Source of the DNA: Marsupella aquatica
Taxonomy: Eukaryota > Plantae > Marchantiophyta
Direction: 5' to 3'
NCBI GenBank assembly: GCA_973895155.1
Contig: OZ316895.1
Coordinates: 14,132,225 to 14,196,224 of the forward strand
DNA length: 64,000 nucleotides
Below the pieces are notes generated by a model. That model had not been told where the DNA came from and did not search any database. It was given only the letters and a program-made list of their open reading frames with translations. Position 1 is the stretch's first letter. The number at the start of each line of letters is the position of its first letter. Shown here one piece after another: positions 1-64,000 of the stretch. A program made the position numbers and the translations under genes.

Positions 1-3000
1 CCTGTTCTTCCTGGAGAGGATCGAAAAGGCGCATGATAATTGTCAGACGTTTCTAAACTACACATTTACCTTAGATTTGAAGAATGAGGAACCTTCATTG
101 TGCAAATATGAGGGCCAGGGATAATTACATTTGAAGAAGACCACATACTACATGTTTCACGGACTTGAAATCATATATGCAATTCTCTGTACTAATGAGG
201 AGATCAGTAGGAAGCGCTTTGCGCTTTCTCTTCTCTCAGCAGCCTTGCCAATGTCAAGAGTATCTAGAAGGGCTCCTATGCATATTGATCGACTTACCGG
301 CCTAGGTAATCTTCATTGATCCTAGGAAAGTCACTAGCAAATTCTCCAAGCTTTCTCTCTGTAGCTTCTCCAGTTCTCAGGTTGAGGCGATACTCCCATC
401 TGCGAAACATGGTGGTCATGATCTAGTCAAATCACCACTTCAGCAGCACCTGCTTACAGAAAATTACATCTATGCACACATCATGGTAACTTCAATTGAA
501 TGATGCAGAAAGTTAGGGCGACAGTACTTTAACTGGTAGAAAATTATATAATTATCATGATAGAATAAGAAGTTATACTATGTGAAGCAGGGTCTTTCTG
601 CAACGAGCTTCTTATCCTTCTAGGATACTTTCGTATAATTGTACTTGGTGAATTCATGTTGCTTGTGAACTAGGCTTTACAACAAGCACAATAAAAATTC
701 CGAGTACTAGGAATCTTGACATGACTCCAAATTGTATGGCGTATGTCAATAGGCCCCTTTCCTATTCAATTTATTCACGTCCTTGTACACTGTTAGCTAG
801 TAACCTATATGATTGACCAAATAGTATTGAGTTAACAAAAACCCGCCACCCATGTCGGTAGACTTAGGAAACAAGGATAGCTTGTCTTACAGATTGTGAA
901 CAACTCCTTCCAATTTTTCTTTTCCATATACAGAAAGAGCTCCCATATTGATCGAGGGGCTTCGGCATGCAATAACTACCACTTCATCTCCATCCTCCCA
1001 TGCATTTGCTGCCAGACAATCACAGGGCGTACTGTTAGGAGTACGATAACACCCTGTCCAGAGGGTGTACTGGCTTATATTTGCTCCAGGGCGCCAGTCC
1101 AAGGGTGATTCTAAGTCAGAATACCTCCTCTGACTCGGTGTTAACGAACGTACTCAAACCGCTTACTGAGGACATTTTTGAAAACAATTACTTAGTCAGC
1201 GACAGTTTAACCTTCCCGTCTCACCAGGAGCCCTGGTAAAACATCCGCAAGCTTGACCTTTGTGGTATGAAATGTTCGTTACACATGCCTCTATGATTCT
1301 GAAGTATAATGTATCCAGCAAATAAAGAGAAAATGTCCGAATTGGTTTTAGAATAACAACACTTCTCTTGAGAATTCCTTTTGCCCATACCATCCACCAT
1401 GCATTTAGGATACAACTTAAAGTTTTGTGTCACTGAATCAGCTGATTTTGCAAGACATTCTATTCGAAGTGGTGCTATGGAAATTAAGAATGAATTCAAG
1501 GGGAGCGTATGATATCAATTTTCCCGGCAACTCACTCACCGGTGTGGAGAATCATACATGTAGAAACGTCAAACCAGCGAAGCTGAGATTCGTGCTTGGC
1601 ATATCTTGGTAGGATTCCAAAACTTGCTGGTTTAGTTGGATCAAATAAAAATGGGTCTTGATTCTTCTGAACCATTTCCTATTAAATGTCAGGAACAGAG
1701 CTGAGAATTAGCCAGTCAGAAAATGTCACACTAGTATGTACTCGTTGCAAATTCGAATGACTGCATGCAAGATGTCAGATCATTGATCAGTAAGTCATCA
1801 CAGAATTCCATATCCAAAAGAGTCTTGGCTGAGGTTTCTCACCGAGGGACTGAAGTAAAGAGGACAATCGATGAAGATGGCATAGTTCTCAGTTATGACA
1901 AAGTCATGCATCATAATTGGCCCCGAGGGTATGATAGGAATACCATTTCCAATCACTCCATCTTTTGAGATGACACGGTATGTGACGTATGGATGAGCAT
2001 CGAGCAGGTATCCAAATGTGAACATTTCGCCTGCAGTGGACAAAATTTCATCAGATCTCCTCACAATACAAAGAGTCATCATAGCTTTGATGAGCCAGTA
2101 TGCTATATACAGATGAGGGAACAAACCTGTGTCAGGATCAATTTTCGGGTGTGCAGTGAAAGGATGATTCAACTTTTGGTCGTAGTCATATCGTCCAATG
2201 GTCTCCAAGTCACCGTCCTCATGTATATGTACAAGATCTGCAATGATCTCTTCAGTATCAGACCTATTCAGAGTCTCTACCTAAAAACATGACTTGCACT
2301 AGATCCATCATTGCTACCACTATGATGGACTCCCCAATTCTGTCATATGAGATCAGTAATTGACTCTGTTTTTTCATGAAAACAAACAAAGCCGCTAGCA
2401 AGCTATACGTATCAAACAGCTTGTTGTCCGGCCCCGGTAGACGGAAGATATACTTGTCGCAAAAAGTAGCTGAAATGAGCTACTGTGGCAAGGAAAAGGA
2501 AACAAAAGTCTGGATGCGAAAAGCAGATAGACGATTCATCTTAATATGCGGGTCATACATGGCTTGTCTGATTCGCTCAGAGCAAAAAGCTTCCCATTGT
2601 GAAAAGTCAGTCCGGTATTTGCTGCACGTCAAGAGTAATAAAATCCGAAGTCAAGAACAGGACCATAGTCAAGAATTGAATAGTTTAGAAAGGTAGTTGA
2701 AACTGCGGTTAAATTTAAGCCTCATAGGCTTGCATTGGGAGTGGTACGTTGTTGAAATATAATATTCACAACTAGTGTGAAATACAATAAGTTGCAGTCA
2801 GCTTGAAAAACAACGACCGTAGTTTGACATGATTGTTTCACACTGCAATTCTTTACCAGTGCCATATCCATTGGACAGATCCACAACACCTAGGGCCACT
2901 CGAAGCTTGAATAGAGTTAACCAAGCAAGTCCTTTGTTTCCGCTCAAATCTCCCATCTGCCATTTGTCAAACCAGAAAATCTTAGGGTTTACTGATCAAT

Positions 3001-6000
3001 AAGATGACATTCAGTCAAAGTTTATTTACCCAACATGCAACGCAGAAGTGGAACTACTCCCTTCTCAAGTAGATTTTACCGTTTCAACCTTTCATATCCC
3101 GGAAGGTTGCTGGAAAAGGAGAAATATTGTATGGGCTCCAAATTTTCCTCTTCTCCAGTTGACATGAAAATCACACATCAAGAGTTTTGGAGCATCAGCT
3201 CATTGCTTGTTTATAATAAGTCTGCACGGGATCTAAAGTAGTACCTCGTAACCCTGTGGGAAAACTGTTGGAGGCATGTAGATAGCCATCTAGCTATTAG
3301 CTAAAGGGTGCCCCTACATGCTACTGCAGGTCTGTTCTGGCCTCAATCGTTTGAACACGAAAATGTTATTCCAATTAGGACCTGAGCAATAGCCTGCTGA
3401 AGCACGTTTAATGCTTTATCATGTTCACGCATAGGATCTTTTATATTACGCAGAAGTCACCAAGCTTCAATTCGACATCTTGATCGACTAAGGCAAAGCT
3501 ATACCAGAACCAGCTCGCGCGAGTTGGTGAATGTCAATCTGACTTTGCAAGGGGCAAATAATTTGACTGGACAGTATCACATACTTTCGCATTTCAACTT
3601 AAAATGGGTTGCAAGAGTGGAGTATATGTTCTGCTTTTCAGAGACATGGGTTAAAATCTATCTAAGTTCGGTTGGCATTTGAGCCAGAAAGGAATCACCG
3701 AACAAGACATAAGTTGGTAATTAATAGAATTTATTTGATCAGGCTAGGAAAAGGAAAGATCATCACAGAGGTTATCATGGACAAAGTAAAGTAAACTAGG
3801 GAAACTCTCCCCAGGAAACTTCTTCAAGGAAAGAAACAAAATTCATAGAGATGGCAACGTCGCATTTGATGTGAGAGAGGAACAAACCCTCCAGAACGTG
3901 GGACCACCCCAATGCTCCTCCTGCCGCAGTCTTGATGTCCTTACGTAGCGTGAAGCGTATGTCACCTTTCCATCCTTGATTCTGACCCCATGCAGCATTC
4001 TTCGATCGTCCACAACATGCCAACGTCAGTACGGCGTCCTTTCTAACGTTCCTAATGACTGAGTTGAAATGCTTACACGACACCGACACCCCCGGAACAA
4101 AAAACTTGCGAATTTTGTAGATGACTACTTGGGAATCACGTTCGAAGACTCGTCGCCACGTCATGACTCAAGCAAGAAGGACAGTCAGTTGCATTCACCG
4201 GCTCGCGTACTGACAACTCTCGCCAACCTAGCTAGCTCACCGGCCTCTCGTGGTGAAAGCACACTGTAATGCACGCCTCACATCTGGTTAATTTGTCAAT
4301 GTCAATAAAACAGAGAACAGACAATATATCCAAATCGCAAGAGTTTCTATGGAGCAGCCGGATGTGACTAGCTAGCCGACCATGGTTGCTTCGAGAACAT
4401 ACCCATCTCCGTCAAACCTGCATCCCAGGAAAATTCGGGGCTATTAGAATTTCAACCTCATAAAAAACTGCTAGACATCCTTAAACATTCGTATTAAGAA
4501 TCATCCAGTTTGGTACCTACATCAATCGTACGTTTAAACAAGAAATCGAAGGTATCAATAGGAAACATCTACCTCTTGATACCTTTGCTTGTTTAGATGA
4601 TCGATCCTGGGTATGCAACTCCCCTTTTTATAAGGCAAATTTTTAATTCCTTATGACGGCCTTATATCCAGTTGACCATCTTAGATTTTATTTTAGTCTA
4701 CTAAAGTCTGGTACCTCTGAACTCAAAGAATTCAAAAATATAACTTTAAAAAAAAACCAAACATGTTTTGATGTACAAAAAGTTAATCAAAACCAAATTA
4801 TATGGGTTTTTTTTAATACAGGGGTCTACAGCCAAACTAGCCAGCTTTTTAGTATTTTTATTAAAATTTTAAAAATCTTTTAATAAAAATTATAACATGT
4901 ATAAGAATATTTTTTAATTTCATATGGAAAATGAAGAAAACCAAACCTTTTTATATGACTTGAAAATTTTTAAAAGAGGAAAACCAAGTTTTTTCAAATT
5001 TTAATTATTTTGTATAGTCAACTTTTTAGTCCACATAAAAATATATTATATAAGAGTTGCGTACCCGGGCGATCGATGTGTGCAAGTGGGGTCGAAAGGT
5101 CACAGGATGAGAGGAGAACCTAGACTTGCTTTCAAACTAGACTTTTCTGAAGACGACAAGCGAGCAGCTATGGAAGCAAACATGGCCGCTTTCAGAATTT
5201 GTCACTCTGACTAGCCATTGAAAATGTATGCTCTCTCTGAAAGTTAAGGTCTCTCACAATTCTATCAGGATGGGACGTACAGTGAAAGCGTTGGAGTACA
5301 ATGAGGCAGTAGCCATTACCAATGATACTTTGCAACCGGTTTGAACCTCGGATTTGGTCCCACGCGCAGAAACTCGCCGTTCAAACACTCCTGCTTGGCA
5401 CACCGAAACCGTATAAATTAGACTTGAGAACCCTTCGAAGCCGATCCAAATGTGCATTCTCCTCTCTGCCTCAGATCAGCAAACTCAGACGCAAATGCTG
5501 TTGAACAAGCTTTGCCGCAGCTGGGTTGAATTGCAATCTACTTTGGTTTGGCACCCAGCGGACTTTATAATCACTTCATCAATTCATTCGGCCTCGACGT
5601 ATACGCTCTCTAGCTAGCCTGTAACCCACTCGGCCTAGAAAGCTTTATGGGAGAAATGGACCGTCGATCATCTCATTCTCTCAGGGCTGTAGCGCTCAGA
5701 AATTCTCAATCGCCTGTTTGTTTAGATCATTCATTTATGATGTAGTCTTTGTAAGGAAGTTCAACCCACATGCACCCCCGTTAATGTGTTTACCTCCATC
5801 TGCTTCCCCTAGCCTACTGATCCCTGTACGTGCCTGCTGTAACCAATGGACTATATATCAAATTAACCCACTGTCTAATTAAGATCTCCATCAATTAGTG
5901 TCTATTTATGTCCATGTCAAGTCCCACGCAATGCGATCACGTACGTACTCTCCTGCTAGAAAGATTCTCAACCGTCCCTACCTCGAACCCTTATTGCTAC

Positions 6001-6386
6001 AGTCCATGATGTAGAGTTTGTTGTCGATCGTCACCAGGTGATTGAATTGGGAACTTCCCCAGTACCACTATTGTAATATAAACAAAAGAAAAGCTCAAGA
6101 AATTTCATGCAGTTTCCAGAACTTGAAGCACTCACAGGGAGGTAGCCAAGGACAGAGTGAACAGGCTCAGGTCCAAACTCGTCGGCCGGCGCATAGTTGC
6201 CACGCAAGTAATAATTCGTTGGCTTTGAGGAACCATGAAAGGCATGCAGCAGAGCTCTTTCGAATGCATCACAAAAAAGAGCTGAGATGGTTAATTTCAG
6301 GGACCTCTTCAGTAAACTACTGGTCTCCTCCTGCTCGTTCGCAGCATCTTCTGACTGTGTTGGGCGTTCAGACAATTCTTTAATTC
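1..6386 (-). CDS. CCD1: CCD1-like carotenoid cleavage dioxygenase, paralog A (multi-exon; 3' end beyond window edge; start codon not located)
   Basis: GT-AG exons on the minus strand: 6386-6136 (..[16 protein letters not shown]), 5390-5320 ([24 protein letters not shown]), 4417-4403 (FDGDG micro-exon), 3999-3888 ([21 protein letters not shown]), 2956-2857, 2621-2559 ([22 protein letters not shown]), 2237-2127 ([11 protein letters not shown]), 2030-1843 ([13 protein letters not shown]), 1678-1540 ([14 protein letters not shown]), 1008-891 ([11 protein letters not shown]), 399-298 ([12 protein letters not shown]), 10->1 (truncated). The frame is continuous and three of four Fe-binding His are visible. 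All ten exons from 5390 to 298 match paralog B in length. Confidence 0.93.
4606..5069. mobile_element. MITE-like non-autonomous DNA transposon (hAT-like 8-bp TSD) in a CCD-A intron
   Basis: Terminal inverted repeats cctgggtatgcaactc (4606-) and gagttgcgtacccggg (-5069). Flanking near-identical 8-mers tgatcgat (4598-4605) and cgatcgat (5070-5077). The interior is very AT-rich and non-coding. Confidence 0.65.
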
Positions 6387-6970
6387 CTGCATAGAATATA
6401 ACTCTATTAATCTCGCGTCAGTGATTAGACTCAATATCTTTTTCTGGCCGGCTACTTGCGATATATATACGGGCGAAAAGGAGAGGTTTCGACCATTCAA
6501 TTCTACCGTTGGAGTGTGGCCTAGGTAATTGACGGAATTGCGGCTCACGAGATTTGTGATACGGGTGTGCGAAACTCGGTACACGAAAAATTGGCGAAAT
6601 CCTTTTCACTTTGCAGCTGTCGATGTATACTTATCTACATAATGTTCTACGAGGATGTATTCGAATTCGATAGTTTCAGTCCTGCATTTGAGAAAATGGG
6701 ACTTTTCATTGGAAGGTTTTTCCTCTTGCCCCAAGTAAAACTTAAGAAAGATACTTTCGTTCCCTGCACTTCCTATGATGGAAACTTATATATGCCTGGG
6801 AACGATATATTGGTGATCGATGTCTTGTGGGTGATGACAGATTGCACTGGACTGCACAACAAACTGTTCGTTCATCTGAACAATTGCATTATGAATACAT
6901 CTCGAATTCATAGAACAAACTTAATAAGTAAAAAGTTTGGACGGGTTTGCTGCCTTAATTACCATAAAAT

Positions 6971-8496
6971 TGTATGATCCCAAGATCATTAAATTTGGGG
7001 ACCGCATTTGATGATTTCAGAGATGAAGCTCTAGGTAAACTTGGCAATACGGAAATTGTCGCTCGTCTTGTCCACTTTGTCCGAAAGATCATTGCCTTTC
7101 GATGAATGATTAATTCTGCGCCACCCCTTGAATATCCTCCACAATCCAAAGGGGTCGGAAGCCCGAACATCTTCAAAGACGTTATTCCCTCCACCATGAC
7201 CCTTCGATCAGTACAGGAGTCTGCCCTGGATAATGACAATCGGCAAGCTGATCATAGTAAATACTCAACGCATTCTGCCACAAATGCCAAGCGAAACAAT
7301 AATTAAGAATAAAAGGGACCTTGAACCCAATACGTACGAATCTCACCTCAAATTTTGGTCATCTCAACATCCAGTGAAGCTGAAGTCCGGCCGACCTTCA
7401 CTTCAGCGTCTCTCAAACAATCTGATCGCGCTCGAGTCCTCAAGTAATCTATTAATATAGTGCTCGAATCTAGGACCTATCGAGTGAAACAATTATGAAT
7501 TGAAGCGGCTCAGGTCCCTGAATTCATCGTTACTGACTAGCCGTTAGCACTACAGTTATTCATAGGTCCTGAACTTGATGGCAAGAAGTATTACTTAGTT
7601 ATGTGGAGAGACGGGATCAAGAAAGTCTCCCATGAATGTTACTAAAGCCTGTTACAACTCCAACAGCATGAGGTGATGGCGCGAGCGCAGCCCCAAGTTT
7701 GTTCAGTCGTACAGATATGCGGGAGGGACGGCAGCAGCAGGCAGGAGCCCGGCCCAATCTTCTGGCTGGCTCGCTCAATCGCCAACTACATAGTTTTACG
7801 CAATTCAAGATCGGTGTGCCAACGTAGTAGCTGCTGTGTTGCAATGCAGGCTACAAGAGATCCGGAGGCACGTAATTGTGGCGTGACTTTCACGAGATGG
7901 CTCTCAGGGGGGCTCTCAGGAGCGTTCTTTCTCGCCGCCGAAGACTGAGTATCTGGCAGCGTATCCACAAGTAATTTACTGAGTTGAGTTGAGTTTGGCC
8001 TCTGTCGTGTTGCCACCTCTCTGGTATCGCGGAGAAAACGAAGATATGAGAGATACTCTGAGCAAACCCACAAAAACATCTCACTCTTCCAGTGCTCTTA
8101 CTACAATGATGCTATTTATATGATTCTGACAAATTTCACTAATAAAGGGGAACAAATACTTGAACTCGATCAAAAGTCAGCCCTGTGCTCCATATATGAT
8201 TATCTTACTTGCGTTGAATGAGAATCAGTTGATCGAACTCCCGTTGACTAATTGCCGTTCAAGGGCGATCGAACATGGTAACTCGATCATGGAGTAGCGA
8301 TAACGCGCGCAAAAGTATAGATCTGTCCTTGTATTATTCCCAAGAAAAGTAAAATAATTATGACAACCTCCATATATGGTGTCAGAAGTACATCTCTCGC
8401 AAAAACAATCGCAGATCTTTGTTGAGTCAGGTGGTATTCCGTGCCCAAAATAGCAAACGAGGAGTCTAAGCTGGATCTTAACAAATGATCCTTACA
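6971..8496. mobile_element. possible solo-LTR or TE-derived insertion in the first intron region of CCD-A
   Basis: Begins tgtatgatcc and ends gatccttaca (TG..CA, loosely inverted). Contains an LTR-like ctatttata motif and no credible ORF. No matching target-site duplication was found. Confidence 0.25.
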
Positions 8497-8816
8497 ATAT
8501 CTTTATCATTTAAAGATATTGTAAGATTCTTAATGCAAGAGGGCGAGCTCAGAGAGAACCAACAGTTCGCAAACCAAACCGGAAGAAAAACAATGCAGGC
8601 TGGACTGTCATGTCAAAAGCAACTTCTTTTACGTATCTTGTCAAACTCGTAACTTTTACGTCCCCTCCATCTCAAGTGAGTGCAGCGTTAATTTGTCTAT
8701 TAGTCGTAGAATTGGCTTCCCTGTCCCTAAAGATATATAGAAACACAGTCCTAGATTTTCGGGTTTTGTCTGAATTGTCAATGAACCGCTTCGAAACCTC
8801 TTTTCGCCTCAGTCAC

Positions 8817-9011
8817 CAGATCGAACCTTCCCGGACTGCCTTCGCCGCAGTTGAACTTGCTGGGCACTTGATGATCTTCGCGACAAAGTTTCCGAATGTG
8901 ACGATGAGGGAGAGTTCGGAATGGCGAGCTTGGGGTCGACAATGTACACAGACTGCAGCTTGCCTGAGTGCAAGTTGATATTCCAAGGGGATTCCCAAGT
9001 TTTGGAGGCAC
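8817..9011 (-). CDS. candidate upstream (transit-peptide-like) exon of CCD-A
   Basis: Acceptor ttagttcag| and donor TCTG|gtgact bound a 195-nt, phase 1-1 exon that is compatible with the phase-1 start of exon 6386. It encodes a Ser/Arg-rich stretch (..PNSPSSSHSETLSRRSSSAQQVQLRRRQSGKVRS). The initiating ATG exon was not found. Confidence 0.4.
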
Positions 9012-9839
9012 CTGAACTAATTGAAATCACTAAAGACCAACAAAGCCCACGCTAGAAAGACAAAGAGTCCAAGAGAGGGGCCAAAATCTCCCCATGATCG
9101 ACGCCGAACATTCACGTAGCTAGCTAGCAATCTATCTACTTATCTGTCTATCCATCCATCCATCCATATAATTATAAAAAGTATGGGGATGGTGGAGTGT
9201 GAACATAATGGATCCTCAGTAACACTGGTTGGGCCTTTACGGCATTGTACGCTACCTTATGAAACAAAGCTGTCTGAGATGTGCTCACGAGCTTCGTTAG
9301 TAGCGTTCTTGCATGAGTTAATTCAGTTCTTGACGTGACCTGATTTGTGTCTGTTTTGCTCTTTCTCTTCGTGCTCCTCTCGTTCTTATCGAGTGTTTGT
9401 CCCGTTCTTGTTCAATTGAGTATTCACGACACAAATTTGGCCTAATAATAGTACCAGTGATTTCCCCCCAAAAAACGAAATGGTAGCATCACAAAATATC
9501 ACTAATATCATCACAATACTCCAAGGACGTTCGAACTGCTTTCTTATGGTTGTCATGGAATCTGGAAAATATATTTTATTAGGGAGAGTCACTACTGTGT
9601 TGAAAAATCATGTTAACTGTTGTGATGAGCTGTGCAACCGCGACAAGCACTACCTTGTCCAAGATTGTTGGATACTAGGTACACCTAAATTCAATAGAGG
9701 GCTTCAATGGAGTGTGCTATTGAACTGGAATAAACACTGTAGGGGGGACTTTACAAGTCAGAGCCTGCAGGCCACTTGGTTTATCCCCAATTAATTGTCC
9801 ACACCCAGATTTGCCCTCTCCTAGCCTCTTCCCTTTTCT

Positions 9840-9844
<5 letters not shown>

Positions 9845-9885
<41 letters not shown>
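9845..9885. repeat. (CT)n microsatellite
   Basis: Run of about 20 CT units. Confidence 0.95.
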
Positions 9886-9889
<4 letters not shown>

Positions 9890-11366
9890 GTTCTTTCATC
9901 TGATTGCTTGGGTGCGTCTCATCAGACATTCGGGGAGTTCCATGTGCGGCAAATTCATATAGCTAGGGTCATTTAAAAAGTCCAAGGACCAGCTAGCTAC
10001 ACCAATCATTTCAGTCCATGCCGTCGTTGGGAAAATGAGTTTAGTGAGCAGAGTGGGTTAAGCTGACTCGGGAAAACTTACCGTGGAATAGACCTTGGTG
10101 AGATTTCTTACTCTGGTTGGGGTAGAAAGGATGTAAGCTAAGTTTTTGCTTAAGTGATAAAGACAAAAGAAGAGTGGAGAAGACAAGTGTTAGCTAAGGT
10201 TAAAAGAGTTTTTGGACCTGAATGCAACACGTGGCAGCTTGAGGTTCAAACTGCATAAGGACAGTTGAGATGCAGGCTGTTTTGGGAGGTGTGGTGAATG
10301 GAGTGGCGGTTGCAACTTGCAATGTGTGGGTGTGTGTTGTTGATTTTGAAAAATCTATTGATTGGAGAAAAAGAGGAGGAATTTTGATGCGCAGCATCAG
10401 CCCGGGGTCCTCACTTATTTACTTTCTACCTATCACGCAAAAATCAGTATAAGGTTTGTTTATTAGGTTGAGAATAATACTTTTAAATTTCTGCAGAAGA
10501 ACATTAGTGTTTCAGAAATCTAATTTTGAGAAATAAGAAAAGAAAGGATTCAAAAAATGAGATTTAGGAATATTTTTAGAATATTCCAAAAAGATATGTT
10601 AGAAGTCACATTCTAGTGGGATTTGCATGATCCATCATTTACTTTCCTGTACCCCAAACTGGTCAAAGTAATCATATGGTTTGTAATTCTATAAACCCTT
10701 ATGATTCTGTCAAGCAAGTTCATGACTGCTGCCTTTCAACTCAACTTGTAAGTGCGTAAGGAGGGGGGGGGGGAGGGGGTTGTTGTTGTTGTTGTTGAGG
10801 GACATCCAGTACTGTAGATTGACACATAGTCTAGTGACATTGATGTAAGAGTCACTATTATCTGCAGAGATGTGGCCCAGTAGTTGAGATCGTTCCCATT
10901 TAGATTGCCAACAAAGTATGGTGTTGTGGGTTTGATTTCAACTTGCAAGTCTGTTGCCCCTACTGCACCTCCTAAAGATAAGCAAATTTTGAGCTCTATT
11001 GTTTTTTGGATAGGTGTAGTAGACTTTCCTAGTAGTGCAAAAATCACTTGTCAATTAAGCTGGCTGTTAAGAGGGCATAGTGTACTTTCCAAAAGCTAAG
11101 GTACATCCATCGTCCCTTACAGAGTTGAGAGCATGAAAGCAGAGAGGAAAACTTTACTGCTAGTCCAACCCCAATTAACCACTTCAGGTTGCCCCCAATA
11201 ACAAATGATTGGCTCAGTCCTTGCCCAAGATATAGGATGATGACAATCTGTGCACAAGAAATCCTGTGACCAAAGGGTGAAGAAAAGTTGACGGAGAATT
11301 GTGAAGATTTTTCAAGCATTCAGGGAACATGGTTAGACTAGAACCTCGGCCCAGACCATCCTACTA

Positions 11367-11740
11367 GGGCGTCTCAAAGCTGGCAATTTGATGTACCTTA
11401 ACTTCCTAGTTATGGGTTATGGACTACATAATTCACAGTGCATAACTTTTTGCCATAAGGATTGGTCTTATGCCATAACCATTAGTAACGGCTGAGGTTG
11501 GTGAAAAGAAAGAAAAAAAAAACTTTTTACAGAGTTTTATGAAAAAGTTACAACCTATTCTTTAGGACCAAATGCCATCATCCATAAATTCTCCCTAATT
11601 TCCAAGCTTTGAGACACCCATTTCCTACATAAGCATGGTGCCCAAAAAAGTTCACTATCATCCATAATTTCCTCCATAATTTCCAAGCTTGGAGACACCC
11701 TATCCTACATAAGTATGGTGCCCAAAATAGTTAACTATCG
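11367..11740. mobile_element. Tourist/PIF-like MITE with duplicated right end
   Basis: Left TIR gggcgtctcaaagc (11367) pairs with gctttgagacaccc (ends 11619) and with a second copy, gcttggagacaccc (ends 11700). An approximately 81-bp tandem duplication spans 11578-11740. Confidence 0.5.
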
Positions 11741-12821
11741 TGACTTTCCAGGCAGAAGATTATGGAAACAGCAGGGACCTCCAAAATGGTTGCCCACAGG
11801 TAACCTATCTTTCATACGAAATTTATGTTTTGCACATTGGCTAACCTGTTTCAGGGCTGATCGAACACTGCCATAAGACAGGATCAGATTTGGACTCAGT
11901 TGGCTAACGCCTTTCAAGATCTAGGGGCTTGACTATCACGATTAGGGGAAAGTTAGACTTAGAGTAACATCAAGATCGAATGAGCACTGAGGATTACGCT
12001 GACGTTCTCTAACCCTTCAATGGCACCACAAAAGTAAAAGTCAGGATGCGACTCGACAACAAAATGGGTGGACCGTCTACTTTGCAATCCATTGCTTTCC
12101 ACTGCTGTTAGGAAACAGGAGGCAGCTGATATTCACTTGAATCCCAGCTCCAGTTGCAATGGAGATGGGCCAGGACAGTACCCTTTGATTTGAGGCGTGA
12201 TAGAGAATCGATCATGCCTTTCTTCTCGTCACACGAGCCATCAAGTCTGGTCCATGAGAAATATTGCTGGCTATTTCTACAGCCACATAAGTTGCTCCTC
12301 CCATTCGTGTTGTGTCTACTCTTATGCACTACAGAGGGATGCAAGGCAGCACAAAACAAGGCATGGACGGGACATTGAGTCATTGAAAATCTACCCAGCA
12401 GCCCAAAGTGCCTACCGTCCAGTGCCTTGTAGGAAGGCAGGTAATGTGCAAAATAAGAAGTGCACGAAAAAACAGAAACTCACGATGACCCATCTCCGTC
12501 AGCTTGAAGTCTTTTGGCCTTGGTGCCCAAATTTCGAGCTGAATGTGAACATCAACTGTATAGTCTTAAATTCAAATCCTGAGAGTGTTGAGCAGCTCAA
12601 ACTTTCTGAACCTCCATTGAATCTGAATGGAGTTCGGAAGTAGAGTATTCAGCTTCTTGATCAAATTCGAAACGAGCGCGTCAGACAATTCCTGGCAAAC
12701 AACCTCCTCTCTAAACAATTGCAGTTCTGCTTCATTGAGCAGATATGTCTCTACATTCTGCTACGTTCTCATGGTCACTTCATAGGCCGTTCCCTGATGC
12801 CCCTCGAATTTCTGCAAAAGG

Positions 12822-15800
12822 TTACCTTCCAAGGTGCACTGGTGGTTTTCTCTTGGACAAAAGCAACTCTACCTCATCTTCTGGTCTTAATGTTAAACTG
12901 GGTTGAGGTCTGGGTAATGAACCTCCCGATGGTATCCTGACCCTAATCTGACGAACAACGGTCGCAAGAACCTGCAATAATAGTTTCAAAATCATTCCCC
13001 ATGTGTTTTACCAAAGAGAATATGCAGTCTGTAGAATTCATTCACTGAAGCATCTTCTAGAAACTCTAGCTAAGCCCATGAGGATGCAACAAGCGACAAA
13101 GGACTTTCACTTGGATCCGTTCGTGGGATGGAGTTGCTAGACTCACAATCGTGAAATTGGTAACAGCATATCTACTAATCTCATTAACGATCCCATGCCG
13201 TCGCTAGCAAAAGGGAGGGGACGTACCAAAGTTACTTCCATCATGGCGAAGCCTGTGCCGATGCAATTCCTTGGCCCCCCTCCAAACGGCCAGTAACTAT
13301 CATTGTCTAAATGCGGCTTAGCACTCCCACCTGGAAGCCATCGTTCAGGAAGAAACTCGGTGGCCCTGCTTGATGGAGCATTCGAAGATCAGCCAGTAAT
13401 AATGAAAAAACATCGAACTGATACAAGCTTGACGGACGAACGAAGCAATCTGATCGGTGGCCATTAAGTAAAATTCAGGGTCCATCTACCTCATGGGAGT
13501 TACGAAGAGCGTTAGTGTACGAAAACTTTTAGAAGATCCAGTCAGATCATGCATTTTATCCAAAGACACCATCCCGACCCATTTTCCCCATAAATCTAGT
13601 GGGCGAAATTTAGAAGTGACGTAGGCCTCCTCCAACGGAAAACAAATTAAGACCTTCCCTGCATCCCATACGATTCATATAACTAACCGTCTAAGGATAG
13701 TTTCATAACTCCAACAAGAGCTTTCCTGATAGCTGCTAGTTGCGACAGAGTGAATCGTTAGTGATATTTACCTTGGCCAGTACGCAGGATCTCGATGCAA
13801 TAGGTATTGGCTCACCAACACTGTTGTTCCAGCTGGCACATCCCAGGACCCCAATTTCGTATCTTGACATGCACATCTTCCTACAAGGTAAGCAGGAGGC
13901 ATCAATCGCATTGTCTCCCAGATGACAGCTTCCATGTACCTGTTCACAGCCCAAACGAGGTAAAGCGGCTTCTTGCCTCTGAATGGAAAGGTAGGTTGAC
14001 CGGAGAAAAGGAAGTAATTTTATAACAAACGCATCCAACTGAATAAACACGTTCCATCTAACCCATTAGTTCTCGTTACAAAAGTTCACAATTGATATTA
14101 TTAATGAGAGATGTTTGCTGGGAGCATCAGAGTTCTTACAACATGACAAATTTGTCGTCTGTCACATAGCATTAGTTAGCACAAACTTACTCACGAATCG
14201 TTCAAGAGAACTAGCTCTGAGAAATTATCATTGAATTCCCATCTAGTAAAAGGGAACGCGCAGCAGATGAAGAGATAGGATTGGACCTAAGCTTTGGGAT
14301 ATCAGAATGTGTAGGTAGGCGGTCACCAAGGATCTCCAAACACTCATCATAAAGACGGCGTTGCACTTTAGGGTGACGTGCGACCAAGACCATCGCCCAT
14401 GTCAGTAATATAGCTGATGTTTCTTGCCCCTGCTTGAGAAAAGAGACAAACTAATTACAGTGACGACGTGAACTCTTCAACAGGATGATGCCCGATTTTA
14501 ATTTTAATTTTGTTGGGCCGTACATGAATAGAAGAAACGTTCTAGGTCACAACGGGAGCATATTCACGTCGAGCTTTCCTATGTACTCCATCTAGTCAAG
14601 TGCTTAATTCAAAGGATGCCCTCTGAAATTAGGACGAAGGAGATATCTTTGTCACTTACAGCAACAAGGAAGGTCATCAGCTCATCTCGCAAAGATGTAT
14701 CGTCCATACCCAAACCATCCTCGTCTCTAGCCTACACCACATCAAGATGCAATTTCATTTTCGGTTAGAAAGCAATAATTTTTGCCATTTCTATCAAATT
14801 AAGAGGTCAACACAAAGGGAAGCACAGGTCTGCCACTCGGAATGGAGCCACACCTCTACTAACTGTGTAAGGAGGTCCTTCCTCGAACCTAAGGCGATAG
14901 TTTGATCAGTCAATGCCTTTCCTGATGCGAGCCTTTCCCTTCGTTCAGAAATGAGCCGGTAGACAATACTGTCCAGTCTTCTCATGGAGGATAGATATTG
15001 CAAATTGTCTGGCGTGGGAAGCCACTCCGGAACTGCACCCATCATTGCCCACTTCGAAATAAATTCCATTATGGTGAGAGTTTGAGCCTCTATACACCTA
15101 CCAAGCTCAGGTAGAGAAAATGAACCGTTCTCCTCACAAGCAAGACCTCGGTGCTAGGAGCCACTCTTCTACCAAGTCGGAAGACGTACCTATTAGCATT
15201 GAAGTTCCTCGGCGAGTAAAATACTCAAACGCAGTGGTGATGGCCGGTCCCACTTCAGCCATGTCCTCTACGCCTGAAGTCCCCCCGAACAGGGATGATG
15301 ATACTATTTCCGTAGTCAAGGCACTAAAGTCTGCATAGACGTTACGGATGCCTCCATGCATCCATTTTTTCTCAACCATCTCCTCTGTCCTGTCCACCAT
15401 GGCCTAACAGCCATCCCGGTGATCACAATAGTGTCTGAAAATTTCATATGTCCCTAATCATGCTCCTAGCCTAAATCTTCAAGAAAGAAACCCTGTGCCA
15501 TGTTTGAGAACTGAGACTTACATTGGCATAAGTACTAATGGCACTTTTTCGAAAGGCTGGATTCGATAATCGCCGTTGCCGCTTCCACCTATCTCCATCA
15601 ATAACAAGGAGACCATTTCCCGCAAGACTGCTGTTCGGGAAAAAGGCTGTTCCGGCCTGCATTCTCGACTCGTGTCATTGCAACCACATTTACACAGGGT
15701 CCACGAGAAATAACACGAGGTCAACACGAAGAGACCCAAGTTTTGGCAAGGTTTTAATCGAAGAGAAGAGCTCACCTTGATGAATGTACTACTTTGAGTA

Positions 15801-16959
15801 ACAAACACCTCCCTAGCATACGTCCTGTAGAATGCGCAATTTAGAACGGATAGATAGGAGGTGTATCAGGTTCAAGTTTCTGGAGTTATCAGCAAAACAC
15901 GGGATCGAGAATCCCACAACCTCAAGCCGGCTTGGTTGGCATACAACACAACAGTTGAAGATATTGCTGGGAAAAGCCTACGTCTGTTAAACTTCGAGTT
16001 GTAGCAAAACTTTGTTCTCATTATTTCTTCTGTGTGGGCCGCAACTCGTTATAAGGTAAATCCGTGAGATCCCCTACTTGCCGAGACGCTAGACTTTTCC
16101 AGCATTCACTGTATTAGAGGTTCTTGATGAGAAACATTTCCTGTTGACCCAGTTCATCATTAAGTTCCACAGTGTGGCAATGACAAAAGTCTTGAAAGCT
16201 CCTGCGGACTCATTCAGGGAAATACTAAAGAGAAAACAAATGTGTGGCTACACTAGTTAGCATTTTAATGAGGATTTTTCAAACCTGAACACTTTCGAAA
16301 AACCCGGAGATTTATTCACACATGAAGCTTTTTTGTTTATAGTTATTTGATTTTGCACACACACTCACACAGAACCAAATTGTAGGGGCTATGGCTTCAA
16401 CCTTGGACTCGGGCAACTCCCTCGGCAAGACTAAAAACTTTCAGTGCTAACCTTTTCATCAATTCGGTTCCGTTCTTGGACTTTCATTCCTGGCTTGAAG
16501 GGGTGGTCAATAGTTCTTGCTTTAACACGTCCTGTCTGTAAGAATGGAAATGCCCTTGCAGCGGTAGGAGGCCATGGCAGCAATTTCAGCGTCATTGTCT
16601 GCATCATAGCTGCCACCATGGACAACCAATCACAACACCACATAATTGCTGAATCACTAGACTTAGAAGATTTGGGTAACTCACGGGTCGGAGACGAGAA
16701 TAACAGGGCGGGTGAGCAGTCGAAATCCCACAATGGAGCCGTACTGAGAGCTGAGATCCTCAAGACAGCGAAGAGGGTCGTTCGCCAGCTGCAAAGCGAC
16801 GTCAAAAACAGGTCCCGGAGCCTGCTGAGCGTTGCCACTGCCTCGTCCTGGTGGTAAGAATGGAAACGCCCTTGCAGCGGTAGGAGGCCATGGTAGCAAT
16901 TTCACCGCCATTGTCTGCATCAAAGCTGCCACAAGCTGAGAGCTACTACTGCCATCCAT
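12822..16959 (-). CDS. CYP746: cytochrome P450, CYP746 family (about 507 aa, 10 exons)
   Basis: Exons 16959-16685, 15824-15776, 15656-15522, 15403-15190, 15032-14854, 14731-14660, 14429-14287, 13939-13772, 13365-13227 and 12971-12822 total 1524 nt in frame. Motifs: WKRQR (C-helix), AGQETS (I-helix), ETMR (K-helix), PERW and the heme motif FGGGPRNCIG. The segment GTAFFPNSSLAGNGLLVIDGDRWKRQRRLSNPAFRK..GGIRNVYADF matches my recollection of algal/moss CYP746. The family call is from memory, not a search. Confidence 0.9.
16528..16932. repeat. about 90-bp direct duplication of P450 exon-1 coding sequence into intron 1
   Basis: 16844-16932 (exon 1: VAALMQTMAVKLLPWPPTAARAFPFL..G) versus 16528-16617 (intron: VAAMMQTMTLKLLPWPPTAARAFPFL..G). 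Confidence 0.9.
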
Positions 16960-17489
16960 CTCTACCTCTGTCCCCAAGCACACACAGAGTACCCAACGAG
17001 CTCAAACTCAACGATCTCTCCCAAAAACCTGCGATGTCTTTTGAGGTCCTTGTGGACCACCCATATCCACAACTGTCTGGTCTCTGAAGATCACTCTTGA
17101 TACACGAGATGAATCACACGTTGGAGCAATGTGCATGCGAGAGAATTGCAGCGACAGAGGATTGCAGGGAGCTTGATGGACTCCTTCCCTCTACAGACTT
17201 TGGCTTTCCATATCTCTTGCTCGCGATGATGTTGGGACTCAATCATATTCAGGGGCATTCAAGGAGATTCGGTTTTATGTGTGGAGAGTTTGCATAACCA
17301 TAATTGAAGCACCTCCAACGAGAAAATGGACGAACGGAAGCAAATTCAAAAGTCAGTCTCTCTGTACAGTCGGTTCGTACTTTTGAAAATTTATGCATCA
17401 CTTAAACCCACTTTTTGAAAATTTATCCATCGCTTAAACCCCTCGTGTAGTTGTTCTTTTGTATTTCTATGGGTGATAATGAGCCATTA

Positions 17490-17953
17490 CCCTGCCACAA
17501 AGCCCGGGGCTATGAGATTTTGGCCCAGTTGATTACCCTGGACACACAGCACCATGGCGTTGTGTTCAAAAATGGAACCATGGCCTGGTGTTCAAAAATG
17601 TAAATTTTTGAGTCCCCTCACAGATAACATACTTGAACTCAAACACAACATCTTTTTAACACAATGTATGGGTGTTGTGTTCAAGTTGGATGCTCTATTT
17701 ATATTTTGACTCTAAAACTATTCTAAATTGAGCACAAAGAGTACAAAATTCAAGAATTATATGACAATGTTAATATTTGAATACAACGTCCAGTTTTGAA
17801 TACAACACCTTGCAAGTACAAAAATGAAAACACCTAGTCATAACTCGAAAATGGGCTTGAAAACAATGCCCCGGGTACACTATTCAAATAAAGTGCCCCA
17901 TGGCCCACTATCTGAATACAGGGCCATGGCCTTGTGTTCAGGAGAAAACGGTA
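17490..17953. mobile_element. dispersed MITE-like repeat, copy 1 (possibly Tc1/mariner-type end)
   Basis: Shares blocks with about 46800-47378: ccatggc..tgtgttc, ttgaactcaaacacaa, atatgacaa..aatatttgaa and gccccatggcccactatc. Ends ggagaaaacgg|ta. Confidence 0.55.
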
Positions 17954-18654
17954 ACCCGTCTTGGGGGTTATCCAAAATCAGGTGCAACTTCACTTTATAA
18001 ATATAGTAAAACTACACTTGGGGTTTACGCTTCTTAATCCATTGTCACTCAGGCTCACCAACCTTGGGGATTACATCTCACAATCCCCTTGGGGCCATGG
18101 GTTACCCTTCACATAATTAATGCCATCTTGATTCTTTGTCATTTTTTGATGCTTTTCTGGAGAAAGTGCAGATTTGGGTTGGGGAATTATAGAAGTTCTC
18201 CGGTACTCCTACTAAAAGTAGTAAAATGAAAAATCTCATAGGCCTCTAAGGATATCAGAGGCTCTTATGAGGGCATTGTGGACAGTATTGTGAGCAAAAT
18301 AGCCGCTCAAAACGCTAAAGCCCTCTTACCAGAGGATTACTAAATACTAAATTCTCCTTTGGGAGTCTTCGTCAAGAGCTAAAGCCCTCTTACAAGAGAA
18401 TTACTACATACAAGCTCTCATTGTGAATCTTCCTCTGTATCTTCATTGAATGTTACTGGCTATAACCACTTGGCCCCAAGCTTCTTTTCCTTGGTTGAAA
18501 TCTCTGTGTTGTGTGAGTGGCACTGATCAGTCACTCCTCCCAAGCTTAGTTTTTGAAACACTCACAAGGAGGGTTTAAGCTGGTAACCCATAAGCTTCCC
18601 AGGGTTAGGGACTGTAATCCCCTTGGGCTCACAAAGGGGCTCACAATATGGGCT

Positions 18655-18985
18655 CACAATATTAATACATTGTAACATCATCATATTACATTGTAACATT
18701 TTCACAAAACATATTGTACAATATATTACAATTCTATAATATGATGAAATAATATTGTAAATATGATGACAATTTGTAAAATATCTTACAATATGTTTTG
18801 TAAATAATTGTTAGGATATGATGACACCTGATCTTCGAAACAATTATTATTACATTGTAACAATGTATTACAAATAATGTAATAATTTGTAAAATATTGT
18901 ACAATATGTTTTACAGATTATTGTTGTAATAATATTATCTGTACAGGATAAATACATTATAACATTGCGTACAAATTATAATTCA
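18655..18985. repeat. AT-rich low-complexity/degenerate tandem repeat
   Basis: Recurrent attgtaaca, aatatt and ttacaa motifs in both orientations. Confidence 0.6.
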
Positions 18986-20501
18986 TTTTGTCTATCTTTT
19001 CCAGGTCTAGCTGCGACTTCCTCCCCCCTTGCTCTATATCCAAGAATTGAAAGCCCTTAAGTCATAAATCTCAGACCCATGCTGACACACTTGTGCTATA
19101 ACACAACAATTGGGCTTAGAGTGATATGGAAAATCCATCTAGCCGGCAACCACATGCCATAGTGCGTCAAAAACTCAGTCCCTTTTTGATGTGCATTTAC
19201 TGCAAGGCATCCATCTTTTGTCCAAATGAGTGTGGTCTGCTTTGGGCTCCATTGTGAAGGCAACACTCAATGTCAGGTTGCATGTTTGGACAGATTTCCT
19301 GTCGCATTTTGTTGTTTAACTACCAGAAAGGCTATAATTATATGGTTGATGAGTGCATTATGATGTCCATTGAAGGCTATAACTATATAGGTTGCTGAGT
19401 CCATGGCCCTTAAGTTGCACAATTGTTGTTACAGACATTTCATTGTTGCGATCAATTCATCATTGCTGCCATTTCATTCTTGGTCAATGATGTTGGTGCA
19501 AAAAAGTATCTAGGATTCAGGGTTAATGTAGCCTGGAAAAATTACTTCATAGAGAGAATAGAAAAAAATAAAAAGTTCTCAACTCTTTTCACCTCTTTTC
19601 AACTCAAAACTCTACTGCCTAAGGTTCTCCGTCTATCATTTTCCTTTATATTAATAAGGGCAAGCACGTGTCCAAATGTTTTAATGTAGAGCCCAGTTAT
19701 ATTTTCTTTTCAGCCCCACCTACCCATACTAGCTACATGTCAGCTCCACATTCGATTTCAAAGCACCTTGAGATTGGAATATTGTTATACAAGTGACTGG
19801 GTGAGTGTATGTGTGGGTGCAAATGAAGCTACGTCTCAAGCTAGGATTTACTCTTTATTCTTCCTTTTACCAGATCTCATGGCGATGGAAATTTATGAAT
19901 CACATCCAAGTCAAACATGAATTCTCTCTACAAGTGCATTTTGTAAATGGACGATGAGTGGAAAAGGTGGGGTTGGATATGACAGTGTTTAGATGAGTGC
20001 ATTTTGATTGCCAGAAAGGCGATAATTGTCGATGACAGTGTCCCTTTGTATAGCTATACAGCTGCATTGAGTCCCACTGACTGTCATCGCCTTTGGAGCC
20101 CATCTCCGTTTTGAAGGATGGATGAGATTATGTGGCTGGGTTGAGCTCCCTGCTGTCATATAATTACACAATGAATTCTGGCTCATGAGACAGAAGTTTC
20201 AGTCTTCACGAGCCGTCTGGCTCCTCGACGGGATCGGCGAATTGATCCTCTTATGTCAGATACTATCATATTATCTGGCTTGAATTCTGCTCAAGCTCAA
20301 GCTGTATGTCTCGAAAGATTGACTGATGCTGTTGTGTAGGACCTGTGAGTGAGCTTTAGATAGATTGAGCTGAGATACCCTCACTACTACTTCAGTGATT
20401 CAAAGATTGAAAGCTGGGTATGTACTGTCACAGACTGGATCTGCATTGATCTTTCCTTTGAAGGTCAGATTCTCAGAGCAAGGAATTATTGAAGATAATC
20501 T

Positions 20502-23500
20502 ATGGCTGCAGCATCATCTGCAATGGGTACATCTTTTCCTTCAAGTTCGCCTTCGTGTTTAGGCGATTTTCTGACGGGAAGTCGAAAAGTGGTTGGAGGG
20601 AAGCTTACAGTTCATCGGAGAACTTTGACTACTAGATTGCCATCTTCCAAGGAGTCGTTGCCTAGCGGGGTTTCGCAGAATTCCAGAAATGTTATCTGCA
20701 AAATTTCCGACGATGTGGTGATAGAAAGCACTGGTGAGAGCTTCTCCCACCCCTTGTGTAATGTTTTGTTGCCTTATCTTTGTTGTTGTCGTTTTACTTA
20801 GGTTGTTATATCTGTTCCGTTGGAGACATGTTGAGAGTTTTGATGAATTTGAGGCCACGAGAGAGAAGAGTGTGGGTGAAAATCGTTGCTTGACAGCTGA
20901 AAGGATGCAGATGCAAAGGGTCGTGAAATGCAAAAGGCTTCAGGGAAATCGGAGGCTCTTCGGAATACAGGGATTTCGCTCAATTCTCAGTCTAAGGCGA
21001 AGCATGTTGACGACCAGAAGATCAAATTACCTTTCTATTCCCACATTTCGAATACTTTCGTTGACGCGCTTGAGCGTAGCCTAGTGCGGGCGTTCTATAG
21101 TTCCTCCAAGCCTACGAATTACTACACGCTTGGGAATTACGCACCGGTCGAGGAATTTGGGCCTGAGCCAGTTCTCTCGGTGACTGGGTACCTACCGGTG
21201 AGTAAGTCAAATTTCAGGTCACGGATCGAGATTTATCTTCTGGTTCGTCTCAGCTGTTCTCCTAAACCCTAAACTCCTCTACTGTATTTGCGTTTTTAGA
21301 GTCGAGAGAGGATTGCGATCGAAAGTCGACGTCAAAGTCCTGTTTCAAATCACTTGTAGCAACTTAATTTGCATGATCGAGGAGAAAAATCTTGGAAGGC
21401 GAGTCCCCGCCCGTACTGTCTTGTTCTTTAGCTGCCAGTTCTTTGCTTTAATTTTCATCAGCAGTACGTAAGTGGACTTCAAGGATAAATTTCCAAAAGC
21501 CAGAGCTAGCTCGTGCCCCGTGTGGGCTCCAGTACAATTACATTCTTTCATTCATTCAAACATTCTTCTGTAAATCACAGACTGCGGGAGTTCGTAAATG
21601 AATGTGCAATCCTCGTCCATCGTGTACAGGATCGTAAGTATATGTGCAGAAACCAAATCACATTGAAAGAGACTTGAAGTAGGAGACATCCCATTGTAGC
21701 GACAGACAGAAATAGAAAGGTGAGTGGTGAGCATGTAGATCATAGCCAATGAGCGTCACTCACCGATTCAAATAAGTCCGACTTAGTCAGGGGAAACGTT
21801 CAATAGAGAGAAGAAGCAGATAGATTGTAACTCAGCTTTCAGCAGACTCCAACTCTAAGAAGGTTTATGCGTTCATGTGTCTCTACCAACCAGGAATGTT
21901 TGAATGGCGAGGTGGTGCGGGTGGGACCGAACCCCATGTTCGAGCCCATCGCGAAGTATCACTGGTAATTGCCACTGCCTCTTCGTACTAATTCAACTTA
22001 AATGACTCTTTCCATACCGATCATATGCCGAGAGAGTTGTGAACGCTTGATATGCAGCAGGATCGACACATAGCAGTAGGCGCAGTCCTTGTTCCGCATA
22101 GGGGGTAGTGTAAAGGTCCACCTGCAGGAGTTGTTACATAAAGGTTTTAATTACGAGCGGGAGGGAAACCCATCCTACCGTAATCCCGGAGACGATTTTC
22201 GCATGGGAATGGCAAATTAAGGGGGAGGTCAGGACTGAGAAACATCTTGGACAGTTCTGGACATTTCTGATCCAACATTATTTTATTTGTTTCGCAGGTT
22301 TGATGGAGACGGGTATGCTGGCCAAAACCAATTGTTGCCTAGTTTCATGCCACGGACCGTCAAGACTGTTAGCTTCACTGTAGTCAATCATGTGATGTCT
22401 CCAGTGTCCATTGGATTGGTATTTATCTAGAGTCTGAATTCCCTTTAGAGGCTTGGGTTATATGTAAGATTCTCCAAAGGAAGGTGGAAAGGTTCCGAAG
22501 TCAGATATTTTCTCATTGCAGCATGATTGTGCTCTTTAGTTAGCAAAATATTATTGATATCAAGAATATAGAAATCTGCTGGTCGTTCTGCTCGGAATGA
22601 ACGGATCAAGCAAGCCTTCAAGTCAGATAATTAATTGAATTCAATGTTCTCTACCTTGTTGGTCATCGTGAGAGCTTTTGGCCTACTTTGCATGCAGAAT
22701 GTTACATGGCTTGAGAATCAAGGATGGGCAGGTGACGTACTCCTGTCGATATGTGAGAACGGTACGATTGCAGCAGGAGGAGTATTGGGGTGGTTCAAAG
22801 TTTGTGAAGGTACATTGGTTCCAGTCTCCTTTACCAGGGGGAGCTGAAATACTGATCTAATTGTCGTGACTTCTATGCCTAGTTTTTTGTCAAATAAAAT
22901 GTAGGGCGCTATGAACTTCTCTTTCTTGTCACATGTTGCATAGGTTGGGCACGCATTGTCCATATTTGAGATGCGCAGTAAGGTTCGGAGATTACACACC
23001 ATTTAAAAATATTATTCTCAATATCTTCAGTTAATTTCAGTGGTTCGTCGGCAGGGTCTTGTTGTTATTCTGTCCATAGCTTTCTGTTATCTATGAGTCA
23101 GACAGGAATATCTGGACCATCGCGAATATGAAGCTTGCGCTCTAAATTTTCAAGCATTTTGATATTTCTTTACGTTTCGTCCCTACATATTTGTCTTAGC
23201 TAAAATCGGAGAATTAATGTTTCATTATGGGAGGGGTCCTGGACAATAGCTCAATGTGGTGAAAAGCTGTTTTGGGTAGCAATGTGAGTTTGCTTTTGAT
23301 CAGGTGTGTTGAGGAACTAAAGATTTCGCAGAATTGCATACATGGTCACTTCGTCACTGACCACTACGGAGTGAAATAAACCTGAGTGAAGCATACCTGA
23401 GATGTGGAATTCATAATTTTGACACAAGCGGTAACGAGAATTGGTTGGTAGGATTGATTATCCCTCGGCCGGAAAGGGTGGCACTCTGAATTTACAAAAA

Positions 23501-26500
23501 TTAGTGCAGCATATGAATGCAACATCTCAATTCTCCTCAATGCTCGGATTGATTATTCGAACCGCAGAGAAACATGAAATAGAGAAAACACTCATCATTC
23601 TGAACAGTAACATCGAACTTGAGAGCATGGTTTTTTTGTTTGCCCACACATGCAGATTGGAGACATGGTAGGGCTGAAAGGACTTCTTTCCCTGGCTCTT
23701 TATGGACTTAGAGCAAAACTGGGTGTGCTGGATTTGTCTAACGGAATTGGCACTGGTAAGGGATCGCAAACTGTCATTTAAAATGATACACTTGATTCAG
23801 CGCAGAGAGCATTTCATTGTAATTTCTTCCCTGTCATATCTACTCTTCCAATTTTATTTTCATTCTATTATTGATTTTATTTTCATTCTATTATTGATTT
23901 TATTTTTTCCCTTGTCTGGGTCTACTCTTAACTCCTGTCACTTCATTGGCTTTTGTGCAGCAAACACTGCTTTGGTTTATCACAGTGGGAAGCTCCTAGC
24001 TCTACAGGAGACAGACATGCCATGTATGAGCTATTAATTTGCACCGACATCACATAAATTATAAATGGCTATAGAGTCAGCTTATGTCCATATTCTATGC
24101 ACCTTAGTGGATAAGTACGTGATTTGCCTCTACCAGGCAAAGTAAGATGCAAACCGGCCCTCTCCGATCGGATCTTTTCCACGAGATGGCTGCCACATGA
24201 TTCCACCCTGAATCGCTTTTCTTGTCACGATCGGATCATCTGAGCAATACGACGAATCCAGCAAAGCTTTCGGATTAGTGTCGATAACTGGCAAGGTTCA
24301 CTTGCAAATCAGTAGCTTTTGTCCGGTGAGTGTCTTTCAGGTGTAGACGACGGTTACGCGGCTTCTGAGAAAGATTTTCTTAATCCAGAACTGATGGTCA
24401 TGGCAGATGTTGTTCGGGTACGTGATGATGGTGGCTTTGACACTGTTTCAAAACTGGACTATGACAAAAAGTTAGATCATCCTTTTACAGCCCACCCCAA
24501 AATTGATCCTGTCACAGGTATGGTCTGGCCCGAGAAAGTTGCAGCCACCTTCTGCAGGTTTCACTTGCCATTTACATTCCGGTCTCCTGATCTACTCAAA
24601 GTAGGCATGTCATTAACAGATATGGCAGAATCTTGTGTACTGCAGGGGAGATGTTTACATTCGGGTACAAGACCCAAGAAGTACCAGACGTATCATACAG
24701 AGTCATCTCAAAGGACGGCGTGATGGGGCATTCTGTGCCTATTACCCAATCAAGGCCAGTCATGATGCATGATTTTGCAATTACCGAAAACTACGCTATC
24801 TTCGTGGATGGTCCTCTCTACGTCAGCCCCAAGGTGTCCAACATCAGTCAATGCTTATCTCTATTGAGGATGGATTATTTTGTAACTGACTGACAAATAA
24901 CCTGTGATGGAGATATTCGCTCAGTTGTTTTAAGTAGCTCTGGTTTGCCATAACAGGATGTGTTCAGTGAGAGGCCGAAATGTACGTTTGAGCTGTTTTC
25001 ATTCTTTCACAGGGAATGGGAACGAAAGATCAATTTATATACGAATTCGATAAAACTGAACCTTTACGATTCGGAGTGTTACCGAGATATGCCAAAGACG
25101 ACTCTCAGATGCAATGGTTTGATTGTCCTGGCGCTTTCATTCTACACACCGGTCAGTGCTTTCCCAATTCAAGAATCGTCGTCTTTCATTTCTATTTCGT
25201 AGGTCTGAATCTAGCTTGTGTGTGAGCTCCTTTGCGGGACGGTACGTTGTCTAATGTCACATATGTCATGAATTTTCTCCCAGACACTGCTACTCAGAGA
25301 ACGGCCTCCCTTGATCGCATTCAATTATCTTGGAACAGTAGGCGTGGGGAGAAATTAAATCAACAATGATCAACTTTCCATACATTAGTGCCTTTCCTCT
25401 GATTATCTTGCAGCAAATGCATGGGAAGAAGGAGATGAAGTCGTTTTGATTGCATGTCAAGACTCCGAAATGGATCTGGAAGCATTTTCTGTTTATGACA
25501 AAGACAGATGTCAAGCAACTACACGATATCTGTAAAGCCATTGTCCATCACTTTTGTTTGATGCGCGTAGAGATTATGTGACAGAAAAAGTGTTCAGGAA
25601 GAAATTTACATTTCACCGATTTTCAAAATTTTCATAGTTGATTTGATTGAATAATTTGTGTGGATTGACCAATATACATATAGGTGGGAATATCGATTCA
25701 ACTTGAAGACTGGAAAGGCTCAGGAGAGAATGCTAGGAGAATTTCATGTCGAATTTCCTCGGATTAACGATAAATACATTGGACGGTAAGTTAACGTTGT
25801 TCGGGGCTTCACAATGCTCTTGCAGCCCGAACAATGCTCTTGCAGCCCGAAGCTTTGACGAAGAAGGACAGTACCGAGTGCTTAAATTAGAATTGCAGCT
25901 CACGCAATGTTTCTTCAAAATTAGGATTCATTAAATTATAGCTCTGTCCTGAAGTTGAACCCAAAGCTCTGTTTGCAATAACACAAAACAGATCGACGGA
26001 TTCTGACAAATTTTCATGCCATCTTGATGCATGGGGAATACAGCATGTGTTCATATATTGATTCCTTCAAGTCTCTGATACATATTTGTGCGCTAGAAGC
26101 TTCTGACATGCTACTCTCCATTTTTTTCCAGGAAGAATCGATATGTTTATACGGCAATATTTCGAGACACAACTCATACCATTGGACTTGCAAAATTTGA
26201 CTTGACGAAAGAGCCTGAGTTGGGTAAAACAAAGTTCGAGGTAGGAGGGAATGTGGCAGGTGTGATCTGGTATGGAAGTATGCGGTATGGGTCGGAGCCT
26301 ATTTATGTTCCCAAGAATCCTGGGAGGGAGGCTGATGAAGACGATGGATACCTACTCTGTTTCGTGTTTGATGAAAATACCTGGTGAGTTTGCACGCGCC
26401 AGAATCTCACCTCTTCATGCTGTATTAGTACATTCCACTGTACCATGAATTACGAAGGTCTAGAAGTCCTTTCTGGACTTGGTGATCGATGAGAGGGTTT

Positions 26501-26955
26501 TCATTCATGAGAGATTTCGTTATAAACGCCTGTGCTTCGAGGACGATGAGCAGTTTCTCTTGGATTTCTGGTTTCACAATTGACAGGAAATCCGAGGTGA
26601 TTGTGGTCGATGCGAAAACGATGTCATCAGATCCAGTTGCAGTTATTGAAATACCTTCAAGAATACCGTATGCCTTTCATTCGTCGTTTTTGACCGAGGT
26701 AAGCAAGCCTGCTGAATCGATGGATGCACTGTGTGCTTTTAGTCAAGCCTTCCACTGTCTGGTAATTGGGTGAAATGGGTGTACTGGTTCCATTATCGCA
26801 ATGTGATTACGCCGCAGGTTTATCGTAGAGTGTCGTAGTTTGTTATTGAGAAACCCCTTCAGGATCAATTAGTTGCAGATTACTCCAGTGTGGAACTTAA
26901 TCTGGAGTGGTTCTTATCGTGTCTGCAGGAACAACTGCGGTTACAAAAGTCGTAG
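20502..26955 (+). CDS. CCD1: CCD1-like carotenoid cleavage dioxygenase, paralog B (about 642 aa, 15 exons, N-terminal plastid-transit-like extension)
   Basis: Exons 20502-20733, 20911-21197, 21894-21964, 22298-22312, 22698-22809, 23656-23755, 23961-24023, 24407-24517, 24646-24833, 25013-25151, 25414-25531, 25684-25785, 26132-26383, 26587-26698 and 26929-26955 total 1929 nt in frame, ending at TAG. All four His ligands are present (FTAHPK, MMHDF, FILHT, YAFHS), along with GNYAP, GPNP, WFDGDG, YGSEP and EDDGYL. The exon-2 acceptor at 20911 is the least certain boundary. Confidence 0.93.
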
Positions 26956-27829
26956 TGGGGTGCTCTGTTCTGTAGCCAGGCCCGACATCTGGGATATTCT
27001 ACTCACTTTGCTCCAGGATAGATGCTTAAGTACATACGTTATTGGTCGCATTGTGAACCTCAAAATAAATTCGTGCTGCTGAATACTTTTAATCTCTCAT
27101 CTGAAATATATATATATATATGCATAGCTTGACACTGTATAGGTGTAATATTTGGACAATCCGATTCCTCCCCGTCGGTAGGCGATTGCGCCAATTCTGA
27201 AATACGCACTTCAGTACGTGATGCGTGATGGGTTGTCCAGGAATTGGGTCATCTGTTCGAAGCGAACAACAGATGGAAGAGAGGTTTCTGTTCCCATCTG
27301 CACCTGTGCCGCAGATGTGCACAAGAGGTGAAGAAATTATCCTAACTTGGTATACTACACACCGAGGACAAAGACATTCCTGCAATCAATTACTCTTCAT
27401 ACCACATGTCCATGGCAAAATCTTTGCACAAATTGGCCGAGGATGGTGGGGATGTTGGGGAGTCGCACGTCATCAACGACTTGATTTCAATCAACTTATC
27501 TTTCATCTTGAAGTGCACGTTCGACGCTTAGCTACAGGAAAGATGATCCCTGTGCTGCAGCTCCTGACCACTCAATAATGAATCACAAACTTGAGCATGA
27601 GTTTTGAGTGCAGTGGACTCCAACAAGGCGGCAAGGGACTGGCAGTTCAGGGAATAAAGATCGACCTTGCCAATGAAGGCGAGATCCCTCCAGATGGGGA
27701 TAGATACTAATTGACCGAAGCTGTCTCCAACTTTGCTCTCGTGAGACCAGATCCGCATGGCCAACAAATCTCTCCCCTAACTGGCGACTGAAAAAGTGAT
27801 CCAAGTATCCAATACTTCTCCCTTCCTCA

Positions 27830-28085
27830 CATTCCTCTCCTCTAGGGAGTTCCACAATTTCACAAAAAAGGTACTAAAAATCACATTCCTCTCCTCTAGG
27901 GACTTTGTTCCACAATTACAAGGAAAAGGTACTAAAACTGGTGAAACCTAAGGTACTAAAATTGGTGAAACCTTGTGGATCCTGGTTTTGTCATGGACAA
28001 TGGCCCTTTGTTCCACAATTACATGGACAAGGTACTAAAACTGGTGAAACCTTGCGTATCTAGGTTTTGTCATGAACAGTGGCCC
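27830..28085. repeat. degenerate tandem repeats (aaggtactaaaactggtgaaacc units)
   Basis: ttccacaatt..aaggtactaaaa..ggtgaaacc recurs 3-4 times, and cacattcctctcctctaggga is duplicated. Confidence 0.75.
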
Positions 28086-29168
28086 TTTAACAAGGGCAGC
28101 TCTAAAAAGGGCCCAGTGGGTTAAAATAGTCAATGAGATTTGCTACCTTGCCATGATTTTCTAGCAAAATTGCTACTTTGCTACTATTTTAAGTCATCTA
28201 TATATCAAAATGTCCTGATTTTATCCCCAGTTAAACTTGGGTTAGTGGAATCTGCATCAACAAAACATGTTACCATGTGGCAGTGTACAACAGGTGGCTA
28301 ATTGGCAACCCATGCTCACTTACGGCCCCAGAATACACCCCAACCTCAACCGTGTTTGCCCAACAGGCAGGGGCAATAGGGGGCTATGTGTTTGTACTGG
28401 TATACATCTGCATGTAGCCCTTTGCAGCCACAGGGTGTGCTAATAAGTACTGCCCCTTGGATGACCCCTTTGAATCAATCCACAGTGCAAAAATCCTTGA
28501 AAAGGTGCCAGTTGAGTTTTGTTCCTTGGATCCCAACTTTGTAAGCAGACTTGGGGGATTCTAGTGACATTATAAAAGTGCTCAAGCTTGAGCAATCCAT
28601 CAGAGATCTCTAGCAATGGGTATCTCAGCAGAGGCTTGCCCCCATACAGTACAACATTGATGTCCCACTTACACACACTAGATGTGCACCATTAGAGACC
28701 ACACTACCTGAGGAGAGCCTTGACCCCTTAACTACATCCATTGGAGGCTAGATATGGACCATTAGAGATCACATCGTTTCAGTGGTCTATTTTCCACCCA
28801 AAATTGTCTGAATTTGGATTTTGCATTTACCCTCTTCTTTTGGGGTCCCAGCAATTGCACATAAAATGTGACAATACATTGTGGATGTCATCACTCTATA
28901 CCAAGACAAACCCAATAGTTCTCTTTAAATCACTAAGTGCTATACATCCTACACCATATATTCTCACATGTTGATTGTAATTACCCTTCTGTTGTCTCTT
29001 CCCCTCTCCACCCCTTTTGCTTTTATTCTATTTTACTTTATTCGACTCTTCTCTATCAATTGGTCACTCATCCACAGTTAGGGATTTTTATGGGTTCCCT
29101 ATTGCTCATTTTTTTTCCAATTGGTTTTGTCCACTTGGACCCTCTTTTGTTTGTTCTTTTATACTCTT

Positions 29169-29425
29169 TGGTACTTTTCTGTTAAAAGATTGTATTTATT
29201 TAAGTTATGGAGCAAGTGTTTGGTACTTTTCTGTTAAAAGTTTGTATTTATTTAAGTTATGGAGCAAACGGGAAGTTAAGTTTGCATTTGCTCCGTCTGG
29301 TGCTGTACATGATCATTCACCCATAGATACGGAGCAAATGAGAAGCTTGCATTTGCAAACAAACATGCTAGGACAGAATTGCCGTTCACCCACAGATACG
29401 GAGCAAATGAGAAGCTTGCATTTGC
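29169..29425. repeat. two adjacent tandem duplications (about 51 bp and about 69 bp)
   Basis: tttggtacttttctgttaaa..gttatggagcaa occurs twice. ttcaccca.agatacggagcaaatgagaagcttgcatttgc occurs twice. Confidence 0.85.
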
Positions 29426-30984
29426 CGTTTGCAGCTTGCACCGCCTGGTAGATTGGCAATGGTGGCCAGCATAAAATGGCAACGTCTGCTGCCTGGCTGT
29501 GGTGCTCCTACTCAGCAATGCCAAGAGCAGCACACATCAACCAGGAAACTACCATAGCTTCGAATTACTTCTCAGCAAAAGCTTCCGTTGAGTACAAAAC
29601 AGAAAAAAAAAATACCAGGGTTCTGAGTGCTGTTGCTGTTCACAAGGGCCCCACTGTCACTCAAAATGGACACCTTGTCCAGTTTCAATATGGAGATTGA
29701 TTCTTCTTTCTTTGGTAAACTTCTAGTTGTGTGAATTGAGTTGGATTCAACGACGAAGTCGGCTCAGGAACTTTGAGTGCACGTTAGTGTCCACAATTTT
29801 AGTTCCTCACACCACATGAGATAGACTTGACCATTTAGCGTGACCAAGGGCACCAACTCCATAGTCTATGCCAATGCACGAGCTGGACAAGTCGATCAGC
29901 GACCGATGAGCATCAATTTGAGGGTCCACTGCCATGTTGTCCACGAGTTTGACCCTGATGAATTTTCTTGCATGAGCTTTCGGTCTTATCTAAAGTCCAG
30001 GCCCAAGTGGGTAGGCTTAAGGACCTGGGCCCACTAAATGTAAACCTGCAATGACTGTGTTAACGGACCTTTACAGGCCCTTTATTTTTACTAGCCTGAT
30101 TACCCGATAGAGATGACGATGGAGACCAAAAAAATATTGCAAAAAGAAAAGACTTGTATGCTGTCTCTTTCATCTCGACCCGCATCCCTTCTTTTGTCCA
30201 CCCTCACTTTCAGTCTTGTCCTTATTTAGAATCACCTTCAGTTTTGTCTCAATTGTCTTTATTGAGAGTTACCGTAGAGGCTTCACTCTAGACAGTGCCC
30301 CTGGAAAGTAGCTTTGCATTGCACTTTTGTATTAAGATTTTCCAAAAACATTTCCTCCCCTTCTTGTAGAACTTCAAGTCTTTTGCCAAAGTGTTGGGAT
30401 CGACTGCAGAAAAACCTTCTTACACTTTTTGTTTTCACCTTGCCAATTAAATATTCTGCAATGCTTCATTTTTTTCACCTCCTCGATCTTGCCAACGGAA
30501 ACTCTTGCTTGCTAGAAACAGACCCTGGGTGGGCGAGAGATTGCAACCCCTCCCCAGTGGTGGTTCCATGAGGTTGCCAGCCCTCCTTGGGCTTGAGAGT
30601 GCTTTACAAATAGTCCCTGTTCACCCTTTGCAAAAGTGAGGCCATTGCACTCCCTAAAGTTAAAATGCCTGTGCCAAACGGTGCCAGGTGGAGAAGAAAA
30701 TTGTGGGAGATCTTGGATAGAAATGGACCAAGTGGTCCAATGATCACCTCAAGGGGCAGTTTAAGTTTTCAGTAAAAGAGCATGGACACATCAGCAAAAA
30801 ACGAGGCCCTTAGTCGCATTGTGCCCCCAGTTAAGTTCATGTAAGTGAAGTCTGGTCTGTTCCCACATTTGAATGGATATAATTTACATTTAGAAAGGAA
30901 AAAAAAAACAGGCCTAGCCTCCAAGATCTTGCAAAGCGCACAGTAGGGGAGCCAATAGGGCATCTCATAGCAGGGCTATAAATG

Positions 30985-31340
30985 AGTTATGGCCAAGGAC
31001 ATAAAATGATTTAATTGTCAGAAGAAAAATATTACCGGCTACCTATAAAGGTGCCTTGTATGGATCAGATGCCCAAAATTCACAGCCCTAAACCTTAAAG
31101 CTAATGGCAGTAATTTTTTTGGATGTCTTGTCCTTATTGGGCACCCTATATAGGTAGCCCATAAGGTCCTGGCCATAAACCATTCAATCTGCTCGGCCAT
31201 ACCAATGTTTTGGCCCGATCCTTATGGGGTACATATATAAGTAACCTGTCAGGTTTTCTCCTGGCCATAAAACCATTTTATGTTCTTGGCAATACTAATT
31301 TTTGAGATATCTGATTCTTATGGGGCACCTATATACATAT
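30985..31340. repeat. inverted/direct repeat cluster, probably a MITE remnant
   Basis: ttatggccaagga pairs with tcctggccataa (two copies). ggctacctataaaggtgcc pairs with ggcaccctatataggtagcc. Confidence 0.5.
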
Positions 31341-31724
31341 TCGGTAAAGTTTTTCTCTTATACCTCACTTCCTACATCACTTACTACCCTCTTATAACAC
31401 GCCCTATTGCCATAGCTGCTACTTGCTCCAGACCTCATAAAGGCTTACTATCCTCTTATAACACCCCTATTGCTGCTTTGCTCCAGACCTTATAAAGGCA
31501 CCCTGCTCACACTCGTCACCCTGCTCAGTACTCGTGATTTGGGGCTCGATTGGCTATGGCACATGCCAAAAGCACGAGAGACTTGTCATTCTCGAAGCTA
31601 TGATTGAATACACGTGCTTTGCGATCCATTTGACACGACCACGACTTCCAGTCCTCTGGATGTAAGCTTAAAAGTAAGCTAAGAATCTCATCCATAACAA
31701 CTCATCAGCCATAGTTACAGTCAT

Positions 31725-31845
31725 ACTTCGTACCACCCATCGAAATGCATCACTTTTACGTATCACCCATAGAAATCCTTCACTTTTACGTATCACCCAT
31801 TGAAATCCATCACTTTTACGTATCACCCATAGAAAATTCCATCAC
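31725..31845. repeat. 30-bp minisatellite (about 4 units)
   Basis: cacttttacgtatcacccat(a/t)gaaa repeats with a 30-bp period. Confidence 0.9.
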
Positions 31846-33602
31846 TGTTACGGGGACGATTCGTTTGTTCTTGGGGTCGATTCCAAACTCCCGTTGCAGA
31901 AATGTTGTCGGCGGGAAATCTGTGAGGATTCGGACGAGGAGAATGATGAAACGCTGAGGAGCAGCGAGTGGAATAATAATAAAGAAAACTCCCACACAGT
32001 CAGACGGCTCTTCCTGTCATGAGTGTGGCACAAATGACTTTCGACAACTCACTCAACAACAGTACACACTCAACAACAGTACAGCCCAAAGTCCGTAGTC
32101 AGAGGTCGATTGCCTTTTAGCTGTGTGTGGCCAGTGATGGCGCGAGGTCCTTGATGCTCTTGCAATGCCATATCTCATTCTTTTATGCTTGGACTCAAGC
32201 ACAATAATGTTGTGGGGATTGAGATGAGATCGACGAGGAGTGAGATCACTAGGAACCGAGCGAAGAGCTGAGAAAGATCGAATCAACAACACCCGCAACT
32301 GCTCAGAAGACAGCGGACACCGTGGTCATCCATTGCCTGCCGGTGAAGGGGGGAAGAGGAAGAAGAAGAAGATTGGCAGAATGTTGGCAATGATGATGAT
32401 GATGATGAATCAGGTAGGGGAGCATTCGTTCATTCGCCTGCATGCGGGTCATTAGCTTTCAAGAGCCTTGATTCGATTCCTGGTTCGGCACTCGTGAAAG
32501 TCCAAAGCTTTTCTCAATCTCTAGTGAAAACGAATTCGGCAGGCACGAGGATTGGGAATGGCGTAGAAATATGTTCTGTCGAGGGACGGGAGAGAGATAG
32601 AAAGAGTCAAAGAAGGGGGATCAATTGAGGAAGATGGTAGAACTGATCGTCGTCGGTGGTCGCAGGTGGTCGATTAGACAGCGCAGCGAGGAGACCACTG
32701 AGCCAGCTGGGCGGATCGAGAATTGAACTGCCTCCTACCTGTGAAGGTTGCTGCAATGTCTCTTGTCTCTTTCTATTTGTCTTGAGGATGTGATGTCCGC
32801 AATGCTGCTTCTGTTGCCAAAAGAGCTGAGTTTGTGGTGTGTTTTCTTGGTAGGATATTTCTTTCCGTCTGACCGGCCGAGGTTGATAGCCATATGCTAG
32901 AGAGATGCTCTGTAATTGTCGTGAAGGGCAGTGTCTGCAGAACGCATATGCATGCGTAAGCAAACGAAAGCAAGCAAGCAAAATCGTTTTGCTTGTATAG
33001 GAACCGGACAAGGATGTGCGATTTCTCTCTCCGTCTTGGTCGGTACCGAGCGCAGCGTGACTACCATGATTTCTTTCTATCTTCGTCTGCCGTCCGAAAC
33101 ACGCCGATGGTCTAGTGACATTCAATTCAATTCTCTCATTCCTCTGCAAAGAAAGAAAGAACGACAGGACCGAGGCGATTCCTGGAGGACTAGCTTGACA
33201 CGACAAGATTTGCTACCAGCAATGTGGAAGGAAATACACGAATTGGTCTTCTTTTAGACCAGCGCTAGATTCGTAGTTTCGGAAGTTATATCTGATGACA
33301 TTTCTATTGAGAGTAAGGAAACATTGGTAGGGGTCCCTGCTTGCTTTACAGCTGATTGGGTGTCCCTTCTGCTTCTTCGGTCGTGGAGCTTAGATTTTTA
33401 GGAGAACGACCATTTGAGATTTAAATTGGCGGATGACCGAATTCAGTCATGACCTTGTATTGTAGGGGCTTTACTATCGATATATAATATAGGTGTGGTG
33501 ATCGACCCCCTGGACGGACAGTTTGTGATGTATCTATGGTCTTTGATGTTGCTCATTCGCTTGAACTACAACAATGCAGGTGCTTAAGTGCCTTCCCCGA
33601 TA

Positions 33603-35272
33603 ATGGGGGCACAAGCGTCCCATGAAAAGCAAGTGCTGGACGAAAAAAAGCGCTTGAAGACGTTAGAGACAGAGCAGGGCACGGATTTTCCCGGCTCCGA
33701 TTACCGGTCTCCCTCCGATGGAGCACGCAAGGAATGGATGTCCAGTTTGGACCTCGACAAAGTTCGTGTGAAGGATGTCTGCTGGCCTGGGACCCACGAT
33801 TCCGCCACAAACAAAATTGGCTTCCCTTGTGTGGTTCGGCCGTTTGCACAATGCCAGACCCTCTCCGTCTATGACCAACTCGTTCTAGGCGTGCGAGCTT
33901 TCGATATTCGGGTGGAGGAAACGGGTCATGTCTGCCATGGTATCCTCAGGTACTATTGAGATTTTATTTGGCTAGGATATTCGTCACATTGGATTGCATC
34001 AGGCTTGAGTTTTTGTGATCCACGGGAGTCGGTGATCTTTTGGTCTCATGGTTTTGCTTTCAACTCCTCCGATTTCCAGGACGTACAAAGTGGACGTTGT
34101 GATCGAAGACGTCAAGCGGTTCTTGAGCGAAACGAAGACAGAGTTCATCATTATTGAAATTCGAACGGAGTACCAGCACGCTGACCCTCCTGATTTCGAC
34201 AAGTTCCTCATCCAGCAGTTTGGTATGTTGAGACTTCCAACTCATTTCAAAATATGAACTTGAGCTACTTCTTTCTCAGACAGGGTGCAGTGAAACGGAA
34301 GCTTGTGAGATATTTGGGATGGGAGAGGAGTCGTGTTCATGAGTTCCTAGATCAGTTGAGAATGGTAAGACTAGATTTCAGGGTGTGCTCACATTACATA
34401 TTTATTAGAATGTCTCTCCTGCCATGCTGTGTGACTGGTTGGAGCAGGGAGAATCCATGAACAAGGCCTTAAGCAACAGCCAATTGCTATTCCTGGCCTT
34501 GTTCATGATGTGCTTTTGTTCCGATAGGCTTGACTTCCAAGTTTTGCCTTAATCTTGGAGCAGCAATGGTCTTCTGAACTAGGGTCCTAAAATTTGTTTC
34601 GAGTTGTCCCAAAAAGTCGTTGCTCAGGTTAGCTGAGCTTCGACAATGCCACGCTTAGAAGTCAGGCATTCATTCTAGAGGCTTGTTTGTCTCGTTTCAG
34701 TCGTAAAATCCAGTCTGTAGACCATCGAAAAATCAGAAGAACGCGGATAGTGAAGATTTTGATTGCCATAATTCATTTGCTCTACTGAGATTCTTCTCTG
34801 CACCATGATTATAGGTGAGGCACTTGTATCTCAAGACCAAGGAGTGTTCGACAAAACTTTGAGGGAGCTTCTTCCGCATAGAGTGATTCTAATTTGGAAG
34901 CCACAGACTGCCCCAGCACCGTCACCTGGCAGTCCCCTTTTCAGCTCAGGGTATATATATGACAACTGGACAGATACGGACTTGCCAGCAACGAAGTTCG
35001 ACAAGAACATTGAGTATTTAGCAAAGCAACAGACCAATGATGTGCGGAAGGTTTTCTACCGGGTGGAGAACACGGCAACTCCCCAAATAAGTAGTCTCAT
35101 ATTGTGCGTTTACCCTGTAACGACTCGGATACGGGGCTATGCGAGGTTGTTTGTTTCCCAGGTTAATAAGCAGGGATTGCTGGGTCATCTGCAAATCTTT
35201 TCCTCCGATTTCGTGGAGGCTGATTTTATCGATGTCTGCATTGGAATAACAATGGCAAGGACGAAAGGATGA
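33603..35272 (+). CDS. PI-PLC X-domain-containing protein (PLC-like phosphodiesterase, about 315 aa, 3 exons)
   Basis: Exons 33603-33949, 34080-34222 and 34815-35272 total 948 nt. Motifs WPGTHDSATNKIG, QLVLGVRAFDIRV, VCHG, DNWTDTDLP and FYRVENT are typical of the plant X-domain-only PI-PLC-like family. Starts MGAQAS. Confidence 0.9.
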
Positions 35273-36868
35273 TCCATCTCGTATTCTAAATACAGGAAGG
35301 TGCAATTTGTAGTTTGGGCAAAGTTTCCCGTGCAGTTCCTTCGAGAATGTATTTGTGCATTTTGTTTGCACGCTCGATTTGAGTGCTGATAGGACAAATA
35401 AGCTACCGGGATACTGCAACTATTTATATTCTTGCGGTGGCATTCCATTTGTTGTGTTCCATTTAGTAGTCTGGAAGGCCACCTAGTTGTACATAGCTTT
35501 GTTCGTGTCACATGTTTTAGTAATTTTATCTAAGATTGTCCTGCCTTCATCATCGAAGGCTTCTACTCTACACCACTGCTTTCATGCGGATACTATATTC
35601 AATCTAACCAATTGTAAGAAGCGCTCTGGGCGATGGTATTTTTTCTGTTGCGGGTGTAATAACTTTAAAAGCTGATTTCTTATCAAGCAATGTTCCGAAG
35701 CATTGCCTCCCACCTCTCGGAGATGCATGCAACAGCACCTGGTGTCCTTAAAACCAGCTCTTGAACAATCGTGCTTTTGCACCCAATGTGGTTTCTCGAT
35801 ATGTCAGCTCAATTGTAGGTCTGGAGGCAATTTAGAAGTGGGGCTTCTTGCACACTGCTCGGATGTCCGTCTCAATGAGGAGAAGCTTGGAATTGCTGAT
35901 GTTGTGGTATTTGGGACGCAAAGCCATCGAATGAACCATGTCCCGAGAACACAATGGATTTGGTACTGCTTTATAATGTCCCGTGTATAATGTAGTGAAA
36001 AGTGTCCCCGTTCTTTGTAGTGTGTCAAGAGGACGCAATTCTGCAGCAGGGTCGAAAGGCTATTGCCATCATTTTGTCACACTGTCCATCAATCTTTGTT
36101 TTCGTGAGATATTTACAGAGTAAAATCATCAAATGCCGGAAAAATACAACCACAATTGTTGTCAGATTGCACAATTCTGAGTAACAGCCTGGGCATGATC
36201 ACCAATTCCAGGCTTCTCTACATTTGCTTACGCGAAAAACCTTCTCAACAAGTTATACGACGCACAATCAATCCGCAGCCTTGCATTCTAAGTACAATAT
36301 CATGGAGGAGGTAATAACTATTCCTCCTTGACGAACGAAGTTGTCAAGTCACCTTTTTAAAGACTTTGGAAATTGTCCTTCATATTACAGCTAAGTACAT
36401 GCCGCGGGGCAGAAGTATCTCAATACATCACCTGCAACTAATTCAAGCACTACTCTATTTTACACAGGATGGATCACCAGATTACCAGAACGCATCGCTT
36501 CTAATTTACAACCTTGGGCACGCTATCAACAGCTATTCGATCACAGATGGCAGAGTCGATTAAACCCTGACAAGGTGAGACCCGGTGGACTCCATTTTCA
36601 TGCTACCTTTAGCACAGTTACAAGCTCGCTTATTGGACGAACATCTTGAGCTTCTGGTGGTCACAACTAATCCCAAGGATTCTACACTGCATCCCAATTA
36701 GCGCTGATTACTCTTTCAAAGCTGGCACCAGCAGCAGCCTAGTAAGACCTTATTCATCAGGTACAAATGTGATTCCATGGCCAACTCGCGGACTCAAGCG
36801 TCTGGAATGAGCTACACAAGAACAGTAGCTCATTTGCGGTATTTTGTTGATGTGGCGGTACCAATGCT

Positions 36869-39800
36869 CTAATCTCGTGGCAGTACTTCAGAATTTGTAT
36901 AGTTCGTGCTGTTCATTTCGAGCTCACCAGTCAAAACTCTGCTGTGAGATGAGTATGAATCTGTCTCAGAAAAGGTCACAGTACTGGAAGAGGTTCTGAG
37001 AGACGGATTGACCAGTTTTGTCTCCACATGAAATAATTCGTTGAGGACTCCTAAGACTATTTTGATTGTCGGCCTCTCACGAGCGTCGGTCTGCGTGCAG
37101 CGGTAAGCCAGTTCGGCTACTGCTCTCAGTTGCTCTTCATTACAAGATTCCTTGTTCAGTCGCGGATCAAGTATGGTCCAAATGTCCTCATTTTCCAAGT
37201 AGGGCTTTGCCTGCAAAACAGTATTTTATTAGGACTAGGACCACAGAAGTTTACATACTATGCCAAATCATGAATAGAGCGGGAGCAATTTGTGCACCAA
37301 TTTCTGTCCGAACGCCAAGTTTGTTTCAGACTCTCTTACATTGAAACCAAGTCTAAGGCTTCCAAAGAACTAAGCCATCATTCAAATGAAGTACGAAATT
37401 CCTCGTCGGTTCGTCCAGTAACATGAATGTTGTGAGCTATGAGTCAGTGGAAGGACACTAAACGGAAGAGATAGGAACTTACCCATTCCGTCAGGGTGTA
37501 TCTCTCTTCCAGCAGGGGTGGCTTTCCAGTTATTAACTCCAGTAGTACCACACCGTAGCTGTAGACGTCTGTTTTGGCAGAGAGGACGGACGTGTGCACA
37601 TATTCGGGATCGAAGTAGCCAGGCGTGCCTGCGATTCTGGTCGGAAAAGCCTTTGGTGGTTCGTTCCCGAATGTGCCCGACATCACATCCTCATCAACTA
37701 TTGTCTGCCTTCCCAATCCAAAATCCGCAAGCTACATACATGTATCCGACATTTCCAGTGATCAATTCGGAACTCTTAGGCTTTTTGCTCGCACAGTTCT
37801 TAAAGACGGAGGCTGAAGTTGACCAAACAGACACTCTTTCTTTAAATTCGTCTGTTGCCCACTGAAGGGTTTGATGTCGCTGATAGTTAATCAAGACATC
37901 TTTAGTAGCAAAGCGACCTGAGAATGTCCAGCAGGGAATACTGTCCTGCTATAGATGTTGTGGAGGAACAAATAGCTTACACTGAAGAGATACCAAATTT
38001 GATACAAAAACAATCCACGTATAGACAAGAATATGGACTGATACCTTAGCGATAAAGCCTTTCCCACCAGATGATAAGAGAATATTTGCAGACTTGATGT
38101 CCCTGTGTATCATCGGAGGGTCTGTGCCGTAGTGCAGGTAATCAATACCATGTCCCACGGATATTAATACCCTTACTCTTTCCTGCCAGGTAAGAGGGAG
38201 ACGTGGGCAGCCACGGCAACCTGCTGTGCAACCACCGTTCTTAGTTAACAACAACTGGAAAGAAGATCGGATACAAAACAGTGCCGACATTTGCAAAATC
38301 AACGACCTTAGTTCTTTGATAATAAACTGTGGATGAACCAAAAATCTGTGGAGTGCTCTATCACACTACGAAGTTATCGCGGCAGGAGAATCTAAACGTT
38401 TGAGACTTTACACACAGCTCAGTGGAAACACGTAATGCACTGATTCTGGAGAGAATCGACGTACCATGCAAACTCTCATTTAAATTCCCCCGATCCATGA
38501 ACTCATAGAGAAGCATGTGCTCTCCTGCACAAACAATCAGAAGATGTCAAAAGCTACTAGGGACCAAACAACGTGATCTCGTTAAAGTGGAAGAAGCAAT
38601 TTCAAAGATTGAGCAGAAAGAATTCCCTAAAGAAATCCTGGTAGTGTCTAGATGGCAAATTAAGCTTTAAGGAACCTTCCGTGAGATGACGAGTTGCCTC
38701 CCAATGACTTCGACTTAGCTTGCCTTTAGAACTAGGATGATGCCAGAATTAGGAAGAGAACCAGACTGGGAGGACAATTACCTTCATCAAGATCTTCACA
38801 GTAACCGATAAGATTCACCAAGAAACGATGATTGAGGCTGGAAAGAAGCTCGACTTCCTTCTCGAAGCTTTCCAAAGATCTCTTCTTATTAAATCGCTTT
38901 ACTCCTGCAATGATACCATCTTCAAACTCCGCCCTGTATACCGTTGAAAATGCACCTTCGCCCACCTTCGTCGAGAAATTCTTTGTGGCCTCTCTAATTT
39001 GTAAAAGAGTGTATTCCCGGACCGGTCCTGGACGAAGGATGTCATTCGATCAATAATCAGAAAGGTCAAACTTACCTAAACATAAAGACAGTGCTATCTG
39101 CTGATTGAACGAAATACTTCCGCACCCTGTCTAGAGAAAACTAAAATCAGTAGCTTCAACTTGCAAGTTTGAAGGCGGAAACCCAGGGCGGAAATTCATT
39201 GGTCACAGTAAGGATCGTACTGGAGGATGATCATATCGTTCGCTAACTGCATCACAATATCTTAAAGACTTAATGTCACACAAAACTTGGCATACCTTTA
39301 TAACTGGTGCTTCGGCTCTCCGGTTTCGGTAGGGGTTTTCGCCGGAAGAAGAGGAAACCTAGTAGACCTAATAGTGCCACTAGGCTTCCCAATCCCACTC
39401 CAAGCACAACATAAACGATTTTCACCGTGCTCAAACCGTCGTGTCCTCCAGTTGCTGCCCGTGATAAAGAAGGAGGAGGTGCGCCGCCTACATGTGACGA
39501 GAACCAAAATGGACCTTAGAACCAAATGATGAATTAGAACCGGAATCGAATGCTTTTCCAGTTTCTTGGTATGATTACTTTTTAAAGCAGTCCTAGAAGA
39601 AAAGACAAGATCGTCGACAGTCTTTCCTGGCTGTGTAATTGACCAACAAGGGGACAACAACTTCTCGGACGCGAAGTCACTAGACGAGAGATTCAGGAAG
39701 ATTTGATTGAGCCAATGGATTTTGATCTAAAGCCATTATTTTACTCTTACCGCATTTGCAGACTTGACTAGGATTGAAGCAATTGGAATCGCCAGTTTGT

Positions 39801-42800
39801 CCAAAATTAGCGTCTCTGAAAATGATCACAAAAGCTGACAGATTAAAGTTATGCACACTATAGTCCTACCAATAAATCGGACTGGTTGACTATTTCCTGA
39901 TCATCTTGTCACAACCTTAACCTAGTTTGTGGGAACTAACATTGCGAATCATCAAGAAGACTGTCCAGATTTAACCCAATCAAAAAGTAACAATGAATCC
40001 CTGAGGGAAGCAAGTGTGCCTACGTGAGGGAGCTGTTCTTGTTGTAGTTAGGAATTGGTCCGCTGAGACAATTATCTTGAAGAGATCTGTTCAACCCAGT
40101 CCAACAGTTTACATCAACAACTTGTAGTCACAGATGTAGAGGTGCTCAGACGAATTAGTATGCAAATGATCTCCCGGGTAGTACTTCTTCGCCGATGTAA
40201 GTTTGCTTGTCGCATAAACAGATCACAGATCACATGACTTCAGCAGAATCATGTTAATCAATACATGCATCATTTCTCAGGCTACGTCAGTACTCACAGG
40301 AACTGAAGGTCGGGAAGAGTTACAAGGTTTTGCGGTATCTCGCCGCCCAGAAAATTGTTACTAAGATCCCTGCATAACACAATCACTGCTTTGAGTGTCG
40401 TTGTTTCTGAGAGATTTCCGATACCAAATATTAATCTGTCTTGCAAACACGAGAAAATGGGTAAACACTACAGACAGTACGTCCATGAAAGACGACTTTC
40501 ATTGTATAGCTGTATTTGCTTAATTTTCCGTCGGAATATGCAGGCAGCAATTACTTACAGTCTGGTGAGATTCGGCAATTGACCGAGTTGAATTGGAATC
40601 GATCCGTTTAGATGATTTGTATTAAGGTACCTGTTGAAACTAGACATGTTCAGCAAGGAGAAACTGTGGTTTCCAAGGCAAATTACGTTTTCTTTCCTGC
40701 ATAAATGTCACCTGGCTACAAAGTATTTGCGTTGCGAATAGACTTTACAATTCTGTATGTCCTTGATTCTAACATGAAAGCTGGTATCACTTACGCAAGA
40801 AGGTAAACGAAAAGAAATTTTACTCACAAAACTCTCATGGAGTGTGCATTTCCGAGCTCCTCTGGAATAGGACCGGACAGGGCATTGGAGGTCAGGGATC
40901 TACACAACTCACCCAAATGCAAGGCTATTTAATTGTCAGTGACGGGGTCTCTTCCATAGAGCGCACTGGTATGGTCAACGTGGACTCACTCTCATTCAGA
41001 AAAAGATTGAACATAGGTCCGCGTTGGGAGCCTAACACGTTAAATGAGTAGCAACTGTGCACTTTTGAAGCAAATACTTTAGTGTCACGCAGAACTATCT
41101 ATTTCATAATCGTTAAGAAAAGCATTGCGGCTAGAACAGAACCGATGAGCAGTAATTATTCGTCTTCTATTCCGAAAAATGAAGTTGGAATTACTGGCGC
41201 AAACAGGGCAACGACTATAAAGTGAACTCACAAAATTGTCATAGTTTGTAAATTCCCGAATTCGCGCGGAATAGAACCTCCAATGAAATTGGAGCTCAAG
41301 TCTCTGCAAATCCCACATCCAGTTTAATCAAATGCCATCCAAAAGGCTGTCCATGGAGTGTCCTCTAGAGTGCACAACATAGCCTGCCTGGACTCAGAAG
41401 CTCAGAATACCATAATCTTACACTTCAATCAGCCTGTGCTTCAAGCCCCCAACCCCAAGTTTCCCTTGGCATTGAAGTGCCTATCAGAAGGTGAGTCAAG
41501 ACCAAATAAGACACAAGTATAGACGATTGGTAAAACACAGAGCTGATCCCCAGAACGGAAGCAACAGAGTGACTCACATCGATTGTAGATTGGATAAATT
41601 TCCTAACGATGGCGGTATTGCACCACTTAAGGAGCATGAACTCAAGTCCCTGCAAATCAAGGTCCAGTAATTCAAGGCCATTTCTTGTGTCAAACGTGAA
41701 GTCATTGAGTTGACTAAATTTCAAAAACCTTTCTGTGTCATGACGCCCTAAATGACAGAAAAGAAACAATCCTATACACGGTCTAGCCCTTTGGAGGCCA
41801 TCGATCTAATCCATCCAGATCCTCCGTCTTTGAATAGTTTCTGTAATTTGATATCATTCTGATCTATTCAATATCTAACCAAAGACTTTACACATTCATT
41901 CTCGACAGCTAATCTACATTTCTGTGAAAGCGTTAAAACTATTATTGGGTCTATGGTATGTGAGCTCACAGAGTAAGAAGACTAGACAAATCGCCCAATG
42001 ATTCGGGAATGGTCCCTCCGAACGCGTTCTGATTTAGGTTCCTGACAGAAAATGCTTATTTTCAGAATAAGGTCATGACAACAACGGAATGTTCTGTCTG
42101 GATCGAACATAAACAGATGTAGTCAAAGGGCAAACTACATCAACTGGAAAGAGATAATATATGGCATCGATAATTGGATGATCATGATGATGGAGACAAA
42201 TTTGTACGACCATTGGTACTTTTAATCTGGACAGATAATTCATACGTACAAAAGTTGCAAGGATGTCAATTTGCCTAGCTCTGATGGCAGCGGCCCAACT
42301 GAAACAGTTGTATCCCAAGTAGAAATCATTTGGCTGAACAAAGAGACAAAAAAGACGGTGATGTTTCAGCGACTAAGATGTTTCAAAGTAGACAATAGAC
42401 CATTCAACAACCTTGAGACATGAAACTCTAGTACAGCAGTTGTACTAGTTGCACTAGTGCAACAAGTGACAGTAATGAATATGCAGATCGTAGTTATAGA
42501 CGCTTTTCAATCTTGCTAGAAACTTACAGTTGTTGTAGATATGTGAGGTTCGTCACTGACGTGGGAAAGCTTCCAGTAAAATAGTTATTCGACAGATATC
42601 TGTTCGTCGTTGAAACACTCACAAATCAGTAGGACTTAACAACATAGCAAAGTCCAATTCAGCAAGTGAGAGATACCACCCCCCCCCCCCCCCCCCCACA
42701 TTGATCTTAGAGATGGGAAGGACTTTGTTCAATGTGATCCGACTCCCTAGCTTATTTAGCCACCAGGCTGGATCGATATTGATTGGTTCAGTGGCCTTTC

Positions 42801-45287
42801 CTTGATTCAATCGACGATGCATATATGTAGACTTCGTTCTAGGTTAATACTTTCTATTCCGCTCTGCTCGTCGATAGGTTCACTGTACTGCGTTGTGGCT
42901 ATAGCCTGCCTACCGGGTTGAAGCTCTCGCTCCGGAACAAAGCTGGCATAATCCTAATCAACCAATGAAAACACGCCTATCGAGCCAGTGAGCATGATTT
43001 TGTGTGTGTACTACATGAGATTGGGAGCGTACAGATTGATATCTTACAGATTTATGAGCAACGGAAAACTGCCAATCCAAGCTGGAATGGGTCCAGAAAA
43101 ATGATTGAAACTCAGAGATCTGAAAAAAAGAACAGGGAAAATAATGTACGAGTGAGACATCTGACGAACTGTTAAAAGTTTCCATCGAGTCAGGAATAAC
43201 TTTCAACTTTTAACTTCGATACCGGCTACACCAATTCGGATCAAATTTTCAATTCCGAATCAAATCCGAATTGGTGTAGCCGGTAATGTTCCACGGAACA
43301 CACAGCAGTTTTATTTCGGAAAAAGGTTTGGAGCAGCCAGCGAACCAACGGTAAACAGAAAATCTGTTCCTTACGATTAGTACGCAAGTCAAAAGTATCA
43401 TAACCTACTTTTCCTAGATTACCAGCATTCATTGTAACCATCACATGTCCTTTTAGCAATTTCATTTGATATGCTTAGAATTAAAGCACTCACAAATCAG
43501 TAAGACTTTGAAGGTTTGATAGCTCCTGTGGCAGCCCTGACAAATTGTTGTCGTACAGTTTTCTGTAACCCAGCCCGTGCAGACAACACATCAAATTCTG
43601 TCACCGTTGATGGAAGGACAAATGCATCCTTAATTCAGGGATCTAAAACAGGTCAAGAGTCTCAAGACATAGTGCATAAACTGAACGCATTGCAATAAAT
43701 GTCACCGCTCATTGAATAGGTATGGGCGGAGCAATTGATTCAAATCAGTTTCTGCGGGAGGATCGAAGCTTACAACGTCACCAATTTGGTGAGGTTTCCA
43801 ATCTGCGGAGGAATGGACCCATTGAGTGCATTTCCGTCGAGCATTCTGGCATTCAGGGAACAAGTTAGTGCAGGTAGTAGCTGGGACTATCGCATCGCAT
43901 CCAATTCGACGCTGCCTACTACAACAAAAGACGAAGAACACTGCACATGTGCCCGTGCATGCCAGAAACGAGCCCGCAATCATGCAAAAGGTCCCGACAC
44001 ACCAGTTCAATTAGTTAAATAGATACTTCAACTCTTTAGTTCCGGTCCTCACTGACTGGCTGCGGAAGAAGGTATTTTCACATTTCTATGAACAGGTGCA
44101 TTGTATAACTACTCCAAGCATCGTCCAGAACATTTCCAACAATCCATGTATTCAACTCTGAATGTGGTGGGGACTCACAAAGTTGATAAGTTACTCAAAA
44201 GGCCAATACTGGAAGGGATCTTGCCAACCAAGCCCCAGTCTTCCACAGCAAGTTGCTGGAGATTGACTAGTTCCCCGATGCTCTCCTGACAGACAATGGC
44301 AAAGCGAACGATATTGTAAGAATTTCTTGAACAGAGAAAACACTTGACAATCAGGCATATCCAGGGTAGGTGTTCATTTTGAAGCTAACACATTGTAGCA
44401 AAACAGAGAATTGATGAAGCTTAGAATCCACGATACTTTAAAATCATCTGGAACAATGTGCAGAATACGTTGATATCAGCCACATACCGGAAGCGGGGAC
44501 GAGACGTTAGCACCGCTTAATCTGAAATGTCACGTTGACGTGTTAGAAGCTTGACTGTGTGAGAAAGTCCACAACGAGCTACATGTACAAAAGGAAATTT
44601 CATTCCGCGCTAGGTCTTTCAGAAACGCCATCCACAATCAACTCTGACATGCACAATCGAGCCCTACGAATCCAATTTTCAACGTTTGACGTAGTGTTCG
44701 GCAGGATTGACATACGCTACAGATATTATTGTCGTGTTTTGTGCATCGCATGTCACATATTGCCACTGGGAGCAGGTATTAAACTGGGGCGACCAAGTTT
44801 CCAGCAAGCTCGGATTTCCCCATCCCTGCTTGATGCTCAGTAGAACCGCGGCTGCAAGATCAAAATTCTCGAATTAAACCATAGCGTCACTGAGCCATCA
44901 GTGTCCACAACACATGAGAACCAGCTTCGTGCCATAATTTCGTCGTCCGTAGCTCGGGCTTAATTCCCGTCGCTGCTGTGTACGTGAGGGTCAAATCAAG
45001 TGAAGCGGAGCATTTGATGCCAGAAGCAATCGGAATTGTTTTTTCAAATAATGAGAAGCGTACTGGGGGTACGTGCAGGCCTGCTCAATGAAATAGAGTA
45101 ACGAGAATCTTAACTGAGAGATTGGTCATGAAGACTTACTTTCGTTGCTAAGGTCAGCCGAAGCTTGTGGTAAACTCGTTGTAGCAAGTATCACGCAGCT
45201 GAAGCAAAGGATGACTGTCTGCCATGTCCTGCTTCTCCACTTTTGAAAGCCTTCAATGTTTACGGAGTTTGCCTGCGATCTTGCCAT
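36869..45287 (-). CDS. leucine-rich repeat receptor-like kinase (signal peptide, about 10 LRRs in ~72-nt exons, TM helix, RD kinase)
   Basis: Exon 1 (45287-45140) reads [25 protein letters not shown]. The LRRNT cap near 44850-44720 reads [35 protein letters not shown] exons include ~43842-43771 ([21 protein letters not shown]) and ~42599-42528 ([21 protein letters not shown]). The TM exon near 39487-39295 reads [28 protein letters not shown]. Kinase motifs: [48 protein letters not shown] and RPTI. The stop is at 36869. Confidence 0.9.
43220..43285. repeat. perfect 22-bp inverted repeat (hairpin) in an RLK intron
   Basis: taccggctacaccaattcggat (43220-43241) pairs with atccgaattggtgtagccggta (43264-43285) across a 22-nt loop. 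Confidence 0.95.
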
Positions 45288-46569
45288 TTGGAGTTCAAGC
45301 AGCCTCCGAGACTCGCCAGCGTCTGTCAATGATTCCGATGAAGTACGAAATCTCCTCAAGTTCTACCAATGCAACCCGATGAAAGGCAATATCCTCAGCA
45401 ACATAAACTTCTGTACAATCGCCACAGCTACAAGCTTCAAAAGCTACGCCAGCAGCATTTCCAACCAGAACAGATCGAGCCCGATACTCTGAAATCTACT
45501 TGTACGAGGGATCAAATTTGGTGGAATCTTAGCGTCTACCGTGTCTTCAAACTACTCGTCTAGCTTGGTAGTCGGACTCGAGCTCCTTCCATCGATCTAT
45601 TGCACATTAAAAAAGATTCAAGTCCTATACCACGATCCGCAAAGATCATGTAGGGCGAACTAAAACTTTTGGGCAGATAGTGAAATTAGTTCCATGGTGT
45701 GGAGATCTTTGTTTCTACTTTTGTCGCGGAAAAAATTGATCCTTATGCAATGATATCGCTCTTTCAGTGGACTTTCAGATATGGGGACAGGAGCTTCTCA
45801 AAGATACACAAAGACACTTCAAAAGGATTGTAGGAAGTAGGATTGCAGGACTCTTCCACGAAATCCCCTCCGACAGACTTGGCCGGGCCGGGTCCTGCAG
45901 CGGTCAATGGTGCAGACTTGGTGGGCACAGACTACAGGTAGGTAGCATCAAGGGGACTTCTTTGCAATATCTCCTTCACCCAGTCTATCCGTCTTACGCG
46001 CACATTTAGACACGTAAAATTTTGAGTCCACAAAATTCCGAACAGATAACTTTTTGAGGAACATTCCTAGAAATGCCGTCACTGTAAGCTAGGAATTAAT
46101 CAATTTCTCCTTTTCACGTGCCATGCTTTCCACTTCTGCCTGTTTCCTCGAAACCACCACTCTAGCATGGAGCCTTGTCATCGACAACCGAAACGGTTTG
46201 ATCCTTACAGAAAGTTGTTACAGACAAGAATTTAATCTGAATTCCTGCTCCAAATCTTGTCAAATGGACGCCCTGGTCATATCCCCGTGTGCTGTCTCGT
46301 GGTGCTGTTCGGTCCTTCCTGGTCAGAGTCCTTACTTGATGTCCAGTGCTGGGGCCCAAGTCACAGATTTACTACTACCAAACAATTTCCTCGTACTTGG
46401 AATCTCCTTCTCTGAGACTCTGATCGATGGCCCACGGCTGCAACTTGGCACGGAAAACGAAATGATCAGGTTATGGACTTTCTTGTGGGCCTCACGAGTA
46501 AGTTGCTGATCAGTTCAACTGTCTTGCGGCACACTCGGTCCCTAGATCCCAGCAGAAAAGGTGAACAAG

Positions 46570-46775
46570 TCGAACTGTACATGTAAACGAGAGTGAGACA
46601 CTGATTAGACACACTGATTAGACTGGTTGTCTCGCACTCACCATCCATGTCCTGTAGTACTCGTTCATTATTACATCCCAGCTGAGGAGTTGAAGGAGTA
46701 GTAGAACTGTACATGTAAAGAAAAGTGACACACTGATTAGACTGCCTCTCACTTACCATCCATGTCCTGTAGTGC
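46570..46775. repeat. about 130-bp imperfect tandem duplication upstream of the RLK
   Basis: gaactgtacatgtaaa..acactgattagac and accatccatgtcctgtagt are each present twice. Confidence 0.75.
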
Positions 46776-46799
46776 TGGACCAAAAGCACCCAAAGCACG

Positions 46800-47378
46800 T
46801 CCCCATGAGACTATGGTCTTTCCCCTCTCTTTCCACTCAACACACTGCCATGGCTTTGTGTTCGAAAATGATATTTTTGGGCTCTTTTCTGCTTGACACA
46901 CAGCCATGGCTTTGTGTTCAAAAGTATGGTATTTTTGGGGTCCAAAGCACATAAACACAACAAGAACAAAGACATTTGAACTCAAACACAAAGTTTATTT
47001 AACACAACCAACATATTGTTTTATAAAATTAAAGTCATTCCAAGGAAAGTTTATTTAACACAAACTAGCAGGGGTTGTGGTAGAGGTTTCACAAAGTTTA
47101 TTTAACACAAACAAGCAGGGGTTGCGGTCGAGGTTTGATCCTATTACCTGTTCTATACAAATTTATGAATGATATGACAACTCCAATATTTGAACACAAA
47201 CTTAGTCAATATTCAACACATAGCTCATTATTGATTGCAGCATTGTGCAAGTACCAAAAAACATGAAAATATATAGTCAAAACTCAAATACAATGCCCCA
47301 AAAACACTATTTGAATAGAGCGCCCCATGGCCCACTATCCAAATAGAGCATCATGGCGCTATGTTTGGGGGAAGGCGA
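46800..47378. mobile_element. dispersed MITE-like repeat, copy 2 (same family as 17490-17953)
   Basis: Carries the same ordered blocks as copy 1, in the same orientation, with internal duplications (aaagtttatttaacaca three times). Confidence 0.55.
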
Positions 47379-47879
47379 CTAGTAGTGAGTATTTGTTGGG
47401 TCCAATTTCTGGCAAATCATGGATGAGGGTTCTTAAAACTCATTCATCATTGGGTCCCATTTAATCTCCAAATCATGGACATTCAAGGGTTTTCTGTAAC
47501 TCAGGGTGGCTTTAGAAGGCTTTACAAGACAATGGGGGCATTTGCAAGATTTTTTCACCAGAGTAGACTAGAGGGCCATTAGCCATAACACAGACTAAAA
47601 GATAGTGTACCAGGGAATCCTTTTGATGACTCCAAGTAATTCTTTGGCTGGAGTCTTTCTAACTATATAAATTACTGCAAAGGAGACATGATTTCAAAGG
47701 CAAGTCTTTCTAGCTATGACAACATAAGATTTTATAAAGGACTTGTGGGTCCAGTTTTAATGCAAATGACTCAAAATATGAATGAAGGTGGGGAGGTGAT
47801 CTAAAGTCTAGGGCCAAAATGTGCTTCACATTAAGCAAAAAACTGGGCCCCACTCCATTCCCTGCAGGGTGGGCACTGG

Positions 47880-50800
47880 GTCACTACATGGAGGGCCATA
47901 CATCGCGTGCAACGATTTAGGATTTGACCCCCCTAACTTATAAATGAAAAATATTTTTTTGCAAAACCCTTTCTTCCTTTAAATTTTGTCATTTTTACTA
48001 AAAAACCCCTAAAAACTTTAAAGAAAGTATTTTTTACAATTAAATAGGCATATGTGTTCTTTAAAGTTAACTAGTCAATAAAACATACCCTATGTGTTCT
48101 TCCACCAAACTTTGGAAGTCTTTCGTCACACCTATTTAAATGGGCTTATACTTCGTCGCACGTGATGTGCCACTTCCATGGAAGTGAACCCCCCAGGGTG
48201 GGCACTTTTATGGAAAGAACCGGCCCCGAGATTTTGTAAAGTGAATTGCATCAATATCTCCTCAATGGATGACCCTGATCACATTGGAGACCAAAAAATG
48301 TGGAAACAGCCACCAATGTCTTGTAAAGCCACCCTCAATTATGTGAGTCATTGGGTATTTCTATTCAAGGTTGCCCTAGCATCTAGAGCTCCCCTATCAT
48401 GAATACGTGAGGGTGTAGGTCTCTACATTCCTCAATGCTAGTAGGAGAGCATGGATTCACAATGTAGGGTATGAGTGTGGAGAGCATGGATCCACAATTG
48501 ATGCAGACTTTCTTGACATTGGTGGTTGCAAGAAAGATAGCCTTTGTAGGTTACTTTTTGGTCCTTGTTCCTTCATAGGCTTTTTGTTGGGGACCCCTTG
48601 GCTTGTTTTTCTTGGGGCCCTTTCCCCTCTTTCCTCCCCTTCATTGGGTTGCTTTGCCTTTGGGATCATGTCTCCAGGTTCGGCATTTTTTGCCCTTGGG
48701 TACTGTGATATACAGATAGCCCACAGCCTGTTGCATTTCTCCATTGTGGTTTCCAAGTGCAAGCTTGTGTATGGCTAATGCATAGGCGAAAGACTTCACA
48801 CTTAGGGGGCTCCACAAGAACTCAGGGGAACAGTCATTTTCTTCAATATGTGAGATGCAATCCTAGCCATTCAAATGTGTGAACTATGTCACCTCACTTC
48901 ACATGAACTTGGTGGCACAATCAGGCAAAATATCCTAGTCAATTGCTAGTGGGCCCCCTTTTTCTGATGTGTCCATGTTTTTTTTGTCAACAACTTAGAC
49001 CTCCTCTTGACATGGTCTAATTAATCTGAGAATGGACCAAGCCACCATTTCTATTCCGGGTCTTTGCATTTTATGAGCCCGATGCTTGTGCATTGCACAC
49101 AAGAGTTTGAGGTGAGAAAAGATGTGGAGGTGAGGAAAAGATGTTACTTAAGGTGAAAATATTTGATGAAAGGTGAGGAAAGGAAGTCCAGGTGAGAAAA
49201 ATATATCAAGGAGAGAAAAGATGGTGAGGTGAGAAAAATATTAATATGTAAAGATGAGGAAAAATTGTTGAGGAGAGAAAAGATGTCAACCTTGGAAAAG
49301 ATGTTGTGGAAAGATAAATATTTAAAGATTAGAAAAATATGTCAAGGCAAAGCAAGAAAATACATGCATTGCAATGTAATTGTCAAGGCCATATAGTTGT
49401 TGTGGTAATGTTTGATAACCTGTGCATTGCACATAGAAATTGGAGACATGAGATAAGGACCGCCACGTCATAGAGTTAAAGCACAATCGAGTGACAGAGG
49501 AAAATACGGTTTCTTTTAATTTTTTAAATTTTTAGAGAAATATTATTTTATTGCAGTTTTTCAAAAAAATTCAAACTTTTTTTTTCAATTTTTTAATTTT
49601 AATTTAAACACATTAATGATTTTTCATCACATGCAGGTTCAAGTAGGCTAATGGGCAACTTGGGCAGACATTTATTTTGAATGAAGTGTATGGATCTGAT
49701 GACCTAAACAAAACAAAGGGTCGATACTTTGGTTCCTGTATTTTATCAGTTTGTAAAGGGAAGATTCACACCTTTTTGGGATGATAGGGTACTATAGTGG
49801 TAGATACTATCTCATCTCATCTACCAGTCGAGCTGGTGCCAGAATGGTAGGGTTTCTTACATTATTGCGTTGCTAACATCTGAAAATAATTGTCAGGTGA
49901 AATCGCAAAAACAATTTCCCAAGAACTATGGTATCAACACGACAATTACCATGCCTATCAGTACCCATTGGATTATTTTTTCTAGACAATCATGGCTTTT
50001 TCATAGTATTTTAGTTGCAAATGTGTTAGATACATCCCATTGTTGATATGCAATTGATCATCAATTTAGAGTTCAGTCTTATTGAGTCACTTTCTCGCTT
50101 CCAATATGCTGTTCTGTATCACTAATGTACTTTCAATATGACAAATAGTTAGGAAAGCACGAGGTGAAAGGAAATCAAACGCAACCAACTGGGTCAGTCA
50201 GGCTCACTGCTGTGAATCAATTTGCTCATGGAGTCAAATTGGCTAAGTTTGGAGCTGAGCCTCTATTTGGGCAAGAATGGCCGAACCTTTTGAGATTCTC
50301 ATCGAGTGTCACTTATCTCTTTCCAAAATCTAAATAATTGATTTGCAAAATTTTACTATTTTGAAAGCATTCATCAAACGTCTAAACCTGATGTTTATAA
50401 AAAATACTCCTGACGTTTCGTGCAAGCACTTTTCCCCGGTTAGAATCTGCAGGATTTTATGTTTGCACCATAACATGCAAAAGTATATAATACAGCGGTA
50501 TCAAATATTGTCTTGGTCATCATTGAAATTTTACAGTTTGCAAGTGTCCAAAAAATAAAAGAATCAGTTCAAAGAGAACTAATGATGACAAAGTGTGAAA
50601 TGTTTTTAGTGGGAATGAACGAGCATCTCACGATTGTCCAAGCACTCAGGAAATGGGCAAACAAACACAAAAAACAAACACAAAAAGGAACCACCTTAAC
50701 ACAATGCAAGAGGATCAAGGAGTATTCTCCCTCCGTGATCCATGCAAGGAAATATTTATACATGCTCAATACAATGATAGTACATAGTTTCATGTACTAT

Positions 50801-51355
50801 TGGTTAAAGTTTAATTACATATACTACTTTAGTCAATAGGGTACTAATCAAATCAGAACTATTCTCCCAGTTTTTGTAGTGATTTTTCACAATCATTATC
50901 CCTATCATTTTTAGTGCCAAAAAAACAAAAGCAATAAGGCTCAATGACATAGTAAAGAGCAGGGCAAGGGAGTTTATGGCAAGTTGTTGGGCCAGGGGCA
51001 CACTCGCAATGCAGGGCAACCCCTAAGGGCTCTAACCTTGCATGGGTGCGCAGGGGGAGCTCGAGGGTCTCACTATATGGGGACCTCCTCATCGCCTGCG
51101 ACGTTTTTAGGTCTCGGACCCCCTAAAATGTAAGAAAAAGAATTATTTTTTAACCCCTATAAAGTTGGAATATTCTTGGAATATTCTAAAAATTGGATTA
51201 AAAAGATTCTAATGTTCTTATAAGTCTCAAAATTGAATTTAAAAAACCCTATTGTTCTTCTACAAAAAATTTTAAGTCTTCCCTTAGAACCAATAAAATG
51301 ACCATATCCTTCGTCGCACGTGATATGCCATTTTTGTGGAAATGAAACCCCCGAG
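47880..51355. mobile_element. decayed DNA-transposon region with two about 300-bp related blocks, each starting CACTA
   Basis: 47882-48200 (cactacatgg..catcgc..taggatttgaccccc..cttcgtcgcacgtgat) resembles 51071-51355 (cactatatgg..catcgc..taggtctcggaccccc..cttcgtcgcacgtgat). No transposase ORF or matching right end was found. Confidence 0.35.
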
Positions 51356-52539
51356 AGGGGGAGGAGGAAGTGGAGGCAGGGTGAATAAGGAGACAAAAAA
51401 ATAGTGAAAAGGAGGGACAATTGGAGGGGGGGTAAGGTTTACAAGGGAAAATGTCAAATAAAAAAGAACCAAGAAAAGGCCCACTCATTTTGTTATGCTT
51501 TTGTGGGGGTCATATCCAGTCCTTTTCCTCCATGACACTTCTTTTCCTTGATGACTTCCGATCCTCCACAACAGCTCTGGCATAATTGACAAAATTTTCT
51601 ATGCAAAGACATCTTTTGCAATATCTTCTCCACCTCTATATCACATGCACAATTACATTTGTTTGACATGGACATCTTTTATGCATTGGCATCTTAAATT
51701 GTGCAACGCACTGGTGTTGAACATGACCATAATGACTTTATAGTTATGCAAGGGTTGCACATAACATGCCTCAACAACTACCTTGCAATTCACGCCTACA
51801 TTTCCTTGACTTGACATCTTTGCTTAGCCTTGAACATTTTCTTATCTTGACATATTTTTCTCCTCCTCTAGTTGCCTTGCAAGTACAACATTACAAATTA
51901 TTTTATGACCCAATGTATTCATCAAGTAATGGGCTCCAAACTCCCATGGACCATCAAACTGTGGTCCCCCAGCAGTGTCCAACATGGTGTATGTCCTGGC
52001 TTCAGTTTCTGGTAACAGCACTTGAAAAAAAGAATAAAAAGAACAAATCAACCAACCCAGACATTGTTCAAGTTAGAGACAAGTACAGTAGAGAAGGATC
52101 TTAAATACCCTCGCATAGCCTATTATGAGCATACATTTCATACAAACTCAATAAAATACCAAAAAAAAAATTATTTAAAATAACCTAAACTATTATTTTT
52201 ATACAAGGGACATATATGTATAGAAGTAAAATCCCAGATGGACGACTACAGTAGTTTGTGTCTAGCCATCTAAATCTGCAGTAGCTATTTGGCAAAATCT
52301 AAATCTCCAATAGCTATTTGGCTCAACATAAATTTCCAATAGCTATTTGACTATTTGGTAAATGACTTTGACTTCCTCAAACATTTTCAATCAACTACTA
52401 TATAGTATAGCATGTTCGTACTGGAACATGACTCTATTTTTGTCTTTATTTTTGTCTTGTAGTGATATGTAATTTATTTGACTTATTTTATTGATAAAAG
52501 AAGTAGATACATGTAAACTATATGCGAATAAATTGATCT

Positions 52540-54419
52540 GAGATTTACTGTTTTGCCACTTTTTTTTTGCAAAATTACTACCTTGCCATGGTTTTTAGAT
52601 TATTTACTAGAATGCCACCTTTTTTCAGCAGTGGTTAAGCCTATGGTTAACTCATACTCATCCGACGACCAAAATCATGCCACATGTCTGCATCCAATGG
52701 TGGGGATTTCCCTCAAAAAAATCTCTACCCACCTTGTTCTGCCCCAGCTGAAGGGGTTCATTGCCTAGTGTGAGCTCACCCCTGCCCGCCCTCTCCCACT
52801 GTCGAAAACCTCTCCCTGATATTTTTGGTTCATTTCTATCAATCCCGTCGCCTCCTAATCCTTGCTTTTAGGGTAGGAGCAAAACACAAACATTGCAGTC
52901 ACGTTTTCCCCAAAGAAAATGTGATTTGAATATAGGACTTGCAATTTCGCCAAAGGAAACGGGAGTTGACAGTGACAGTAGACCTTCCACTTCTGTGTCA
53001 TGTATCTTTGCATCGGGTAGGTCAAAACGAGCGTGGAGTAGCTTGTTAGAATCATGACTTTCCCCTCCATATTCTCCCCTCCCCTCCACTCCCTCTCCTG
53101 TCTCCATAGCCATTACATTCAAGTCGTGTATTTCCCAAAGAAAATGCAATTTTTCTGTCAAAACATCAATTTTTTTGCAGCACAGTCCACCTGAACTTTG
53201 ATTAGCATATCTTTGGATTGGATAGACAAAAACGAGCATGGAGTAGCTCGTTGGAACCACAATTCTCCCCTCCATAGTCTCCCCTCCACTCCCCTCCCTC
53301 TCCTACCTTCATAGCCACTACATTCAAATCGTGTTTTCTCCAAAGAAACACAACTTTTCTGTCGAAAAATCAGTTTTCTGGCAGCACAGTCCACCTGAAC
53401 TTCGATTAGCATATCTTTGGACTGGATAGACAAAAACAAGCGTGGAGTACCTCGTTTGAACCACAATTCTCCCCTCCATAGTCCCCCCTCCACTACCCTC
53501 CCTGTTCTGCCTCCATAGCCACTAATTCAGATCACAAATTCCCCTGCAAAAATTAGTTTTTTCAGCAGCATAGTTCGTTCAACTTTGATTTGACATATCT
53601 TTGGGTTGGGCAGACAAAAATGAGCGTGGAGTAGCTTGTTGGGATCGTGTCTTCCCCTTCCATAACCTCCTCTCCTCTCCCATCCCTTTACTACCATTTA
53701 TTAGACCATTTTACCCCTAGATTGCTGCCCAAATTGAGCTGTGATTTCTTTCGGTTTTCACCAGAATCTCAGAAGCTGTTGACTTTGCGACTCTGATTTG
53801 TCTTGGAGATTTTGTAAGTAGGCAACATTGCAAGAGAGGGCAAGCTTGGGGAAGAATGGATTGTCTGCAATCAACTTCTTGGAGGAGTTTTGTGGCCTGG
53901 TCTTGGCTTGAGATTCAACCCAAATTTCAAGCTTGTAGCTGGACTTATGAGCAATTGTTTCTGGTTTTCAAATGAATTACTAGAATGCATCCTATGAATT
54001 ACTAGAATGCATCCGTCCTGTATTCAAATCGCATTTTCTTTGGGAAAAACGTGAGTGCAATGTTTGTGTTTTGCTCCTACCCTAAAAGCAAGGATTAGGA
54101 GGCGACGGGATTGATAGGAACGAACCAAAAATATCAGGGAGAGGTTTTCGACAGTGGGAGAGGGCGGGCAGGGGTGAGCTCACACTAGGCAATGAACCCC
54201 TTCAGCTGGGGCAGAACAAGGTGGGTAGAGATTTTTTTGAGGGAAATCCCCGCCATTGGATGCAGATATGTGGCATGATTTCGGTCATCGGATGAGTATG
54301 AGTTAACCATAGGTGGTTAACTTAACCACTGCTGCAAAAAGGTGGCATTCTAGTAAATAATCTAAAAACCATGGCAAGGTAATAATTTTGCACAAAAAGG
54401 TGGCAAAACAGTAAATATC
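52540..54419. mobile_element. non-autonomous long-TIR foldback (Mutator-like) element with internal tandem repeats
   Basis: Near-identical inverted arms of about 400 bp at 52540-52938 and 54014-54419 (gagatttactgttttgccac.. / ..gtggcaaaacagtaaatatc). The interior holds 3-4 tandem units of about 190 bp (aaacgagcgtggagtagct..ttcccctccata). No clean TSD was seen. Confidence 0.8.
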
Positions 54420-55580
54420 ACATAAATTAATATCTGTTAATTGAGAGTAAGTGACATCAAAGATTGAGTGACACCTTTCACATGCCAAAAAAGCACATTA
54501 TAACCAAGAAAGTACAAAGATACTAAAGAGTTGTGCACATACAGTACAGATTTGCACTTGCTTCTGACTAGGTAGAGACAATCAACTCAATTAAAACCAT
54601 AAAGTTTACAAAGGAAACCATGAGAGGGAACTTAATACACAAGATGTGCACATCTTTCAAATTCATTTGTCTCACTCTCATGAGAAAAAAGCTAAAGAGT
54701 GATTGAAAAGGAAAAATTAAACATTTAGGAGGGGAGCCAAATATATTCAAAATACTCTAAATTCACTAAAATTAAAAGGGGTCTAAAAGTTAATTCAAAA
54801 TCAAATTAATACTAATGATCCACCTTGTTAAGGCACATTAAAATTTAAATATTGAACACAAAATATGAATAAGACAAAATCTAAAAAATGGATTCACCAC
54901 ATAGCAGTTTCATAATAATTTGGCTATTCGGCAAATGACTTTGACTTCCGCAAACATTTTCAATCAACTACTACAATATGGTATCCCCCCAAAAACTCTT
55001 GGTCGTCTGCCTACTGACTTAATTAAGAATCAAAGACAGATTAATAAGGTGTTAGCAAATGAAATCATTTTTGTCTCATCTCAGTATCTCACCCTCATCT
55101 CATCATACGGACAAAGAATGTCGACATTCTTTGGTGTACGACAGTTAGGGCATGAGTATCTTGTTTGTAGCATTTGCCGGAACCTTCTTCGAGTCACCCC
55201 TGAAACTGAGTGTAATTGGAGCGAATTACAATTCCGCAGGGTTATAGAGTGAATCACACACATTCATTACAGAATACATATACCATGGACAAGTGTTGGG
55301 ATCTATAACTACAATAACTTGTCAAAGTTTCGGACATGAGTGAGAATTGCTCGCAATGACGCGTATCTTGGCAACGTCTCTAAAAACAAGGAAAAAGTTC
55401 ACAAGGAGAGAACAAAATCCAGGTATCAAATGTATTTCAAAATTTTATTTATTACTGTTGGACTGTGTGCAGTGGGGTGCCCAATAAAGGTCTATTCTGT
55501 TTGGGAGGGGGCTCTGTACACTAGGCTACTACTATAGCTACTGTAGGAATGAGCGGTACTCCTGATCGTATCATAGATAA

Positions 55581-56364
55581 CTAGCTCAATACTCGTGCGT
55601 TGCACAAAAGATGTCGTGTCGGCCAAGATGTCCTTAAGACAAAAGATGTCGTGTCGGCCCAAGATGTCGTTAAGAAAATAGAGGTCGTGTCCAGGGTCGT
55701 GTTGCCAATGATGTTGTTATGTAAAAGATGTCATTAAAAAAAGAAGTTGTGTCGCCAAAGAAGTCTTTATGTAAACGATGTCATCAAGTAAGAAGATGTC
55801 ATTAAAACAAAGAAGTTGTGTCACCAAAGAAATTGTTATGTGACAGATATCGTTAAGAGGATGTCAAGTAAAAATATGTCGTTAAAAAGAGTCGGGCAGA
55901 GGAGAATGGAAGAGGGGGAGAGTGGGGCGAGGCAGGGCCATCCGGGGTAATCGGGTTGGGGAAGGAGGGTGGTGGGAGGTTGACCGCAAGAATGCGGCAG
56001 TCTACGGTCGGCGTGCGGAGCAAGGCGGTAGGGTGGTCGCCCCACTCATAGTAAAGGCTGGCCGCACAACATTTTACTTGCCTCCGCTCGGTGCTGTCGC
56101 CGCAATCAGATGGAAGTTGACCTCTGTCAGGAGCTGGTGTGAGGGCCATTTTTGGTCTCTATTGCTTTGGTTTTTTTCCATACTGAATTTCCTACACCCA
56201 AATTGGCCCTGTAAATTCAAATGACAACCATGGCAAAAAAAAGGCACAACACCTTATTATAGTTTTTGATGTTGTCAAATGTGGTTGTCCCTTTATATAT
56301 GTGTCCCAAAACCCTGTCACCCCAGCCAAGAGTGGTTTGGCCCCCAACTCCTTGTTATCTCATC

Positions 56365-56411
<47 letters not shown>

Positions 56412-57483
56412 AATTTTGCCAAGTATATTTGTTTTTATAAAATGATTTCATTCATATGAGTACCAAGGTGAATGGGTGTATACACTTTCCTTGCATTGCA
56501 TGCACATCAGGTGTACATTGAGGCAGGGTCAATACAAATAAGACAATGGCCTGGGAGGGATTAGATAAACGAGTGTATTTTTGAATACTATGATGGGATC
56601 AAAAGGAAGTACTTTACCTGCTAAAGTGATGAGGAATATCAAGAGTATTCTGCTCCCTTCATGTTTTGCTGTGGATTTACTTTATTTGTTCTCTTAGCTT
56701 TGCTTTGCATATTTGATTTCTTTCACTTTGCTTGGAAATGTAAATTTTGAATGACAGACCACTTCAAAAAGTGGCGCAAGTGTGTAATTTAGGAGTTAAT
56801 TTGTAATTGACATAGATTATCATGGGGGTACTTGATGTGAATGTCTAGGTATGGAAAGTACTATGTCTATGCATGGATGGTTTCCTATGCATTGATAGTA
56901 TTATACTTATATGTCCAGAAAGTACTTGATTATTGTGCATTGGTATTCCTAGCATTCCCCCTATTTCTTGATTGGAAAACGTGCACTCTTTATTTCACAC
57001 TAAACATTATTCAATTTTGGTTTATTCCTTCTGTTTGTCATATTCTTTGATTTTTGTGCCCTTTAAATTCAAATGACTACCACTGCATAAAAAGGCGCAA
57101 CCTTGTATTATAGTTCTTGATAATAATTTACTATTCAAATGGAAATTAAAAGTGATAAAGCAAGTTGTACACCTACAGGTTACTAGGGGTATCTCTTGAC
57201 ATTCAGCGAGACAATTCACTGTAATGACAGTCATACCAGCCGCTGTCCACTTGTGCCATTACGCCCACTTGTGCCATTACACTACCCGCACAAATATTAA
57301 AATATTAACCATTTTTGGACAAGTCACAAAAGACTGTCTGAAGTTCACTTTTGGGTGGGGTTAGTGTAAATGACTTTGTAATTACTCGTGAGGTTTGAAT
57401 GCCTAACCTGCCTAACCTGCGCAATAAAAATTTGACATATTCAGACTAGTCACAATCCCACTTTTAAGTGGGGTTAGTATGGA
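55581..57483 (-). mobile_element. probable non-autonomous Helitron
   Basis: The minus-strand 3' end reads gtgcaacgcacgagtattgagCTAG|T: a short GC hairpin about 10 nt before CTAG-T, the canonical Helitron terminus. Subterminal tandem repeats (aaaagatgtcgt) lie at 55605-55885. A candidate 5' end, TCCATACTAA, is at 57483, but the preceding base is T rather than the canonical A. Confidence 0.55.
56368..56409. repeat. (AT)n microsatellite
   Basis: About 21 AT units. Confidence 0.95.
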
Positions 57484-57669
57484 AGGCATTGTGAGACCAA
57501 CAGAGTTTGAGCACCTGACCTGTGCCTCCTCCCACGAGGGTGCCATGGCTCCACCCAGAGCCTGCTGCACATAGTGTATCCAGTTATGGTATTTAAATAC
57601 AACCACTGTGGGTGGATCGGGCAGCAGTCGTGGACAAATAGGGCAAACCATTGCCCTTAATCTCTTGAC

Positions 57670-59200
57670 TTTTTTTCTTTTTTATTTCGGGGAAACCATC
57701 ACTTTACTCAAAGAAAAGCAGGGCGAACACCCAAACAGCCAAACACCCATGTCTGAGGGCAGGAGACAGGAGAGAACCAAGTAAAAATAAGGGGAGCTGA
57801 AAGAAGGAGCATCCCCACAGAAAGACGAAAGAGGCCCACACAATCCACTGCCTAGTGGAAGGAGGCAGAGAGGAAGGGAAAGGAGGGCCCCTAGATGAGA
57901 AGCTGACATAAAACCTAACTGTCCGAGCGAGAGAGTAACCCAGAGGCCTCATCATCACCGGAATTCTAACCAGATACCAGTCAAGGAAACGCCCAGGCCC
58001 AACCCCACTGGATGCCAATTCCGCCCAGAATCACCATCATAATACCATCAACTTGGATAGCCAAAGTCACCGTCGTAGACCAAGCCGCCATCCAAAAGCT
58101 ATCGATACCACCGGAAGGGCACATCCCTGGGATTGAATCCACCTCCATTTGAGACTGATCTAATTCGGCTCAATTCAGTTGACTGGGTTGACTGTTCACC
58201 TCAACATCCCATGGAATTCATCCCGAAGATAAGGCAATCATCCCCGCCACACAATGGTATATCTCCAAACGGCCAACCCCACATACGGGGAACATGCTTG
58301 TCCATGGACAAACTGCCGGTCAAAACCAGGTCATAGGAATAGTGTGAAGAAGAGTAGGAGATCCAGAACCGCGTATCAATATTATATGCATCAGAGAGAA
58401 TAGCAGATGCACGAATATCTATCTCAGAGCGGGATGGCAATAATCTGTGCACTGAGGTGCCTATGTCTCCCCCACCCAGACTCGATGGAGGTCAGAGAGA
58501 GTGGAAAGGAAAGGGCAGCTCAAGCCAGGATATCATATTCTGTCACATGGGTAAAACCTCCACACAAAACTCCACCTGAGAAGACCAGGAACAGGCGAAA
58601 AGGCAATCCAGTAGGGAGGGAACAGGTATTACCAGAACAGGACCCAATGAGAGAACCGGCCATGATAGTAACCAATAGATCACCAGATCAGAGAGTGTCG
58701 AGAACCACAGACCGATCAAGAGTAACCAAGAACAACTCTCGACGGGAGATCTGTAGAATGGGCAAAAGAGAAGCCCCTCAGTAAGGGGAACGCAGCCTGG
58801 AAAGTTGAACTTCTCATCATAATAGCTAAATATTCTACACTAGTAGTCCACTAAGAAGGAGGAACAACACTACTAGCGAGCAAAGCCACTAAGGAAAAAT
58901 ATCTAACAATACCAGCAGCAGACCCGAATGAGAGATGCTTGACCGAATGGAACCGCCACGGCCAACCAAACCAGAATGCACAAGAGGAAGAACGCAAGAG
59001 AGGCCTCCATACTTCCTCCAACTCCATGATCATGGCCGTGGTGAGGAGCCCATTGCTGAGGTGAAGACTGGAGGATCACGTCATCTGAGATCAGCAAGAA
59101 CATAAAGTAGAGTCCAAGAAGAGAGGAGCCCAATTCTCCTTCGTCACATCATCACCACTATGACCACCCTCCAATGTTGAACCCTAGCCCAATTCCCAGA
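57670..59200 (-). mobile_element. degenerate LINE (non-LTR retrotransposon) remnant
   Basis: A-rich tail on the minus strand near 57670-57686. Fragmentary RT-like peptide FLLISDDVIL (compare LFADD) near 59075-59105. Trp-rich broken frames in between. Confidence 0.35.
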
Positions 59201-60221
59201 GGGAGAACAAAAGGAAAAGGAGACAAACAAATGAGCCGACACAAGAAATACGGCTAGATGGGTATAATAGCCAGAGACTGGGAAGAGACGTTATGATATA
59301 ACAGGAAACTCGGAATAGAAAAAAGACGTTGGTTAATGAGAGTCTGTACGTTGGAAACGACAAGAGTGTAGCTTATCAACGGGAAACACGGTAAGCCAAT
59401 GGGCTAGAGATAAAATTTTCTGCATAATGCAGGCATTTTTTTTCTTTTTTGTGAGTCGGAGCAAAGCGCCACAGAATGCATATGCTGGACCACAGAAGAA
59501 GCTGCTGCAAAGGGGGAAAACATAACTGAACGATTTTGAAAAAACGTGTGTTCCTATTATATATTCCAAAGGACCCACAAAGTCTCATAGATGACAAACA
59601 ATCTAGCAGAAAAATGGGGTGATCGGCCCAAAGCCAGATCCAGAGTGCTCAAGAAAGAGTGATCTCTTGACTATATCTTAGTGCACAAAAAGCATACATA
59701 TGATGCATGGGTGGGAGATGTGTCATGTAGAAAAGAGCTGGCATTGGATTATTTACGTTCTATTTTAATTTTTGCTCAGAATTTTTCCTATCATTTTCTA
59801 ACACGTTCAACAGATGGGGTGGGTGTTGTGTTTTTCTTTTTCTTTTGGGTTTTGGATCATACACTTGGGGCCACCCTCCTCTCCTGTTACCTTTCCTGAT
59901 TTTTTTTCATTTTCTATTTGTGGGTGCATGCAAATAATATGGGAAGGTGATCTAACCTTGTCCTAACTTCATTTTGGTCCATCAGTTAAACTTTAGTCAT
60001 CTGATCCCATCTTATTTTCTTTGCATTGTCCAACATATTCATTATTTGCATGAAGTCTTAGTCATTTTTGCTTTTCATTTTCTTTGCAATCTATTTGCAT
60101 TGCTTTTCCCACAATCTTTTATGTCAACCCAAACATTGATAGTAGTTTGCATACAATTTAGGTGACTGTTTTCTTTTGTTAGGAAAGGGAGTGGGAGGGG
60201 TGGGAGTGGGAGCCAGGGTGG

Positions 60222-60553
60222 TGTTGAACTAAGACGTCATTCGCAACGACCATACAACCATGACTCATTCCATGCACACGTAGTCGACACAATCTCTACG
60301 TGGTTCACCTCTTCTCCCTGGCTACATCCACACGAACACTCAAGCTTTACTTCAAGAGTAGACGAACACACATGCTCTCCCTCTTTCTCAAGTTGCTCCG
60401 TTACAATGAGTAAGCACCACCCGTCAGCGGCTTACACTAGCCCTGGTATATATAAGGTCACACACGACTAACCTAACCTCAGCTAAGATCCTAACTGTGG
60501 TTAGCCTAAGTACCGTAACCTATGAGTCACAAGACTAAGAGCAATCCTTAACA
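60222..60553 (-). repeat. 3' LTR of the copia element (332 bp) with adjacent PPT
   Basis: On the minus strand it begins TGTTAAGG (60553), directly after the polypurine tract agtcaagggggagtt, and ends GTTCAACA (60222). A TATA-like ccttatatatac lies near 60450. The outer flank is ggtgg (60217-60221, + strand), the expected TSD. Confidence 0.85.
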
Positions 60554-60757
60554 AACTCCCCCTTGACTCTAGTCTTGGGGACTGCAATTTCTGCTATCCA
60601 TATGAGATACTCAGCGGGAAATTCTAGACAATCACCTAAAACCATAGGTGTCCCCCTAAAAACTATTTAAGGTTAACTAGGGATTAACTAGAATTAAGCC
60701 GTAGCCATAACAGGATTGAGTAACCCATATACAGAAATTACATATTGTTAAGTTACT

Positions 60758-63700
60758 CTACTTGTGTTGCAAATGCAAAACTTGCAAAGTAGCACGGTGT
60801 CTTGAGTAACTCTCCAAAGGAATCACTTTGGTAAAAGCATCAGCCGGGTTGAGCTTTCCATCAATCTTGACTAGCTCAAACATTTTATCAGACATTGCTT
60901 GCCTAATAAAATGGTACCTGATGTCAATGTGTTTCACCCTGCTATCCATAACCTGGTTAATAGCTAGGTGAAACGCACTTTGGCTGTCACAATGAAGAGT
61001 CATTTTTCCATGCTCCAATCCCATCTCAGTGACCAGCTTATCCAACCAAATTGCTTCCTTTGCTGCTTCTGCTGCTGCAACATATTCTGCTTCTGTAGTA
61101 GACTGAGATACACACTTTTGCAAGGTAGATCTCCAACTTATGCATCCTCTTCCAAGAGTAAACACATACCCAGTCGTTGACCTCCTTGTTTCCAGACAGC
61201 CTCCGTAGTCAGAATCTACATAGCCAACCAAAGATTTGGTTTTGTTTGATCTACTATCAAAGAACAGACCATAGTCTATTGTGCCTTTAAGATACCTGAG
61301 AATCCATTTCACAGCCTCACAATGTATCTTCCCTGGATTTGACATGAATCTACTCACTTTGCCCATTGCTAGGGCTAGATCAGGCCTGGTACATGTCATC
61401 AAATACATTAGACTACCCACTGCCTTCTCATAAGGAATCTTAGTCATCAAGCCTCTCTCCATTGGATCCGTGGGGCAGAAAGCCGATGATAACTTGAAAT
61501 GTGGAGCCAAAGGAATACTTACTGGCTTACAATTTTCCATGTTGAATCTTGCAAGTACCTTTTCAGCATACTTGCCTTGATTCAGCCACAATTGTCCAGT
61601 TTTAAAGTTCCTCGTAATCTCCATACCTAAGATCCTCTTGGCTTTCCGAAGATCCTTCATTCGGAATTCAGAACTCAATTTTTCTTTGAGTTTGTCAACC
61701 TCAATTTGATCCTTAGCCACAATCAACATGTCATCCACATAGAGCACCAGAATGAGCAAACCAAACACACCAATCTTGACTGATTTCGTATAAACACAAA
61801 GGTCATACACCATCCTAGTGAATCCTTGTGCAAACATGAAATCATCAAACCGCTTGTTCCACTGTCAAGGAGCTTGCTTCAATCCATACAAGGACTTAAG
61901 CAACCTGCAAACTAAACTCTCTTGGCCCTTCTTCACAAAGCCCAGTGGTTGCCTCATGAAAATTTGTTCTTCCAAGGTGCCATAGAGAAAAGCAGTAACA
62001 ACATCCATTTGATCTAACACCAGATCAAAAAACACAACAAGTTGACACAAAATTCGTATCGTGGAATACTTGGCAACTGGAGAGAAGACCTCATTGTAAT
62101 CCACTCCCTTCTCTTGAGTGAATCCCTTGGCAACAAGCCTTGCCTTGTATATCTTGTCTCCTCCATCTGTAGAGTTGTCCTTCAGCTTGTAAATCCACTT
62201 GCTATCCACCACTTGTTGATCACTTGGCAGCTGCACCAGCTCCCATGTTCTATTGTCACTTAAAGATTGTAACTCCCTCTGCATCGCTGCATTCCATTCA
62301 TCTTTCTCGTCTGAAATGCACGCCTCATGATAAGAAGAAGGTTCTCCTTCTTCCAAGATCAGTGCTCTGTCATCATCTTCAGGTGCAATGTCAATAGCAT
62401 CTAACCTTGATGAATCTGTCCATTCTCCATACCTTGTAGGAGCTCGAGTAGTACGTCTTGATTTTTTAGCTGATGATTCTGGTTGATCTTGTTCTGTTGG
62501 TTGAATTTGAGGTATTCCAACAACAACTTGCTCCTCTTGTTCCAATACCGGAACCAACTCCATTCTCAAAGCACCTCCTTCATTTATGTCATGAAAAATC
62601 TCATGACCAATCTCCCCCACAACATGGTCTAGGATAGGAGATTTACCTTTGTCAGTACGGGAAGCCTGAGCATTCTCCCCCTCCTTTGATGATCTGGATT
62701 CATTAAAGGATACATCTCTACTGACAAGCAACGTACAAGCTTCTGGATCCCATAGCCTGTAACCTTTCACACCTGGTTGATAACCAAGAAAAAGACACTT
62801 CTTGGAAGTAGAATCTAGTTTAGATCGATTCTGCTTAGGTGTGAGAGCACATGCATCACTTCCAAAGACTCTAAAAACCTGATAGTCTGCGTGCCGTCCA
62901 TACCTCATTTCAAACGGCATTTTGAAATTGAGTGCACTTGAAGGAGAAAGATTTACCAAATAAGCTGTCGTATTTATAGCTTCAGCCCAAAATTCATGCG
63001 GTAAACCTGATTGGCTCAACATACTCCTCGATCGCTCCAATAGTGTTCGGTTTAGCCGCTCACAAACACCATTCTGTTGAGGAGTATAAATTGTCGTGAG
63101 ATGACGAGTAATCCCTTGCTTTGCACAATATAGTTCAAATTCACTTGAACTATACTCCCCGCCGTTATCTGATCGCAGATATCTCACCTTGGATCCAGTC
63201 TGATTCTCAATTTGGGCTTTCCACTTCTTAAAAGTGCCAAAAACTTCAGACTTGGCTTGTAGAAATGTGATCCACACATACCGTGAGTAATCATCAATGA
63301 ACGTGACATAGTACAATTTTCCAGAAAGTGAGGGAGTTGGGGCTGGACCCCACACATCACTATGTACATACTCAAGTATAGCTTTGGTATTGTGAGTTCC
63401 AACACCAAAGGTTCTCCTGTGCTGCTTCCCAAGTACACAGTGTTCACAAAAATCTAGCTTAGTAGATTCCAAATTAGAAAGAAGTCCTTTCCTGCAAAGT
63501 ACCGCCAAACCCTTTTCACTCATGTGTCCCAATCTGCAGTGCCATAACTGAGTCATCTCGCCTTGAGATCTAGTTACATTGGCTTCTTCACAAATCACGT
63601 TGCCCTCCAATAAATATAGATTCCTGTGCCGCTTACCCTTCATGACAACCTTGCCTCCGGTTGACACTTGAAGAATACCATCAGTAGAACTCCACCGACA

Positions 63701-64000
63701 TCCATTTGCTTCCAGCATTCCAAGAGAAATCAAGTTCTTTTTCATGTCAGGTATGTGTCTGACATTACTCACTGTTCGCACAGCTCCATCAAACATCTGA
63801 ATTTTCACGGATCCAATTCCAACAATTTGACAAGGATGATCATTCCCCATCAACACGGAACCGGTTGATACTGAGTAAGAAGTAAAAAACTCTTTCATAC
63901 AACAAATATGATAGGTACAGACACAATCTAAAATCCATTCATCACCGTTGTTACTGGATGAAATGCAAAGGGCAACATCTGGACTTCAGAAGATTTCATC
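60758..64000 (-). pseudogene. copia pol polyprotein interrupted by in-frame stops
   Basis: Motifs WHCRLGH, CEHC, HSDVWGP, LRSDNGGEY, YKARLVAKG, QMDVVTAFL, LYVDDML, GYVDSDYGG and KHIDIRYHFIR. The two ORFs are in the same frame, separated only by TGA at 61867-61865 (LKQAP*QW, canonical LKQAPRQW). A second TGA lies at 63988-63986. The protease motif reads WILDCV instead of WILDSG. Confidence 0.9.

What the first reader, a model, noticed from the sequence alone, without database searches (positions are those of the whole stretch)
1..26955. Candidate apocarotenoid biosynthetic gene cluster: CCD1-like / CYP746 / CCD1-like
Seen: two diverged CCD1-like dioxygenases with uninterrupted frames flank one intact P450 within 27 kb, with no other credible gene between them. 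Known: in plant apocarotenoid pathways a CCD product is often oxidised by a P450. For example, CCD7/CCD8 make carlactone for CYP711A/MAX1, and cyanobacterial CYP120A1 hydroxylates retinoids. To my knowledge CYP746 has no established substrate. Inference: CYP746 may tailor a cleavage product of one or both CCDs, giving an undescribed bryophyte apocarotenoid signal or metabolite made by a physically clustered pathway.
Basis: partly seen in the sequence, partly recalled or inferred. Interest (0 to 1): 0.88.

Follow-up and report, generated by a model that had tools for sequence, protein, structure and literature searches.

The report
Old liverwort carotenoid-cleaver and P450 pair
Two carotenoid-cutting enzyme genes flank an orphan P450 gene in what is likely a leafy liverwort, and the pairing appears in two other liverworts but apparently not in moss or algae, so it is an old gene neighbourhood that likely reflects inherited gene order, though an untested shared pathway remains possible.

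Summary
The three genes are real. Spliced models with GT-AG introns and no stops give CCD-A (minus, 7197 to the window edge; its last exons lie outside), a P450 (minus, 16959-12822, 507 aa) and CCD-B (plus, 20502-26955, 631 aa). The nearest named relatives are from Calypogeia fissa, a leafy liverwort. The P450 fits CYP746 by tree and taxon range; both CCDs are CCD1-type.

New result: the CYP746-CCD1 adjacency is not local chance. It recurs as consecutive accessions in C. fissa and as consecutive locus tags in Riccia sorocarpa, the other big liverwort class. It was not seen in Physcomitrium (chromosome assignment recalled), in 80 mostly algal loci or in 80 bacterial loci. The CCD-A/B split is old, and both carry a transit-peptide-like first exon that Marchantia, Riccia and angiosperm CCD1 lack.

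About 10% of genes stay collinear across these liverwort classes anyway. CYP746 is an older single-copy green-lineage gene. No expression or chemistry could be tested. Best reading: inherited gene order plus CCD1 duplication (0.55). A shared apocarotenoid pathway stays open (0.3; 0.4 with the P450 acting upstream).

The parts
1..7197 (-). CCD-A, CCD1-type dioxygenase; 13 exons in the window (7197-6963, 6386-6136, 5390-5320, 4417-4403, 3999-3888, 2956-2857, 2621-2559, 2237-2127, 2030-1843, 1678-1540, 1008-891, 399-298, 10-1), cut by the window edge
   Evidence: GT-AG, no stops; 73% to Calypogeia fissa P0003; His312, His361, His427 present
6963..7197 (-). CCD-A exon 1, predicted plastid transit-peptide region
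   Evidence: first 60 aa: 11 Ser/Thr, 3 acidic; conserved in the C. fissa orthologue; absent from Marchantia, Riccia and angiosperm CCD1. Targeting is inferred from composition only
12822..16959 (-). CYP746-type P450, 10 exons, 507 aa (16959-16685, 15824-15776, 15656-15522, 15403-15190, 15032-14854, 14731-14660, 14429-14287, 13939-13772, 13365-13227, 12971-12822)
   Evidence: Pfam p450 on exon 8; I-helix, ExxR, PERW and heme-Cys motifs intact; 62-66% to moss orthologues; groups with Riccia and Calypogeia proteins, support 95
16960..20501 (.). 3,542-base stretch between the divergent start codons of the P450 and CCD-B; possible shared promoter (untested), contains repeats
7198..12821 (.). 5,624-base stretch between the P450 stop and the CCD-A start (same strand, P450 upstream); no gene found
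20502..26955 (+). CCD-B, CCD1-type dioxygenase, 15 exons, 631 aa, complete
   Evidence: Pfam RPE65 on exon 13; four iron His at 312, 361, 427, 617
20502..20733 (+). CCD-B exon 1, predicted plastid transit-peptide region
   Evidence: first 60 aa: 19 Ser/Thr, 2 acidic; targeting inferred

Best explanation
Two CCD1-type genes flank an intact CYP746-type gene here, and the CYP746-CCD1 adjacency likely dates from before leafy and complex-thalloid liverworts split, kept most likely as inherited gene order rather than as one pathway. In the leafy line CCD1 duplicated early (the A, B and a third lineage), and the copies gained a first exon predicted to send them to the plastid; two copies stayed beside CYP746. 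Each CCD would cut carotenoids with a four-His iron centre, by default at the 9,10 bonds, giving ionone-type C13 and longer aldehyde products (inferred from family). CYP746 would keep an older job shared by green algae and mosses, oxidising a lipophilic substrate, probably as a non-ER enzyme, without depending on these neighbours. Shown: gene structures, motifs, trees, accession adjacency. Inferred: splicing, targeting, cleavage site, the P450's role, and the reason for the linkage.
For: Adjacency: C. fissa CAM6104567.1 (P450) and CAM6104568.1 (CCD-A orthologue fragment), both on a 12,223,846-base contig; R. sorocarpa R1sor_000206/KAL3682184.1 (P450) and R1sor_000207/KAL3682185.1 (CCD1), both on a 52,307,933-base contig. 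Background: roughly 10% of genes are collinear between C. fissa and M. polymorpha (bioRxiv 10.1101/2025.04.01.646537, passages), so some pairs persist without selection. Independence of CYP746: single copy in Chlamydomonas and Physcomitrella (PMC11586672 Table 2); 0 of 80 metagenome CYP746 loci hold a CCD (25 distinct genes, 13 with at least 3 kb on both sides); P. patens CCD1 genes are on chromosomes 12, 18, 21, 22 (PMC5750630 Table A1) while its CYP746-type gene is on a 13,750,750-base sequence (chromosome 24 by recall). No Marchantia protein and no full-length Calypogeia protein among the best 120 of 536 hits, though both have CCD1. Old duplication: A+B as sisters rejected, p-AU 4e-6; the 7 extension-bearing CCD1s form one clade, 95/96; dS about 1.06, dN about 0.26.
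Against: Roughly nine in ten genes do not stay collinear across this split, and Apopellia and Marchantia show no significant collinearity (PMC12885004, passages), so retention is several times more likely under selection on the link. Both CCD copies stayed next to the P450 through an old duplication. The enzymes are chemically compatible, and CYP746-type proteins lack an N-terminal membrane anchor (best 19-residue hydropathy 0.94-1.21 in 7 of 7), which fits a shared plastid location.
Confidence: 0.55

Rival explanations
1. A small clustered apocarotenoid pathway: plastid CCD-A or CCD-B cleaves a carotenoid, and CYP746 oxidises the product (for example an apocarotenal to its acid, or a ring hydroxylation), as MAX1 does after CCD8. 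Selection keeps the genes together in liverworts.
For: Adjacency in both large liverwort classes against a roughly 10% background. Divergent P450/CCD-B starts 3.5 kb apart. Predicted shared compartment. A CCD-then-P450 route is shown in a liverwort (CCD8 then MpaMAX1; PMC9270392, passages). One cyanobacterial locus has a CYP120-type gene overlapping a CCD1-like gene. Both window CCDs carry Leu before His427 where 9 of the 11 other rows have Phe, a possible shift in substrate pocket.
Against: No link in moss (partly recalled), 0 of 80 mostly algal loci, 0 of 80 bacterial P450-relative loci, and only 1 of 63 bacterial CCD1-like loci with any P450, which is 26% identical to the window's and not CYP746-like. 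The Riccia partner CCD1 has no N-terminal extension, so the compartment match is not ancestral. Both outside P450 models are fragments (265 and 372 aa); the Calypogeia one is out of frame in exons 1 and 8 and sits by a truncated CCD-A. Only two enzyme classes are present, and the next genes on the right are unrelated.
Confidence: 0.3
2. Functional link in the other order, or co-regulation only: CYP746 oxidises an intact carotenoid or another plastid lipid, and the CCDs cleave that product or share a light or stress promoter with it.
For: The closest solved plant P450s to the moss orthologue are the carotenoid hydroxylases CYP97A3 and CYP97C1. CYP746 is conserved in green algae like the single-family clans. 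Head-to-head layout with CCD-B.
Against: The CYP97 resemblance is about 25% identity, on a par with unrelated P450s, and a Streptomyces enzyme ranks first. The orientation of the pair in Riccia and Calypogeia could not be read.
Confidence: 0.1
3. Recent chance: a local CCD inversion-duplication happened to enclose an unrelated P450 in this species alone.
For: CCD-A and CCD-B face in opposite directions and share intron positions.
Against: The duplication predates the split from Calypogeia, and the adjacency is seen in Calypogeia and Riccia.
Confidence: 0.05

Closest known systems
Plant CCD1 (carotenoid 9,10(9',10')-dioxygenase; PDB 9LUZ; Marchantia MpCCD1a Mapoly0003s0307)
   Same: RPE65 domain, four iron histidines; the Calypogeia orthologue of CCD-A scores E 1.3e-206 to 9LUZ against 1.4e-102 to NCED 3NPE; 61-65% identity to Marchantia CCD1.
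   Different: N-terminal transit-like extension of about 75-100 aa with its own exon; several paralogue lineages; Leu instead of Phe before His427. CCD1 is described as cytosolic (PMC8624010, passages).
Crocus CCD2
   Same: A plastid-located carotenoid dioxygenase; its derivation from CCD1 is recalled.
   Different: Independent origin in Crocus (recalled); cuts zeaxanthin at 7,8; no evidence here for that cleavage site; no sequence comparison made.
CYP746 (single-family clan)
   Same: 64% to the single Physcomitrium protein; green-lineage clade; found in algae, mosses, liverworts and a fern, with no seed plant named among the best 120 hits, matching the published range.
   Different: No database record seen carries the name CYP746, so the label rests on range and copy number. 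No substrate was found in the passages read.
CCD8 then CYP711A/MAX1 (strigolactone, bryosymbiol)
   Same: A CCD product oxidised by a P450, shown in Marchantia paleacea (PMC9270392).
   Different: Different CCD and P450 families; the passages read do not say these genes are clustered.
Cyanobacterial CYP120A1 with carotenoid oxygenases
   Same: One cyanobacterial locus (L204) has a CYP120-type gene (E 6.6e-156 to 2VE3) overlapping a CCD1-like gene.
   Different: That P450 is 26% identical to the window's; 1 of 63 loci only.
Marchantia MpCPT5-MpMTPSL2 monoterpene cluster (bioRxiv 10.64898/2026.07.16.738752)
   Same: A small liverwort cluster with a bidirectional promoter, about 35 kb (passages).
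   Different: There co-expression and H3K27me3 cover were shown; here neither could be tested.

Membership tests
CCD1 subfamily | RPE65/carotenoid oxygenase domain | tested here: met
   PF03055 on CCD-B exon 13, E 2.6e-14; a CCD1 profile finds exons of both genes
CCD1 subfamily | Four iron-binding histidines | tested here: met
   CCD-B His312/361/427/617; CCD-A has the first three, the fourth lies outside the window
CCD1 subfamily | Closer to CCD1 than to NCED/CCD4 | tested here: met
   Calypogeia relatives P0003 and P0005 score about twice as high to 9,10-dioxygenase structures as to NCED; my trees had no NCED/CCD4 outgroup
CCD1 subfamily | Cytosolic, no plastid transit peptide | tested here: not met
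   Ser/Thr-rich, acid-poor N-terminal extension in both genes; judged by composition, no targeting predictor available
CCD1 subfamily | 9,10(9',10') cleavage activity | not testable with these tools
   needs an assay
CYP746 | Intact P450 motifs (I-helix Thr, ExxR, PERF/W, heme Cys) | tested here: met
CYP746 | Over 40% identity to a named CYP746 | tested here: inconclusive
   64% to Physcomitrium XP_024363190, but no record seen is labelled CYP746; the 40% rule is from PMC10548706
CYP746 | Range: green algae, mosses, liverworts, few ferns, no seed plants; single copy in Chlamydomonas and Physcomitrella | tested here: met
   named hits among the best 120 of 536 and tree
Plant biosynthetic gene cluster (criteria recalled; co-expression and H3K27me3) | Three or more linked enzyme genes of unrelated classes | tested here: inconclusive
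   three genes but two classes; left flank unseen; right neighbours unrelated
Plant biosynthetic gene cluster (criteria recalled; co-expression and H3K27me3) | Linkage conserved in relatives | tested here: inconclusive
   kept in 2 other liverworts; not seen in moss, algae, bacteria; Marchantia unresolved
Plant biosynthetic gene cluster (criteria recalled; co-expression and H3K27me3) | Co-expression and H3K27me3 cover | not testable with these tools
   no RNA holder listed
Plant biosynthetic gene cluster (criteria recalled; co-expression and H3K27me3) | Enzymes act in one pathway | not testable with these tools
   needs assays or knockouts

The most novel reading that the evidence does not exclude
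An apocarotenoid gene cluster as old as the liverwort radiation, in which plastid-targeted CCD1 paralogues feed the orphan CYP746. It would give the first substrate for a P450 clan kept from green algae to ferns and lost in seed plants, and a new bryophyte apocarotenoid.
Probability: 0.3. Interest if true: 0.8.

Novelty: new variant of a known kind. Interest (0 to 1): 0.5.

Why it matters
No substrate for CYP746 turned up in the passages read, though the gene is kept across green algae and bryophytes. A conserved neighbour gives a concrete and cheap first guess: CCD1 products. Few clusters have been characterised in liverworts. Apart from the cluster question, a clade of leafy-liverwort CCD1s with a predicted plastid-targeting exon departs from the rule that CCD1 is the one cytosolic CCD, and may make different apocarotenoids. 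My searches found no paper on the linkage or on this clade: 'CYP746' (26 papers, titles and abstract starts listed, 4 read in passages); liverwort + carotenoid cleavage dioxygenase + CCD1 + gene cluster (0); Marchantia + CCD1 + bryophytes + apocarotenoid (3); CCD1-like + moss + plastid + carotenoid cleavage (1); CYP746A1/B1 and clan 746 (5). Subscription journals are mostly not held.

Tried and rejected
No whole genome is held for the window, so other CCD1 or CYP746 copies and the left flank could not be read. No RNA holder listed; the four runs are contigs with intron cover like DNA, so nothing on expression or splicing. Atlas search of the moss orthologue gave generic P450 clusters only. A 12-sequence AlphaFold model of the moss orthologue (pLDDT 74) and Foldseek gave a generic P450 fold; no substrate can be read from it. 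Marchantia neighbours of Mapoly0003s0307 stay unknown: two papers were not held, and supplement searches in PMC9946954 (11 files searched, one cut when stored, one further file unreadable), PMC6174852 (cut when stored) and PMC11840003 gave no neighbour annotation and no CYP746 entry. bioRxiv supplements are closed; those of the fern CYPome and the Calypogeia genome preprints may list CYP746 genes and expression. Moss CCD1 locus tags for Ceratodon and Sphagnum could not be obtained, so their CYP746 tags were left unmatched; likewise Spirogloea, Mesotaenium, Closterium, Adiantum. A recalled claim that CCD8 and MAX1 are clustered in M. paleacea was not found in the passages of PMC9270392 (12 of 13 places shown) and is not used. 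A bacterial precedent for CYP746-like plus CCD1-like was sought and not found: 0 of 80 loci (best 80 of 601 from 4 of 64 parts of the collection) and 1 of 63 the other way round, flanks of 1.5 kb only. Contig depth differences in run X1 were not read as copy number.

Full report
Observation. The window is intron-rich plant DNA with only short ORFs in 1-27 kb. Exons read from the sequence and joined by coordinate give three open frames with GT-AG junctions throughout. CCD-A runs on the minus strand from 7197 and is cut by the window edge 10 bases into exon 13; a contig of run X1 continues 3,100 bases beyond. The P450 runs on the minus strand from 16959 to 12822 (10 exons, 507 aa). CCD-B runs on the plus strand from 20502 to 26955 (15 exons, 631 aa). 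So the P450 lies 5.6 kb upstream of CCD-A on the same strand and head-to-head with CCD-B, 3.5 kb apart. No other gene was found between them (0 of 7 gap ORFs with a Pfam hit; 0 Rfam matches). The next genes to the right are a PI-PLC-X-like gene (recognised by eye, label recalled) and a receptor-like kinase. Splicing is inferred; no RNA holder was listed.

Identity of the genes. A search with CCD-B exon 13 gave 14 of 51 candidates, led by Calypogeia fissa (74-77%), then Riccia and Marchantia (69%) and angiosperms (52-59%). The host is therefore likely a leafy liverwort. CCD-A is the orthologue of C. fissa P0003/P0017 (73%, support 100/100); CCD-B groups with an unnamed 641-aa protein. The Calypogeia relatives score about twice as high to solved 9,10-dioxygenases as to NCED. 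CCD-B has all four iron histidines and CCD-A the three inside the window. The P450 has intact motifs, is 62-66% identical to moss proteins, and falls with Riccia and Calypogeia proteins (support 95) inside a green-lineage clade with Chlamydomonas, apart from bacterial relatives at about 35-40%. Its range among the best 120 of 536 hits (algae, mosses, a liverwort, a fern, no named seed plant) matches that published for CYP746 (bioRxiv 10.1101/2021.03.23.436569, passages; PMC11586672, passages and two supplement rows). No record seen carries the name itself.

Is the linkage conserved? In C. fissa the only hit to P450 exon 4 (1 of 27 candidates) is CAM6104567.1, and the next accession, CAM6104568.1, is a CCD-A fragment; both lie on a contig of 12,223,846 bases. 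In Riccia sorocarpa the P450 is R1sor_000206 and CCD1 is R1sor_000207, both on a contig of 52,307,933 bases. That accession order follows gene order is an inference; distance and orientation could not be read. Riccia belongs to the other large liverwort class (split dated 294 Ma, 95% interval 217-370). Against wider conservation: Physcomitrium CCD1 genes are on chromosomes 12, 18, 21 and 22 (PMC5750630 Table A1), its P450 on a 13,750,750-base sequence that I recall as chromosome 24. None of 80 metagenome loci holds a CCD; these are mostly compact marine loci that I take for green picoalgae, and amount to 25 distinct genes, 13 with at least 3 kb on both sides. The same CCD profile finds 21 CCD-bearing frames in the window as a positive control. 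No Marchantia and no full-length Calypogeia CYP746 appeared. Both outside P450 models are partial: the Calypogeia one matches window exons 1 and 8 out of frame, which may be misannotation or a recent break, and two other, full-length CCD-A copies lie on other contigs in a genome with a recent duplication.

How much does retention mean? About 10% of genes are collinear between C. fissa and M. polymorpha, and Apopellia shows no significant collinearity with Marchantia (PMC12885004). There is one independent deep comparison here (Riccia); Calypogeia is a near relative. My rough estimate is a likelihood ratio near 5 for a selected link, against a low prior, since many pairs survive by chance and true clusters are few. 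That leaves about 0.4 for some functional link and 0.55 for inherited order.

The CCD1 duplication. CCD-A and CCD-B are not sisters (p-AU 4e-6); with the Calypogeia proteins and the unnamed 641-aa protein they form a clade of 7 rows (95/96) apart from Marchantia and Riccia CCD1 (13 rows, core region, no NCED outgroup). dS is about 1.06 and dN about 0.26 over 393 codons. The five members of this clade aligned have a Ser/Thr-rich, acid-poor N-terminal extension (11-19 Ser/Thr and 0-3 acidic residues in the first 60), in the window encoded by a first exon ending in phase 1; Marchantia, Riccia and angiosperm CCD1 lack it. CCD1 is described as the one cytosolic CCD (PMC8624010, passages), so plastid-targeted CCD1s would be a departure, recalling Crocus CCD2. 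CYP746-type proteins lack a hydrophobic N-terminal anchor in 7 of 7 checked, which suggests a soluble or organellar enzyme. Both points are inferred from composition.

Mechanism. Most likely, an ancestral liverwort had CYP746 beside CCD1; in the leafy line CCD1 gained a plastid-targeting exon and duplicated around the P450. The CCDs would cut plastid carotenoids, by default at 9,10, while CYP746 does an older job that it also does in algae and moss, where no CCD was seen nearby. An earlier finding of this scan on a myxobacterium-like CCD1-P450 operon prompted a bacterial check: 0 of 80 loci of CYP746-related bacterial P450s hold a CCD, and 1 of 63 bacterial CCD1-like loci has a P450, a cyanobacterial CYP120 type 26% identical to the window's. 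Structure searches with the moss orthologue rank Streptomyces CYP184A1 and the carotenoid hydroxylases CYP97C1/A3 first, at 25-30% identity; this does not name a substrate.

Verdict. Real genes, an old and apparently unreported liverwort adjacency, and a distinctive extension-bearing CCD1 clade; no evidence yet that the three genes form a pathway. New variant of a known kind, interest 0.5.

Noticed in passing
window 16528-16616 and 16844-16932: An 89-base piece of P450 exon 1 is duplicated (91% identical) in intron 1; it could offer an alternative first exon or be a dead copy.
   Followed up: partly
window 3997-5358 and 21164-21894 (joints in runs X3, X4): Contigs of organism B join CCD exons with no intron and some other letters between, which suggests an intron-less (processed) CCD1-like copy elsewhere in that genome.
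   Followed up: no
window 1-4638: In run X1 the contig carrying the 3' part of CCD-A has about twice the depth (21.4) of the contigs over 5004-19866 (about 11); a further near-identical copy may exist, but depth is no copy number.
   Followed up: no
window about 33590-35270, plus strand: Three-exon gene resembling plant PI-PLC X-domain proteins (label recalled; the two ORFs tested had no Pfam hit).
   Followed up: no
window about 36870-45500, minus strand: Multi-exon receptor-like kinase with kinase exons, a membrane segment and LRR-like pieces.
   Followed up: no
window 60758-63985, minus strand: Ty1/copia-type retrotransposon pol region (integrase, reverse transcriptase) split by one stop between two ORFs.
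   Followed up: no
window about 4610-5070, 10.0-10.7 kb, 11.3-12.0 kb, 17.3-18.7 kb: High-copy dispersed repeats, one inside CCD-A intron 3.
   Followed up: no
window 52528-52938 and 54015-54431; 53003-53695: A 418-base inverted repeat (94%) enclosing a tandem array of about 205-base units; transposon-like.
   Followed up: no
L204:1495-4243 (G379): Cyanobacterial CYP120-type gene overlapping a CCD1-like oxygenase gene on the same strand, a likely two-gene retinoid or apocarotenoid operon.
   Followed up: partly
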